Notes under the pieces: generated by a model
Told to the model about the DNA's origin: nothing
The model's input: the letters and a program-made list of their open reading frames with translations, nothing else
Databases searched by the model: none
Program-made: the position numbers and the translations under genes
Assembly (NCBI GenBank): GCA_024137785.1
Contig: JAHRHZ010000116.1
Coordinates: 485,421-549,420 of the forward strand
Length of the DNA: 64,000 bases
Direction: 5' to 3'
From: Ginglymostoma cirratum
Taxonomy: Eukaryota
Shown here: positions 1 through 64,000 of the stretch, in pieces
How the letters are laid out: every line of letters begins with the position of its first letter
Position numbering within the stretch: position 1 is the stretch's first letter

Positions 1-2626
1 GAACTTTTGACGAGGACTCGTCTACTGAGGTGGTATGGGCTGAGGTCAGAAACAGGAGAGGAGAGGTCACACTGCTGGAAGTTTTTTATAAGCCTCCGCA
101 AAGGTCCAGGGATATGGAGGAGAGCATCGGCAAAACGATTCTGGGCAGGAGTGAAAGGAACAGGGTGGTCATTATGGGAGACTTTAACTTCCCCAAAATT
201 GACTGGAAATGCTATAACTCGAGTACGTCGGATGGATCTGTTTTTGTCCAATGTGTGCAGGAGGGTTTCCTGACACAGTATGTCGAAGGGCCGACAAGAG
301 GGGAGGCCACACTGGATCTGGTACTTGGTAATGAACCAGGCCAGGTGTTTGATTCAGTGGTAGGTGAGCACTTTGGAGAGAGTGACCATAATTCGGTTAC
401 GTTCAGTTTAACGATGGAAAGGGACAGGAACATGCCACTGGGCAAGAGTTATAGATGGTGGAAAGGCAATTATAATGCGCTTATGCAAGACTTAGGAGGG
501 ATAGAATGGGGTCGCAAAATGCAGCGGATGTGGACAATCGAAATGTGGAGCTGGTTTAAGGAACAGAGATTGCGTGTCCTTGATAGGTATGTCCCTGTCA
601 GGCAGGGAGGAAGTGATAAGCTAAAGGAACCTTGGTTTACAATAGAAATTGTATCTCTTGTCAAGCGGAAGAGGGAGGCTTATGTGACATTGAGACAAGA
701 TGGTTCAGACTAGGCGATGGAGAATTACAGATTAGCTGGGAAGGATTTAAAGAGAGAGTTAAGAATAGCAAGGAGGGGACATGAGCAGTCATTAGCAGGT
801 AGAATTAAGGGGAACACTAAAGCTTTCTACAGGTATGTGGTGAATAAAATGATGACTCGGGTAAGAATTGGGCCAGTCAAATAGAGAAGTGGGAAGTTGT
901 GCGTGGACCTGTGGAGATCGGAGAGGTGCTAAACAAATATTTTTCATCTGTTTTCAATCGGGAAAAGGAGAATATTGTAGAGGAGAAGACTGAGATACGG
1001 GCTATTAGACTTAAAAGGATTGAGGTTCGTAAGGAGGAGGTGTTATCAATCCTAGAAAATGTGAAGGTAGATAAATCCCCTGGGCCAAATGGGATTTTTC
1101 CGAGGATTCTTTGGGAAGCTAGGGAGGAGATGGCGGGAACTTTGGCCCTGATCTTTGATTCGTCATTGGCTACAGGTTTAGTACCAGATGACTGGAGGAT
1201 TGCAAATGTTGTGTCCTTGTTCAAGAAGGGCAGTAGATATGACCCAGGTAATTATAGACCATTGAGCCTGACATCTGTTGGAGGAAAAGTTTTGGAAAGG
1301 ATTATAAGAGATAGGAATAATAATCATCTAGCAAGCAACAATTTGATTGGAGATAGTCAACATGGATTCGTCAAGGGCAGGTCGTGTCTCACAAACCTCA
1401 TTGAGTTTTTTAAGAAGGTGACCAAGCATGTGGATGAGGGTAGGGCAGTTGACGTGGTGTACATAGAATTCAGTAAAGACTTTGATAAGGTTCCACATGG
1501 TAGGCTATTGGAGAAAATGCGGAGGCATGGGATTGAGGGAGATTTAGCAGTTTGGATTGGAAACTGGCTTTCTGAAAGAAGGCAAAGAGTGGTGGTTGAT
1601 GGAAAATATTCAGCCTGGAGTCCGGTTACGAGTGGTGTGCCACAAGGATCTGTTGTGGGACCACTGCTGTTTGTCATTTTTATAAATGACTTGGACGCAG
1701 ACATCGGTGGATGGGTTAGTAAGTTTCCAGATGACAGTAAGGTCGGTGGAGTGGTGGACAGTGTGGAAGAATGTTGCAGGTTGCAGGGAGACTTGGATAA
1801 ACTGCAGAATTGGGCTAAAAGGTGGCAAATGGAGTTCAATGCAGATAAATGTGAGGTTATTCACTTCGGGAAGAATAATAGGAAGGCAGAATACTGGGTC
1901 AATGGAAAGATTCTTGGTAGTGTGAATGTGCAGAGGGATCTTGGTGTCCAGGTACATAGATCCCTGAAAGTTGCCACCAAGGTTGATAGTGCTGTTAAGA
2001 AGGCATACGGTGTGTTGGGTTTCATTGGTAGAGGGTATGAGTTCAGGAGCCGTGATGTCATTCTGCAACTGTGCAAAACGCTAGTGCGGACTCACTTGGA
2101 ATATTGCGTACAGTTCTGGTCGCCCCGTTGCAGGAAGGATGTGGAAGCATTGGAAAAGGTGCAGAGGAGATTTACCAGGATGTTGCCTGGTCTGGAGTGA
2201 AGGTCTTCTGAGGAAAGGCTGAGGGACTTGGGTCTGTTCTCATTGGAGAGAAGAAGGCAAAGAGAGGATTTAATAGAGACCTACAAAATGATCAGAGGAT
2301 TAGATCGGTTGGACAGTGAGAGTCTTTTTCCTCGGATGATGACGTCGGCTAGTACGAGGGGGCATAGCTGCAAATTGAGGGGTGATAGATTTAAGACAGA
2401 TGTCAGAGGCAGGTTCTTTACTCAGACAGTGGTAAGGGCGAGGAATGGCCTGCCTGCCAATGTAGTTAACTCGGCCACATTCGGGGCATTTAAACAGTCC
2501 TTGGATAAGCATATGGATGATGAGGGGATAGTGTAGGGGGTGGGCTTAGATTAGTTCACAGGTCGGAGCAACATCGAGGGCCGAAGGGCCTGTTCTGCGC
2601 TGTATTGTTCTATGTTCTGTGTTCTA
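1..2626 (+). mobile_element. CR1-clade LINE, ORF2 (APE endonuclease + reverse transcriptase) with stops/frameshifts and intact 3' end
   Basis: ORFs 30-713 (MGDFNFP, LDLVL, SDHN endonuclease motifs), 899-2200 (PGPNG, QHGF, GVPQGSVVGP, FPDD RT motifs) and 2228-2536 (CR1 C-terminus). Ends in a (TTCTAT)-like tail near 2605-2626. Confidence 0.95.
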
Positions 2627-4030
2627 AACCAGGTTTTGAAAACGAGATGAAATGTATTTATTCGACAATGAATTACAGAAATGAGCTTGCATCCTGCACA
2701 CATTTTTTTTCAAGCTACAACGCAACCTCTCCCAGTTTCTTGGCGTTTGGACAGTCAAATACCGGCCCTTTTAAAAGCAAAACAACACACAGGCTGTCTC
2801 TGAGTTCAAAGGACACCTCCCACATTCCATCATTTTCATTGATCACACTGCACTCTGATGGTGTGTACTGTAATTTTAATGGAACACGTGTTTACGCCGA
2901 CCAACATCTCTCTAAGATTCAGTAAATAGTTTCAATTAACACTTACTCGTTCTTTATTGCAATGGTGCAATCACCCTTAAAATGTAGTATCATACGATTT
3001 CAAGATATTTTTTGTCTGGCATTCTAGCTGCAGCTTTATTCCACATTGTGACAGGATAAAAACGTTCTCAAATGAGCAATACTGCTTCCCCAGATATATG
3101 CCACGGTACAAACTAATAGAGATCCAAATATGCTTCTATCTAAACTGATTTCATGTAGTCCCGTGTTGCTTTGTAAAGGGTTTATGCAACATGGAGAGAT
3201 TTGTATTGAAATAGCACTTGAATCAGATTTCAATTTAGGCCTTCCAGTTCAGAGACGGGGAGTAAAAGAGCAAGTTATCAAAAGTGACACATTCGAATCC
3301 ACAACAATTTGCATTAATTACATTATCACAAATCGAGTGTTATACTTCCAGTCAAATGAGCTAACAGCCTTCTTTAGATCTGAGCTATGTCATATTTGCT
3401 GTGTACTGGTTTACATCATCATTTGGCCTTCAAATGAGAAAGAAAGGAAGGAAACAGAAATTTCATTCTCTGACTGCTATTTTTTGAATTTAACTATGAC
3501 TTTATGGAACATTTAGAGATGTTTATTTTCGCATCTCTGCTGTGAATCTGAGGTGTACATGATCAGAATCGATGCTTCTTTATCGTAATGACGGAAGCTC
3601 TGTAGAAAATGCTCAGGAAGAACTGGATCCTGAATGTAGATTAACGTGTACCCTTTAAAATACTGCACCTCATCAGGTTGCAATGGAGCAAAGCTCTCCT
3701 ACTTAACAGAATCTCACATATGACGAACACAGCCAACACTATGAGAGAAGTCAATGAGATGTTGTTGATATCTGCTGCTGTTGTCTCTTCATAAAGCATC
3801 TCGTGTTTTGGGACGAGTTCGAGTTTAAAACGGACCTTTACTTAGACGAGAAATTCGATGGAGCTGTGTCTTCGTCGGCGAAGGAATCAAATACAACTCA
3901 GGTTGCAAGACTGAATCAAACAGTGACCATAAAAGTCGCAAATAATACAAAGTAGAAAATGAGGCAGATGGAAGAAACCTTAAAGTGACGCCGCAGTGTA
4001 ATAGTCATTTTTGTCCAGGGAAAAAAAAAG

Positions 4031-4135
4031 TCTCTGGCGATACACTCTATCTATGCCTCTCATCATCTAGTCCACCTCTATCAAGTCACCTCACATCCTT
4101 CTTCGCTCAAATGAGAAAATCCCTAGATCCCTCAT
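4031..4135 (-). mobile_element. Short CR1 3' fragment
   Basis: Reverse complement resembles the CR1 'RGDLIEVY..MRGIDRV' region seen at 2240-2320. Confidence 0.55.
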
Positions 4136-4316
4136 GACATCTGTCATTTATTTACTGAGCTGTTCCTGGAAACATTTCTGTGATCGTTTGATTGAAGGTT
4201 AAGTTGGTTTCCTCATATTGTTCTTATCTTTTTGTTCCAGCGCCTGACCACACTTTGCTCCTGTTTGTATCTGCCTACGATTTCACAACCTCCAGCAGAC
4301 GGAAGCACCCACCTTC

Positions 4317-4353
4317 AGTTTTTGTGTGGTGCTAGCATCATTCTGTCATAGTG
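4317..4353 (-). other. Recombination signal sequence of the 4.4-kb V pseudogene
   Basis: Minus strand: CACTATG, 21-bp spacer (short), ACAAAAACT, directly after TAT CAC TGC ACT GTG (YHCTV). Confidence 0.75.
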
Positions 4354-4797
4354 AGTCACAGTGCAGTGATACAGCGTTGGTCAACTGCTTAAACTGGTAA
4401 ATTAATTTTCATTCTGAAGTCCCACAGATGAAGGATTTTTTGCAAATTCTGCAGTATCTTCAGTAGCTCTGGAGTGTTTGTTCAGAATAAACTCCGGCAT
4501 TGTGTCTGAGCGCTGCCAGTACAAATACAACTAATTATCGTTGTAATCTTTCGTAGTAGGTCAATTGCAACGCCGCTGCGTCTATTCTAACACCTGAAGT
4601 GAGCGGCTGAGTGACAGAATTTCCAAGATTCATATCTGATATAGAAAAATATGAATAACTAAAAGTACACATTTGGACAGGAGTATACAAACCCAGACAC
4701 GCTTCGATTTAGACCATGCTTGATAAATTGTGCCAGCAGAATTACGCACACCTGTGAGAAATGCCTCCAAAGGAGCACAAATTTTGAATAGCCTGAT
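4354..4797 (-). pseudogene. TCR alpha/delta V pseudogene (family A)
   Basis: 46-nt leader 4752-4797 with ATG mutated to ATC (IRLFKICAPLEAFLT-G/gt). Acceptor tatcag, then V exon 4354-4635: MNLGNSVTQPLTS...LYLYWQRSDTMPEFILNKHSRATEDTAEFAKN...FTSL...YHCTV, with stops and frameshifts. Confidence 0.85.
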
Positions 4798-5130
4798 TGT
4801 CGCTGCGTGTTCTTCCAAACGGCGGGAGGATACCTGAAAGAAACATTTCTAAGTGTCACCCTCCATAAGTTATTGAAGTCTCTCAGAATGTGATCACTTC
4901 ACTGCCTTTCCTCGCCAGTGGTTCAGTAAAACGAGAAGCTGGTGAGGTGGCTCTCCTTAAATGGAAGCAGATTGAGATGGGTAACACTCAGTTATCTTGC
5001 AGACAGTACGATTTTCATAACTTGGAAAGGGGCTTTAGCGAATGATTTCATTGCACGTATTCAATTCACGGAATATAAGTAGTGCTGCTAAGGCGGGCAA
5101 TTGCTATGAATTTCGGAGTAGGTTCCACAC

Positions 5131-5489
5131 TTCTCCCTCCCTCTCTCTCTCTCTCTCTTTATAACCACACACCCATAACACCGATTGAATATATTTACTA
5201 CAGAGGTAGGTAATTCATTGAATATTGACGGAATTGCGATTTAGTGGCATGACTTCCTGAGGTTGAATTGAGGAGGACAATAACCCAGGATATTCTATAA
5301 ACGGTAAATTAGGTTATCTTTCAATAAGTTCATGCCTGAATATCAAATCGGTGTCCTTTCATGTTGTTTATTTCTGATTGTAATAGCCTGGATAACTCAT
5401 TCTTTCCTTAATGCATTCTTTAACACGCATGCATTCACACAAATGCGTGTACCTGCACACGTGTATACACACACACGCACACACACACA
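5131..5489. repeat. (CT)n and (CA)n microsatellites
   Basis: CT run at about 5131-5158 and CA run at about 5466-5489. Confidence 0.8.
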
Positions 5490-6076
5490 AACAAACACTT
5501 TTCATAGATCTGTATTTAAAGTGTCCAACAATGACAATTTCAGTTGGATAGTGACGTTCTCCTGACTATGAACATGGGCTCGACAGAGTCAATGGCTTCT
5601 TCGCATTCCCTTAAGCAATATACCAACACATCATCTTATTTTGCCATGTTATGCTTGATGAAATGGGTACGTTTGCTCACATCTCCCTATTTCTTTGTTA
5701 CCTTTCTGTGATTTTGGCTCTCATTCACTTTATTATACCACTTCTCATTATCTTTTTTATTTCTTGCTATGTCGATTTTTCATGCACATTGCTGGTGATA
5801 TGGCTCTCCTTCTCTACTTTTCTTTCAATCATTTTGTCTCAAATATTTTCCAACCATTCTTCTTATCCGTTATTGAATCTGAATATTGTTGCTGCTCTCG
5901 AAAATATGCATCCTCCAGCTCTCCCTCTCACTGTCCTCGTGTATGTCCATTCTATTCTCTTAAAGCTCTTATTGTTCTTCATGCTCTCTTCTTTTTGTTT
6001 ATATATTTTGCTGTCTCCGAAATTCTGGCCACCGACTCCAGAAAGTTCTTTCTAAGAACTTGCTCGTATAAATTCG

Positions 6077-7171
6077 CAGAATGGGTTACACACTGAGGAC
6101 GTGGGCACTTTTTGTTAAACTAAGTCCATAGATTTACATGTTGTCCTTAAACAAAGTTCAAGACCTAAGATCTCTTTGGAAATTCGTTTTTGCAGATAAT
6201 TTCTAATCATATTATAAACAGTTATATCAGGCAAAAATAAAGAAATGAGTAAGGCCGATTGCAATGAAATTTAAATTCGCAGTCGACAAGTTGGCATCCA
6301 GAAACTCACTCTGAACAAATACTTTGTCTTAACAAACTGTGAACAGTGACTGCAGGAAACCGACATGAGAATTGGGCAAGTGCTGTTCAGAATTACAGGC
6401 AGGAGAGCAAAAAGGAACATAAGGAGAAAACAAATAATTTAGCTGTAATCGGTGAATTTATGAAGTTCATTGTGACATTCCAGTTCAGAACAATAAGAAC
6501 AGCTACGAACTCGAGGGCAGAACGGTGGTCAGTGGTTGGTACTACAACCTCACAGCGCTAGGGGCGCGGGTTCAATTCCAGCCTTGGGTGACTGTCTGTG
6601 TGGAGTTTGTACGTTTTCCCCATGTCTGCGTGGGTTCCCCCCGGGCGCTCTAGTTTCCTCCCACAGTCCAAAGATACGTAGGGTAGGTGGATTGGCCATG
6701 CTAAATTGCCCATAGTGTCCAGGAATGTTCAGGTTACTTGGATTAGACATAAGGAAATCAGGCACAGGGGAATCGTACTGGGTGGGATGACCTTCAGACG
6801 GAAAGTGTGGACATGTTGGGCCCAATCACCTCTTTTCATACTTTAGGGATCTATGATCTTAAACTTAGAAGTTTGACTGCCTGCTCTTCTGTCCAGGCAT
6901 ACAATGTTGTTCACTAACAACTTCTGCTAGCATGGCTACATTAATATGTAAGTTCCAAATTGATACCATGTGCCAACTGCGAATTTAAATTTCATTGCAA
7001 TATGTCTTATTCATTTGTTTATTTTAACTGATATCACTGTTTATCATATCATTAGAAATTATCTGTTCAAACGAATTTCCAAAGAGATTGTAGGTTTTGA
7101 ATTTTGTTTATAAACAACATGTAAATCTATTAACAAAAAGTGCCCACGTCCTCAGTGTCTGACCCATTCTG
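6077..7171. repeat. Diverged inverted duplication, arms about 6077-6309 and 6948-7171
   Basis: Left arm cagaatgggttacacactgaggacgtgggcactttttgttaa...ttgcaatgaaatttaaattcgcagt is the reverse complement of the right arm, with scattered mismatches. Confidence 0.9.
6514..6860 (+). mobile_element. tRNA-derived SINE, HE1/V-SINE-like
   Basis: Pol III B box ggttcaattcc, central tgtgtggagtttg...tctgcgtgggtt...tttcctcccacagtccaaaga domain, CR1-like tail. Confidence 0.85.
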
Positions 7172-7599
7172 AAAAGCTGTGAGAAAAGCTGCCTTTTACT
7201 GCCGTCTCGTGAGGTGTACGTATAATCAGTGCTTTGACCGTAAATTGAGAGGAAGTGTTAATATTTATTTTTCAATCAATGTACATGCTTGTGCAATGCT
7301 ATGCCTCTGTGCCCAGCAGATTCGGAGGTAGGAGTTCAAGCTAAAGCTTATGATACAAAGGTGGGTATATTATCACGTTATGGCAAGTCAACTCGAAAGA
7401 GTAACTATGTTCACCTAAAATATCAGATTTAATCATTGATTGATAAAGTTTGCGTTTTATATTCCTCATAGTGATATTGGACTTTCGAGAGTCCTGAAAT
7501 GTAAACAACTAGAAATTTCTTTGGATTTCTGTTGCATTTCTCACTAAAAAACATCGGGTTGCCAGTGAACTTTTTTTTTTAACATAATCGAGGGCTGTT

Positions 7600-8330
7600 T
7601 CTGAATGATCGTTATCAAAGAGAAAATGAGAATAAAGTCTGAGATGAAGAAAGAATATACACGATGCAAGGCAAAGGAGCTTGTAGCACGGATTGAAATT
7701 GGCTGGAACGAATTTATGTGCAGAGACATGGCTGTAACGGCATCAGAGGCGAGGAATAAATGCCGAAACATACAGGTCTGATTGGGAGGACAGGAAGAAG
7801 TCTGGTGTTGCATTGTTAGTATGAATAAAATTGAACCGATTGCAGGAATCGAAATAGGGCCAGAAGACATAGAATCTGTGTGAATAGAGTTCAGGAACTG
7901 CGTAGGTAGAAATAAAGACCTGACGAGAGTTATGCACAAGCTCCCGAAAAACAGTCAGATGGTGGGACAGAAAATAAATCAAGCAAAGAAGAAGGAAAAT
8001 AAGAAAGACATTATTCTGAGAATCATAGCGTAATCGATATGCAGACAGACTGGGAAAATGAAATTGACAGCGGGTCCCAATAAAAACAATTTTTTTGAAT
8101 GTGTACGGTATGCTTTTTGGAGCATCTGTGTTCGAGGCAAATAGGAAATAGGCAATTATGGATTTGATAATGTTTAATGAGAAAGACATTAATAGGCAAT
8201 TTAAACTGAAGAAATCCGTTTCAGTGATGAGGACAAAATTATACAATTCACCCTGGAGTAAGATTGGAATAAAATGCACAAAGATTACAATTGAGGATAG
8301 GTAGCTAGAAAGACTTGAGGTAGTTTAACT
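7600..8330 (+). mobile_element. Decayed CR1 LINE, endonuclease part
   Basis: Residual similarity to the APE region (gtagaatctgtgtg.atagagttcaggaac; caattatggatttgataatg). Continues after the Penelope insertion. Confidence 0.6.
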
Positions 8331-8344
8331 TTTTAACGAATATC

Positions 8345-9640
8345 AGAAGCTCGCGTTGCGGTTAGTGTTGAGTTTTTCACTGAGCTGACTGGCTTTCATG
8401 TAAACGTTTCGTTTCCCTTCCAAGTGACATCGTCAGCGCTGTTCGCCTCAGTTCAAGTGTTGTTGTTCTGTCCCGCTCTGAATTTAAATGGTCCGGGCTG
8501 TCAAGGTGGGCAGATTTGTTTCCGTTTTTTTTTTCACTGTAGTGGTAAGTACATGAGGTCTATTTGAAGATGTTTGTTAAATGTGCCGATTGTCTAAAAC
8601 CAGGCCTCCAGGAATTCTTGCGCTCATCCTTATTTTGCTTGTCCTAGTACTCTAACTGTGGCCCGGTTTAATTGATGTCCCTCTATACCGAGTGTATTGA
8701 AACGAAGGAGAGTCAGCCGTGCCGTTTTGCTATGAGTTAGTGTTCATGCATACTGGTCACGAGTTTTCGTCCGTCTGTCCTATGTAGTGTTTCTCGCAAT
8801 TGCTGCACGGTATTTATATATTTTACATTTGGCCTGCTCATTGTGGGCATGTTTCACTACTCTGTTTAAACGAATGATAACTCACTTCAACACTCCAGAG
8901 CTGTGCAAAAATGAAGAACAGCACGTATACAGAGTCTTTGCAAATAATGGTTATCCTAACAGCTTCGTCCGCTGATGCGTATCAAGCAAACAACCCCAAA
9001 AACACACTGTACACCCCAACACACTGTCTACCCCACGCTATGCTAGAAACACATCAGAACTGACTACAAAACTTTTAAGACCTCTTGGAATGAGGATCGC
9101 ACACAACCCAACAGCCACATTTCGACAGTTATTCTCAAAGACGAAAGATTCCATACCTACAATGAGCAAGACAAATATGATAATATAAAATACCATGTAG
9201 CAACTGCAAGGAACATTACATTGGACAGATGGGCAGGAAATGCGCCACCAGAGTACATGAACACTAACTCGCAGCAAAACAGCACGAAAAACTCTCCCTC
9301 CTTTCGAAGCACTCCAAAATAGAAGGACAACAGTTTAACTGGGACAAGGTTACGGTTTTAGAGCATGAAAGACAAAGGCAAGTACAAGAATTCCTGAACA
9401 CTTGGTTTTCAAACACCGCTGCAATTACCGATCATTTTGAAATAGACCCCACCAGAACACCATTATGGTACAAAATCAGGAACAAGATGACCAACATGAC
9501 AGGCCGGACCATACAATTTCAGAATGTAACAGAACAACAGCGATTCAACGGAGGCTGGTCAGCATTGACAATGTCATCTAGAAGGGAGGTGAAAAGTTTC
9601 ATGAAAAACAGTCAATTCGGTGAATCAACTAACAAGTTCA
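8345..9640. mobile_element. Penelope-like retroelement with an inverted 3' copy, nested in CR1
   Basis: Plus strand 9180-9265 encodes IYKIPCSNCKEHYIGQMGRKCATRVHEH (GIY-YIG), with NNGYP upstream. 8345-8850 is an inverted copy of the same 3' region. Confidence 0.85.
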
Positions 9641-9649
9641 GGCATGAGG

Positions 9650-11280
9650 GAGCACACGACCAGAGTTGATAGGAAGGCAGCCAATCAGGGAAGATGGTAG
9701 GGCAGCAACAATGGGAAGTTCTGGGGTAATTCGGGATATATAGCAGAAGTTCATCCTAAGGAAGGAGAAGCAATCTAAGAGCAAAGCAAAACCACAACAG
9801 CTGACAAGTTAAGTTAAGAGCCGCATAAAAACAAAATAAAAAGGATATAATATAGTGAAGATTATTGGGAAACTATATTATCGGAAAACCTTGAAAATAA
9901 GCAGAGAACAACTGATAAAAGTAATAAATGCAGCGAAGATTACATATGAGAATGCTAGCTACTCATATAAAAACAAATTGCAAGAGTTAGTTCTGAATAT
10001 ATGGAAGATAAGAGAAGTACAAGAATCTGCATTAGGCAAATGGAAAATGAGGTGGGAGAAATATTAATGAGGAAAAAAAATAGTGTTGGAATTGAATACG
10101 CATTTTGCATCAGTTTTCACGTTTGAAGACCCCGATGGCATATCACAATTTCTGGAGCGTCAGAGGCATATTTGAGTGCAGTGGACATCATGAAGCTGGA
10201 GGTGCTGGGGCAGCTGAAAGGTATGGAGGTGGGTAAGTCACCCAAACCGATGTGCTGTACTGCAACATTCTGACGGAAATATATGAGGAGATACTGGAGA
10301 AACTGATGGTGACCCTTCAGGAATCACTGGAGTCAGACAATGTGCTAGAGGCGTGAAAAATGGTTAATGTAACACGGATCTTTAGGAAGGGAGAGGCATT
10401 TAATAGTATAAATTACAGGCCAATTATCCTGACCTCATTTATTAGTAAGTATGTAGTGACCATTATTAAGGATACTACTTGAAGTGGGTGGAAAAAAAAA
10501 GTGGAAGTCATGCCTCACAACTCCATTGGAATTATTTGAGGAGGTAACGAGAAATTTAGACACAGAACAGCCAGTGTACGTGATCTGTTTGGCTTTCCAG
10601 AGGCCTTTGAAAAGGTGAGCATTCATTTAGAGAGGACAAAAAAAAACAAGAGTCAAAAAAAAAACAAGAGTAGAGATGTCCTGCTGAAAATGTAAACGGC
10701 GATCCACGGATCATTTTTGGGCAATTATGTGAGGTCTTTTAAGTTCATATCCAAGGCAAATTGTGCTGGCCTTGGCGGGAGTGAGGGTACTGGGGGCAGA
10801 TGCAGAGGGGATTCCCAAGAATTATCCTGGGAATGTAGTGCTTGACATATGAGGAACTGTTGAGGACTTTAGATCCGTTCTCAATGGAGGTTAGAATTAA
10901 AAGGGAGATCTTATTGAGCCGCACAGAGTACCAAGAGGCTTGGATACAAAGACCATAAATAAGATATTCCTTATAGTAAGACAGTTTTGGACCGTAGGTC
11001 ACAGCCTTAGCGTGAAGGAACGGATCTTTAGAACTGAGATGAAGAGGAATTTCGACAGCCGGACGGTGGTGAACCTCTGGAACTAGTTTACACAGAAAGT
11101 TGAGGAGACCGAATCATTAAGTGATTTTAAGGTAGAGATAAATATGTTCTTGATTAGCAAGAGATCAGAGACAGAATCCAGGAGAGAGGCTTTATGAAAC
11201 ATTTTTGCCATGATCAAATGGGAGAGCACATTAGTGAGCAGAATTACGTCTTTCTGCTCCGATGTCTTATGTTCTTACTG
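9650..11280 (+). mobile_element. Decayed CR1 LINE, RT and 3' end
   Basis: Remnants of FASVFT.ED, NYRPI.LTS and KSCLT.LLE.FEEVT; ends tcttatgttctta. Confidence 0.8.
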
Positions 11281-12326
11281 TCGAAAATTGGAAACGGGGA
11301 CAAAGGAAAGGGAAGAGGAGGATGAGTTCGAACAGTACAGGATTAATAAAGACACGTGTGGCAGAATTACATTCAGAAGACAGAAGAAGTGTTGAATAGG
11401 AAAATTTAAAACAAAATATGAAATAGTCATCCCGGCTTACAGAAGCTAAACACTCTATAAAGTCATCAATTTCAACAAAAAGCAACATTACAAAATAAAT
11501 TTCCTTCGACATCACTTATAGGTTCGCCATCGTTGGTTACAGAGGTGAACAATCTGAAGCATATCGAACCAGAAAGGATACGAGAAACTCTTCCAGTGAT
11601 GTATAAACGTTCAATCTGTTCATTTTGCGAAATGTGTATATTTGTCAATGCTACTAGCGTGACATTGTTGATGAATTATATCACGAAGTTTCCGTGGCGA
11701 AACAGCAGAAGAAGTCTTGGGCTCACACTTCCAAGAGATCCATTGTTCATACCTCCCCTTAGATGCTCTCACATAGCATGCTCCATTGGCAATATACCAT
11801 CTAGAATCGCTCGGTTGCCTCTCTGTTGTGGAATAGCAATTATAAATATTATGATTCTAGAATATGCATTATGCCAAACCAGAGAGCTATCTGGAGAAAA
11901 AGTGAATTTTATTCTCCTTTGTGTCATGTTCAGTTAGAGACGTTTTACCTGTGGCTGTGTGTCAGTCATAGATTGCGTATCGCAAAGAGTAGTGTGGTTA
12001 CATTTTGGTTCAGGCATCTCAGAATGGAATATGGACTATGGCGAAAAATAAAATGTAGTGCCTATCCTGTTACATGTATTTTTTTACGGTATATTTTCAC
12101 TCCTTTTTGATCAAAGTTGTTTTTTTTTTTTGAAATTAGACATTAGCTCCACGTCCAGGTGGCACCAACAAGGTATTGGTATTTCCAAAGAAAATTGAAT
12201 GAAGACAGAGACAAACAATATTTAACCAAGCCACTCTTTGCATGCTGATGCACGTTTTCTTTTTCTCTCTATCGGTAACCATTTTGCCTAACCTCACAGC
12301 CTGAAAGGCGGTGAATATCCTTTGCC

Positions 12327-12365
12327 AGTTTTTGTACATGTTGACTGTGTCCCTATAACAGTGTG
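12327..12365 (-). other. 23-RSS of the intact V at 12.4 kb
   Basis: CACACTG, 23-bp spacer, ACAAAAACT. Confidence 0.92.
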
Positions 12366-12798
12366 GGACGCAGTGCACAATGATACACGGCGGAGTCAGA
12401 GACAAGAACCCCAAGGACTCTCAATGTAACAATTCTTTTTTCGTTGTCCAAGAAAGCAGCGAACCTGCTGCGGAAATTTGGAGCAGTCTCGCCCATATCA
12501 TTGCCGTATCTCTTCAATACATATGTCAGGGAACTCCCTGGGTATTGAATATACCAGAAGAGGTAAGGAAAAGTATCAGTCGTGGAATAATTGCAGCTCA
12601 GTGTGATAATCTCTCCTTCCTGAGCTGTTAAATCAGACGTATCCTGAGATACTGAATCTATGCCACTCGTACCTGCAACAGGAATATAAAATTCAGATTA
12701 AAAATTGGAGGATGAACACGCAACAAGCACTAGTCTAAAAAGAAACACTCACCAGGCATCAAGATCAGTCCTATCAGCAAGAAACGTGAAGAACACAT
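12366..12798 (-). CDS. TRAV: Apparently functional TCR alpha/delta V segment (family B); leader 12753-12798, V exon 12366-12672
   Basis: Leader MCSSRFLLIGLILMP-G/gtgagt and acceptor ttgcag. Open frame GTSGIDSVSQDTSDLTAQEGEIITLSCNYSTTDTFPYLFWYIQYPGSSLTYVLKRYGNDMGETAPNFRSRFAAFLDNEKRIVTLRVLGVLVSDSAVYHCALR, followed by a 23-RSS. Not in the ORF track. Confidence 0.93.
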
Positions 12799-12882
12799 CG
12801 TTTCAGGTTTAAATGTAAGTGAAATGCAGCTGCATTAAACAACCGTGTTAAAAATGGTGCAAAATATTGAAGAGGGAAAGGA

Positions 12883-12939
12883 TGGCGTCATGTCCTTGAA
12901 TTCGATAAAAGGAAATACTATCCTGTGGCATGATTGGCT
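12883..12939 (-). promoter_or_regulatory. V promoter: CRE-like TGACGCCA and CCAAT box
   Basis: TGACGCCA about 85 bp upstream of the ATG and AGCCAATCA further up. The paralog at 57.9 kb has TGATGCCA at a similar distance. Confidence 0.55.
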
Positions 12940-13389
12940 GATAACTCATTTCTGGTGCGACCTGTGTACCAATCCGTGTCAGTTGCATCTAATTACTTCA
13001 TGATATCCCAAAGCTCATTGCAAACATTTTTTCTCTCTCTTTGTGCGTATATTTCTGTCAGTAATCTGTCTTTCTCTGTCATTTTGCTTCTCACTCGGTC
13101 TCCCACTGAATTCAGTTCCCTGCCATGCCTTTCTACCCATCATGCCTTAGGCCTTCATTTGAATGTTTCTGTCCTGTTTCTTCATGAATTTGAAAGTGAA
13201 AGCATTATTTATGTCAATGTATTCCATTAGTAACTACAAATTTACTGAGATTAACAGCACGATATACAGGTATTATGATAATAGTTGCCTTTGAAATTAC
13301 TGATTCAAGATCAAACACGATACTTTGAACTGGAGAAACTTCAAGAAGTGGTGACGTGCACCGACAGTTGTACTACATAATCTTAACGA

Positions 13390-13556
13390 AAACTATTTGC
13401 CTCGATTAATGTTCCCTAATCTCTGCCATAACGCAAAGACTTAGGTGTTGTCAGGAATATCTCTTTAGTGGTTCTCGGGTTGCGAACTGGAATGCATAAG
13501 GTCTAAGACTTTAAAGTAGAAAGCGGTCTTTAGCTCAGCATTGGAGTCACACAGTG
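13390..13556 (+). pseudogene. Very decayed V remnant ending in a perfect heptamer
   Basis: gcggtctttagctcagcattggagtca resembles AVYYCAL.. and is followed by CACAGTG at 13550-13556. The rest is barely alignable. Confidence 0.3.
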
Positions 13557-13578
13557 AAATGAGAGGGAGGTAAACTCA

Positions 13579-13709
13579 GAGATAGTAGGAACAGCAGATG
13601 CTGGAGAATCTGAGACGACGTTCTATAGAGCTGGATGAACACAGCAGGCCAAGCAGCATCAGAGGAGCAGGAAGGCTGACATTTCGGGCCTAGACCTTTC
13701 TTCAGAAAA
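13579..13709 (-). mobile_element. Short Penelope terminal-repeat insertion with an 11-bp target-site duplication
   Basis: Same family as 25222-26247. AGGTAAACTCA is duplicated at 13568-13578 and 13710-13720. Confidence 0.85.
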
Positions 13710-13979
13710 AGGTAAACTCATCTTGTCACCTTACTGCAGTTAGACATGTCCAGTAGACTACAATGTCCAATTCAGGTATTGCCAAAGACGAAGGCGTTTG
13801 GAGAAACTGCCGGTTCAACAGAAAGATGCAAGAGCTGAGAACCTCTCATATGAAAACAATTGAAAAATATAAGGTGATATCTTTTCATTACATAGGATAG
13901 AATGACAGTTAATTGACTTGCTGAGATTTCATTGTTTAAAATTTATTGATCGCACTTTATGTTTAAGTTCATTCACAGG

Positions 13980-14275
13980 TTGAGAGTCTCACTTCCAGGC
14001 CAATACTTATCGTCCATCCCAGAGGGAAAAAAGGAGTCAACCACATTGCTGTGGGTCTGGAGTTACATGTTGGCCAGACCAGGCAATGATGGCAGGTTTC
14101 ATCCTTGAAGTGAACCAGATTTTTTTTTCCCTACAATCAACCAGGTTATCATAGCTTTCATTAGACGCTTAATTGGGGAATTTTACTGAAACGAATTCGA
14201 ACGCCTGTCTCCAGACCAATGCTTGGATCTCTATATTAACAATCCAACAAAACACCACGAGGTCACTGCCTCCCC
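13980..14275 (-). mobile_element. Second tRNA-derived shark SINE family, decayed
   Basis: Shares ccacattgctgtgg.tctg.agt.acatgt.ggc with the copy at 17430-17780. Confidence 0.7.
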
Positions 14276-15109
14276 ATTGTTCTGGTTTCTACCAGTAGAC
14301 GATTAAAAAACAAGTTGACCTAACTGTAGAGGAGGATAAAGATGGGGAAAGTTGAGTTGTATTTATTTTACTGCGATTTGTTACGATCTGGAACACAATA
14401 TCCAATGTAATGGGGAAATAAGATTCAAGAATAAATTAACAAAATGTGCGATCTGAAAGATGAGGCGAGAAAGATGAGGCAATTCGATTACTTACTTTTA
14501 GAAGTTGCTATTCACTTCATAGTTCCCCAACACGACTTCTCGTGCACTGAACCACTCTCAGCCACCTGATTTTATCTGCAGCTGCACATTGAGCAGGTGT
14601 AGGTAATGTGCAAGCCTTCTTGATGCTCTGGCATGACTATTTCATTTCCATCATTGTATCTTCGGCTGGTGGCGCTGCTCCCAGTTTTGAGACGGCGGTT
14701 TTCTTGCTCAATTTTGCTCTGCAGGCTTATACTCGACACAATTTACGTTTATCATTAATTGATACCTTTGAGCGATTCTAGAGAAGTAGGTTGTGAGACA
14801 GGGATCAGTGTTTTGGCTCTAACAGGTAACTTCCTGCATTGATATGTAAACGTTTCTGGAATTCTCGTGGGATACAGATTCATGTAGCTCCTCATAATAA
14901 TAGCCTTAACGGTCATTTTCTTCTAATTCACTAAGCAATGCGAGTGAAGTGAGCACTCGGCTTATCTCCATTCACCTGCAGCCAACTATAACTTCTTTGG
15001 CCATAATTGATGTCATTGTTGGTAAAATGTTAATGATGACTTTTGGTGCTTACGATGATCAGAGAGTTTGATGCTGATGCTGATGCTGGTATCATTTTTG
15101 ATCTGTGTT

Positions 15110-15470
15110 CGAGTGTAGCTGCTATGGAACAATAGGACATCCAATGTCTGAAGTAACTGTCGTAAAAATAGATGATACCATGGTAAAGCACACTTTCAAT
15201 ACAAATGAACATGATCCTTGTGTGTTCTCGTGCAGTGATCACCTGGGATTTTTAAGGTTTCATAGAACTGATATAAAGGTTATAAATACCCTGAAACTGC
15301 CGTGTCTCTCTGCGCAATTAGGACCACACAGAGAAGCAGTCAATTCCCTACAATTCAAACAGACACCCAGATGGTGCCAGCTAGAAGGCGATTTATATGG
15401 AAACACGTTAAGAGCCATTCCATTTACAGTCTTTGTGAGATGGACTTTTCGCTGTATTTCATCTCTTCAG
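15110..15470 (+). pseudogene. Highly decayed V remnant
   Basis: GHPMSEVTVVKIDDTMVKHTFNTNEHDPCVFSCSDHLG resembles FR1-FR2. AIPFTV and gacttttcgctgtatttc resemble FR3. Possible leader donor ctaacag/gtaac near 14825. Confidence 0.4.
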
Positions 15471-15634
15471 AAAAAAAAAAAAACTCTCGGATTGTGAAAC
15501 ATTTCCCCTTTAATATGATGGTGTTTAATTCTCTTGAGTTCATTGAAAACCAGGTTCTTACTTCAAATGAGAAACGCTACCACAAATGCGTACCATTCTG
15601 AGTTTAGGACTTGTAATGACAATGAAAATAGAGA

Positions 15635-15995
15635 AGGACTGGTTGTGATAATGTCAATTGACAACTGATCCAGTGGTCCACATAAATGTTTTGCATTCAA
15701 AATGTTTGGTTTCAAAACCCTCCATTGCAGATACTTGCTATTGAAGTCAACGCATCAAATCCTGATTTAGATCGAATTTCATAGATGGTGACCGTGACGT
15801 AATAATAAACTGCTGGAAAAGCACACCTGATTCACGAACGTCTTTATGAAAACAAATCAGCCGTCCTTACTCAGCTTGCCCAATTTGTGACTGCAGATGC
15901 ACAGCAATACACATAACTCTGAACTGGCCTCTGAAAATGTCAGGCAAGAAAACAACGTAATGTCAATAACGAGTGGACAAAATTGCTGCCTATCT
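15635..15995 (+). mobile_element. Second SINE family, decayed
   Basis: ggtttcaaaaccc B-box remnant and ccgtccttac...tgtgact.caga..cacagcaat domain. Confidence 0.6.
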
Positions 15996-16119
15996 TTGTC
16001 ATGATCCCATGATAGAATATAAATAAATATCTAAGAGTAACAACAATTAACATTTATTACCATTTGCGAACAAGGCTAGGTGAAGGGAATTTCTGTATAG
16101 CAGTATATATGATGGTGAT

Positions 16120-16290
16120 TAAAAACCAAAAGAACTGCGGATGCTGTAAATCAGGAACAAAAACAAAGTTACTGGAAAAGCTCAGCAGGTCTGGCAGCAT
16201 CCGTGGAAGAGAAAACAGAGTTAACGTTTCGGGTCTGGTGACCCTTCCTCAGAACTCATGGTGGCTGGGAAAACGTTAGTTTATATGCAG
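16120..16290 (-). mobile_element. Penelope terminal-repeat fragment
   Basis: Near-identical to the ends of the 20.36-22.37 kb Penelope element. Confidence 0.85.
16218..16257 (-). ncRNA. Minimal type I hammerhead ribozyme motif (Penelope)
   Basis: GAGUU-CUGAGGA-A-GGGUC(ACCA)GACCC-GAAA-CG-UU-AACUC: intact core, 5-bp stems I and II, palindromic ACGU in place of stem III. Confidence 0.75.
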
Positions 16291-17429
16291 CCGCAGAGAA
16301 GGATTGGAATTTATATGATGGTGATTGATAGACATGTGAACAGCAGCCTGTCTACTTTTTGGCCAAAATTATGTGATGAGATGCAGTTGTAAAAACATGT
16401 CTGCGGAGAGAGAGGTGGAAAATGGAGAAGGTAGGTTTTCATGTTTACACATGAAAACATGGGACAAGATTATGGGGAATATGTTCACAGATTTAACGAT
16501 TCACAGTTCTGAATGCAGGTCTTTTTAAAGTTTGTTGATATAGGTGATATTTCCGCAACTATGTTACCATCATTGAACAGAAATGTGCGGCAATATCAAG
16601 TTTAAGCAGGGGTCAAACGACAACATACAATTCTTATTAATTATGACAAAGGAAGAAGAAAATAGATCAATGACGTTTTACCCAAAAATAGACATTGTTC
16701 AAGATATCCGAAAGATTAACTTATAAAACATTTCAACTTTAAAGCTGCGAAATTAAAAACAATCAAATTGTCTCAATGTGGCATGCTCCACATTTAGATA
16801 CATGAATAAAATTTTAATATTCTTAATAATTAAATTGAACATTCCACGTCAGGCATACAATTTAAGATCAAAACATTTAAACTGAAAATTAAGGAACTGC
16901 TGTCGGTTTCAACGTTTCAACCGACAAAATTTCCCCACAGCCAGCCATCTCCACCAAATTCGAAATGCTGTTCTATTTGAAAGGAAATACCAATCTAATC
17001 GCAGGAATTTCAAATCTCTAGACACGCACAATTTGCTTTCAATTCCAGGCATTCTAGCCGTGGGGCCCTACAAGTTTCCTGCCCCTTGGTGCCGTATTTT
17101 TGAGAAGGCCTCAAGCAGCAGCTTTTGCCGATTACAACGCTGATAAATATATCAAAACTATCATGTCCAGAAGCAAGGCAAATGATGTCCACCTTCGAGA
17201 TACCATTCTCCCTGAAATCAGGGAATCATGAAATGTCCTGAGGGCCCACTGCAATACATCGCAGAAAGGTGAGAGTGATTCCCACCTCCCCACGCCCAAC
17301 ACCCGTAGGGCAGTTAGTGTGATATTTTGTCATGACGTGTTTAGACTATGATTATCAGTCATCATACTGCTTTTTTAATGGCCATTTGTGGATCCCTGGA
17401 CAGCCAATTGCTAACTATTTTTTTTCCTG

Positions 17430-17780
17430 TATTCGTTAACTGGAGGAGGACATCGCTGGCTAAGCAGAATTTTTTGTCCATCCCTAATTGCCCAGAAGGC
17501 AGTTCAGAGTCAACCACATTGCTGTGGATCTGAAGTCACATGTAGGCGAGATCCAGCTAAGGATGGCAGTTTCAATCTCTAAAGGACATTAATGAACCAA
17601 ATGGGATACCACCCCCCACCCCCCAAGCAATCAGCAATGGCTTCATGGTCATCATTAGATTCTTAATTCCAGATTTTTTTTTCTTTTATTGAATTCAACT
17701 TCCACCATTTGCCGTGGCAGGTTTCGAACGCAGGTCCTCAGAATGTTAGCCAGGCGGCTGAATAAGCAGTCCAGCGATAA
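17430..17780 (-). mobile_element. Second tRNA-derived SINE family, near full length
   Basis: Minus strand begins gaggcaacggcctagtggtatt and has B box gttcgaaacc. Confidence 0.8.
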
Positions 17781-17834
17781 TACCACTAGGCCGTTGCCTC
17801 ATCAGAAACGAATTGTGCTGCAATGACCTGAAGA

Positions 17835-17873
17835 CGTTTTGGCATGGAATTTGTGTCTTTGCCTGTCACTATG
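17835..17873 (-). other. 23-RSS of the 17.9-kb V
   Basis: CATAGTG, 23-bp spacer, GCCAAAACG. The heptamer has lost the invariant CAC. Confidence 0.75.
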
Positions 17874-18169
17874 CTGACTCACCACACAATAATAAATTAT
17901 CCAATCGTCTGTGCTCAATTCATTTATGTTGAAGTAACCATACTTATTGTTTTTGTCTACAGTTGCCAAATAGCGTACTGATATCTTGAATTGCTTCAAT
18001 GCTGCTGATGCTATTATTCCCCAGCGTGGAGCCTGCCCTCACTTCTGCTGAAACCATTCCATGGTGTAAGTATCCAGTAATTTATATTCACAGCCTAACT
18101 GCGCTACACCGCCATTATGCTCATTGATTTCCATTGTAGATAGACTCGCTGGAAATGCACACAGTCTGC
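17874..18169 (-). pseudogene. TCR V pseudogene of a distinct family, single in-frame stop
   Basis: Acceptor ttcacag, phase 1: GRLCAFPASLSTMEINEHNGGVAQLGCEYKLLDTYTMEWFQQK*GQAPRWGIIASAALKQFKISVRYLATVDKNNKYGYFNINELSTDDWIIYYCVVSQ. TGA at 18039-18041. No clean leader found. Confidence 0.88.
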
Positions 18170-18287
18170 CTGTGAAGGAGATGTGCTATATTTAGAAACG
18201 CACATAAGTAAAACAAGACACTTCTGGAATTGCTTCTTTCGGAATTAACACAACATGTCTCCAAAATACAAATATCAAATACTAAAT

Positions 18288-18508
18288 AAAAACCAAAAGA
18301 ACTGCGGAGGCTTTAAATCAGGAACAAAAACAAAGTTGCTGGAAAAGCTCAGCAGGTCTGGTAGCATCTGTAAAGGAGAAAACAGAGTTCACGTTTCACC
18401 TCCGGTTCTGAGGAAGTGTCACTGGACACGAAATATTAACTCTGTTTTCTCCTTCATAGATGCTACCAGTCCTGCTGATCATTTCCAGTAACCTTGTTTT
18501 TATTCCTA
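18288..18508. mobile_element. Short foldback Penelope terminal-repeat element
   Basis: Two inverted copies of the terminal repeat. The right arm has a decayed hammerhead, ctgaggaagtgtcactggacacgaaat. Confidence 0.8.
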
Positions 18509-20358
18509 AATACCAAACACTAGTTTAACATGATTGGATCAGAATTCCAGAATTGTTCTGTTGGAAGAGAGATGCAGATCCTGGCCCTTTGTAATGCTGA
18601 TCAAGCCAACGGCAAACGTGTAAAAAGCACCAATGTCGTTTGCCAATATTTTAGGGCAGTCATACTGATCAGAGAGATGTAAGTAGACGGGAGATCTGCA
18701 CAGGGTTCGCTTGGTAGTGTCATCACAGTAGTTTCTTTCGCGGTTTATAATTGAAAACATTGAATTATATGTGACTATGAAACCCTCTGGTGGCAACATT
18801 GAAAACTTTACACAGTGAGCAAAGTGAACATCTCTCTCTGGGCCCATTTCTTGTGCATCTTATTGGAAAAATAGGTTGCAACCAAGTCAACTACTTAACC
18901 AAAGACGATGCCCCGTGTAGTATATCAAATCACGTACATTTCTGAGTTTTCATTTTCTCATCAATGACGTTTTGTTTCGATTTGTAAACTTGTATATCAT
19001 TCTGTCCATATCCTACCCTCTTTTTAGTTTCCCTAGTTGCCTCATTTTCTGTCCTCTGCTCGTATTGAATATGTTCTTTTTTAAACATTCATGTTGTCTC
19101 CGTATCCGGCGCGATTACTCTTCAGTTCCACCTATCAGTGTTTCTAGCATCCTTCATGTCGTGTCTTTATACATTTTATTTCAATATTGAGTGTAATAAA
19201 GCACATTGGCTCAATCCGAGGCTCACAACAAAATGTTTTTCGCGAAATAGTGATAAAGAAAATTAGAACCTCAATGTAAGTACTTATTTCTTTCTAGATT
19301 TTGCCATCAGACTCAGATTAAAATTAGACAAGCGTTTTGCAGGAAAATCCCCATCATTTGTACTTCAGAAGCATCGCAGGAATATGTGTAGATTAACTGC
19401 GAGCGGATTCAAAGGCCACTTAAAAAACTCCATGAATTAATCAGACAATTTACATCCTCATTTGGGGTGTCTTGCCGTAAAGTGAAAGCATCTCCTCCCT
19501 CTACGCCAGACTTTCTGGCGTGAAATTCTACCATAGGAAGTGCGAGTATGGTGGTCTGGCAAAGCACACACAAGCAGGTCCAATTAAAATGTTGGCTGTG
19601 TTGTCACTTCCTATCAGCAATTTTTTCTGAGAAAATTAATTGCACATGTAAATATAAAGAAAACTGATTTGGTGGAAGTAGAAATTAACAAAAACTTTTC
19701 GATTTGTGAGATAGGACTTCTGGGTGGAAAAAAGATAAGTAAAACGTTAAGCACTGCATTCGCCACGACAGGGTGTTAGGAGGTCGAGTTTAACCAATCT
19801 ACCATCAGGGTGGGTTAAACTAAAAATGTTTGCGCAATTGTTTAAATAAAACAATACTGTGAAATGCGATTCGCAATTTATTTTCGAAATGTATTGCCTA
19901 TTTGTTAGTCCATTTCTCCGAATGGCTTTTTTTTTGTCCTTTGCTCGTATTAGAACTGTACAGTTATTCCTGCTCTCTCTCTGTCCCAAATGAAAACTGT
20001 ATTTCATCCGTCTATGTTTCCAGTTTTGTTCATGACTCATCTTTGCAACTTTGTCTTCGATACTCAGCACGTTTGAAACACATTTGCTCGATTCTGGAAT
20101 AGCTGGCAAATAATAACCGAAGAAAATTGAAAGTTGCATTCTAAGAAAAAAAAAATAAAATATGTTACATTTGGAATCGAGTTATTTTGCATTGTGACAA
20201 GGACAGGTTACCAAGGCAACAGGGTCAGGAGGAATGTGATGAAGACCTTCAACATTGCTACTTTGTCTCCGTCATAGTAGTGTTACAGGAGTGGATAGTA
20301 GAAACAGCTGTCCACGCGTAATTCTGATGACTTGACTGTGGTGGATTCTATCCTTTTG

Positions 20359-22369
20359 CGAACAAAAACAAAGTTGCTGCAAAAGCTCAGCAGGTCTGGC
20401 AGCAACTGTGGAGGAGAGAATTGAGTTAACGTTTCGGGTCTGGTGACCCTTCCTCAGAACTAATGGTGGCTGTGAAAACGTCAGTTTATATGCCAAAAAT
20501 AAGGATGTGGGTAGGATAGGGAGTAATTGATAGGATAGAGCCCAAAGAGAGAGAAAGACAGTTGGACAGACAAAGGAGCTGCTAACACTCAGGCTAGCAG
20601 GGTGAATAGTTGTTACTGGGGACTGTTAGTGACTAACAACAGGGGATCTGTAGTGGCAGGCTAAGTGGTAATAAGGCCTGGTGTGTGCGGTGGGGGGCTG
20701 GGACACGGGAGAGTTTAGGCCCTAAAATAATTGAACTCAATATTGAGTCCGGAGGGCTGTAGGGTCCCCAAGAGGAAAATGAGCTGTTGTTCCTCCACTT
20801 TGCGTTGGGCTTCACTGGAACACTATAGCAAGCCGGAGATAGAGATGTTGGCCAGGGAGCAGGGTGGTGCATTGACGTGGCAGGCAAGAGGTAGTTCAGG
20901 GTCTTTTTCTGCGAGTAGAACGTAGATGTTCTGCGAAGTCGTCGCCAAGTCTACTCTTCATTTCCCCAATGTCGACGAGACCACATTGTGAGCAGCGAAT
21001 GCAGTAGACTAGATTATTGGAAGTGCAGGTGAAGTGTTACTTCACCTGAAGGGTATGTTTGGGCCCTTGGATACTGGGGAGGGATGAGGTCAATGTTCAG
21101 GTGTTACACCTTCGCCGGTTACAGGGGAATGTCCCCTAGGGCTGTGGCGAAGTGTTAGTGGTGAAGGAAGTGTAGACCATGGTGCCCCAAAGGGAACGGT
21201 CCCTGCAGAAGGCAGACAAGGGAGGGGAGTGGAATATGTGTCTGGAGGTGGCATCTTGCTGGAGGTGGCAGAAATGACGTCTGATGATCTTGTGGATGTG
21301 GATGATGGTGGGATGGTAGGTAGCGAAAAGTGGAACCCTATCGTTGTTGCGGGAGGGAAGAGAAGGGGTGAGAACAGAAGTGCGGGAGACGGGTCGGACC
21401 CGATTGAGGGCTCTGTCAACAACGGAGCTGGGGAATCCTCGGTTGAGGAAGAATGTGAACATTTCGGAGGCTCCCTTGTCGAATATGGCCTCATCTGAAA
21501 AGATGCAATGGAGACGGAGGAACTGAGAGAATGTGATGGATTCTTTACAGGAAGTGGGGTGTGAGGATGTATCGTCCAGGTAGCCATGGGAGTCGGTAGG
21601 TTTGTAATGGGTACCTCCTCCCTCCTCAGTATCCAAGGGCCCAAACATACCCTTCAGGTGAAGCAACATTTCACCTGCACTTCCAACAATCTGGCCTACT
21701 GCATTCGCTGCTCACAATGTGGTCTCCTCTACATTGGGGAAACAAAGCGTAGACTTGGCGACCACTTCACAGAACATCTACGTTCTACTCGCAAAAAAGA
21801 CCCTGAATTACCTGCTGCCAGCCACTTCAATGCACCACCCTGCTCCCTGGCCAACATCTCTGTCTCCGGCTTGCTACAGTTTTCCAGTGAAGCCCAACGC
21901 AAGCTGAAGGAACAATACCTTATTTTCCACTTTGCTATGCTAAAGCCCTCCGGACGCAATATTGAGTTCAATAATTTTAGGACCGAAACTTTCCCATGTC
22001 CCAGGGCCCCCACTCCACGCACTAGGCCTTGTTACCACATAGCCTACCACTACTCACCCCCTGTTGTTAGTCACTAACAGTCTCCATTAACAACTATTCA
22101 CCCTCCCAGCCTGATCGTTAACAAGTCCTTTGTCTGTCCAACTGTCTTTCTCTCGCTTTGGGCTCGATACTATCGCTTACTCCCTATCTCGATTACGGCC
22201 CTATTTTCGGCGTATAGACCGACGTTTTCCCAGCCGCCATCAGTTCGTGGAAGGGTCACCAGACCCGAAACTTTAACCCTGTTTTCTCCTCCACAGATGC
22301 TTCCAGACCTGCTGAGCTTTTCGAGAAACTTTGACTTACATCATCCGCAGTTTTTTTTTTTGGTTTCTT
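20359..22369. mobile_element. Penelope-like retroelement with inverted arms
   Basis: Minus ORF 21136-21669 (YKPTDSHGYLD..SSHP...SQFLRL, RGFP; RT C-terminus). Plus ORF 21586-22077 (YCIRCSQCGLLYIGETKRRLGDHFTEH; GIY-YIG). The arms are inverted copies. Candidate TSD TCCTTTTG at 20351-20358 and 22370-22377. Confidence 0.93.
20424..20461 (-). ncRNA. Minimal hammerhead ribozyme motif
   Basis: AGUU-CUGAGGA-A-GGGUCACCAGACCC-GAAA-CGUU-AACU. Confidence 0.75.
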
Positions 22370-22842
22370 TCCTTTTGTGGTTGTCCTGGGCAGATGAAAA
22401 TTTAATCCAGACAACAATGAGGTGGTAAGAGTGAATAGGCAACACAATATTTCGGCTACAGTTCTAAACAACGTTTCTGATTTAGTTCTCAATACCAGAT
22501 AAGTGGAGGTCACCACTTAGGAAGTTGGAATTCTAAGACTCCACTTCATCATAACGAACAATATGTTGAACTCAAATTCAGTTATTCCTCACGAATACCA
22601 GGCAATCTGGTTAATTATCTCTTTGATGGGCGAATTGTGTGACTGAGTGTGACTCTAAGATAATAAGTCTAAACCTTAATAGACTCCATGTTGTTCTGTA
22701 TGTGGGCAGAAACTACTTCAGTTTATGAAGATTTGCAAATGTCAGCGAAGACTGCACAATGCAAAGGAAATCTCTCGCCTTTAGTTCTTATACTCGAGGA
22801 AATGATGCTCATGACGTCTTATAACTTGATTGTGCTTGTGTC

Positions 22843-23232
22843 ACGACTCTGAGAAATCTAGTAACTCTATTGTGGCATAGAGTAGATAAGTCTCCAACAA
22901 ATTCAAGTCGCTCCTATTATGTTGTGAAAGATTCAGAACAGTAGTGAGCTTTGCCTCTGTTTCCGACTGATTTCCATTTTATTAGGGTCCCTGAAGAGGC
23001 AATTTATCAAATACAAATAGAGCATTTGAGCTGTGTTCTTGGTCTTTGATAGCACATCTGAACTGGTTACGTCTCTAGTTAGAGAGGCATCACTATATCT
23101 AACTCTATCAATGACGGAAATGATGGGGTCATTCGCTGCATTTACTGTTAGCACTGAGGTGGTAGGGTAATGTGCTCGTGAGTAGATTGTTAGTGATGTA
23201 TAATTCCAATACCTTTGTGTATCACTCCACAG
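22843..23232 (+). pseudogene. Possible very decayed V gene
   Basis: CRE-like TGACGTC at 22812, leader-like (acg)TLRNLVTLLWHRV-G/ataag, acceptor ttattag, then LSC, LNWLR and VYHS motifs in the expected order. Confidence 0.3.
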
Positions 23233-24619
23233 GAATGTGCGGTCTCTAGAGGAGATCCCTACTCCTCTCCATATTATGCTACTATTGCAGTAAAGGACCT
23301 GGAAATACACCTTGGATTCTGTCACATCATTGCCATCTATCTACGTAACAGGTTCTTTTCTACAGCCTTTCCCTGCACGTCCTCAAATTGCTTGCTTTTT
23401 TTTTTACTTTGAGAGGTACCCGATTGCTGCAGGCAGTATAGACAATGTTTAAATGTTGTTACCAAAGTACAGACTTTTGCGTAATGAATTACATTTATAA
23501 ATTTCCAGGTTTTTTTCTATCCTGTGATTTAATATAAGCTGCTGTCATTTGAATTTGCAGTCAACGTGAAGTTTTGTTCAACGGTTATGGGACCTTATTG
23601 TATCATGATAACTTATTACATCTCATTGTATCATCAACAACTTTACTGAGAAAAATGAAATTTGCTTCTATCTCTCTCCCTCTCGATCACGTAGCTTGTT
23701 ATTGTCTCAATGTCTTGTTTCTTTGGCTTACATTCTCCTTGACTTTCACGCACGGTAACATTTGCACAGACTTTGTTTTCACTTCAATGATACTAACCAA
23801 AAGGCAGTGAAAAAATGAGATGATCAAAATGAATGGATAATAAGAAGTACAGAGAGTACAGCAGACATACTGATAAACGAAGAGCCAGAGAGTGCATAAT
23901 CTACAAAGTGTTAGAGGCAAGAATGTTTTAAGAAAATGCCTGAGAGATCGAGAAGTAGGGGGTGGGGTGGAAGAGATCCAGGAAGAGATTCATGGAGTTA
24001 GAGACGAGCAGCATTGTTTGATAGAGGGAGAAACTTACAGGGAATGAGATAAAGTGAAGAGATTACATTAGTCAGAAACAAATAAGAGGGAGAAAGGAAG
24101 AACTCAAGAGAGAGAAAGAGTGGGATGTGGATGTAAAAGTAGAAATACAGTCTGTACCTTATGACATTGTTTAGGCAAGGCACTCTATTAATTGAGATAG
24201 GTGTTCAGATAATGTAAGAGGCTATTCTCCCTTTCAAAATTCGTCCGTGGCACCAGAGAAGAGGGAAAGATTTGCAGACAGAGACACTAAGGCTGATAAC
24301 GACAAATAGCAACAAATCACATCTGCTACAATGAGAGAAGGTCACGGTAAGAGGAGAATGGAGATGAAATATTCTGACAGAAGGATATAAGGCAGGATAT
24401 AGGCTAATCAGACATTTGGACCTTACCTGTCAGTCAATAACATTACGGACATTGGTCCACCTCGAATGAACCTTTCAACATTATGGCAAAACAATACCAT
24501 AATTCCACTTGTATTCAATTCAGCCATTTTATTTCGAACATGGGTTGTCACAGGTGTCCAACATTTTGTATTGAATATTCTGAGCTCTTCAGGTGGAGAA
24601 TTCAAACACATATGAATGT

Positions 24620-24905
24620 CGCAGTGGTCGAGTGGTTTGTACAGTGCCTGAGACCGGGTTTCAATTCCACCCTGAGGAAAATTTCTGTTTGGAGTTTTCA
24701 TATTCTTTCCATGCCTACGTGGGGTTTCTATGTGTACTCCGGTTTCCTCTCGCCATCCAAAGACGGGCAAGTTAGGTGGATGGCTCATGGTAATGTGCAG
24801 TTACATGGAGTGTGTAGGGAGGTGGGGTTGGGTGGGATGGACGTCATAGAATCGGTGTGGGGTCGATGAGATAAATGGTCTGCTTCCCCATTGTAGAGGT
24901 TTTAT
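24620..24905 (+). mobile_element. HE1/V-SINE-like SINE, decayed
   Basis: gggtttcaattcc B box and the tggagttt...tccggtttcctc...tccaaaga domain. Confidence 0.75.
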
Positions 24906-25286
24906 TATTCTGTGTGAAGTTATGAATGCTGTAATTTTGGTGTCAGTGGAATCATCCAGATAGTTATAATGATAAAGTTGGGAAGAACTTCAACTGGAAG
25001 TGAGATTGGCATGGCAGGAGTGTGCAGGAAGGACAGAAACATGAAGCGCTGGAGCCTGTCCTACAGCGATTCAGAGATTGACAGCATGTGTTGGTCTTGA
25101 CAGAACCGTATTTATTCTCTAAATGAAATGAAGTGCTGGATCTGCAAGTCATCATTTAGCTCCCCCACTCTCTTACATGTACATCATTTATTCATCCAAT
25201 CGGCTATGCCTCAAGCAAATAGAGACAACAAGGTGTACAGCTGGATGAACACAGCAGGCCAAGCAGCTTCATAGGAGTAGGAAAGC

Positions 25287-25318
25287 TTGACGTTTCGGGC
25301 CTAGACCCTTCATCAGAA
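25287..25318 (-). ncRNA. Minimal hammerhead ribozyme motif (GUC site)
   Basis: UU-CUGAUGA-A-GGGUCUAGGCCC-GAAA-C-GUC-AA. Confidence 0.7.
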
Positions 25319-25326
25319 AAAAAAAA

Positions 25327-25358
25327 TTCTGATGAAGGGTCTAGGACCGAAACGTCAA
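25327..25358 (+). ncRNA. Minimal hammerhead ribozyme motif (GUC site)
   Basis: UU-CUGAUGA-AG-GGUCUAGGACC-GAAA-C-GUC-AA. Confidence 0.65.
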
Positions 25359-25837
25359 ACTTTCCTGCTCCAATGATGCTGCTTGGCCTGCTGTGTTCAT
25401 CCAGCTCTACACCTTGTTATCTTGGATCCTCCAGCATCTGCAGTTCCTATTATCACTCAAGCAAATAGCAGGCGTTCAATTTGCAATGTCTCATATTCTC
25501 AGGCCAGTCCATAGCGGCAAAAGAGATCTTCTTGTACAATGTATTTTAATAAAGGTCTTTGAGCTGGGACAAGAAAGAGACACAGAGCTGAAGGCTATGG
25601 CAGAGAAAAATTGGGAAGAGAATTGCAGTGAAACACAGGAAGACGTATGTAAATCCCAGTTAACAAATTCTGACCTACACTACGATGGTGAAGGCCTCTC
25701 ATTTTGAGGAAAGTAATCAGATTTATGGGAAGCTAAAGTGTGGTCACAGTTTACTGCTGGTAGGAAAAAAAGAATACTACAGGCTAAGTTGTCTTGGAAA
25801 GGAAAGCAATGCATAAATCTGATTGGGTTTCAGGTTC

Positions 25838-26247
25838 AGAGATAAAAGGTACTGCAGATGCTGGAGAATCCGAGATAACAAGGTGTGAGGCTGGATGAAC
25901 ACAGTAGGCCAAGCAGCATCATAGCAGCAGGAAAGCTTGACGTTTCGGGACTCGATCCTTCATCAGAAAATCTGGTCGAGCAGTTTCAGGGCCGGAGAGA
26001 TTATGAGAGAGTTGCAGTGGGAGAGAGATTCCCTGAAGTTTGTCCGGAGGGAGGAGGGTAACTTCTTCAAGGTAGGCATCCTTAGAAGAGGCTTCGCAGT
26101 GGTGTTAAAATTGTATCAGAGATAAAAGGTACTGCAGATGCTGGAGAATCCGAGATAACAAGGTGTGGGACTGGATGAACACAGCCGGCCAAGCAGCATC
26201 ATAGAAGCAGGAAAGCTTGACGTTTCGGGCCTAGACCCTTCATCAGA
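25838..26247 (-). mobile_element. Tandem Penelope terminal repeats (25838-25970, 26117-26247) flanking about 145 bp of internal sequence
   Basis: Two near-identical direct repeats beginning cagagataaaaggtactgcagatgctggag, each ending in a hammerhead core on the minus strand. Confidence 0.85.
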
Positions 26248-26279
26248 GTTCACCTAATCAGGGTTCAACAAGGGTTTAC

Positions 26280-26835
26280 CCTTGTTCTGTTCACTATTAC
26301 CAGAAGCATACCCCTCAGCAGAGAGCTGAATAAACTTCTTTACTTCGGGAAATTTTAGGATTTGAAATGCGCTGCCTCTGAGAGTGTTGTTGACAACTTC
26401 ATAGAAGTTTTGAAAAGAAAGGTGGATATATATTTGAAAGTGAGGAATTTAGATGGTTGAGGAGACAGGATGAGGTCGAGGACGAACTAGACAGCTCTTT
26501 CAGGGCCCTGTAAAAACAAGATCGGCTACATCTCCTCTTTCGGTACTGTAAAATTTTATCATTCCATGCTTCTACCTGCAACATGTTTAATCACGCCATT
26601 ACCCTTCTATTGCCCTCTGCACACTCTTTGTGTCAACCGTGCATCGCACCTTCCCACATAATATCGTGTCATCTAAAATTTGGTGGCAATACATTCCCTT
26701 TTCTCATTCAAATCATTATTATATATTGTAATTAAATGTGAACCGAACACCTATCGCTGTGTCACGACATTTGTCAAAGTTTGCCATTCCGAAAGCAACC
26801 TCACCCTCTGTCCCTATGTTTCTGTCTTCAAACGC
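26280..26835. mobile_element. Decayed CR1 fragments
   Basis: Minus strand 26640-26830 resembles the SGVPQG..LG...IY.NDL...KF.DDT region. Plus strand 26370-26560 resembles a CR1 3' end. Confidence 0.5.
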
Positions 26836-27958
26836 TTAGGAAATTCTTCACCCAACGAGAGACAATGGCCTAGTGGTATTCTAAGCCTGCCATGGCAGAT
26901 GGTGAAGTATGAATTTGAAATATGAATGGTGAAGTATGAAGTATGAATCCTTTAAAAAAAAAAAACTGGAATTAAGAGTCTAATGATAATCATGAAATCA
27001 AGATGTTTATCTGGCTGGCATTCTGTTGATTGACAATTTCGAAGCAAAATCTCCACCATATCACCAGAACGAAGGGCTGTCCACGCATTAGACAGAGATG
27101 AGTGGTACGGGCTTAGTCTCAGTGTCAGTTCGTGTTAGAGCACAGGAGTTGAGAAAGAGAGTAATTTATGTTAAAGTCACTCAGAACAGAATTTGAAGCC
27201 AATTTGATTGTGCTACTCTGCATCACAAACCAGTCGTCCAGCACGCCTAGCTACCTGCAACTCCCATGCACACAAACACGCACATATACACAAGTATACA
27301 TAATAATACAGAAACTTGGTTGGAGTAGTAAAGCTGTGAAGATCCTGGTACCTGATATAACTATTGCGCTATCAATATGATATACAGTTAGCTCTGGTCT
27401 GCAGCAAACTATGAACTGTGAAATAGTTAGACACCAATGAAGAAGTCTTGGGCTAATCTATCAGAATGACAGAAGCCGTGACAGAATCCAATGAAGTGCG
27501 CTGCAAGGAACCAACTTGTGGAGACCGTTTTGTTTTACATGGAGTAGAGACAAACAGCAATGTGTGCCCAGACATCTCGGGAATGATGCACACAGACAAC
27601 GTATGGGCACTGATGAATTGGGTAACTCAAATATTGCAGTAAACTAAGGAAATGGGGCTGAAAAGACAGCACGTTGAGGATACAACTACTGGGAATCTAT
27701 GAACTTGTTTCCAATGCGTGAATACATATCAGAGGATCGTGGCTTGTTTAAATGACAGTAACATTAACCCAACTCGTTGTGTGTCAATTCACTAATTATC
27801 AGCTCTCCTCTTCACCCCGCCCCACCCCATAGCATTACCGCTGAAACAAGGCAGTGAGGTGGGAACATCCAGAGACAGAAAGAGTACATTGAGGGCGGCG
27901 TTTATAGAATGGGTATCTTCAAATATACGACTTTCTTGTTGCACCGAGGACAGCAGCA

Positions 27959-28412
27959 ATGCAGCTACTCAGCATCTGAATTGCGTGTGGAGAATTTCAA
28001 ACAGGTAAATTTAGGGGCAATAAACTTCACATTGTTTTTACAAATCATATTTAAAATTGACACCAGATTGACATTTTAGAATTGATACCTCTTTTTCCTT
28101 TCAGATTTGATTCATTGCGATTCTGTCACTCAGCCAGTCTTCTCAGATCTTCGGATAGAAGCAGAGGCAGTGACTCTCTTCTATACCTCTGATACTGCAT
28201 TGAGCAGATATGCATTGCTCTGGTGCCAACAGCACCCAAAACACATAACCTGAGTATACTTTTTGGAAGATACTGAAGGTGATGAGTAAACAGAAACTTT
28301 TGCTGACTATCGTTTCTCTGCAAACTTGAGATCTCCAAGAAATTCACCAGTTTGACTATCACAGGACGAGAACTGACTGACGCTGCTGTGTATTTCTGCA
28401 CTTTATTAGACA
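27959..28412 (+). pseudogene. TCR V pseudogene (family A)
   Basis: Leader 27959-28004 MQLLSI*IACGEFQT-G/gtaaat and acceptor tttcag. Exon from 28105: DLIHCDSVTQPVFSDLRIEAEAVTLFYTSDTALSRYALLWCQQHP...RFSA...KKFTSLTITGRELTDAAVYFCTLL. First Cys lost; frameshifts and stops. Confidence 0.92.
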
Positions 28413-28451
28413 TACAGGGATGAGAAACGTTCTCATCCCTACACAAAAACT
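28413..28451 (+). other. Damaged 23-RSS
   Basis: TACAGGG, 23-bp spacer, ACAAAAACT. Confidence 0.8.
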
Positions 28452-30049
28452 GCCTTAGGAAGGTATTTGGGACTCCATCAGTGGCGTTTACGCTAAGTCC
28501 AGGAGAACTACAAAGTGCAGTCAGGAGCTCAAAATCATACCGAAAGAAAACCAAAGTAACCTCGGATCAACCTGTCAAGCAACTGTTTCCTGGCACTGTT
28601 GGACAAATAAAAACTCTAGTCTCCGAGCACACTCACAAGTACAGAACAGAATCATCTGTGAGCACACCTGTTCTCATCCCCACCCACAACAAATTTTTGA
28701 AGCGAGATTTGTGGACAGTGACCCGAATTTCAATAAACAGATACAACCCAAATAATCAGTTTGAATTTATTATGAATTGTTCCACTCCTGAAATACCGGT
28801 AAAGTGAGAATGAAAGCGTAGTCTGTTAATTATCAGCATCAAACGAAAGAGTTAATAACATATTCTCTCACGGAAGACAGCACGAATTAAAACAGACATT
28901 GAGAGAATACAAAATTGCACCTGTTTTCAGAAATGTTCTCTGAAATTGTCAAATTTGCCCAGTATGTTCAAGCCATCCATGATGCAGAAACTCACTCTGG
29001 GCAAATACATCCTTTATGACTAACTGAGGCTTTGAATCTGGGATACTGACACTGGTGATTGAGAAAGAGCTGCTTAAATTGACAGGCAGTAAAACATCGG
29101 TAAACACAATGGGAGAAAGTAGATGGCGTGGCTGAATTCACTGAAGGGTGCTGAATATAAGCAGGAGACCGAGATATATAGACAATTTAAGGATATATTA
29201 TAGGGGGAGAAGTAGACCAGTGGATCTATTGAGATTGCTATGCCGTAATAAAACGTCACCAGTGAACTATTTCCGTTCAGTTTGAAACCCGAGGTGTGAG
29301 AGACTGGAATATTTTCAGAGTTGACGCTTTAGCATTTAAACAGATTGTTAATTGCTGATTCAAAGAAGTTCCAGGATGCCTCTGTACCTATTAAATTGGA
29401 GAATAAATTATTCCTCAAGCATTTGGAAGCAGACTTGATGAGTTACTGCAGTGCTGCTTATGGCACATTGTCGTCTGCAGCTTCTCATCCCGCTGGTCAG
29501 GAAATATTTCCTTCAGCTGTCTCGACGTTTCAAATAAATATGATCATTTTATTAAGGGCAATGAGGAGGTTCTTGCAGTTTCTACGTCTACTGCACGCAG
29601 ATAGCCAAGTGAGCAGATTCCCATCACATTTACAAATTGTGCATGCTATAGTTTGAGCGGAGATTGCCAAAACAGCCCTCATGCCATAATGCAACCCTTT
29701 CAAATAATCACGGCAAATTTAATACATTCCTTACGCCTCTGTCATTCCAGATAGAGGACCTATTAGAAAAATTAGCATCCAATGAGTTACACTAGATTAA
29801 AGTCACTGTTGCGATGTCAGAAATGAGACAACAAGCTGAACACAGCAAATGTATGCAAAGACAGAAATATCATAGGGACAAAAAAATTTGCATGGACATC
29901 ATTAATGCACACGGTTTGTTCGGCCTCGTGTATATAGTGAGACAAAGAAACAGAAACAGGGTGAGAGAAGGGGAGACTGGATCCACTCTAGGATGCTGAA
30001 AATAATCAGCAGGCTGAAATAGATAGAGCATACGACTATAAATAACGGG

Positions 30050-30420
30050 CAGGACATGGTCAATTGGCCCGTTGAGACTGCTATGCCATTCAATGAGATG
30101 ATGACTGTGATCTGATCATTCCTAACCAAAGTGTTTTTTTTAGTTTCTGTTTTCCTTTTTCCCTATAATCAATGAATATACTTAATGACCCAGCATTCAT
30201 AGCCCTCGATTGTAAAGAATTCCACACCATCTAAGAAACTAAGTTCCTGCTTATGTCTGACATAACTGAATAATAGATCAAACTCTGGTTGTATCCTCGC
30301 CCAAGAGGGGAAACATTTTCTCTGCATTTACATGGTAAAGCCCCCGCAAAATTTTGCATGTTTCATTAAGGTCGCATCTCAGTCTTCTAAATTTCAAAGA
30401 AAAATAGCTCAATGTACACA
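30050..30420 (-). mobile_element. Decayed CR1 3' end
   Basis: Resembles the CR1 3' end at 47480-47920. Confidence 0.55.
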
Positions 30421-31339
30421 TTCTCTCTCATAACAAAGTCCCTCTGCACCCGAGTTAACATTCTTGGTGCTGCGTCCAATCTTAGGAGTGACGTGCATAG
30501 TACAAGCAACAATTCCCTTCTTTTGTCCTCCATTCTGCGTGATTTCACTCATCCTAATCCCCTATCCTACTCAGAGCGCACCCAAAGATCTATCAGTTCC
30601 TGGAACCTCCCATACTCTCCGTTGGAGTAATAGAATTGATACAACTCCAGCATAATTTGGGGCAGATCATTTCTTACCATAATAATTTGCTCCTAAAATA
30701 AACTGTCCCCATGTCTCCTCTGATTCCTTTGCAATATAGTTTTATCCCGTGATAGGCCAGCATAATAGGAAGTTTGGTAAATATTAATAGGATTGGACAG
30801 CGCCAGTTTAGGCTTATGAAATGCAAATGGTGTTAACCAAAGTCTATGTAAATGTACCTTGTAGAATAGACAAGCTGTGACGACATTTTGGTGAATTTGA
30901 ATATTCTGAAAACATTTGGTAAACTCCTGCATAAAATGATAGCGGGAAACAGTCAACCAATGGCGATTGGGATAATTTATTGTCATGTATCTAAAATTAG
31001 TTGACAGGCAGGAATCCCGGTGTTCACAATGAAATGGTGTTGCCGTCCAGCCCAATGATGAAGAGCAGAATCTCATGCATGTACATCAGACTTCGACTGC
31101 AGACAGCCAATAACTTGTGTCCTCAAACCGAATCCCTCTTCTGTTGATTCCTAAACTTTTGTGACTGACGATCAGAATCCAACATTCCACTGACATGCTT
31201 TCTCTACGAGTGGCTGGAAGATAGTCTCTCGTTTTTAATACATCCTCAGGAGACTTGGAGTCACCAAAGTCATTTGCTCTCCTATTTGCTTTCTCAAGCA
31301 GTGTGTCATTCCAATTCTTGTTTTCTCTTCGCAAATATA

Positions 31340-31707
31340 ATGAAATTTTCAGTTTCTGTTTTCATCATCTTCTCAGGGAGAGCTACACAAACTGGAATCA
31401 CGCCAGTTTAAGGAATACTGCTTTGGTTATTCGGTATCAAGTCGGAGGTGATCTTGACTCAACTAGATACTGTGAGACTAACGTTTGGGTTTGACACAGG
31501 CAGATATCACATTTACTGGTGCCAGGAAAGTCCCACGAAGGGTCTGCAATAACTAATCTAGTACTTTAGTGAATAGGGCATGAATTTAAATCGCGAGGCT
31601 GGAACACGAGTTGCTGCTTGCAAAGTCCTTTCAAGAAATATCTTCACTTTGGCTATATCAGGCCATTCAGGATGTAAGACAGCCTGACAACATATTGTGC
31701 ATAATGG
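31340..31707 (+). pseudogene. IgH-like V pseudogene (TAILV or IgHV candidate)
   Basis: Leader-like MKFSVSVFIIFS-G at 31340-31376. One frame from 31434 reads GIKSEVILTQLDTVRLTFGFDTGRYHIYWCQESPTKGLQ*LI*YFSE*GMNLNREAGTRVAACKVLSRNIFTLAISG, then frameshifted TYCA and heptamer-like CACATGG at 31708-31714. Confidence 0.72.
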
Positions 31708-31859
31708 CACATGGGATAGAACGATTACATTCTCAAAGTATTGTTTTCTTGCTCTCTCTTGGCCACATAATGGTCCTGGTTTCCTGATTTAACAACTCGC
31801 TGCATAAATGTCCATGTCCTCAAGCCGACTGTCTTATTTAGGTACAATCATAAGGCCTT

Positions 31860-32470
31860 CAGAACATAAAGACTGAAGCACAAGTAGTCCATTCAGTCCA
31901 TCGAGAGCCTTGCACCACGATATATTATCACGGTTGATCTGATGATCGTCAACACCACTTTACTGCCTTTTCCCCATGAACATTCACCCCATATTAATTA
32001 GAAGTTTTCCCTCAATCTGTCTTGAAGATGCTTATCGACTCAGCTCTCTGAAGTTAAAAATTTCACAGGTTTATTTCCGGTCGATGGAAGAAATTATTTT
32101 TCATTTTTGTCGTAGAAGTGAGATAACTTATTCTGAGATTATGATTTCTGGTCCGAGACTCTTCCTCAAGGGAAATAAATTCCTTATACCTGTATTGTCA
32201 TAGATAATGAATTGTCACAATATTTGCTCCTCTGCTGCCTACTGAATTTTTTGTGGAGTATTGAATACACACTTCTGGTTTTAATAGTGCTCTTGTTTTA
32301 TTCCTAAACTTTACCCACAAGATACCATTTGAAGAACTTTCCATGGTATTGTCCATCCCTACAACAGTAACTCACTACTTCATTAATAATGCGACGCCAC
32401 ATCCTATTTTGCGCAGTTCCCTGTATAGCCTGAAGATTCTATACCCCATTTATTTCTGTCCTGCCCATCC
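31860..32470 (-). mobile_element. Decayed CR1 fragments
   Basis: A 3'-end-like segment from 31860 and an endonuclease-like segment near 32300-32470. Confidence 0.5.
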
Positions 32471-33799
32471 CCCTACCTTGTTTCTCTGACGGAAACAATT
32501 ACTGAAGCCGACAAATTCATGCACGTGCTCATTGAAGGAATAAGGAAAACGTATTCAGCAGGAAATGACAGAGATGCTGAGAGAGCACAAAATACTCTCC
32601 ACATCCTACATCGTCGGGTCACATAACATGAAAAAGGCGTAGTAATCAGATGAGAGGCAGATGTACAGTAGAAGTTAGTGAGATGTGAGTTGAAATGCCA
32701 GGCAGATAGTTGTAAACACATTGAGGAGTGTTAAACTCAGAAACGAAGAGAGCAAATTGGAGAGGGATGTGGAGAGATAAATAGGAAACAGATGGAAAAG
32801 TCACAGTGCACACAGAAGGAGAAAGTAGGGGATACATCCAAGGAGTTCGAGACTTGCACGTTTGAAAACCTCTTTATATATCGAACAAGAATTCAAAACT
32901 ATTGCTTAAGTCCGTAGCCATTGGGAATTTATGAATTCTGTAAATATCGATTCATAGCTTTGAGTGTGACCAGTGTATGGAAGTCTCTTTTAAAATGATT
33001 TGCTGTTATGAATTAATTGGCTTTTTTGTATTGATTAGGGCTGGCTAAGTCGCATTCGTACCTGAATGCCAATCATGGAATCCGTCCAAAGAACGTTTAA
33101 TAAATCCTAGAGTCATCTATGAGATAAAGAGTATAAATCAGGTAAGGTTTCTCATAAAATGTGAATAATAGTTCCATTCATAAGTATGATGAGTTACCCT
33201 TAGATTATTATCTGATTTCCATCAGAAAAAATGAACGACATTGACTTTGTGCAATCGTAAAATCAACCTTACATGTGATGTTCTTCTTCACTTGTCTATC
33301 CATATTAATCATCATCAGATGGATTATAACCGTTGAAGAAGGCATTTCACCAGCCACGTCTACAGGGTACTTCAGAGCGGGAAACATATTCTCATCTTAA
33401 CGTTGACACTGAAATCACTTGAAATAAAAATTCACTTGACACATGAATGTGAAAAGTCCACACTTTCCTGATACAAAAACAAACACGCAAATGGATTATG
33501 CAGAAAAAGAAATAGCAAACTACTTTGAAAGAAACCACCGTGCTTCAAGTTGTGACTTGAAAAGCATTCTTTGTCAATGTGGAAGCATTCCCTGATAACG
33601 ATCAAGATGGCATAATAGTTTAGAAGGATTCTATTTGCTGCCTGCTACAACAGTACCTGCTCGAGACATGAAAAAGTGAAGTTATCACAGCCTGAGAAAC
33701 GACACCAGGTGGCTGATTACGGGATTGTGAATGCGTTTATTCAAAATTTCCATCATTATTTTATTTTGTTTTGTTTTACGACTTATTTATACAACAATG

Positions 33800-34310
33800 T
33801 GTCGCTGGTTGGGCCAACATTTATAATCTATCCATAGTTGCCCTTTGAGAAGGAGATGGTAAGTTGCCCTCGTGAAATGCTGCAAACCATTTATTGTAAT
33901 TTGACACACAACTCTGTTAGGGAATGACATCCGTATATTTGACACAGCAAAACTGGTGAACAAGCTGTAATGAGTCTAATGGTGAGTTTCATGCCAAAGT
34001 ATTCATAGTCGTTGAAATCCTCCTCGATGTGACAAGTTCACTTCAGTTTCTAGACAACAGTACCGCCCAGGATGTTGATAATGGGGACTTCAACAATGGT
34101 AGCTCCAGTGAATGGCCATGGTTGTTGGTTATATTGTATCTTAATGGAAAAGTTTGTTCCCTGGCATTCGTGTGCTGCAAATGCTATTCGTCATTTATCA
34201 GCCCAAACTTGGATATTACACACGTCTTATTGCGTATTGTCACGGACTCTACCAGCATCTGGCGAACGTGAGTAAAAACGCAAACACTTGTGGATCGCAT
34301 CGTGTGAGGA
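33800..34310 (-). mobile_element. Decayed LINE fragment
   Basis: Starts with the same tail as the second SINE family and continues into RT-like remnants. It occupies the expected leader position of the adjacent V. Confidence 0.45.
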
Positions 34311-34365
34311 TAATTGCTTAAAAGTTTCGGAAGCATGCATGATTTTAAATATCTTTTTTTTTCAG

Positions 34366-34655
34366 ATCTGATTCATGTGAATAATGTCATTCAGTTTTGT
34401 CCTCACCTGTTAATATGCAGGGGAAACTTCTCTCTAAAAGGTTCATTTATGCTTCAACATGGAACAGGTATTATCTATTCTGTTACCATCAACAAATTGT
34501 TACACGCTCAGATTGTTTTGTTTTACTGTGTAAGTACAGGTAATCAATAAATTGACGCTTCTAAAAACAGCATTCATCGAGACACTGTTTCTCTAAATAC
34601 CAGACTTCGAATAAATTCAACACTTCAAACAATTCAAGATTTCAGTTAACTGTAA
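34366..34655 (+). pseudogene. TCR V pseudogene (family A), 3' end lost
   Basis: Acceptor ttttttcag, then DLIHVNNVIQ, YASTWNRYYLFCYHQQ and QTSNKF...FQLT, collinear with the 28.1-kb copy. Confidence 0.7.
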
Positions 34656-34699
34656 TATAAAACCAGAAAGCAGAGAAATAGAACACAATCTCACAGCAT

Positions 34700-35925
34700 T
34701 AAAAAATATATATTCTGGACCATCTGTCAGATGCCCTGAATGGTGGCAGTTGCATACAGCCAGAAAGAGATACAACCAAATGTTGCTGAGGTGCAAAGTG
34801 AGAAAAAGGAAACCAAATTAACCTCAACGATATTGTCACCAAATTGCTTACATATGCTTCTGGAAAGAAAAACTGTAGAATGGAATTCAACCATCCATTT
34901 AGGAAGCCAAACAAAGCAAGGGTACACATAACAAAACTGAAGACTGTTGGACGTCGCAGAGAAAGTGAGAGACCTTGGATACCATATCACTCGAGATGGT
35001 AGAACGGATAGATGGAATAGGGAGAAGTAATATCGGATGCTTTCCATCAATATGTAACATATACATTTCAAAGAGTGGGATATAATTCTGGAAATGCATA
35101 GGTACCGGTTGGGCCATAGTTGAAATGTCGTGCACTGTTCTCTGGATAAATGTGAGGTGTGGCATTTTGGTAATACTAACAAGGTCAGGACATTTAAGTT
35201 CATTGTAGGGCTCTGGGTAATGTTGAAAAAAGCAGGCTGACTTGAGATTCAAGCACACAGTTCATCCAAATTTGCATCACAAATCTACAGGATGATTATG
35301 AAGGCGTTTAGCATGCCTCCCTTCATTGCATAGGCCTTTGAGTGTATGAGTTGGGACATTATGTTCAGGTTGTACAGGACGTTTGTAAGGCCTCTACGGA
35401 GTGGTGTGTGATGTTGTGGCCGTCATAACATAGGAAGGACATTATTAAATCAGAGTGGTTTCAGAAAAAAAATCACAGAAGTTATCGGGAATGGAGGATA
35501 TGAGATATAAGAATTGACTGTAAGCCTGGGACTTTTCTCCCTGGAGCAGAGGAGTTTGAGCGATGACCTTCTTGAATTTTATAAAATCATGAGGGCATAC
35601 ATAAGGTGATTGACATGGGTATTTTCGGTAGGGTGGGCGACTTCAAAACTAAGGTCATGTTTTCAATGTGAGAGGAGAAAGGATTTAAATGGTCATAAGG
35701 GTATTTCGTTTACATGGATTGGTTCGTGTGTGGAAGGAACTGAGAGAGAACTGGTAGCAAGTACAGTTGCAATGTTTAAACGACATTTGGATAAGTTCCG
35801 GAATAAGAAAGGCTTGAAGGGATGTGGGCCAGTTACAGTCAGGTAGCAACAGTTTAGTTTGGAAACATGGTCAGCATTGACTGAGCCATCTGAACGGTCT
35901 GTTTCCATGCTCGACAATTCTATGA
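34700..35925 (+). mobile_element. Decayed CR1 LINE, RT to 3' end
   Basis: DKCEVWHFGN.N and LYRT.VRP motifs, with a ttctatga tail. Confidence 0.75.
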
Positions 35926-37708
35926 ACCCTTTACAAGAAGCATATCAATACCTTAAGGAGAATTTAGAGTTATTTGCAATGTCTGTCTGTGCTAAAACAT
36001 ATAAATTATAGCAATGAGAAAAATGTGGTATGGCTGGAATTATTTTCATAAGTACCCATAAAGCTGGGTCCTGATTTAATTAAGGTGTAAAAAATGATGA
36101 GGCACTCGGAGACAATAGACAGGAAAGTTTTGAATCCTCTGAAGGAAATGTACATGAATAGGCGACACAGCTTTACAGTTATCAGAGGAAAGTTGAGAGG
36201 GGAAATTAGGGAAAACATTTTTACCGAGAGGGCAGTGATTATCTGCCAATTTTAGTGTTTGAGGTGGAACCCTTCGACTCATTAAACGAAAAGGAACCAT
36301 TCATTGAAATGAATTATCTTCATCAGTCTTCAGGCGGCTCACACTAACAATGAGCTTAGGTCATTTCTGATCATTTTAAATTAAGAAAAGGGAACGTGAA
36401 ATTAATGCCCATACTCGTGTCTCATTCTATTACCATTTTTGAAAATGAAATAACTGATGGGTTCTGACAGCAGATGAGACACAGCAGCAGAGAATTCTTG
36501 TCAAGTCCTTTCCTTGCAATCTGGTCTTTACTTCATATAACAACAAGACACTGAAAAAGAAGGTTCTTCATCATCAAGTACTGTCCAAATGAAAAGGAAA
36601 ATAATTTATTTAAAAAGAAAAACAACAGGAAACAACCAATAAACAGGGGCAATGAAAAGGCCGGTGTGAACTGAACATTTTAAACATACTGAATTGGAAC
36701 AGTTTTAATGTGCTCAAAAGATGTATTTGCTGAACGTAGCCATCATCTTTAACGTGGTAGGAACTTTATTGCTTGTTACAAAGTTTTAATTCTGACTCAT
36801 AATTGCTTGATTAGATTATTCTAACGGGGACAGGGCAAAATGAGACATGGCCTGTAGCAGACACTGTCACTTATCTCTATGCCATACAGAATTTGAGGAG
36901 AAAACCGTAAAGTTCTCTATAAAAATTCAAACTGGGTTACAATAATCGAAGAGTAGAGAGAACGAGGCGAAAATAAGGCGGGTATCAGACAATGATTCAA
37001 AATTGACACGAAATTAGAAGAGCTATAAGCATAGACCCGTGACAGGAATTCAAATAAGGAAAACATCGTAACAGAGATGGAAAAAAAAAGTAACTCGAGG
37101 AATAGATATGAATAAGTGGGAAATAATACAGTGCAAAAGAGACATTGAATATAAATTCAATTCAGAGGAACAAACAATAAGGAATGACGTAATTTTCAAA
37201 GCCCATTAACAGCAATCATATTTCCATCATTAGTAATTGCTTAGGCCTGTTATCACATCGCCTGAAGAAACAAGGTTTCTAAATGCCCACAGAGTAAAAT
37301 GATAGGCTCTCATTTATCCCGCCAGTTATGTTTGTCGCATATTTTCTCAATATTGTAATACAGTGCATTGCAGTAACCCCAACTCTAACCCTACTGCAAC
37401 TGAATCTTCATGTACAGAAATACTGAAATAAGGGAACAAAAAGGAAAATGGGACCTGTGAGTGGTGCTGCTGAAGAAGAAGCCGGGGCTGAATTGAAAAG
37501 CAACTTGTCTCCTATTCCTTTCCTTTCTTGACCATAAATACATCCTTAGTGGCTAAAATTTGAAGGAGATGATGTTGTGAAATTGCACCTAAATATCTCA
37601 ATGATAATGAGAAAATGAAAAAAAAGTGTTCGAATTGATGGAACACGCAATCGCTGACAGATGATAGAAAATGAAACATTGATCAGTTTCTGAGGATGGT
37701 GCTGCTTG

Positions 37709-37758
37709 TGTCTGTGCGTGCGTGTGTGTGTGTGTGTGTGCGTGTGTGTGTGTGTGTG
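37709..37758. repeat. (TG)n microsatellite
   Basis: Direct read. Confidence 0.9.
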
Positions 37759-38227
37759 CACGGGCGCATCTGTATGTGGATGTTGTAATCAAATATATTG
37801 TACCGCTTGGTCTCCTGCTGTGGTTAATAGAGAGCTGTTATCATGAGAGTTTGTTAATTGGGCCCTCCAATTCTGATACTCCAACAAAATCACTGTAATA
37901 CTTCTCCGTCTTTTCGACATATTTGAACAATTAATGTGTTATCATTGTTATATCTGTCCAATGCCCGTCGTCAAATGAACAATTTCACCTTGCTCTTTTT
38001 TTCGTTGTATCCACAGTAAAAAATACGACAGCAGAGCTGAGGTGAGCTCTTTGATTCAATTGACGATCATATTATCCGGCACGGCACGCCTTCTTTAAGA
38101 ACTAACCAATGAGCAGAGACCAAAATGTCATTCAACCTCTTCCCGGCTTATGCTGAAAGGAATTTCAGCTTTGAATTGTTCTGATAACTTTCACAATGAC
38201 CTTTATGCAAGAAGGCCGCTTAATAAC

Positions 38228-38522
38228 TTAGAATCACTACAGTGTGGAAACAGGCCCTTTGGCCCAACAAGTCCACGGTGACCCTCATAGCATCCTACCC
38301 AGCCCCATTGCCCTATAACCCACTCATCCCTGAGCACTATGGGCAATTTAGCATGGCCAATACACCTAGCCTGCACATCTTTGGAATGTGGGAGTAAATT
38401 GGAGCACCCGTAGGAAACCCATGCAGACATGGGGAGAATATGCAAACTCCACACACACAATTGCCCAAGAGTGTAACCAGACCCAGGACCCTAGAGCTGT
38501 GAGGCAGCAGTGCTAACCACTG
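38228..38522 (-). mobile_element. HE1/V-SINE-like SINE
   Basis: Reverse complement of the 6514-6860 family (cagtggttagcactgctgcctcacagc...). Confidence 0.88.
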
Positions 38523-39048
38523 ATCCTTTCTTTCTGCATAGCTGTTCTATTTGGTAGGCTCACAAACTGTTCCATTTTGTATTTAAACTCGTTGAAATCA
38601 ATATAAATAGGGAACCAGTAAAACACTTGTTCTGAATGAAAATAATTGCCCCAACCTATACTTGTCCAAAAATCTTGTACTTCTAAATTTGGAAGAAGTT
38701 AGAGAATGTCGCTAAGTGAACGACAGAATTAGACTAGGAATCCAATCAAGAGTGAGGTCAATGAGACGAGTTGGCAAATCCATGATTTTTAAACCATCCA
38801 CAGAAGGCAGATTTCACAACAAATTACAACACATAAAATTTAGAATGATCTCGTTAGAGGGAACTGAAAGTTCATAAAAAGTATGTTTTATTTAATAGAT
38901 ACTGTGTCTGTTTTAAAATAAATCTAACAGTGCGAGTTCAATTTCTGCGCTGGTTTTGATCATTCATAGATCCGTATCTCCTCACTTTCTGGCAGTCCCG
39001 CTACCCTTCCAGCTGTAGAGTGTTGATCCTCAAGATATAACTTTCCAA

Positions 39049-39485
39049 ATGATTGCATCTCATTTGGAGTCTTGCCATACATCCATTTAGCTGTACTGAC
39101 TATTCCTCGGTTTATTTTTATTGGTTATTCCCCACTGATGTGGATAGAAAAATGATTTCGTTCAACTTAATATAAATTGTGAATCTTGTAGGTGATTGTT
39201 GAGGCGATGCAGTTTAACAGACAGTGACCACATCACCGTGACTGAGGGAGATGATGAGCAGTTGTTCCGTAATTTCAGAGCGACAGTAGGTATGGATATA
39301 TACCGACTATATTCTCGCAGATCCATGGAGATTCTGCTGCAGGGAAGCCAGTACAGTGGGAACGCAAAGAGATTTCCAGGGGACAGATTTTCCTCAAAGC
39401 TTCATCGCACGAACTTAATCATCCAGCTGAATATTTCGAAAACAGACCTGACAAGTTCTGCAATGCATTTCTGTGCACTGGGACC
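39049..39485 (+). pseudogene. TCR V pseudogene
   Basis: Decayed leader from 39049 and acceptor ttgtag at 39191. GDC*GDAV*Q...ITVTEGDDEQLFRNF...IYRLYSRRSMEILLQGSQYSGNAKRFPGDRFSSKLHRTNLIIQLNISKTDLTSSAMHFCALG. First Cys and Trp lost. Confidence 0.88.
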
Positions 39486-39524
39486 CATAGAGACTCATAG
39501 CTGGTCTGACCCTGTGCAAAAACT
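39486..39524 (+). other. Damaged 23-RSS
   Basis: CATAGAG, 23-bp spacer, GCAAAAACT. Confidence 0.8.
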
Positions 39525-40329
39525 GTCAAAGTCTCATGACAACACATCAGGCAAATAGTGAGGTAAGCAGTGTATCTGAAATGTTTTCAAATTTTGCCGC
39601 GGTATGACATATGTTTCCATGTAAATACTTAGATATTTTCATAACAAATGTATTAGTGAAATATGCCAATGTCACTCTTTGTGAATACTAAGCAAAAAGC
39701 AAGTGTATTTAGCACATTTCTTGATGCCACAAAATGATTAACTGCTGCAGCTATGAGAATGCAGTCAACAAACGGAAGCCAGCATTGAACTTTAGAAGTT
39801 AATATGCCAAATGAATTCATTGGTTCAATGGTGATTAGTGTTGCTTCACTATTTTCGAGACCTTACCTCCTTTTGTTTCAAAAGGGTGTTCCTATTATCT
39901 ATTATGCCAATTGCATCGATCCTGCGACATGAGACCTAATCTTAAAATCCTCTGAAGCAGATGTGCTCGGGATGAGAATTAAATCTCGTCTGAGGTGTTC
40001 ACTGTTTTGTCCTTGTTCGGGTAATTATGTTGCAACTGAATCTTCACGTACAGAAATACAGAAATAAAACCTCCAAACGTGCATATCAGGCTGAAGAGTG
40101 CTATTCTTTCTAGAAGTTATTTAACTGATGACGAATAGGTAGACAAGCAGCCGACTCTTTGCGCCTCAATCAGCAACAAATTACCACCAGTAACGAATGG
40201 AGCGAAGGACATTTCACAGAAAGCTGAGACATTGAGAAGGGGAAATAGAATACTTTCACGCTCTAGAGCGTTGACAAATAGTCGCAGACGTCCATCATCA
40301 ATATACCTGTGGAGAGAAGAACACTTAAA

Positions 40330-41800
40330 TAGACATAGGATTAAGAGCAGGGATAAGCTACAAGGCCCTTCAAGCCTGATCACCATGTAACATGACCATG
40401 GATAATCATCTATCTCAATGCTAAATTCCAGTTATCTGTCCACATTCCTTGATTTTTTTAATATTAAAAAGCTGTATGCATCTCTTTCCTGAATGTATTC
40501 AGTGAATTAGCCGTCAGAATGCTCTGTGTTACGGAATTACACAGGTTCAGTAATGTTTAACTGAAGATATCCTACTTGATCTCAGTTATAAATGGTCTAC
40601 CCGGAATATTGAGACCATATCCCTTCGTTCGATATTCCCCATCTAGAAAAATATGCTACCTGGGTCTGATCAGCCTAATCCTGTACAATAACGAATATTT
40701 CAATAAGTCATCCTTTCATCGTTCTAAACTCTAGTAAACATAGATCCAGTCTGACAAGCTTCTTGTTATACAACAGTCGTGCCATCCCTGCTCTCAGCTA
40801 CATAAACGTACATTGTATGCAACTATATTAACTCTTAGATATGGAGTCAAAAACTGCGTACAATGCTCTAGGTATGACAGTACCAAGGTCCTGAACAACA
40901 GAAGTGAGACATCCGTACTTCTGAACTGAAATTCTTTTGCAATGAATGCAAATATACCATTTGCCTTCCTAAATGCTTGCTGCACCTGCTTGCCTATTTT
41001 CATTAACTGGTGTACCGCTTTGTACATTCACAACTCCCAAAAAATCATCATTTAAATAATATTCTTTCTCTAAGCTTTTCACACCAAAGTGTATTATATT
41101 ACATTTAGCATGTTATACTGGATATACCATATGTACAGCCTTCCTTAAATTTGTATAAAACATTTTTATGCTCTCTTGTATCCTCCTTACAACTTCCTGT
41201 TATTCCCACTCTTTGTTTCTTTGTGCCAATGAATTATCGAGTCATGCCAATATATTAAGCCCCTTCCCAATGAGCTTTAATTTTGCTGACTAATCTCTTC
41301 TGTGATTATCAAAAGTTACCAAATGTTTTCTGAAAGTCTAACCTCTCCACAGTCCCTGGTCATCACTTACCAGAACTTACAGGTATATCTTCAAAAAAAG
41401 ACTCCAGCTAATTGGTTAAGTACGATTTGCCTTTCATAAACCTATGCTGGATTTATCCAAATCTCTCATGCTATCCAAATATTAATACTTGCTCAATAAT
41501 TAATTTAGTGTCTTCAGAATTTTGGAAGATGATCATCAATCCATACAATATTTCCAATGCTGCTGCCTTTAGAATTCAGGTATGCAATTGTACGGCTCTT
41601 TGTGGTTCGTCAATCGTTTACCCATTCCCCCCCCCACCCCCGCCCCAGCAACATTTTCTTCCTTTGAATCCACCCAAGAAGTAACCGTTTGGTTTTCTAG
41701 CATTTCTGAGAGGAAATTTGTATCGTCTTTCGTGAAGACAGAACCAAAGTTATTTTTTGTCTCATTTTGTTCCCATTAAAACTTTCCTGAAATCTAATTG
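40330..41800 (-). mobile_element. Decayed CR1 LINE
   Basis: ORF 40794-41027: QVQQAFRKANGIFAFIAK..FR..DV.LLLFRTLV..YLEHCTQF. Confidence 0.8.
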
Positions 41801-42289
41801 CAAGGAAACTATATTTTTCTTTATTAACTTTTTTAAAAAAGAAAATCAAACTTCAAATATTCATAGGAGAGTTTATGGTCAGTTTCTGTGTTACCTGCAT
41901 TTAACAGTCATACCTTATTTTACTCTTCTTCATCATTTTGCGCTCACAGCAAATGTAATCAAATTTGCTGATTCAACAATAACCTGCAAGCTCAGGCTTG
42001 TTGTTTATTCGAGCAGTCTTATTTGTCGTCGCATTGAATCTAATTCGAATTCTTCATTTATATTGTACGCCCTGATTCATTGGCCCTCCCCCTTTTATTG
42101 TTGGCTTACATGGTAATAAATCGTTCTTGCCAATCGTTTACACGTTTTTTAAATGTGAATCATTGCCATTTATGAAAGGTTTATGAAAGGCAAATCATAC
42201 CATTGCCATCATATCATATTATTTTGTATAAAGCCTGATATTCGTCATCATTATCGCTACAACAGTTCACTATGTATGAACGAAAAATA

Positions 42290-42292
42290 CTC

Positions 42293-42329
<37 letters not shown>

Positions 42330-42333
42330 GCAC
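42290..42333. repeat. (CT)n(CA)n compound microsatellite
   Basis: Direct read. Confidence 0.9.
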
Positions 42334-43677
42334 GCTTAACTTTTGCTCATTGCAGCCAAAGCTGATCACTGCTCTTCCTCTCATTCAATCACCCAGAGGA
42401 CGCTGAAGAAAATCTGGTGATCACTCCATGTATACTCTATATAATGTGTGTGAACTTGATTATATCTCCTTTTGTATTGACACAACTTACAAAAACAGAC
42501 GTCCGTTCAGTCCTCGCAAAGTGGTTCGTATCCATTCTTGCAACATTGTCCAAAGGATGTTTGGTTTGTGCTAAAGCTTTTGACTAAACTTGAACTGAAG
42601 TGCTCAGCAATGCAATTTCTAAGCATTTTGACAGAATACTTTGCATTGCTAAATTCTGAAATGAATGACAGACTAATGGAGACTGACCTGTCCTTAATGC
42701 CTTATGTCATTTCAGAGATCACTACAGGTGTTCCGGAACTCTGCGAAGAAGTGTGGTTGTTTCTGAGTAACTTCAGCATTTCATCGTACTTTGAGTGTAT
42801 GGCACAGAAAAAAAAAACAACAGTGGTATCCACATTTCCTGTGCTCTCAAATGACAGTTGGTTCCATTTGTCTGCAATAGAAAAAAATCGGTGCAAATCC
42901 GTTTCCTCTCCCATTCTCCTTTCCCAAAGTTCCAATGCGCTAGCCTCTCCAGCTCATAATCGGATATCCGTACGTACTAATGCATGCTGTGCGCACTGAG
43001 CGTTCTCTGGCTTTAGTTTGTCTACACCAAATCATCTCTCTAAACTGTTCTCAAACCGCAGCATCGCAGCAATCAGTACTGGATTCCTCAAGTAGTAACA
43101 CCATTACGCTAAAGAAACCCTGTCGCAACATACATAAGGAAAGAAGCATTCTTTGTTCTTAATTGCAGATGGTGTGCATGCATGTTAGAAGTGCCTGATC
43201 ATATCGTCCAGTGCCTTCAAAAAGTGAAAAAAATAAAATGGGATTCAGCTTGCAAGCGAACAACACCAGTTGATTGAAGACGTTCAGTGGAAAAGTGATT
43301 AAAGATTCGGAGCCACCCAGGTCCTGCTTCAGGCTCCACGGTTTTGTGTTTATTGTCCATTCTTCACCCAAGCCGTACGTTTAGTGAATCTCTGCTCTCT
43401 TTGCCATATGTGAAGATGCCAGTTATTCAAAGAACAGGAGTTCACTCGTCTCACTGTGCCGGGAGGAGGGGGGAACGAATCTTTTCTTGTGCTAACTGTT
43501 CCTGTAGCTACATTATTTCCTCAAGAATGGAAGGAGCATGTTCAAAATGTCTCATAAATGAGTCAAAATCTTTAGGGCATTGTGAACAATCCTTTCATTA
43601 TCGGATATATGAAGTCAGTTGAATTCTGTACCATATGTAAATAGATGCGTAGACATTGTCTGATAGAAACCTGCAAT

Positions 43678-43716
43678 AGATATCGTACGGGAGCACTCAG
43701 TCTTTATCTCACTGTG
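43678..43716 (-). other. 23-RSS with a perfect heptamer and weak nonamer
   Basis: CACAGTG, 23-bp spacer, ACGATATCT. Confidence 0.85.
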
Positions 43717-44119
43717 CTTCATTGCACAGTGATAAACTCCAGCGTCCAACAGAGCTGGATTGACAATATTAAGAATGTTATAACTTCTTTTTGGGTCAAC
43801 AAATAGATTGAATCGCCCGTTGGTAGTGTTCCCATGAATAGCAGATAGGATGAGTTCCATGCCATGGTTTTCTCGTTGTTTGTACCAGTGGATGCTATCG
43901 GTACCAGTTGTGGCTGCATTACACTGGATTGCAATTGAACGTTCTTCTTGTGCGAACATCTGCTCTTTTTGCTCGATTGCAGCCTCTCCACTAATCACTG
44001 TTGACAAAGAAGCGAAAAGGCAAATGAGAGGAAAAAGGTTTTTTTTAGAGGCGAATGATCTTTCGCAAGGAACACTTACCGAAAATCAATAAGCACAAAA
44101 TTATTATTATTCCATACAT
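43717..44119 (-). CDS. TRAV: Apparently functional TCR alpha/delta V segment (short-CDR2 family); leader 44080-44119, V exon 43717-43997
   Basis: Leader MYGIIIILCLLIF-G/gtaagt and acceptor caacag. VISGEAAIEQKEQMFAQEERSIAIQCNAATTGTDSIHWYKQRENHGMELILSAIHGNTTNGRFNLFVDPKRSYNILNIVNPALLDAGVYHCAMK, followed by the RSS. Confidence 0.92.
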
Positions 44120-45596
44120 TGAATTTTCCATTTCTTTGTGCTCGCAGTATTGTGACAATCAATTTGATTTGAGATGATTCTGGACGTATTGACACTACCT
44201 TTGTGTCACCTTTCAAAGAACACATCTGTTTTATATTCACTGTGGGCATGAGAGCAAACCAATGCTGACTTGTCAGTCTCACTGACACTCTTTCTTGACA
44301 CGGTATTCCTCACTTGTTGACTCAAATTCTTAGTACCAGCTGGGAATAGCGATGTGTTGATTCAGACTCTTGTGTTTTCTCTATCTTGGAAGTGGAGTCA
44401 AATCTCACCGATGCAGAGCGTTCCGAATGCCAATGGATTGGGGACTGAGAAGTTCCGTAATTCAGACATTGACCATTCGTATGGTGCACATCAATTTGAA
44501 ATACACTTTTGTGACAAAGGATGGACTTTTGCGATTTTTCAACAGAGATTGATTATCTCGTATATGATTATATTTTATTATCTTCTATTCAAGAAGGACC
44601 GAAGATAAAGAATTAAAAGTTTGTTTTTTTTTGCTGACAAAAATCATTAAATGAATATCAAACCACTGAGGATTGTTGCTGAAGCATTACCGTGAGATAT
44701 GTATGATGAATTTGTCTTTCATTGCAAAACATTTGTGATATTTGCATTCTACACCATTCACCACTACAAAGTCCAATCTAAGTTCAGAATAATTATATAC
44801 AATATGTAAACACGTACATACACAATGGGTCAAAAACTGTTGATGTCTCCTTTGACTATATATAGAATAAATGGTAACTCGAGATCTTCTGTGCAAAATC
44901 TAAGATGACAATCTTGTGATGTGATGAGTAAATTCTTCATTGTCTAAGTGCAGTCTTTCAGATCAGAGGTGACACAAAGTCTACACCTTCCTTTTTAAGG
45001 CAGATGGTAACATTCCTGGAATTATTTAAATGGAGAGAACTGGAGGTATTCTCCACTTTTTGGGCATTGTGCACTCCACAACATCGGAAAACCAGGTTAT
45101 ACAATCATCTCAATTCTTAGTTTTTGTTTTCGCTTGTGCATAATCTTTCTGTAGTCTCTCTTACATTACAACGGCTATTATACTACGAAAATACTTCGTT
45201 CAGTCTGAAGAATTTTCAGACGTTCAGTCGTCTTGAGCCAAATAGATACACAGATATAAAGGCTGAGAAAGAGATGGATGCCCAGACGTAGAAGGCGATG
45301 CTGGAAAAAGGGTCTGTGAAGAGGTAGGGAGAGCAAATAGAGATCCCAATGAAAAATGAAAGATGAAAATGGAGAAAACGAGAGTGAGCGGAAACGATAG
45401 AGTTAGGGACAAAAATGCAAAGAAAAATTGAGATAGCTGATGAAAGGCTGAAGAGAAACAGAGAGAGAGAGATGACAGCGTGAATACGAAATTAAGTAAA
45501 AGATAAAGATATTGATTCAGAGAATCCGAGATGGAGTGAGAGACGTCAGTGCCAGAGTGGGAAAAATAGGCGATTTGACAGTCAGGGGAGCCAGCG

Positions 45597-45615
45597 ATCG
45601 CCACCTGGTGGCGAT
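45597..45615. promoter_or_regulatory. Palindromic CTCF-like motif
   Basis: ATCGCCACC-T-GGTGGCGAT. The minus strand reads CCACCAGGTGGCGA. Confidence 0.55.
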
Positions 45616-46644
45616 TAGCAGTTCTTCATCACAATTGGATAATGTTTGGCTTCTCAATTTACTGGAGGATTTTGATGCACGATTCTTCACGTTATTATTA
45701 TCTATATTCCAGTATCATTGAATGCAGTTGAACTTCGACACGAGAGTTAACACAAATTCTGTTAAAGTCCTACTCATTTCCTTTATTTTAATTTAAATAT
45801 CCCAGCCATTCCGTTTAAATTAATTGGTTTTAAACAATATAGTATCAGGGCATTGCTGATGTCATCTTTAGGGTAAAAGTTTGGCACAACATCTTGGGCC
45901 AAAGGGGCTGTACTGTTCTGTACTGTTCTACGCTCTATGTTCTATGTTCATCATGATTAATTCCAACAGATGCAATAGATATGAATATGACTCCGGATGT
46001 GTGCATGTTATGCACGCCGTGTATTTAAATGTCACGGTCTCCATTATAATCATACTTCGAACTTTATGTTATAGTATTGCTTCTATAATGTCTCTCCCAT
46101 TGTTGAAACACATGATTTGGAGAAACTTAATGTTCTACAGTTTGACATTTTGGAAGACACGGTGGGAGAAGGATTAAATGCAGCAAGTTTGAAACTACGA
46201 GTATTTGAAAGGAAGAATTGGGACTTGATAAAATAATTCAAGGTGACATGTTATATTTTGGGTTACTATAAATAGCTCACAATTTCAGAATCCAGGACCA
46301 CATATCCAGCAGTTGAGGTCTTTCACTGGGCAAAACCACTGATATTTCGCCAGATGGTAGCATTTTTATTTGCTATCATACAGGCCCCCTCACACAGGAC
46401 ACTCAACAGTCTCCACTCAGGGAGATTCAAGGACAGGATTCCAAAGCTTATATGAACAAAAAACATATTATTGCTGTTAAGAATCAGAACAGGGTTATTC
46501 TAATATTCCTGCCCTTAGCAGCTATTCACTGATTGGATTGTGTGTCTAACACTCTAAATTAATTTTGGACTAAACATATTTCATCTTTTCTTCATTTCAC
46601 AGATCCAGTTACCCTGTTTGAACGTGTTTACTTGTTTATTTGGG

Positions 46645-46870
46645 ATCTGAGTCACGCAGATTCTTTTATACATCGACTGCCCTGAAATGTTTGTACAGAA
46701 GGGGGAGTGATGGCTTTAAGCCATATTTGTGATCCTCCACGGGATGGATTGGTTTTGTTCAAAAACTCCGACAGTGTTGAAGATAAAGCAGAAATTCCTG
46801 AAATATGATTCGTTTTGAAACTCTAAACCTTAACTACATTCACCAGTTTAACTGTCAGGTGCTAGCTTTC
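46645..46870 (+). pseudogene. TCR V pseudogene (family A), heavily decayed
   Basis: DLSHADSF at the start and LVLFKNSDSVEDKAEIPEI*FVLKL*TLTTFTSLTV, matching the 4.4- and 28.1-kb copies. Confidence 0.7.
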
Positions 46871-47345
46871 TGGATGTCTCCACCACTGAGGAGTGGAAAC
46901 GTCAATTACACTGCTTCAAGGCAATTATTGAAGGGATTGAGCTTACGACGATTTCTGCCATGATGGAATGACTGCCATTGGCTGATTCTAAGGTCTGCTG
47001 GGAGGCAATAACGACTGCAGATGCTGGAATTCATAGTCTATAGTCGTGAGGCTGGAAAAGTCCAGCAGGTCAGGCAAGGAACAGAAAAGTCAACAGTTTG
47101 TTCTGAAACACTTCCATGGGACTAGGGAGAGGGAGGGTAGCCCAGAAATAAATCGAGGTGGGGGTGGGGCTGTTGGAAGGAGAGGAGAGATGGTGATGGG
47201 TGAATGTGGCTAAAGGTTTATAGTGATTGGTACGTGGAAAGTGTGTAGCGGATCAGTGAGTATGAAAATGCACAGGTTAGTTCAGATCAGTCATCTGACA
47301 TGGAAAATGACATCTGTCTGTCATTTGGGAGAGCAGGCAGTGAAA

Positions 47346-49070
47346 ATGCGATTTCTCAGTTTTTAAATTTCATTAGGTCCATTTCTGGCAGTTAAGTGTG
47401 AAGTCTCTGTAATGTTCCAAATATCATTTCCTTTTGTGAAAATGCTGGCTTATTTGCTTCTGTGCATATAGGGATTATATTTGATAAGAATATAAGAACA
47501 TAAGAAGTCGGAGCAGGAGTAGGCCATCCGGCCCCTCCAGCCTGCCCCGTCATTCAATAAGATCATGGCTGATCTTATTGAGGCTTGGCTCCACTCACCC
47601 GCCCATACATCATAACCCTTAATCCCTTTACTGTTCAAAAATTTATCTCGCCTTGCCTTAAACACATTCAGCGAGGTAGCTTCAACCGCTTTACTGAGCA
47701 GGGAATTCCACAGATTCACAACCCTTTGGGTGAAGAAGTTCCTCCTGACATTAGTCCGACATCTGCTTCCCTTTATTTTGAGACTATGCCCCCGAGTCCT
47801 AGTTTCACCTGCTAGTGGAAACAACCTCCCTGACTCCACCTTGTCTATTCCCTTCATAATCTTATATGTTTCTATAAGATCTCCCCTCATTCTTCTGAAT
47901 TCTAATGGAATATCCCAGCCTACACATTCTCTCCTCATAATCCAAAGCTCTCAACTCTGCAATCAATCAAGTGAATCTCCTCTGCAACCCCTCCAGTGAT
48001 AGTATACCCCTTCTCAAGAAAGGAGACCAAAACTGCACGCAGTACTCCAAGTGTGGCCTCACCAGTACCCTATAGAGCTGCAGAATAGCCTCCCTGTTTT
48101 TACACTCCATCCCTCCAGCAATGGCAGACAATATTCCATTTGACTTTTTAATTACCAGCTGCACCTGCAAACCTACTTTTAACGATTCATGCACAAGGAC
48201 ACCCAAGTCCCTCTGCACAGCAGCGTGCTGCAATTTATTTTACCATTTAAAACATAGCCCATTTTACTGTCATTCCTACCAAAATGAATGACCTCACACT
48301 TATTAACATTGTACTCCATCTGACAGACATTTTACCACTCACTTAGAGTATCAATATCCCTCTGTAGACTTTCAGTGCCTTCTGCACACTTTGCTCTACC
48401 ACTCATCTTAGTGTCGTCTGCAAATTTTGACACACTACACTTAGTCCCCAACTCCAAATCATCTCTGTAAATTGTAAACAATTGCGGTCCCAACACTAAT
48501 CTCTGAGGCACACCGTTAGCCACTGACCGCCAACCAGAAAAAAAAAACACCCATTTACCCCTACTCTTTGCTTTCTACTCGTCAACCGTTACTCCATCCA
48601 TGCCTATACATTATCTGTAATACCATGCAATTTTATCTTATGTAGCAGCCTTTTGAATGGTACCTTGTCAAATGCCTTCTAGAAATCCAGATTCATTGCA
48701 TCCACAGGCTCCCCATTGTCCACCATGCAAGTAACTTCCTCAAAGAATTCCACCAGATTTTAGATTGGAGTTATGGAGATTATATTTCTCAATGACTGCT
48801 TTCTGAATTTAAGATGGAAGTGCTCGCGTTGACATTGACCTGTACCTAAGAGAAGTAATCAAACAGTTTTTATTCGCCTGATACAGATAATACCCAAGCA
48901 TGCAAACCAAGCTTATATTATCGAAACACTGAAGGGATTCAGAGAAAAAAGCGGATTTTGCTTTGTGTAATTTCTCTATTGAGCTTCAGACGAAGAATAA
49001 CTTCACTAGTTCGTCTATCTGTGGACAGTGATGATGATTTCTGCACTGCATTACTGTGTTCTAAGGTTTT
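47346..49070 (+). pseudogene. TCR V pseudogene (family A) with a CR1 in its intron; leader 47346-47391, V exon 48764-49070
   Basis: Leader MRFLSF*ISLGPFLA-G/ttaagt. Exon DWSYGDYISQ*LLSEFKME..ALTLTCT...*YR*YPSMQTKLILSKH...KADFA..NFSIELQTKNNFTS...SALHYCVLR, then CACAGCA at 49071-49077. Confidence 0.85.
47484..48757 (-). mobile_element. 5'-truncated CR1 LINE
   Basis: ORFs 48332-48550 (GVPQ..VLGP, KFADDTK), 47967-48233 and 47450-47938, with a (TTCTTA)-like tail. Confidence 0.93.
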
Positions 49071-49479
49071 CACAGCAATAGACTATGATTATACCGCTGT
49101 ATGTAATGTGTTAATGGTAAATCCAGATGGGTTGGGTTTGTGTACAATCATAGGCCGATAACACCACAGTGTGCAGAATGCTGACAAGCTCTCAAATGTA
49201 TGTCGAAGGGAAACCAATTAAATAGTCGACGTAAACACAACTTAAACAGTCACTCCACTGTTTCCAGGAGTGGCTGAGGAAATAAACGGAGGAACAAAAA
49301 GGAACTGTCGGAGAAATGAGAGAATTCCATTTGAGAGCTGTGAATTTCGAAGTTTTCCAGACAGCTGAAGACTTACCACGTGTACACAATGGAAGGCGCT
49401 CATTAATCTTGTCTGTTTCGGTTGTTGTTCGAATGGGAGGCCGTGATCAATGACATACCAGAAAGACACGCCTGACTTC

Positions 49480-49990
49480 ATTGTTGTTGGTCATTTATAG
49501 GAACGTTTTGGATCAAAATATTGAATGCATTGTTGATAAATTTTTGAATGACTCCAAAATTATTTGTATTTTGAATATTTAAGATGGATTTCTAAGAGTA
49601 TAACAGAATCATCATGGGCTCGGCTAATTAGTAAGGAGTGGTTGGTGGAACTTAATTGAGATAAATATGAAATGTCATATTTTGGTGAGACAAACCAGGC
49701 AAGGCTTCCAAGCTAATGGTAGGGCGCTAGAGAGTGCTCCTGAATAGTGAAAATTGGGATGTAAGTACATAGTTCCTTGGAAGTGTCCGTGCAGGTAGAC
49801 AGGGTGGTGAAGATGGCGTTTGGTATGCTTGATCAGAGCGCTGAGAATCGGAGTTGTGATTGCACAGGGCACTGGCGATCATTTGGAGTATTCCAGACCG
49901 TTCTGGTCGCCCTGCGTTGGGAAAGATATAACTAAACTGGATGGGGTTCAGAAAAGGTTCACAAGGTTATACCGAGACGTGGCGTTTTGA
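49480..49990 (+). mobile_element. Decayed CR1 fragment
   Basis: HI.VRQTRQG, QVDRVVK.AFGML and FWSP remnants. Confidence 0.65.
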
Positions 49991-50023
49991 ATCATAATCA
50001 TGTTGTTTTTCACATTTCTACAA

Positions 50024-50326
50024 GTGCTCGTGGTAAGAATTTTATTTCGACAAGAGCCAATCACAGTGATTCATTTTGAAGGAGATTCGGTGATTTCAGA
50101 CATCAGTTTCAGAAGTTCCAAAACGCCTGGTTCATTTTAATTAGGACGCCTGGACGGTGATAAAGGTTTTCAAATCTCCATAACGAACCACACAACTTAT
50201 TTTAGAGCACAAATTTTGAGGTCATGATTTCCTATATGTATTGACAAGACGAAAATTGAGGGGTATTTCACCTATCAGTGACCTGCGACTGTTTGACAGC
50301 AGAGTGTATTACTGCGGATTGGGACA
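50024..50326 (+). pseudogene. TCR V pseudogene
   Basis: QEPITVIHFEGDSV...CIDKTKIEGYF/ISDLRLFDSRVYYCGLG, followed by GTCAGTG, a 23-bp spacer and TTAAAAAAA (50327-50365). Confidence 0.75.
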
Positions 50327-50445
50327 GTCAGTGACAGGGCACAGGGGGATATTGGTTTAAAAAAAGCGCGATGGGGCAATTTGATGCAGTATCAGCTCCC
50401 GAGTGAGATCTATGCACTGCTAATATTAGATGAGTAAAGCGCAGA

Positions 50446-51830
50446 AATTTGATTTGATTTGATTTGATTTGATCTATTATTGTCAAATACAATGAGATGA
50501 GGTGAAAAGTACTGTTTTGCCTTCTTAACCAGGCAACTCATACCTTGCATAAGTATGTCAGGGTAATTCAGTGTTACAGAATATCGTGTGACAGCTGGAG
50601 AAAAGTTGCAGAGAAAGATCAGCTTTAAGACATGAGAAGTCCATTCATACGAGTGAAAACAGTGGGTAAGAAGCCGATCTTGAAACTGTTGGTACATACT
50701 TTCAAACTTCTGTATCTTCTGGCCGATTTAAGAGTTTGTAACCAGGGTGCGAAGGCTCTTCGAATAGGTTAGCTACTTTCCATAGGCAATAAGAACGTAC
50801 TAGAAGTCAATGGAAGTAAGACTGGTTTCGATAATGCACTGGCCTGCTTCACAACTCTCTGTAAATTTTGGAAGCAGTGGGCAGAGCAGTTGCCACACAA
50901 ATATTTAATGCATCTGGATATGGTGTTTTCCATGCCATATGTGTGAAAAAATTATAACAATTGTTGTGTACATGTTGAATTGCCTTCGACTTCTGAAGAA
51001 GTAGACGCAATGGTGTGATTTCTTGGCTGTTACTTCGATATAGATGTACCAGGATAGATTGTGGTGTAATTTACTCAAAGAAAATTAAAGCTCTCGGCCA
51101 CTTCCAACTCACTACCACTACGGTGGTGTAATCAGTAAATTTGTAAATAGATTTACAACTGAATTTGGTCAAACAGCCTGAGTCTATAAGGAGTATAGTG
51201 CAGAGATGACTACGCAGCCTTGTAGGGTTCTAATGTTGAGGATTATTGTGGAGGAGGTGTTGTCACTCTTCATTGCTGAGTGTGGTCTGTGAGTGGGGAA
51301 GTTCAGGAAGCATCCGCAGGGGGTATAGCAGACTCCTAGGTTTTTGAGTGGAATTATGTAACTGAAGATGGAGATAAAGTCCTAATAAATACGAGTCTGA
51401 GCCAGGTGTCCTTACAATCCAGATGTTCCAGGGACTATTTTAGGTCCAGGAGATGATGACTGCCATGGCACTAACGTGACAATAGATTAACTGTACGAGA
51501 TCAAAGCAATCTGGGAGGCAGGCTTTAATGAGTGCCATTCATAACTTATCAACGAACTTCAGAAGGATGGACATAAGTGTCACTGGACCATAGCTGTTAA
51601 GACATGATGTTGGGAATTTCTTTAGCATCAGATTATTGTGGCCTACTTTAAGCAGATGACAATTTCACAAAATTGTAAGGAGTGATTAAATATGTGTGCA
51701 AATATTCCAGCCAGCTGGTGAACGCAGGATTTGAGTGCACGGGAGGGGATTCAAGTCAGGCTATTTAGCTTCTGTGTATTAACTTCAAAGAGGCCTGATC
51801 TGACTGACGTTTGCGGCGTAGTCTGTGGAT
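50446..51830 (-). mobile_element. Decayed non-CR1 LINE (Rex1/Babar- or L2-like)
   Basis: (GATTT)n tail at 50446-50475. The minus strand has a TN.FK..F.PTV-like C-terminus and RT-like remnants. Confidence 0.6.
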
Positions 51831-52344
51831 TAAGGTCCTCTCAAGACTGACCAGGCACGCGACCTTCTGTACAAAATTAATGGATTGAGGTCATCGGGGA
51901 GGGGTGTATTTTCAGTGATTCTACTCGAATTCGCTTTGCAACCCGATCGATCGTACAAGCCTTGATCCAGTCGATGTTTGTTCGTGTGGTTAGTCTGGGA
52001 CAGTTGTGATAACACAAGTCCCACCGTTTATTAATGCAGGTCTCAGGTTTCAGTGTTCCTTCACTCCATAGTGAGGAATTGTTCAATGAAATATTGTTCT
52101 GGGTTATAAGAAAACCCTATGATTCCATGTATGTTATTATTAAAGATTGTCTTCTTCATTGCTCCTGTATTTTGCCACTTTTTTTACAGGTTATTAAGAC
52201 AAAGCAAAATGGAAAATATGTACCTATTGCTTTGTTCCAAGTGCAAGGTCAATAAAAAATGACAAGATCAGTCTGAGTAATCAATAAGGGAAATAAACTG
52301 GACATCTCTATCAATGTTCAATAAACGGTTTTTAGAAGAAAGAA

Positions 52345-53915
52345 CAAATAATAATGCAACACAGGGGCAGGACCTTCTATTCTGCAAGGCTCCATAGACA
52401 CATGCTGCCCTTCCATACAAACACTGTCTTGCCTTTGAAGTTCCGTATCCCTCTATTCCTTCGCTATTGATGTATTCCTCCAGATGCTTCTTGAATGTTA
52501 CTATTGTGTCTGCGTTCACCAGCTCCTCTGGCCGTATGTTGCAGGCACTTACGATCTTTGTTCGAAAATCTTGACTGGCACACCTCCCCCAAATCCAGCA
52601 CATTGAACCTGTAGTTCAAAGAAATTGAAGCCTCTACGCTGGGAAGAAGCCTCATAATTTCCAATCTATCCATGCCATTCATAAACTTATAATCTTTCTC
52701 CAGGTCACAGCTCAACCTTCTGCGCTCCACTAAAAGCTACCCCAGTATATCCAAGAGAGATAGAAAGAACTGCCGATGCTGGAGTCAGAGATAATACAGT
52801 GTGAAGTTGGAGAAACACTGCAGGCGAAACAGTACCAGAGGAGCAGAAAAGCTGACATTTTGGGTCGGGAGCCTTCTTCCAAAAATCTGTCTATCCAACG
52901 TTCCTTCACAGCAAAAAATCCCCTATAACAGGTAACATCCTGTTAAACGTCTTCTGTGACCTCTCCAAATTTCTTCTGATAGTGTGGTGACATCAGAACT
53001 GTAAGCAATTTTCCAAATGCGGCCTAGCTGGTATGTTATAAAATGCAGAATAACCTGCCTGTCAGTATAATCAATGACCCTTTCAATGAAGGTAAGTGTG
53101 CCCCAAGTCTTTTTTACTAAATTATCTAACTGCATTGCCACCTTCCGTGAACTGTGGTACTGCCGACCCAGATCTCTCCGCATATCAGCACTACAAAGGG
53201 TTCTATCATTCACTGAATGATTTCAACACCTCACATGTGACGGAATAAACTCCATCTGCCATTTTCTGCGCATGATTCCAACAGTTCTTTATCCTGCTTT
53301 ATCATCTGACAATTCACCTCACTACCTGCAACTTCAATAATATTCGTATCATGTGCAAACTTAATAATTAGACCAGCCTCGTTAAGCTCCAAAATGTTTA
53401 TGCAGACTACGAACAGCAAAGATCTCAGCTCTTATCCCTGTGGAACACACGCTTGTAACAAGTCTTTACTCTGCAAAGCATCCCTCCATCGCTATCTTTT
53501 GTCTCCTATGACTAAGCTAGTTCCGGATCCATCTTGACAGCTCACCCCTGATATCACGTGAATTCAACTTTTGTGCCAGTCTCCCACAAGGGACCCTGTT
53601 AAAATCTCCACTGAAGTCCATGTACAGTACGTTAAACGCTTTCCTATTCATCATCTTTGTCAAATCCTCGAAAGACTTGATCGAGTCAGTGATCAATTGG
53701 CTTCCTCTGCACAAAAACAAGCTGTCTACTGCTAATAGGTCCATTTGCTTCTAAATCCGCATAGCTTTCGGATCTTAGAATCTTTTCCAATAATTTCACT
53801 ACCAATCACGCTGGTTTTACAGATCTGTAATTTCCTGGATTATACATGATACTGCTCTGAAACAATGAGACAACATTGCTTATTATCCAATCCTCTGCGG
53901 CCTCACCTGTGGTCT
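52345..53915 (-). mobile_element. Decayed CR1 LINE with a nested Penelope terminal repeat (about 52755-52885)
   Basis: ORFs containing LYMDFS.DFNRVP.GRL, KFAHDT, RRDLG and ERRRL..DL. Confidence 0.85.
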
Positions 53916-54576
53916 GATGTTCTATATTTTTAACTGAATCTTTTTGATAATTTGAAAATCAAACTATTTCTCCGGTCATTCGGGATCTGACTATCTATAT
54001 TTATTGACATTTCTCTCTAAGCAGCGGTGTTCGACGTTAGTATCTCAGTTTCCTTGGAAACAGTGCATTGTAACAAGCTAGGATCCTTTGCTGTGGTTAA
54101 GGGATACCTGAGGAGTAATATAATAGTGATATTTAAACTGATGAAGAATATCGATACTCTGTTATGAGAAGATGCTACTACGTTGAGGATTTCAAAAATG
54201 TGTATCATAAAGACAAGACGAGGGAACAAATCGAATAGAATTCAGAAGAATCATCTTTCCGTTTTAGAGTATTGAACTCACCACCAAAACGAAACGTAAA
54301 GTCACATACATCGATGTAAAAGCAAGCCTGAAGATCCGTTGAGACAACAAAGGAATGAGATGTATAGATTTTAGAAAAAAAAAACACAACGAGGGAAGAT
54401 TTTCATGTGATTTGTCAGCACCTAATATAGACCACACAAAATTAATTCGATTTCTTATGCTGGAATTTCTATTCATTTTCAATATGAACAAAATTATTTC
54501 ATATTTCGATGATCAGTTACGCTCAGTTCAATATCTAATTGATTATTTACGCTTTATTTAACCCTACATTCCACAA

Positions 54577-54855
54577 ATAAGCAATTGAAACTGTATTACT
54601 AAGCTGGGTTGTTTTCTCACACAGCCAGAAGGAAAAGATGCGACTTTAATTTGTGCCTACATTGGTGATCGCAATTATTTATTCTGGTACCGAGTTCGCA
54701 TTCCAGTGTTACGTGAGTGGTGGCGAATAATTGAAGGCAGGTTTTGCTCGGAAATGGTTTTATGATACAGTCCAGCAGTCAAACAGGATGTACTTGTTCA
54801 CCATCTCTGATCTATAGCTCAGTGACACCGCTGCTTGTTTCTGAGCAACGAAGCT
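54577..54855 (+). pseudogene. TCR V pseudogene
   Basis: LTQPEGKDATLICAYIGDRNYLFWYR, then after a frameshift KAGFARKWFYDTVQQSNRMYLFTISDL*LSDTAACF*ATK. Confidence 0.85.
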
Positions 54856-54894
54856 CAAGATGGTAAGAACGACCGAAAGCCTCGTGCAATAACT
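54856..54894 (+). other. Damaged 23-RSS
   Basis: CAAGATG, 23-bp spacer, GCAATAACT. Confidence 0.65.
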
Positions 54895-56869
54895 GCTGCA
54901 GGTTTCTGGGTCACAGCTGCTTCATGTGAAGGGCTGTTTATAAAAGGATCTCAGAAAATTACACTTCAACACATTACTGCGTGCAGAGACCTGGTCACTG
55001 TGCTCCTAAACATAAATGAAACCTTTCATACCCAATACTGTTTCGAATTATTGCATTCCCTGTGTGAGGACAGAACGACCTGCTGCTTCTTTGGAGAGCT
55101 CTGGGAATCTCCCATTCATATTTAGAGATATAAATGAGGTGGTGTAAAACTACTTTCATCCATGCACAGTTGTTGTGTAAAGAGCTTTTGTCAGAGGAAC
55201 AGATAATATTGCTTTGAGGTATCATTGTGCAATGAAAATTTTGTATATTAGTATTGAGAAAAGACATTGAAATGTGGAATTTCACGCAAAAAGTTTGGCG
55301 AGGTGAGGAAAATCTACAAGAACTGTAATATCCTAATTCAGCTCCTTCCAATGCTAAAGACACCCTATATTTGATAAATGAAGAGTTCAAACTATAATGA
55401 ATTCCTGATGCAGTGTTTTGCGTATTGGAATAAAAACTGTCGTTCAATGATTAATGGAGGAAGAAACTACAAGGATGATGTCATGTTTCCAAGGCACCGA
55501 GGAAAACGGTCTGAAAAACAAAATAATACAAAAGATGAATTGAAAATAAAACAGACGTTAGCTACAAGTATCAGAAGTATTTTGTGAAGATTGTATTTAT
55601 AAGATAAGTTTCAATTTAAAAGTAAAGTTTTCTTTGCTTGCATGATTAACATCGCAATTATCTGCTGAGTCCAACTTCGTTAATTGTTGGAGCCAATATT
55701 TTGTTTGGAAATTTCTGTTGCAACATCTCTAATATATAAACGTACATAAAGTAACTAATCAACATTCTGGGGTATGCTCTTATGTATTCCACGTAAAGGA
55801 ATCAGAAGAAGCCTCATTAAGGCTGTATCAGTTGTTCTTATTCTGAATTCAGTGTACTCTAGTCAATAAAGTTAAAATATCTATGCTGTTCTGCAGCCTA
55901 TCCCTTATCTTGTTCAACTTGTCCATTGCAGCAGTTTGCTGAAATTTGTTGATTAAATCTACCCCTCTTCATAATTTGCTAAAAGATACAGAATAAAAAT
56001 CTGCACCTCAGGCCAACTGCATAGAGAACATATTTGCATTTTAACGATGAGATTGTAAATGTCGGGTCTTTAGCACAAACGAATTGAATGTGAAACAGCA
56101 CTAGTCAAAATGGTGACTTTTTTTTGGTCACAAATTTTTCAAGAGATAAATGCAACAACAGTTATGTTGCCCGATATAAAGCAAAGAAAATAAATTAAAT
56201 TATTTTGCAATTTGCAACTTTATCAAAGCAATTGGTTTCTGAGCATTAGAATTTGCGCCATTATGACCTGCAATGAAATAGGGAAATAAACATACTTAAA
56301 ATTATTATTTTGTTATATTCAACGTTACCAAGGAAAGCTAGTGTGTTTCAAAAAGGGAGAGCGTACAAATAAAGTGAAGGACACTTGACCAATATTGTTT
56401 GTCAATGAAAGTTGCTTCAATTTGCTAAGTTACCAGTCAAGAGTACTGAAGGACTGAGAAATGAGTTAATCCCCGCGGGCAAAATATTAGCAGAACAGAT
56501 GACGGATTTGAACAGGTCGAGTTGGAGCTGAACTGATTCAGTTCGGAGTTGGTAGGATGCTGAGTCATATCCTATCCCGCTGTCAATGGGTTCATTCATG
56601 TTAGTGTCACCAGGTAGATCGAATCAACTTGCACCTCCATTGTACATCAACCGATGTCAGCAGAGATTTGGAAATAAGAACAAATCGAATAGATACTGGA
56701 GGAGGGCTCTTGGCCCTTCGAACTTGTGTGGTCATTCAATTCCATCAGAAACTATCCCTTCATATTCAGCAAACGGTTTTAACCAAAACTTCAAATTTCC
56801 ATTTCAAATTAACAAGTCTATCAAGACCGGTTCAAGGTTTTTCAGAAGATTTGTAGTTCAGGCTGTGGA

Positions 56870-57050
56870 AGACGTTGTAGACTTATTCACTGATCCGGTG
56901 TGTTTGGTTGCAGATGTTTTGTCACCAGGCTAGTTAACATCATCAGTGTGCCTTTGTTTCACCGGAGGTGCACTGATGATGTTACCTGACAATGTGACAA
57001 AATGTCTGCAATCAAAAACATCGGCTTGGCGAGCAAGACCACAAGCTTAT
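56870..57050. mobile_element. Short foldback Penelope terminal-repeat element with two decayed hammerheads
   Basis: Inverted arms, each reading cactgatgatgtta...tgacaaaa (GAAA changed to AAAA). Related to the ends of the 8.3-9.6 kb element. Confidence 0.75.
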
Positions 57051-57414
57051 CAACACCAGTTTTAAATGAAATCACTGAATGAACGATATCCCCTCGTAGT
57101 TATGCAAAAAAAATGACAAAGAGCTAGACTTTCGAAGCAATTTTGCTCATTACGTGGGTCAATCTCTGATTTGGTGGAAGTATAAATGGTAGTCACTGGT
57201 GGAGCGGTATGCATTCCAGAGTCTACTGTGAAAAAAACTAATCTGTTCAGTGTAAGTAAAAAGTGATTACACAAAAATAAAATAATATATCATGGAATGA
57301 ACGCTACAGAAGTTAACAATTCGGCAACATCATTTTAATTTTTTTTATTGTACTAATGTCTCACCATTCAGCTCAGAGAGCTGATCAAGGAATCGAAGGT
57401 TAGAGTAGCTGGCT

Positions 57415-57453
57415 GGTTATTGTACAGGGTGAGTGCGCCCCTGCATCAATGTG
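57415..57453 (-). other. 23-RSS of the intact V at 57.5 kb
   Basis: CACATTG, 23-bp spacer, ACAATAACC. Confidence 0.92.
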
Positions 57454-57883
57454 GAGTTCAGCGCGCAGAGATAGATGGCAGAGTCAGAGAAACGAGCCCT
57501 TGCGATATATAGTGGAATTGTTTTCTTGTCTGTGTCCAAGTTTGCACTAAAGCGGTTGGAAAACTCTGAAGATGTCTCCTCTTGCGCCTTGCCATATCTC
57601 TTCAGTATATATTTTGGAGATTTGCCAGGATACTGGATATACCAGAAGAGAGTTTCTCCAGTGTACTCTGCTGTATAACTGCAGTTCAATATTGCCGTCT
57701 CTCCGTCACGAATCCACAATTTGCTAGGGTGTTGTGAAATTGAATCTTGGCCACTCGTTCCTGCAAAAAGAATACATCGAATGTGTCAGTCAGTATCGTT
57801 TATGAAGCACACAATGATGATTTCATTTCAGACTTACCAGACAGCAAGACTATTATTATTAGCGGAGAATACAATAAACTCAT
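57454..57883 (-). CDS. TRAV: Apparently functional TCR alpha/delta V segment (family B); leader 57838-57883, V exon 57454-57760
   Basis: Leader MSLLYSPLIIIVLLS-G/gtaagt and acceptor ttgcag. GTSGQDSISQHPSKLWIRDGETAILNCSYTAEYTGETLFWYIQYPGKSPKYILKRYGKAQEETSSEFSNRFSANLDTDKKTIPLYIARARFSDSAIYLCALN. Same 307-nt exon length as the 12.4-kb paralog. Confidence 0.95.
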
Positions 57884-57973
57884 GATATCTGGATCGACAG
57901 CAAATAGTGCGTATTTTTTCTGTTATGTAGATTCTTCTCATCTGATACCAGCTACTGATATTCACTCAGGGAG

Positions 57974-57981
57974 TGGCATCA
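57974..57981 (-). promoter_or_regulatory. CRE-like promoter element TGATGCCA
   Basis: About 90 bp upstream of the ATG, positionally matching TGACGCCA of the paralog. Confidence 0.5.
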
Positions 57982-58604
57982 CACATTGGGAAACTCAGCA
58001 GGATTTCTCGTGTTGTGATTTGTTCCTTTCTGAGATTCGACATCAGCTCTAACCCAATCACAATTAACTGAAGGGTCAAGGCAACTAATTATATCCAATC
58101 GCATCCTTTGTTGTTTTTGCACCTTTTTTATTCCCTTCATCTACCTCCCATTTTAAGGCATTGTGTGTCTCTTTCTCGGTTTAACAATTTTTGTCTCGGT
58201 GTTTGTTTTGAAGTTCAATGGCTCGATTTTCAGATAAGTGAATGTTTCTCCATATTTCAGGGAAAATAAGAATAAATTAAATGTAATGTCATATTCGGAT
58301 ATTAACCAATGTGTCTGCTACTCAAATGATTTTAACTGTATACTGCCCAGCAAAGAAACGATACATAGTGACTTGATTGAGAAAAGAATTACGGCTGAAC
58401 ACAATCATCTTGTGCTGTTAGCTTTCTATCATTACTCAGTCACGATGCATACTCGAAAAAACGTTTGAGCCCGACGGCCCTTGGGCTTGCAATGACATTA
58501 TACCACCTTGGAAATGTATTTCTCCGTAGATAGGCCCCAAATCCAGAAATCATATCGGAAAATGTTTATTTTCTTCTCACTGAGACACCTTCAAATGATC
58601 GTAA

Positions 58605-59050
58605 AGAATAATGGCAGGAATGGGCCTTTCAACCCTTCGACCTCTCTTCTTCGCTTAAGTAGGCCGTGGCTGATCTAACTGCGACCTCAATTCCATTTTT
58701 CTGACGCTCTCCGCCACCTTTTTCTCCCGTGCAGTGGTAAACCGTGACGAATTATCACTTGGAATATATTCAACAGAGAACTCCCACTGGTATCTTTGGA
58801 GTATCTTCCATAGACGAATAACAATCTCATTATACTCCCAAGATCTACTTCATCACATCTCCATCTGTAACGGAAGACTGGTAGATTTTAGACTCGTCTC
58901 CGAAATTCCAAATTCCGAGTTGAGTGAAAACATCCTCTCAACCTCCTTTCCTGCAAGGCCACTCAGGGTATTTTATATTTCATACCAATCAACGTTTATT
59001 CTTTCGTCACGAAGACCTGGAAATATCTGAAAATGATCCTTGATTAAAAT
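58605..59050 (-). mobile_element. Decayed CR1 3' end
   Basis: Resembles 47500-47920. Confidence 0.5.
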
Positions 59051-59244
59051 GATCAACAAATCTTATATTTCCAACACCGTCGAGCCTTGGCTACAATAAG
59101 GGGAATCAGATAATGCTCGATAGTAACATTCCTTCTCTGTCCATATTCTCTGGTAAGTTGTCGCTGATCTTTACCTGATAACTGTTCTTGATTATCGAAC
59201 TGGAGCAGATTTCTTTGAAATCCTAAACACCCTCATTTCCCCAA

Positions 59245-59553
59245 GGTCTCAGTGCTCAGGAATACACGGTACCGTCTATCAGTCTCACGTAATTCGTGAA
59301 CAGATGGAAAATGATTCTTTCTGTACTGAGATTGCTGCTAAGCTTTTCAAACCTAAGAGGTGCATTGTCATATGAAAACCAAATGGATACAAGCATATAT
59401 TCCAGATGTCTGTGCAGATCCTGGAAGTACAAGAATAGTTTATTGTTGTAACTGAAATTGTAACAGAGTGCTTGTATGATATTATTGAAGCTTTGCCCTT
59501 TTCTACTTCGATTCCCTGTAGTGATTGAGGTACTGAGTTTCTACTGTTCTTCT
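59245..59553 (-). pseudogene. TCR V pseudogene
   Basis: Acceptor ttttcag, then KNSRNSVPQSLQGIEVEKGKASIISY, and after a frameshift KLFLYFQDLHRHLEYML...LSSNLSTERIIFHLFTNYVRLIDGTVYS*ALR. RSS lost. Confidence 0.8.
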
Positions 59554-60449
59554 CTGAAAATAAACCATGGAAACACAGTCGATGAGAGGGACGAACAGAA
59601 AAAGACAATCAGTTGGACATGGAATGGGAACCAACATGAAGAACTCTAATTTTCGTTTGGAGATTTAATGGAACAGATGTTACCAGGAAAACACTTAAAA
59701 TCAGGTGAATTTCATCCCGAGGTTTCCTGACTGAAATCCAGAGACCAAGAGAGCAGTCACCATCTGTGCCAGACCTAGGAATGGAAGTGGGTCAGACAAC
59801 CCAGGGATGTTATCCGATCATATATAGTGATTCTCTGCACCTACCAAAATTTACTTCTTTAAAGAATCACTTACTGTAGAACTGGTGGGGATGTTTCGTG
59901 AAAGATCAGAGCGTGAAGGACAGTTAACCAACAAATGAGCTCAGAGGAGCTTTTTTTTTTCAAATTGATTTTCTTTGCACATTTGGTCAGAAAGAATTAG
60001 ATGCAAAAGACATCTACCATCTATAGCATTGGGATTCTACGAAATTATTAGTTTCAAGCAAGCGTATTTATGATTCACTATTTCTCGGCTGTACAGTGTG
60101 AGAAAACAGGAAAAGCATAATATTCCGACAACAAACTCTCAAATTCACCACTGCCAGCGAAAGTCGGCGACTGCAGTTTCGAACAGAAGTTCAAAGCTCA
60201 TATCTGGAACAGAGGTTCCTCGAGCCGAGGCCAGATGATTCAATGCACTGCGCATAGGCTCAGAACAACGGAGTGAAATTATATCTCGCTCGTTAAAACT
60301 CCAAGCAACATATACACAATTTCTGATTGACACAATTGGAAATGAAGGGACGTGATCTTCCTAAATGTATTCCAATAGAAATACCTCGATCTTATTGAAA
60401 AGCTGACTGTTGTGAATCTGATTATGATGGAATTGGTTGCAGTGATTTT

Positions 60450-60775
60450 TTTCAATTATTCGATCTTGGCATGTAGGCATCATGACCTGTACCAGAATTC
60501 ATTATCCATGTCGACTTGCATACAGGGCAATTTATAATCAACAATATTGCTGTAGACTGACATTTCCTTCCCTAAACGTCCTTAATAAACCATGTGAGTT
60601 TTTACAACAATTGACAGCAGTTTCGTGATCACTATTTGACAGTATTCAAGCTTATTGTGTTGACTTCAACATGCACCATCTTCCATAGTTGACCCATGAA
60701 CCCATGATCCCACAACGTCGCTTCGGGTCTCTATGTTAAAACTGTATCAAAAATACAAAATAGGCCATTGCCTAC
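60450..60775 (-). mobile_element. Second SINE family, decayed
   Basis: Collinear with 17430-17780 (atttccttccctaaa...taggccattgcct). Confidence 0.6.
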
Positions 60776-61239
60776 TCTGAATTGTTTCGCATTATTTTCC
60801 CATTAGGTTTATATTCCAACTAAGAGCATTTCAATCTGAAATTGAGTAAGAATTGATGAGTTAAATGAATGCTTGGGAAAAGGCTTTGTTGAGAAGCTGA
60901 AGCTGGGAATTACATTACCCATACCTGAGTAGAAACCATCTCTACTTTGGGATTTGAGTAGGAAATTAATGCTCAGTCCCATAATCTGAACGTGTCTTGC
61001 GGCTCATGGTCCTTTTTTCCGCGCATTATCTGACTGGCTGGTGTTCGTCTTCCCTCAGCGAATGGACTTCGTTTCCAAATGCTTCCACCAGCAAATGCCT
61101 GGACCTCTGGCACTTTAAATCTTTTGAGGTTCTAATGCATGTAAGATCTCTTACTATGTATATGTAAAAATTCGATAGTTTCTCATCAGAACCTACTCCA
61201 AAATATTAATTTTACCCAAATCTTATTCGTAATAATTCA

Positions 61240-61520
61240 GAGACCCTTGCAACATTATTCAAATTCAGCCACGGGAGATGGTGCAATTTGAATTAAACAA
61301 AAGATAAATCTAGAATTGGGTCAAATAATGTTCATGAAGTTATTGTGGATCATCGTAAAAAAACAAAATTGGTCACTCATGTTCTTTAGCAAAGAAAGCT
61401 GTCGGCCTTACCTGGTCTGCCTACACGTGCCTCCAGAGGCACAGCAAGATCGTTCACTTTTAATTACCCTCTGCGCAATTAGGAATTGACAATAAATGCT
61501 GGTCTAGCCAGCTAAGCACA
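61240..61520 (+). mobile_element. Second SINE family, decayed
   Basis: ccttacctggtctg.cctaca.gtg.ctccaga..cacagcaa...gcaattagg...aataaatgctgg. Confidence 0.7.
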
Positions 61521-64000
61521 AAACCCAATAAATTTGATATGTTTTGGGAGAAAAAGTGAAACTCCCATTTTGCAACATTGATTAATTTGATGAAAGTTTT
61601 ATTTCATACTATTTCAATTATAATGCAGAGCAGGTGTTCACAGAGACATCCAAGCTGTCAGCACGATATGCTGAGGTCAAGTCAGTTTTCAGATAGTACG
61701 AAGTGACGTTCAGACCTCAACTGCCCTAATGGTCTATATGTTAAGATTCAGCGCTGTAACCCATGTTCAATTAAACGCCGGCGGTGGTGGGGTGGGGCGA
61801 GCTTGTGCACTCTCTTCATACTGACAATAAAGTACTTGCAAAACATTTGGAAAAAGAAATTGTGTCGCAGACCTGACCTAATTCTCATCATGCCAAACTT
61901 GCTTTACTTAATTGTACAGCTTCATGTTAGAAAGATGTGCAGAAATATAGTGTTTAAAAACATAAACCAGAGATCTCCATTTCAGCAATTATGTCATTTG
62001 AATGTTGTTCAGCTGCTCAGTGCCCATTTGTTACTAAGCAGCGTTTATTGAAATAATCACTTAGAAATATTTTAACAAGCATTGTTCAAGGCCCTGCCTC
62101 GGTTGTTAGTGCACTAGGGAGATTTGTTATTTCTGTTGGTCTGTATGCTTATTACTACGTAAAAGTTCATGCCATTGCACGAGGAACTGTCTAACTTGCT
62201 AATCCACATCACCATGTCTCCCTCTGTTGCATTCGCCTCTCAGTTCTTCCATTATACTCAATTCTGTATCAGTTATTGACACATTGTGCATCATTCTACA
62301 TTATATAATAACGACATCCCCAAAGACGGTACGAGATGTTACAGTTCTAAATCATATTTCTGTAATTGAAACATTTGATGTCGATACTTGTTAGTGAACA
62401 CCAGTTCATGAACAACTGTTATTGCATAAAATGCTGTCAAGATTAACTATAGCACTTGGAGGCCATTCATGAATTTATTGATTAGCAGAACAAATGCATG
62501 TTCTGCATTTTCCAAATGGCCTATAGTTTCTATGAGATTGTGTCCATATTAGATGACTTCCTTTGAGCTCGTACAGACTTCGAGTAGTTCAGCCGTAAAT
62601 TATTGAAACGCAGTTAAGATAAAAGCAATAAAGACCAAAACTCTTGCCAATAAACGAGCTATTTCATCTGATCTGATAAAAAAAAATGAAATAATTGAAA
62701 CATGACATTAGCTACAGATGGCAATTTTAGAAAAAAAGGAAGCATCGTAGCATGGGATCAAACTTCGGTGACTTCACTTGATGGTGACACAAAGCCTAGT
62801 TTGTGTGAGAGAATTCAAATTCAATTTTTCAGCCTCGAGTTCACTGTTGTGTGCCTAATTTAGGCAATGTGAAAATATCCACCTGGCAATGTTGAAAAAG
62901 GAAGGCAATAATTAAAGCCTTCGATCACTGAGCTGCAACTGAGGTGCATGTTTCACATCACAAGTCCTGCTGGAGACTCTTACTTGGAATCAACGATGAA
63001 CACCTCGAATGCGTCTCATAACTAAAGTCGTGAATAACTTCAATCTCACAGAACAATGATGCATGAGTCAAATAATAAGCTCGTCTTTGCAATTTCATAT
63101 CCTTTTCTTGTTTTTTTTAATGACCTGGTAAATAATAGGATTCTAATGAGTAACTTTGTGATATTCTCCATAAGCATTTTTTTTCTTTTTGTTTTCAGGA
63201 TCAGGCTCAATATTGTTCATATCCAGTGTTATCTGGGTATAGCAGACTTCAAACAGTTCGTATACATACGTGTACTTTATGACATTGCTTTGCATTATGG
63301 CAAATCATGGCATATGTTTCCCTTGCACAATGGAATATTAATTGTATATTAAACCTGTTATGCTGCAGCTTAGTAAACTAATACTTACTTAATTATTAAA
63401 TATGTGACATTGATCCTTCAAATTATCTATAATTAAAGTGTTGCTAACATATAATGTGGCATATTTTGTGTTGTGTGAAATTGTAACTTGTTAATTTTTA
63501 TGAACATTTGACATTATTATTTTGATTTTAGGATTTAGTTAATATACGTTGGAAGGTGTCAGTTCAGTTCAACGAGTTTTAACTAAATTTGCATTTTAAC
63601 GTTGCCTGATAGGTTTTGAATTTCGTTTCTGTTTCAGATAATTATATATTTTTATTATTATTGTACGTGCCTGTCGCTTGTAAAACTAACTCTCATCCTT
63701 TGTCTTTAATTTCTACTTGAGAAGGTATTGTTGCAACAGTTGTTTACAGTCACTGCAGTACAGAGAATAAGGATACTTAACAGAAGCTTTATGAACAAAA
63801 TAAACCCAAACAGACGCAGGGAATTATTACAGCAGACATCTTGAGGTTTTGTTCAAAAAAGTTACATTAAGATGCAGAGGGGGGTGGAGATGGGGTATCC
63901 CATACCGGGGACAATGGAAATTAAACCCTGTCAGAAAATCAATCATAGGAAAAAGTAGCGCAGCTCAAATTCTGTGGCACAAAATACCGTAGACTTATTG

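Follow-up and report, generated by a model that had tools for sequence, protein, structure and literature searches.

Strand orientation and the survival of V genes in the TCR alpha/delta locus of Ginglymostoma cirratum

Known loci and the layout of the shark array

In the elasmobranch TCR alpha/delta locus, a D-J-Cdelta-Jalpha-Calpha block follows a region of NAR-TCR cassettes and of TCR-type and IgHV-like Vs, IgH-type C exons are nearby, and V gene models occur on both strands; the locus of G. cirratum agrees with this layout (PMC12227049, including table S1). However, that table holds gene models only, whereas pseudogenes were counted here and strand was tested against intactness; the main text of the same paper contains no match for "orientation" or "pseudogene," and the main texts of PMC5931798 and PMC3964593 contain none for "orientation." In table S1, the Ig-type Vs beside C-delta lie on the strand of C in stingray (6/6) and also in catshark, and the working plus-strand IgHV-like V found here resembles them in this position (PMC12227049).

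In teleost TRA/TRD, most Vs are likewise opposite to C and join by inversion, and minority-orientation Vs are also expressed (13 of 14 functional TRAV genes of this kind in salmon, a species in which about half of the Vs are pseudogenes; PMC8559430). On the other hand, teleost Vs are located downstream of C-alpha, whereas the shark Vs are upstream of D, mostly facing away, with the two strands finely interleaved. Mouse Igk shares with the shark locus its deletional and inversional Vs, the use of both orientations, and several Js for secondary joins (PMC11153149, PMC13190342), although it is a different locus, the shark one has D segments and two C genes, and sharks are not known to have a Cer/Sis-like element. 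Linear RAG scanning at mouse Igh, the parallel for the proposal that a single orientation can be used, involves deletional Vs only (PMC11153149), whereas in the shark most intact Vs are likely inversional and Vs of either strand probably rearrange.

The D-J-Cdelta-Jalpha-Calpha block was found on contig C115, where all 72 J segments (63 of them J-alpha) and both C exons were on the plus strand, which supplies the J/C orientation that the sequence-only reading had called for. All nine intact Vs on C115 were opposite to J, so that the Igh-type restriction of functional Vs to the deletional orientation does not apply. Because J and C are on the plus strand, the intact minus-strand majority is likely inversional and the dead plus-strand Vs of the window (the whole 64-kb stretch of DNA analyzed) deletional. 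The minus strand thus likely faces away from the block and most Vs would join by inversion, a V-to-J layout that is likely opposite to what RAG scanning predicts. A 100-N gap was present by the block at C115:2,603,984. The window is located on C116, a separate contig; collinear homology at either end, together with the joining of one of its Vs to a J of C115, probably connects it with that block, and it is presumably oriented like C115. An overlap joining the two was ruled out, the best match being a 91% paralog, and C282, a further contig of the same locus, was rejected as a haplotype of C115 or C116 after parts of both were compared. A J-RSS pattern gave 60 matches genome-wide against 62 for a control pattern, i.e., no enrichment, and merely flagged two sites on C115. 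Vs paired with leaderless Vs occurred on C115 and C282, and we take these to be the NAR-type V and its supporting V; IgHV-like Vs were found on C116. The locus therefore has the NAR-TCR cassettes and IgHV-like Vs amid TCR Vs that are a feature of the shark TCR alpha/delta locus. None of the papers brought up by the literature searches compares strand with intactness for a shark locus; Deiss 2019 and Ott 2021, reportedly papers on the nurse shark locus, may show V orientation.

V loci of the 64-kb window

The sequence-only reading had described three intact Vs in the window, all on the minus strand, and these were recovered with full anatomy: a leader exon, a GT-AG intron, an open Cys-Trp-Cys V-set exon matching the Pfam V-set, and a 3' 23-spacer RSS, as expected of TCR alpha/delta Vs. 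The first (12327..12798, family C) comprised a leader at 12753-12798, a V exon at 12366-12672, and an RSS at 12327-12365 that was two mismatches off consensus, with an intron of 80 nt. The second (43678..44131), the single member of its family, had a leader at 44080-44131, an intron of 82 nt, a V exon at 43717-43997, and an RSS at 43678-43716 with a consensus heptamer and a weak nonamer. The third (57415..57883, family C again) had a leader at 57838-57883, an intron of 77 nt, a V exon at 57454-57760, and an RSS at 57415-57453, also two mismatches off consensus; among solved structures, its best TCR matches were alpha chains.

Frameshift-aware scoring gave the remaining V loci values of 58-200, whereas the highest score among 25 reversed-sequence controls was 50; the pseudogenes named earlier, three on the minus strand, seven on the plus strand, and a further plus-strand fragment, were all recovered above these controls. 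Those on the minus strand were a family A pseudogene (4317..4663; one frameshift, two stops, heptamer CTCACTA), a divergent one whose best match was a NAR-TCR supporting V-delta at 36% (17835..18146; one stop, heptamer CATAGTG), and a very decayed one that had lost its second Cys (59262..59539; one frameshift, score 78). On the plus strand, family A was represented by pseudogenes at 28072..28458 (three frameshifts, two stops, heptamer TACAGGG) and 48757..49101 (two frameshifts, six stops), a partial copy at 34353..34620 (two frameshifts, one stop, score 75), and a remnant at 46632..46850 that scored 60 (33 aligned codons containing two stops; blastn E 3e-7). An IgHV-like pseudogene at 31427..31717 (one frameshift, four stops) clustered with minus-strand IgHV-like Vs, and a family B pseudogene at 54542..54904 had one frameshift, two stops, and internal deletions. 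The lowest score, 58, belonged to a 27-codon 3' fragment at 50238..50321 with its best match in family B; this fragment and the 59.3 kb pseudogene were entered in the V table manually. Candidates at 41.6-42.0 and 50.9-51.4 kb scored 41 and 47, i.e., within the control range, and were left uncounted. The earlier description of the plus-strand copies as multiply lesioned with damaged heptamers was mostly borne out, except that the family D copy at 39161..39531 had neither stop nor frameshift (its first Cys and Trp were lost and its heptamer was CATAGAG), and that the heptamers at 31.4 and 48.8 kb still started with CAC, the loss being that of the nonamer.

Intact Vs therefore made up 3/6 of the minus-strand loci in the window and 0/8 of the plus-strand loci (Fisher p 0.055, or p 0.070 with seven plus-strand Vs), a strand pattern that is real, yet by itself not beyond chance. 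The sequence-only reading had named one already dead duplicated block as a possible common source of the plus-strand copies; a single dead ancestor was rejected, since they belong to four families in separate clades. A single inverted block carrying several families could still lie behind them.

Strand and intactness across the locus

When the annotation was extended to some 2 Mb of this locus (C115, C116, and C282), it yielded 258 V loci, of which 39/159 on the minus strand and 11/99 on the plus strand were intact (OR 2.6, Fisher p 0.009). The minus strand is thus richer in intact Vs by a factor of about two and a half, a tendency and not a rule. The bias held after stratification by family (OR 3.0, p 0.008), with the window excluded (36/153 vs. 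11/91, OR 2.2, p 0.03), and in a shift permutation that preserved strand runs (p 0.006 over all contigs). It was strong on C115 and C116 (22/80 vs. 4/54 without the window, p 0.004; shift permutation p 0.0006), but absent from C282 (14/73 vs. 7/37, OR 1.0), and flipping C282 left the result standing (OR 2.3, p 0.012). When NAR cassettes and the window were both removed, the Fisher test gave p 0.20 and the stratified test p 0.084. Strand switched at least 45 times on a 223-row V tree, so that many separate events lean one way, and tree-independent pairs averaged 8.0 vs. 1.5 in the direction of the bias (median p 0.065). The claim that function tracks orientation is accordingly supported in part: the bias extends beyond the window, but fails on C282 and is reversed in family D (intact plus 4/10 vs. 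minus 1/8). Families A, B, C, and E together with the NAR-TCR cassette genes had 31 intact members on the minus strand and 0/51 on the plus strand; families F, J, L, and N each had one intact member, on the plus strand only, and IgHV-like Vs had two on each. Pseudogene decay was equal on both strands (101 vs. 77 loci, p 0.43), and intact plus-strand Vs were not clustered beyond chance (7/11, p 0.30). The RSSs of intact minus-strand Vs were nearer consensus, which denotes closeness and not measured strength (perfect heptamer 20/39 vs. 2/11, p 0.085; mismatch sum per gene, p 0.049), and this difference was gone when tested per family (p 0.25).

The statement that every opposite-strand V is dead is refuted by the 11 intact plus-strand Vs, of which both that were tested, each located outside the window, had rearranged in frame. 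The plus-strand V at C282:761k was spliced in two of four public runs and joined in frame to J-alpha in one (one contig), and that at C116:586k had an in-frame joint to J-delta in one of four (one contig); runs X2 and X13 of the first set and X1 and X6 of the second gave no contigs on the tested Vs. For the minus-strand control V at C282:762k, contigs differed at 8 of 122-151 letters and were probably from paralogs, and no minus-strand use was seen. Both V orientations are probably usable. Functional Vs on both strands (39 and 11 intact, with use seen in plus Vs only) are an Igk-type trait, other traits of that type being strong RSSs on inversional Vs, a CTCF-based diffusion platform between V and J, and scanning in secondary joins, whereas the Igh-type disuse of opposite-strand Vs does not hold for the two rearranged minority-strand Vs. 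The dN/dS of six plus-plus pairs was 0.39-0.57 (median 0.50), and that of 48 minus-minus pairs was 0.41.

Explanations for the strand bias

On balance, the window belongs to a V array of the shark TCR alpha/delta locus in which intact Vs are enriched on the minus strand; the array is probably one of birth and death, and the excess of dead plus-strand copies is a likely trace of duplication history. Large segmental duplications, some inverted, make up the array. Each V family would have a putative home strand, block duplications and inversions would spread surplus copies onto both strands, and a moved copy would decay more often than its original, so that working copies survive on the home strand. 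The greater decay of moved copies is familiar from the general literature on gene duplication. In such an array, as in mouse Igk, RAG would have to join Vs of either orientation. Duplication history alone gives no bias if either duplicate is equally likely to die, and the persistence of the bias after family stratification, run-preserving permutation, and window removal counts against a reading from history only, as does the one-way lean of the many strand switches and of the tree-independent pairs. A weak orientation effect on V survival may also be at work.

Weak orientation-dependent selection favoring the inversional majority is a tentative alternative, possible but rather unlikely. A primary inversion by a minus-strand V would flip its J-proximal minus-strand neighbors, leaving them deletional in orientation and directly upstream of the newly formed VJ; scanning-based secondary joins would then pick these flipped Vs, plus-strand neighbors would face away, and the majority strand would be self-reinforcing. 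This is consistent with the robustness of the bias to family, block, and window controls and with the 63 J-alpha segments, which permit serial joins, but C282 is unbiased, family D is opposite, the bias weakens without NAR cassettes and window, the RSS difference is lost at the family level, and the intact plus-strand Vs are unclustered. Moreover, we know of no demonstration of scanning in sharks. A flip-then-scan step has been reported for mouse Igk (PMC13190342), and RSSs nearer consensus on intact minus-strand Vs are as the strong-RSS model of inversional joining predicts (PMC11153149). A fuller proposition, which appears doubtful, is that of an inversion-first locus with a self-reinforcing majority orientation: primary inversions would bring majority-strand neighbors into scanning orientation for secondary V-alpha editing, so that minority-strand Vs would see less use and be lost at about two to three times the rate of the others. 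If this were true, the pseudogenes would preserve a fossil trace, from the oldest jawed vertebrates, of flip-then-scan recombination resembling that of Igk.

Chance combined with non-independence, whereby a few big inverted blocks would by accident contain few intact Vs, is improbable: the window test, the median for independent pairs, and the heterogeneous contigs are in its favor, but the shift permutations and the flipped C282 argue against it. Least credible is the earlier proposal that RAG scanning makes Vs inverted relative to J poorly usable, leading to their death, which suits the window pattern and the overall bias and would hold in a weak form if the D-J-C block were misoriented across the 100-N gap, but is already contradicted in its absolute form, since the dead plus-strand Vs are likely deletional and thus scanning-favored, all nine intact C115 Vs oppose the 72 Js and both C exons, either block orientation leaves 39 intact Vs on one strand and 11 on the other with two rearranged, and in an independent assembly of the epaulette shark the first five V rows by the C genes, and 15/24 V rows overall, are opposite to C (PMC12227049, table S1).

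The present finding is a modest statistical tendency within a known locus. Should both the bias and the head-away arrangement prove general among sharks, the first TCR alpha/delta loci would have recombined mainly by inversion, so that C-delta and those Vs that were not used stayed on the chromosome, and scanning strictly limited to one orientation would have arisen later as a specialization. The germline V map makes orientation-dependent V usage testable with existing thymus repertoires.

Strand and Intactness of V Genes

The window contained 14 V-type loci. As the sequence-only reading had described, three minus-strand Vs, at 12.3, 43.7, and 57.4 kb, were intact, each with a leader, an open V-set exon behind a GT-AG intron, and a 23-spacer RSS, and three minus-strand and eight plus-strand loci were broken (frameshift-aware scores of 58–200, against a maximum of 50 in 25 reversed-sequence controls). 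The V at 39.2 kb still had an open frame but was missing the first Cys and the Trp and had no CAC heptamer. Intactness by strand was 3/6 on minus vs. 0/8 on plus (p = 0.055). The plus copies spanned four families (four of A, one IgHV-like, one of D, and two of B), the two long family A copies sat in separate clades, and the IgHV-like copy clustered with minus-strand members. The plus copies do not descend from one dead gene, though they could belong to one old inverted block that also contains the intact 43.7 kb V.

Other features were also observed in the window. Positions 10,803–19,153 were an old same-strand duplicate (~68% identity) of 571.9–579.3 kb on C116 (JAHRHZ010000116.1, the window's contig, on which the window occupies 485,421–549,420); the corresponding paralog of the 12.3 kb V, intact in the window, was dead there. 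Lone RSS-like motifs occurred at 41,945 (+) and 49,173 (−), and no V-like sequence was found ahead of the former (score 41, in the control range). Reverse-transcriptase-like translations at 848–2,536, 47,450–48,239, and 52,300–53,900 presumably represent LINE fragments, and short palindromic repeats lay at 18.3–18.5, 25.2–25.4, and 56.9–57.0 kb.

The V array was analyzed on the whole of C116 (756,842 bases), the first 800,000 of 1,157,724 bases of contig C282, and 500,000 of 2,779,225 bases of contig C115 (1,075–1,085, 1,120–1,400, and 2,565–2,775 kb; partly N). Profile, blastn, tblastn, and nhmmer searches gathered 285 clusters, which merging and filtering (E ≤ 1e-5, at least 80 bases) reduced to 257 loci; two faint window remnants were added by hand and one V truncated by an N run was left out, giving 258. 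A V counted as intact if its core had an uninterrupted frame and its heptamer began with CAC; one V without the first Cys was moved to non-intact, and two open members (one per strand) of a family uniformly lacking this residue were counted as intact.

The sequence-only claim that every opposite-strand V is dead failed as an absolute rule, since 11 of 99 plus-strand Vs were intact (nine with a plausible leader), but the underlying bias held locus-wide, with 39 of 159 minus-strand Vs intact (Fisher OR 2.6, p = 0.009). Intact fractions on minus and plus were 9/27 and 0/15 on C115, 16/59 and 4/47 on C116, and 14/73 and 7/37 on C282 (OR 1.0). The bias was retained on stratification by family (OR 3.0, p = 0.008), shift permutation (p = 0.006), removal of the window (OR 2.2, p = 0.03), and flipping of C282 (OR 2.3, p = 0.012); without the NAR-TCR-like cassettes and the window it was OR 1.7, p = 0.20 (stratified p = 0.084). 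For the 223 loci at least 240 bases long, a FastTree tree yielded 23 independent pairs contrasting in strand, which averaged 8.0 minus-intact and 1.5 plus-intact (median p = 0.065). Pseudogene decay was equal on both strands. The residual strand bias is real but modest.

Orientation Relative to J and C

The shark TCR alpha/delta locus is of a known kind. C115 carried 72 J segments, every one of them on plus, whereas none was found on C116 or in the analyzed part of C282. Between 2,611 and 2,720 kb, nine Js came before the first C exon (2,625.8 kb; one match in the whole genome) and 63 after it, the latter interrupted by a 15 kb N run; a second C exon lay at 2,719.9 kb. The order of the two C exons suggests C-delta followed by C-alpha. 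Only one D segment was found on C115, by pattern, and no V was found in the interval separating the C exons or in the next 55 kb past the second. The V at 103 kb on C116 contained two V-delta-17 primer-site peptides given in a nurse shark paper (PMC5931798).

All nine intact C115 Vs, on either side of a ~1.18 Mb gap, were on minus, opposite to D-J-C. The C116 start matched the C115 region before this gap, and the last C116 V shared 91% identity across 632 bases with the first C115 V after it; by these matches, C116 appears to extend the C115 arrays without a change of strand. The stretch from the window to that C116 end was interrupted only by 10-N gaps and a single 5,000-N gap, across which the V array strand was unchanged. 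For the epaulette shark, PMC12227049 (table S1) places the TCR-alpha gene model on minus and 15 of 24 upstream V rows on plus, among them the first five. Together, the C115 orientation, the collinearity of C116, and the epaulette shark support the view that the intact window Vs likely join by inversion and that the dead plus-strand Vs have the deletional orientation. Two caveats apply to this layout: C116 and C282 are unplaced in the assembly, and on C115 the last V and the first D lie on opposite sides of a 100-N gap at a CA repeat. The polarity in the sequence-only reading was thus likely reversed. The first 800 kb of C282 consisted of large same-strand segmental duplications in which a module of mixed-strand Vs recurred; this region was collinear with C115:1.18–1.39 Mb, yet was no haplotype of it.

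Plus-Strand V Genes in Use

Plus-strand Vs work. Among the intact ones, pairwise dN/dS was 0.39–0.57 (six pairs), compared with a median of 0.41 for 48 minus-strand pairs, the pairs being non-independent. For the V at C282:761,321–761,682 (+), the leader was spliced to the V across a GT-AG intron in contigs of two public sequencing runs (X1 and X9), and one X9 contig departed at the V end into 18 letters, in frame, the last 15 of which matched only a J-alpha at C115:2,656.7 kb within the analyzed DNA. The V at C116:586 kb (+) lies 37 kb to the right of the window. One of its X9 contigs (depth 10.8, two differences in 178 letters; nearest paralog 85%) departed at the coding end, and among the 30 letters displayed the final 10 matched the start of a J-delta at 2,612.8 kb, in frame; this 10-mer occurred at four places in the analyzed DNA, one being a J start. 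Each V-J junction appeared in a single contig, from a run with no recorded RNA status, and for each V two of the four runs gave nothing.

The V at C282:761 kb and one at C282:520,561–520,930 (−) represent a family, with ~16 assigned loci, that is without both the first Cys and the Trp of the V fold but retains open frames, leaders, and good RSSs. A TCR V without the canonical disulfide would be unusual. An IgHV-like cluster with 23-spacer RSSs lay inside the TCR array at C116:586–722 kb, with four intact Vs, two per strand, one of them joined to J-delta. Teleosts (PMC8559430) and newts (PMC12698447) are also known to have inverted V arrays, as well as minority-strand Vs that can be used. The literature search, whose scope excluded two nurse shark locus papers, found no strand-by-intactness test for sharks.

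Family Histories and Competing Explanations

Intact survivors of families A, B, C, E, and the NAR-TCR-like cassettes were on minus only, whereas those of family D were mostly on plus and IgHV-like survivors were on both strands. A rule set by RAG would be expected to be uniform across families; therefore, this difference, together with the strand of Ig-type Vs in stingray and catshark described below, favors duplication history, which we consider somewhat more likely than not. Duplication would move copies to the other strand, and working copies would stay on each family's home strand. On this view, the moved copies would decay more often. The main rival, which we regard as rather unlikely, is weak selection for an inversional majority through flip-then-scan editing like that reported for Igk (PMC13190342); it agrees with the robust strand bias and with RSSs that are slightly better on minus Vs, but not with C282 or family D. 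That RAG scanning disabled Vs inverted relative to J, as the sequence-only reading proposed, is very improbable given the opposite polarity on C115.

Ig-type Vs are listed on the same strand as C in stingray and catshark (PMC12227049 table S1). The NAR-TCR-like cassettes were located at C115:1,240–1,244 kb, C282:44–569 kb, and C116:70–97 kb; all 11 of their intact genes were on minus, and the five on plus were all dead. These cassettes account for much of the overall strand bias.

What the first reader, a model, noticed from the sequence alone, without database searches (positions are those of the whole stretch)
31340..31714. IgH-like V pseudogene embedded among TCR V segments (TAILV/IgHV candidate)
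Seen: about 76 codons in one frame, GIKSEVILTQ..DTVRLT.GFDTGRYHIYWCQESPTKGLQ*LI*YFSE...RVAACKVLSRNIFTLAI, unlike any neighbour. Known: shark VH domains carry G.QSEV.LTQ, GF.L, KGLEWL.YY.S and RFT.SKD.S.NIF.L, and shark TCR delta/alpha rearrangements can use IgHV and TCR-associated Ig-like V (TAILV) segments. Inference: TGG-TGC is one transition from the TCR-like WY on an IgH-like framework, which fits a TAILV-type hybrid. It is interspersed as a solo V with no D, J or C nearby.
Basis: partly seen in the sequence, partly recalled or inferred. Interest (0 to 1): 0.8.

Follow-up and report, generated by a model that had tools for sequence, protein, structure and literature searches.

The report
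Dead antibody-type V gene among shark TCR genes
This is a badly decayed, non-functional copy of an antibody-heavy-chain-type V gene segment lying among T-cell-receptor V genes of a shark, a leftover of an arrangement that is already known in sharks, so it is ordinary.

Summary
The quoted reading frame is in the sequence exactly as described. It has the layout of a germline V gene: a leader ATG at 31340, a short decayed intron, a V exon at about 31434-31707, and a heptamer-like CACATGG at 31708-31714.

It is dead. It has four in-frame stops and a frameshift before Tyr-Cys-Ala. About 10 FR1 codons are missing, including the first cysteine. There is no GT/AG splice pair and no nonamer.

It is heavy-chain-like, not TRAV-like:
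- Its first piece hits almost only antibody VH chains in the PDB, 58 of the 60 shown. The same segment of two neighbouring V genes puts TCR alpha chains at the top.
- A VH profile scores it at 19.1 bits, reached by 0 of 2000 shuffles. A profile of the window's own TRAV-like genes gives 5.0 bits.
- BLASTP to a gar VH gives E 9e-5. BLASTP to a bamboo-shark TRAV-like protein gives nothing.

The weak points are that Pfam V-set does not hit the pieces and that the FR3 piece alone is no better than chance.

No shark VH or TAILV sequence could be fetched, so TAILV versus true IgHV is undecided. VH-type V genes inside shark TCR alpha/delta loci are already described. Interest is low.

The parts
31284..31291 (+). 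ATTTGCTT, one mismatch from the inverted octamer ATTTGCAT, 56 nt upstream of the ATG. A weak, possibly chance, promoter remnant.
   Evidence: motif scan. Not tested against chance.
31340..31376 (+). Leader exon relic: ATG plus 12 codons (MKFSVSVFIIFS) plus the first base of a split Gly codon.
   Evidence: Hydrophobic core read directly. It lies 57 nt before the V exon, as in germline V genes.
31377..31433 (+). Decayed, short leader intron: GG where the GT donor should be, and CG/GG where the AG acceptor should be.
   Evidence: sequence read directly. The boundaries are inferred from the split codon G|GT.
31434..31486 (+). End of leader (G-I-K-S) and FR1 relic (EVILTQ..LDTVRLTF). About 7 plus 3 residues are missing relative to VH, including the first conserved Cys.
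   Evidence: BLASTP to gar VH P0067 with gaps of 7 and 3 residues. MAFFT display.
31487..31549 (+). CDR1-FR2 relic, GFDTGRYHIYWCQESPTKGLQ. This is the best-preserved, VH-diagnostic part, with the conserved Trp at 31517-31519.
   Evidence: PDB phmmer: 58 of the 60 listed hits are VH/VHH, aligned to chain positions about 23-46. VH profile 12.7 bits, 0 of 1000 shuffles.
31550..31606 (+). End of FR2 and CDR2 relic, with stops at 31550 (TAA, at the position of the FR2 Trp of GLEW), 31559 (TAG) and 31574 (TAG).
   Evidence: Colinear with VH profile columns.
31607..31701 (+). FR3 relic (RVAACKVLSRNIFTLAISGHSGCKTA), stop TGA at 31685, a net 1-nt frameshift, then TAT TGT GCA (Tyr-Cys-Ala) at 31693-31701.
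   Evidence: Colinear in the profile alignment, but on its own not above chance: 808 of 1000 shuffles, or 26 of 1000 with YCA added.
31708..31714 (+). Heptamer-like CACATGG (5 of 7 to CACAGTG), 6 nt after GCA. No nonamer at 12 or 23 nt.
   Evidence: The RSS scan found no RSS here, while three minus-strand RSS-23 were found at 12365, 49173 and 57453.

Best explanation
This is the non-functional relic of a germline V gene segment of the antibody-heavy-chain (VH) type, lying on the plus strand inside an array of TRAV-like V segments of an elasmobranch. By sequence type and position it belongs to the known class of VH-type V genes housed in TCR alpha/delta loci (shark TAILV or IgHV used by TCR delta; VH-delta of other vertebrates).

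Shown: the V-gene anatomy, the VH-like CDR1-FR2, the disabling lesions, and the TRAV-like neighbours.

Inferred:
- It arose by duplication within, or transfer into, the V array.
- It once could rearrange to TCR delta D/J.
- It then decayed under birth-and-death turnover. The same window holds at least five other dead V relics.

It does nothing now. It cannot be spliced, translated into a folded V domain (the first Cys is gone and there are four stops plus a frameshift), or cut by RAG (no usable RSS).
For: - Anatomy: leader ATG at 31340, V exon at about 31434-31707, Trp at 31517, Tyr-Cys-Ala at 31693-31701, heptamer-like at 31708-31714. Trp to Cys is 179 nt against 180 expected.
- VH type, PDB: 253 hits at E<=10. 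Of the 60 shown, 58 are VH/VHH, 2 are VL and 0 are TCR.
- VH type, PDB controls: the same segment of V57k gives mostly TCR alpha chains. V43k has 8 TCR alpha chains among its first 9 hits.
- Whole library of 1.84 billion representatives: 2 hits at E<=0.001. One is a tandem-VH protein (P0003, E 3.1e-4). The other is a repeat protein I take as spurious.
- Profiles: the VH profile (108 of 120 fetched VH kept) gives 19.1 bits, 0 of 2000 shuffles. The TRAV profile gives 5.0 bits, 2 of 2000.
- Blind tile scan: VH profile E 0.014. No TRAV-profile hit at E<=10.
- BLASTP: gar VH 'HV323' E 9e-5, running from the G-x-x-S leader end to KGL. The TRAV-like P0001 gives no alignment at E<=100.
- Neighbours are V-set (E 2e-14, 1e-13, 1e-8). 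Two carry a 23-spacer RSS. The best database hit is a Chiloscyllium punctatum protein at 63% identity.
Against: - Pfam V-set does not hit either piece at E<=10.
- The FR3 piece has 0 PDB hits and is not above shuffles against the VH profile. The VH call therefore rests mainly on about 24 residues of CDR1-FR2 plus colinearity.
- The VH profile comes from bony vertebrates only. No shark VH, TAILV, TRDV or TRGV sequence was available, so no tree was made.
- The TRAV profile has only five sequences.
- The frame join used for the 19.1-bit score was chosen after looking. One frame alone gives 14.3 bits.
- No RNA or DNA run was listed, so nothing is known about transcription.
- It lies on the strand opposite to the four best-preserved neighbours.
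Confidence: 0.72

Rival explanations
1. It is the V of a dead IgH (IgM or IgW) mini-cluster that landed near or in the TCR V array. That would make it a true IgHV relic rather than a TCR-dedicated TAILV.
For: It is VH-like. [quoted passage not shown]
Against: Nothing downstream looks like a cluster. No RSS pairs or J lie within the next kilobases. There is no C1-set domain in any of the 93 ORFs of 85 aa or more. Decayed D, J or C remnants would, however, be missed by these scans.
Confidence: 0.12
2. It is a decayed ordinary TRAV/TRDV segment whose FR2 resembles VH by drift.
For: It sits in a TRAV-like array with several other dead TRAV-like relics. W-C could come from the TCR-like W-Y by one transition. 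[quoted passage not shown]
Against: The TRAV profile finds four other relics but not this one. There is no BLASTP alignment to P0001. None of the 60 listed PDB hits is a TCR chain. The G-F...W..Q.P.KGL pattern and the leader end G-x-x-S-x-V match VH.
Confidence: 0.09
3. It is a chance resemblance in non-coding DNA and was never a V gene.
For: No Pfam hit. FR3 is not significant alone. Single-domain E-values are only about 0.01.
Against: Several independent landmarks fall at the right spacing: the leader ATG, the VH-like leader end, Trp, Tyr-Cys-Ala 179 nt after Trp, and CAC just after it. 0 of 2000 shuffles reach the score. It also lies in a V-gene array.
Confidence: 0.05

Closest known systems
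[quoted passage not shown] Deiss et al. 2019 was not held. It is known here only from the citing passages in PMC12227049.
   Same: An IgH-like V sequence lying among TCR V segments with no D-J-C of its own in 64 kb.
   Different: This copy is dead (stops, frameshift, lost Cys, no RSS). Membership of the TAILV clade and use with TCR delta could not be tested.
Shark IgM/IgW heavy-chain V genes used in Ig-TCR delta trans-rearrangements. Criscitiello et al. 2010 was not held. It is described in passages of PMC5931798 and PMC12227049.
   Same: A VH-type CDR1-FR2.
   Different: Shark IgH V genes sit in V-D-J-C mini-clusters. No D, J or C was found here.
VH-delta genes in the TCR alpha/delta or TCR delta2 loci of amphibians, birds and platypus (passages of PMC5278385).
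   Same: VH-type V genes housed in a TCR locus.
   Different: A different lineage. Those are functional, with a 23-RSS, whereas this one is a pseudogene.
The window's own TRAV-like V segments (12697-12356, 18185-17805, 44085-43618, 57785-57420, all on the minus strand).
   Same: The same kind of gene unit (leader, V exon, RSS) in the same array.
   Different: These have WY-type FR2, hit TCR alpha in the PDB and lie on the opposite strand. The candidate does not match their profile.

Membership tests
Germline Ig/TCR V gene segment | Leader exon, short intron and V exon | tested here: met
   ATG plus a hydrophobic 12-codon leader at 31340-31376, with the V exon 57 nt later. The GT/AG splice sites are not intact, so the layout is present but decayed.
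Germline Ig/TCR V gene segment | Conserved Cys (FR1), Trp (FR2) and Cys (FR3) | tested here: inconclusive
   Trp is present (31517). The second Cys is present only in a shifted frame (31696). The first Cys is absent, falling in a 3-residue gap in BLASTP to VH. This is as expected for a pseudogene.
Germline Ig/TCR V gene segment | Recombination signal: heptamer, 23-nt spacer, nonamer | tested here: not met
   Only CACATGG (5 of 7) is present and there is no nonamer. Neighbours at 12365, 49173 and 57453 pass the same scan.
Germline Ig/TCR V gene segment | Pfam V-set (PF07686) hit | tested here: not met
   No hit at E<=10 for the 46 and 36 residue pieces. The read-through could not be given to that tool.
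VH-type V (IgHV / TAILV / VH-delta) | VH-type CDR1-FR2 (G-F...W-x-x-Q-x-P-x-K-G-L-E-W), with closest matches being VH rather than VL or TCR V | tested here: met
   58 of the 60 listed PDB hits are VH/VHH. VH profile 19.1 bits against 5.0 for the TRAV profile. BLASTP to gar VH E 9e-5 and none to TRAV.
TAILV | Groups with shark TAILV, apart from IgM/IgW VH, in a tree | not testable with these tools
   No shark VH or TAILV sequence could be fetched.
TAILV | Lies within the TCR alpha/delta locus | tested here: met
   It is flanked on both sides by V-set segments whose PDB matches are led by TCR alpha chains. The C alpha and C delta genes themselves are not in the window.
TAILV | Found rearranged to TCR delta D-J-C in transcripts | not testable with these tools
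   No sequencing run was listed. The relic has no RSS, so present-day use is not expected.
Ordinary TRAV/TRDV | Matches a profile of the locus's TRAV-like V genes and TCR V chains in the PDB | tested here: not met
   No tile hit at E<=10. 0 TCR chains among the 60 listed PDB hits. No shark TRDV set was available.

The most novel reading that the evidence does not exclude
The relic may record a separate, now extinct lineage of VH-type V genes in the shark TCR alpha/delta array. It could be an independent capture of an IgH V, or an old VH framework with a TCR-like W-Y FR2, rather than a dead copy of the living TAILV genes. That would date repeated Ig-to-TCR V exchange.
Probability: 0.1. Interest if true: 0.4.

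Novelty: new member of a known kind. Interest (0 to 1): 0.2.

Why it matters
It adds one dead copy to the known set of antibody-type V genes inside shark TCR loci. It shows that these genes undergo the same birth-and-death turnover as the TRAV-like genes around them. It bears on how often V genes moved between Ig and TCR loci only if a tree shows it to be a lineage of its own. In itself it has no function and opens no new question.

Tried and rejected
- Pfam on the two stop-free pieces: no V-set hit.
- PDB search with the FR3 piece: 0 hits.
- Representative-library search with piece 1: 2 hits at E<=0.001, one of them a repeat protein that I take as spurious.
- The search for homologous proteins with piece 1: no candidate in the allowed length range. 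This says nothing about longer relatives.
- ESM Atlas with piece 1: no usable hit.
- The look-up of sequencing runs on 29500-33500: none was listed. Read laying was therefore not used and expression is untested.
- The first VH profile, built from untrimmed proteins, was poor (232 positions). It was replaced by a trimmed one built from 108 of 120 sequences. I dropped 12 whose match to the query domain did not span positions 5-94.
- Scoring whole frames as single sequences gave depressed scores. I replaced this with tiles.
- blastn of 30000-33500 against the window found only itself, so this is not a local repeat.
- The octamer near the ATG is only a 1-mismatch inverted form, so I give it no weight.
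- The search of earlier findings by place (near) and by sequence returned nothing. The all-words query also returned nothing.
- Papers not held: PMC7909615, PMC7039070 and PMC3222143. Supplements were not opened.
- Papers seen: PMC12227049, PMC5931798 and PMC5278385, as passages found by term only. All others appear as search listings only.
- I searched for TAILV in print. Two papers hold both 'tailv' and 'shark', and only one of them is relevant.

Full report
**Observation**

From 31433 it reads GIKSEVILTQLDTVRLTFGFDTGRYHIYWCQESPTKGLQ*LI*YFSE*GMNLNREAGTRVAACKVLSRNIFTLAI....

- 31340 is an ATG opening MKFSVSVFIIFS plus a split Gly codon.
- 31714 is the last base of CACATGG, which follows TAT TGT GCA (31693-31701) by 6 nt.

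**Anatomy**

The region has the layout of a germline V gene on the plus strand:

| Part | Coordinates |
|---|---|
| Leader part 1 | 31340-31376 |
| Leader intron (57 nt) | 31377-31433 |
| V exon | about 31434-31707 |
| Heptamer-like | 31708-31714 |

It is broken in many ways:
- There is no GT donor and no AG acceptor.
- Stops lie at 31550 (at the position of the FR2 Trp of GLEW), 31559, 31574 and 31685.
- A net 1-nt shift precedes Tyr-Cys-Ala.
- Gaps of 7 and 3 residues in FR1 relative to VH remove the first conserved Cys.
- The heptamer matches 5 of 7 and there is no nonamer.

The spacing is preserved. Trp (31517) to Cys (31696) is 179 nt, against 180 nt in the VH consensus I built.

**Is it more than chance?**

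For:
- I built a VH profile from 108 bony-vertebrate VH domains. These came from the 120 listed. I dropped 12 that did not span the query domain.
- I scanned 3186 six-frame tiles of the window with it. Below E 0.1 it hit tiles over the four neighbouring V genes and three tiles over this region (E 0.014-0.025).
- The read-through with X at the breaks scores 19.1 bits, or 14.3 bits in one frame only. 0 of 2000 shuffles reach it, the highest being 6.8.

Against:
- Pfam V-set hits neither piece at E<=10.
- The FR3 piece has 0 PDB hits.
- The FR3 piece is not above shuffles (808 of 1000 reach its score). With YCA added, 26 of 1000 reach it.

The signal is therefore mainly in about 24 residues of CDR1-FR2, plus colinear landmarks.

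**Which V type?**

| Test | Candidate | Control or comparison |
|---|---|---|
| phmmer of piece 1 against PDB sequences | 253 hits at E<=10. Of the 60 shown, 58 are antibody VH/VHH, 2 are light chains and 0 are TCR. They align at chain positions about 23-46. | The same segment of V57k gives mostly TCR alpha chains (best 5.7e-10). V43k has 8 TCR alpha chains among its first 9 hits. |
| Local profiles | VH profile 19.1 bits | TRAV profile (four window V genes plus bamboo-shark P0001) 5.0 bits |
| Tile scan with the TRAV profile | No tile hit at E<=10 | Finds relics at about 28.1-28.6 kb (+), 39.1-39.6 kb (+), 4.3-4.7 kb (-) and 50.0-50.5 kb (+) |
| BLASTP of piece 1 | Gar 'HV323' VH (P0067), E 9e-5, running from G-I-K-S-E-V / G-V-Q-S-Q-V to KGLQ / KGLE | P0001 (TRAV-like): no alignment at E<=100 |

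In the 1.84-billion-protein representative library, 2 proteins reach E<=0.001. One is a tandem-VH protein (P0003). The other is a repeat protein that I regard as spurious.

**Surroundings**

- Minus-strand V-set segments lie at 12697-12356, 44085-43618 and 57785-57420 (E 1.4e-13, 1.4e-8 and 2.1e-14). A one-stop pseudogene lies at 18185-17805.
- RSS-23 signals lie at 12365, 49173 and 57453.
- The best database hit of V57k is a Chiloscyllium punctatum protein at 63% identity. It was the only hit at E<=0.001 among 9 candidates.
- Earlier AI notes call the genome a nurse shark. I did not verify this.
- Among the 93 ORFs of 85 aa or more, Pfam finds V-set in 3, LINE domains (RVT_1, Exo_endo_phos) and no C1-set.
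- No J-like segment was found.
- The 3.5 kb around the relic has no other copy in the window.

**Interpretation**

This is a dead VH-type V segment in a TRAV-like array. VH-type V genes within shark TCR delta loci, and TAILV, are in print. I saw passages of PMC12227049, VH-delta in other vertebrates in passages of PMC5278385, and IgM/IgW V use by TCR delta in a passage of PMC5931798.

Earlier notes of this scan are leads only and are untested here. They report an intact transcribed VH-type V 36.7 kb beyond the window, three tandem copies 159 kb beyond it, and another relic 202 kb before it.

The mechanism is inferred. The gene arose by duplication or transfer, formerly rearranged to TCR delta, and then decayed neutrally.

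**What stays open**

TAILV versus IgM/IgW-type IgHV is undecided, because no shark VH or TAILV sequence could be obtained.

A TRAV-like relic at about 28.2 kb also reads W-C.

**Verdict**

This is a new (dead) member of a known kind, and interest is low.

Noticed in passing
window 28080-28480 (+): A TRAV-like pseudogene on the plus strand (DSVTQP...LLWCQQHP...RFSANL..., then AAVYFC in another frame). It also reads W-C where TRAV genes have W-Y.
   Followed up: partly
window 39196-39555 (+): An open 120-codon ORF that is a TRAV-like relic (...DRFSSKLHRTNLIIQLNISKTDLTSSAMHFCALGP). It lacks the first Cys and the FR2 Trp. TRAV profile E 2e-6.
   Followed up: partly
window 49120-49200 (-): A good RSS-23 (CACACTG, 23 nt, ACACAAACC) at 49173. 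Only a ...SAFC remnant of a V 3' end lies before it, and the rest of that V is unrecognisable.
   Followed up: partly
window 50160-50340 (+) and 54480-54900 (+), also 4330-4720 (-): Further V fragments: ...DSRVYYC at about 50.3 kb, LTQPEGKDATLICAYIGDRNYLFWYR at about 54.6 kb, and a weak TRAV-profile hit at 4.3-4.7 kb. All four best-preserved V genes are on the minus strand. Most relics, including the candidate, are on the plus strand.
   Followed up: no
window 3-2533 (+); 47453-48239 (-); 52271-53222 (-): LINE-type retroelement ORFs. Pfam reported Exo_endo_phos and RVT_1 among the 93 ORFs, most likely those at 3-2197. The other two places share a similar C-terminal motif (...RGDLIETYK...).
   Followed up: partly
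window 20000-22500: A locally GC-rich stretch (0.48 against about 0.40) with overlapping long ORFs on both strands and near-duplicate ORFs at 20275-20625 (-) and 22078-22425 (+). It looks like an inverted repeat of a mobile element.
   Followed up: no
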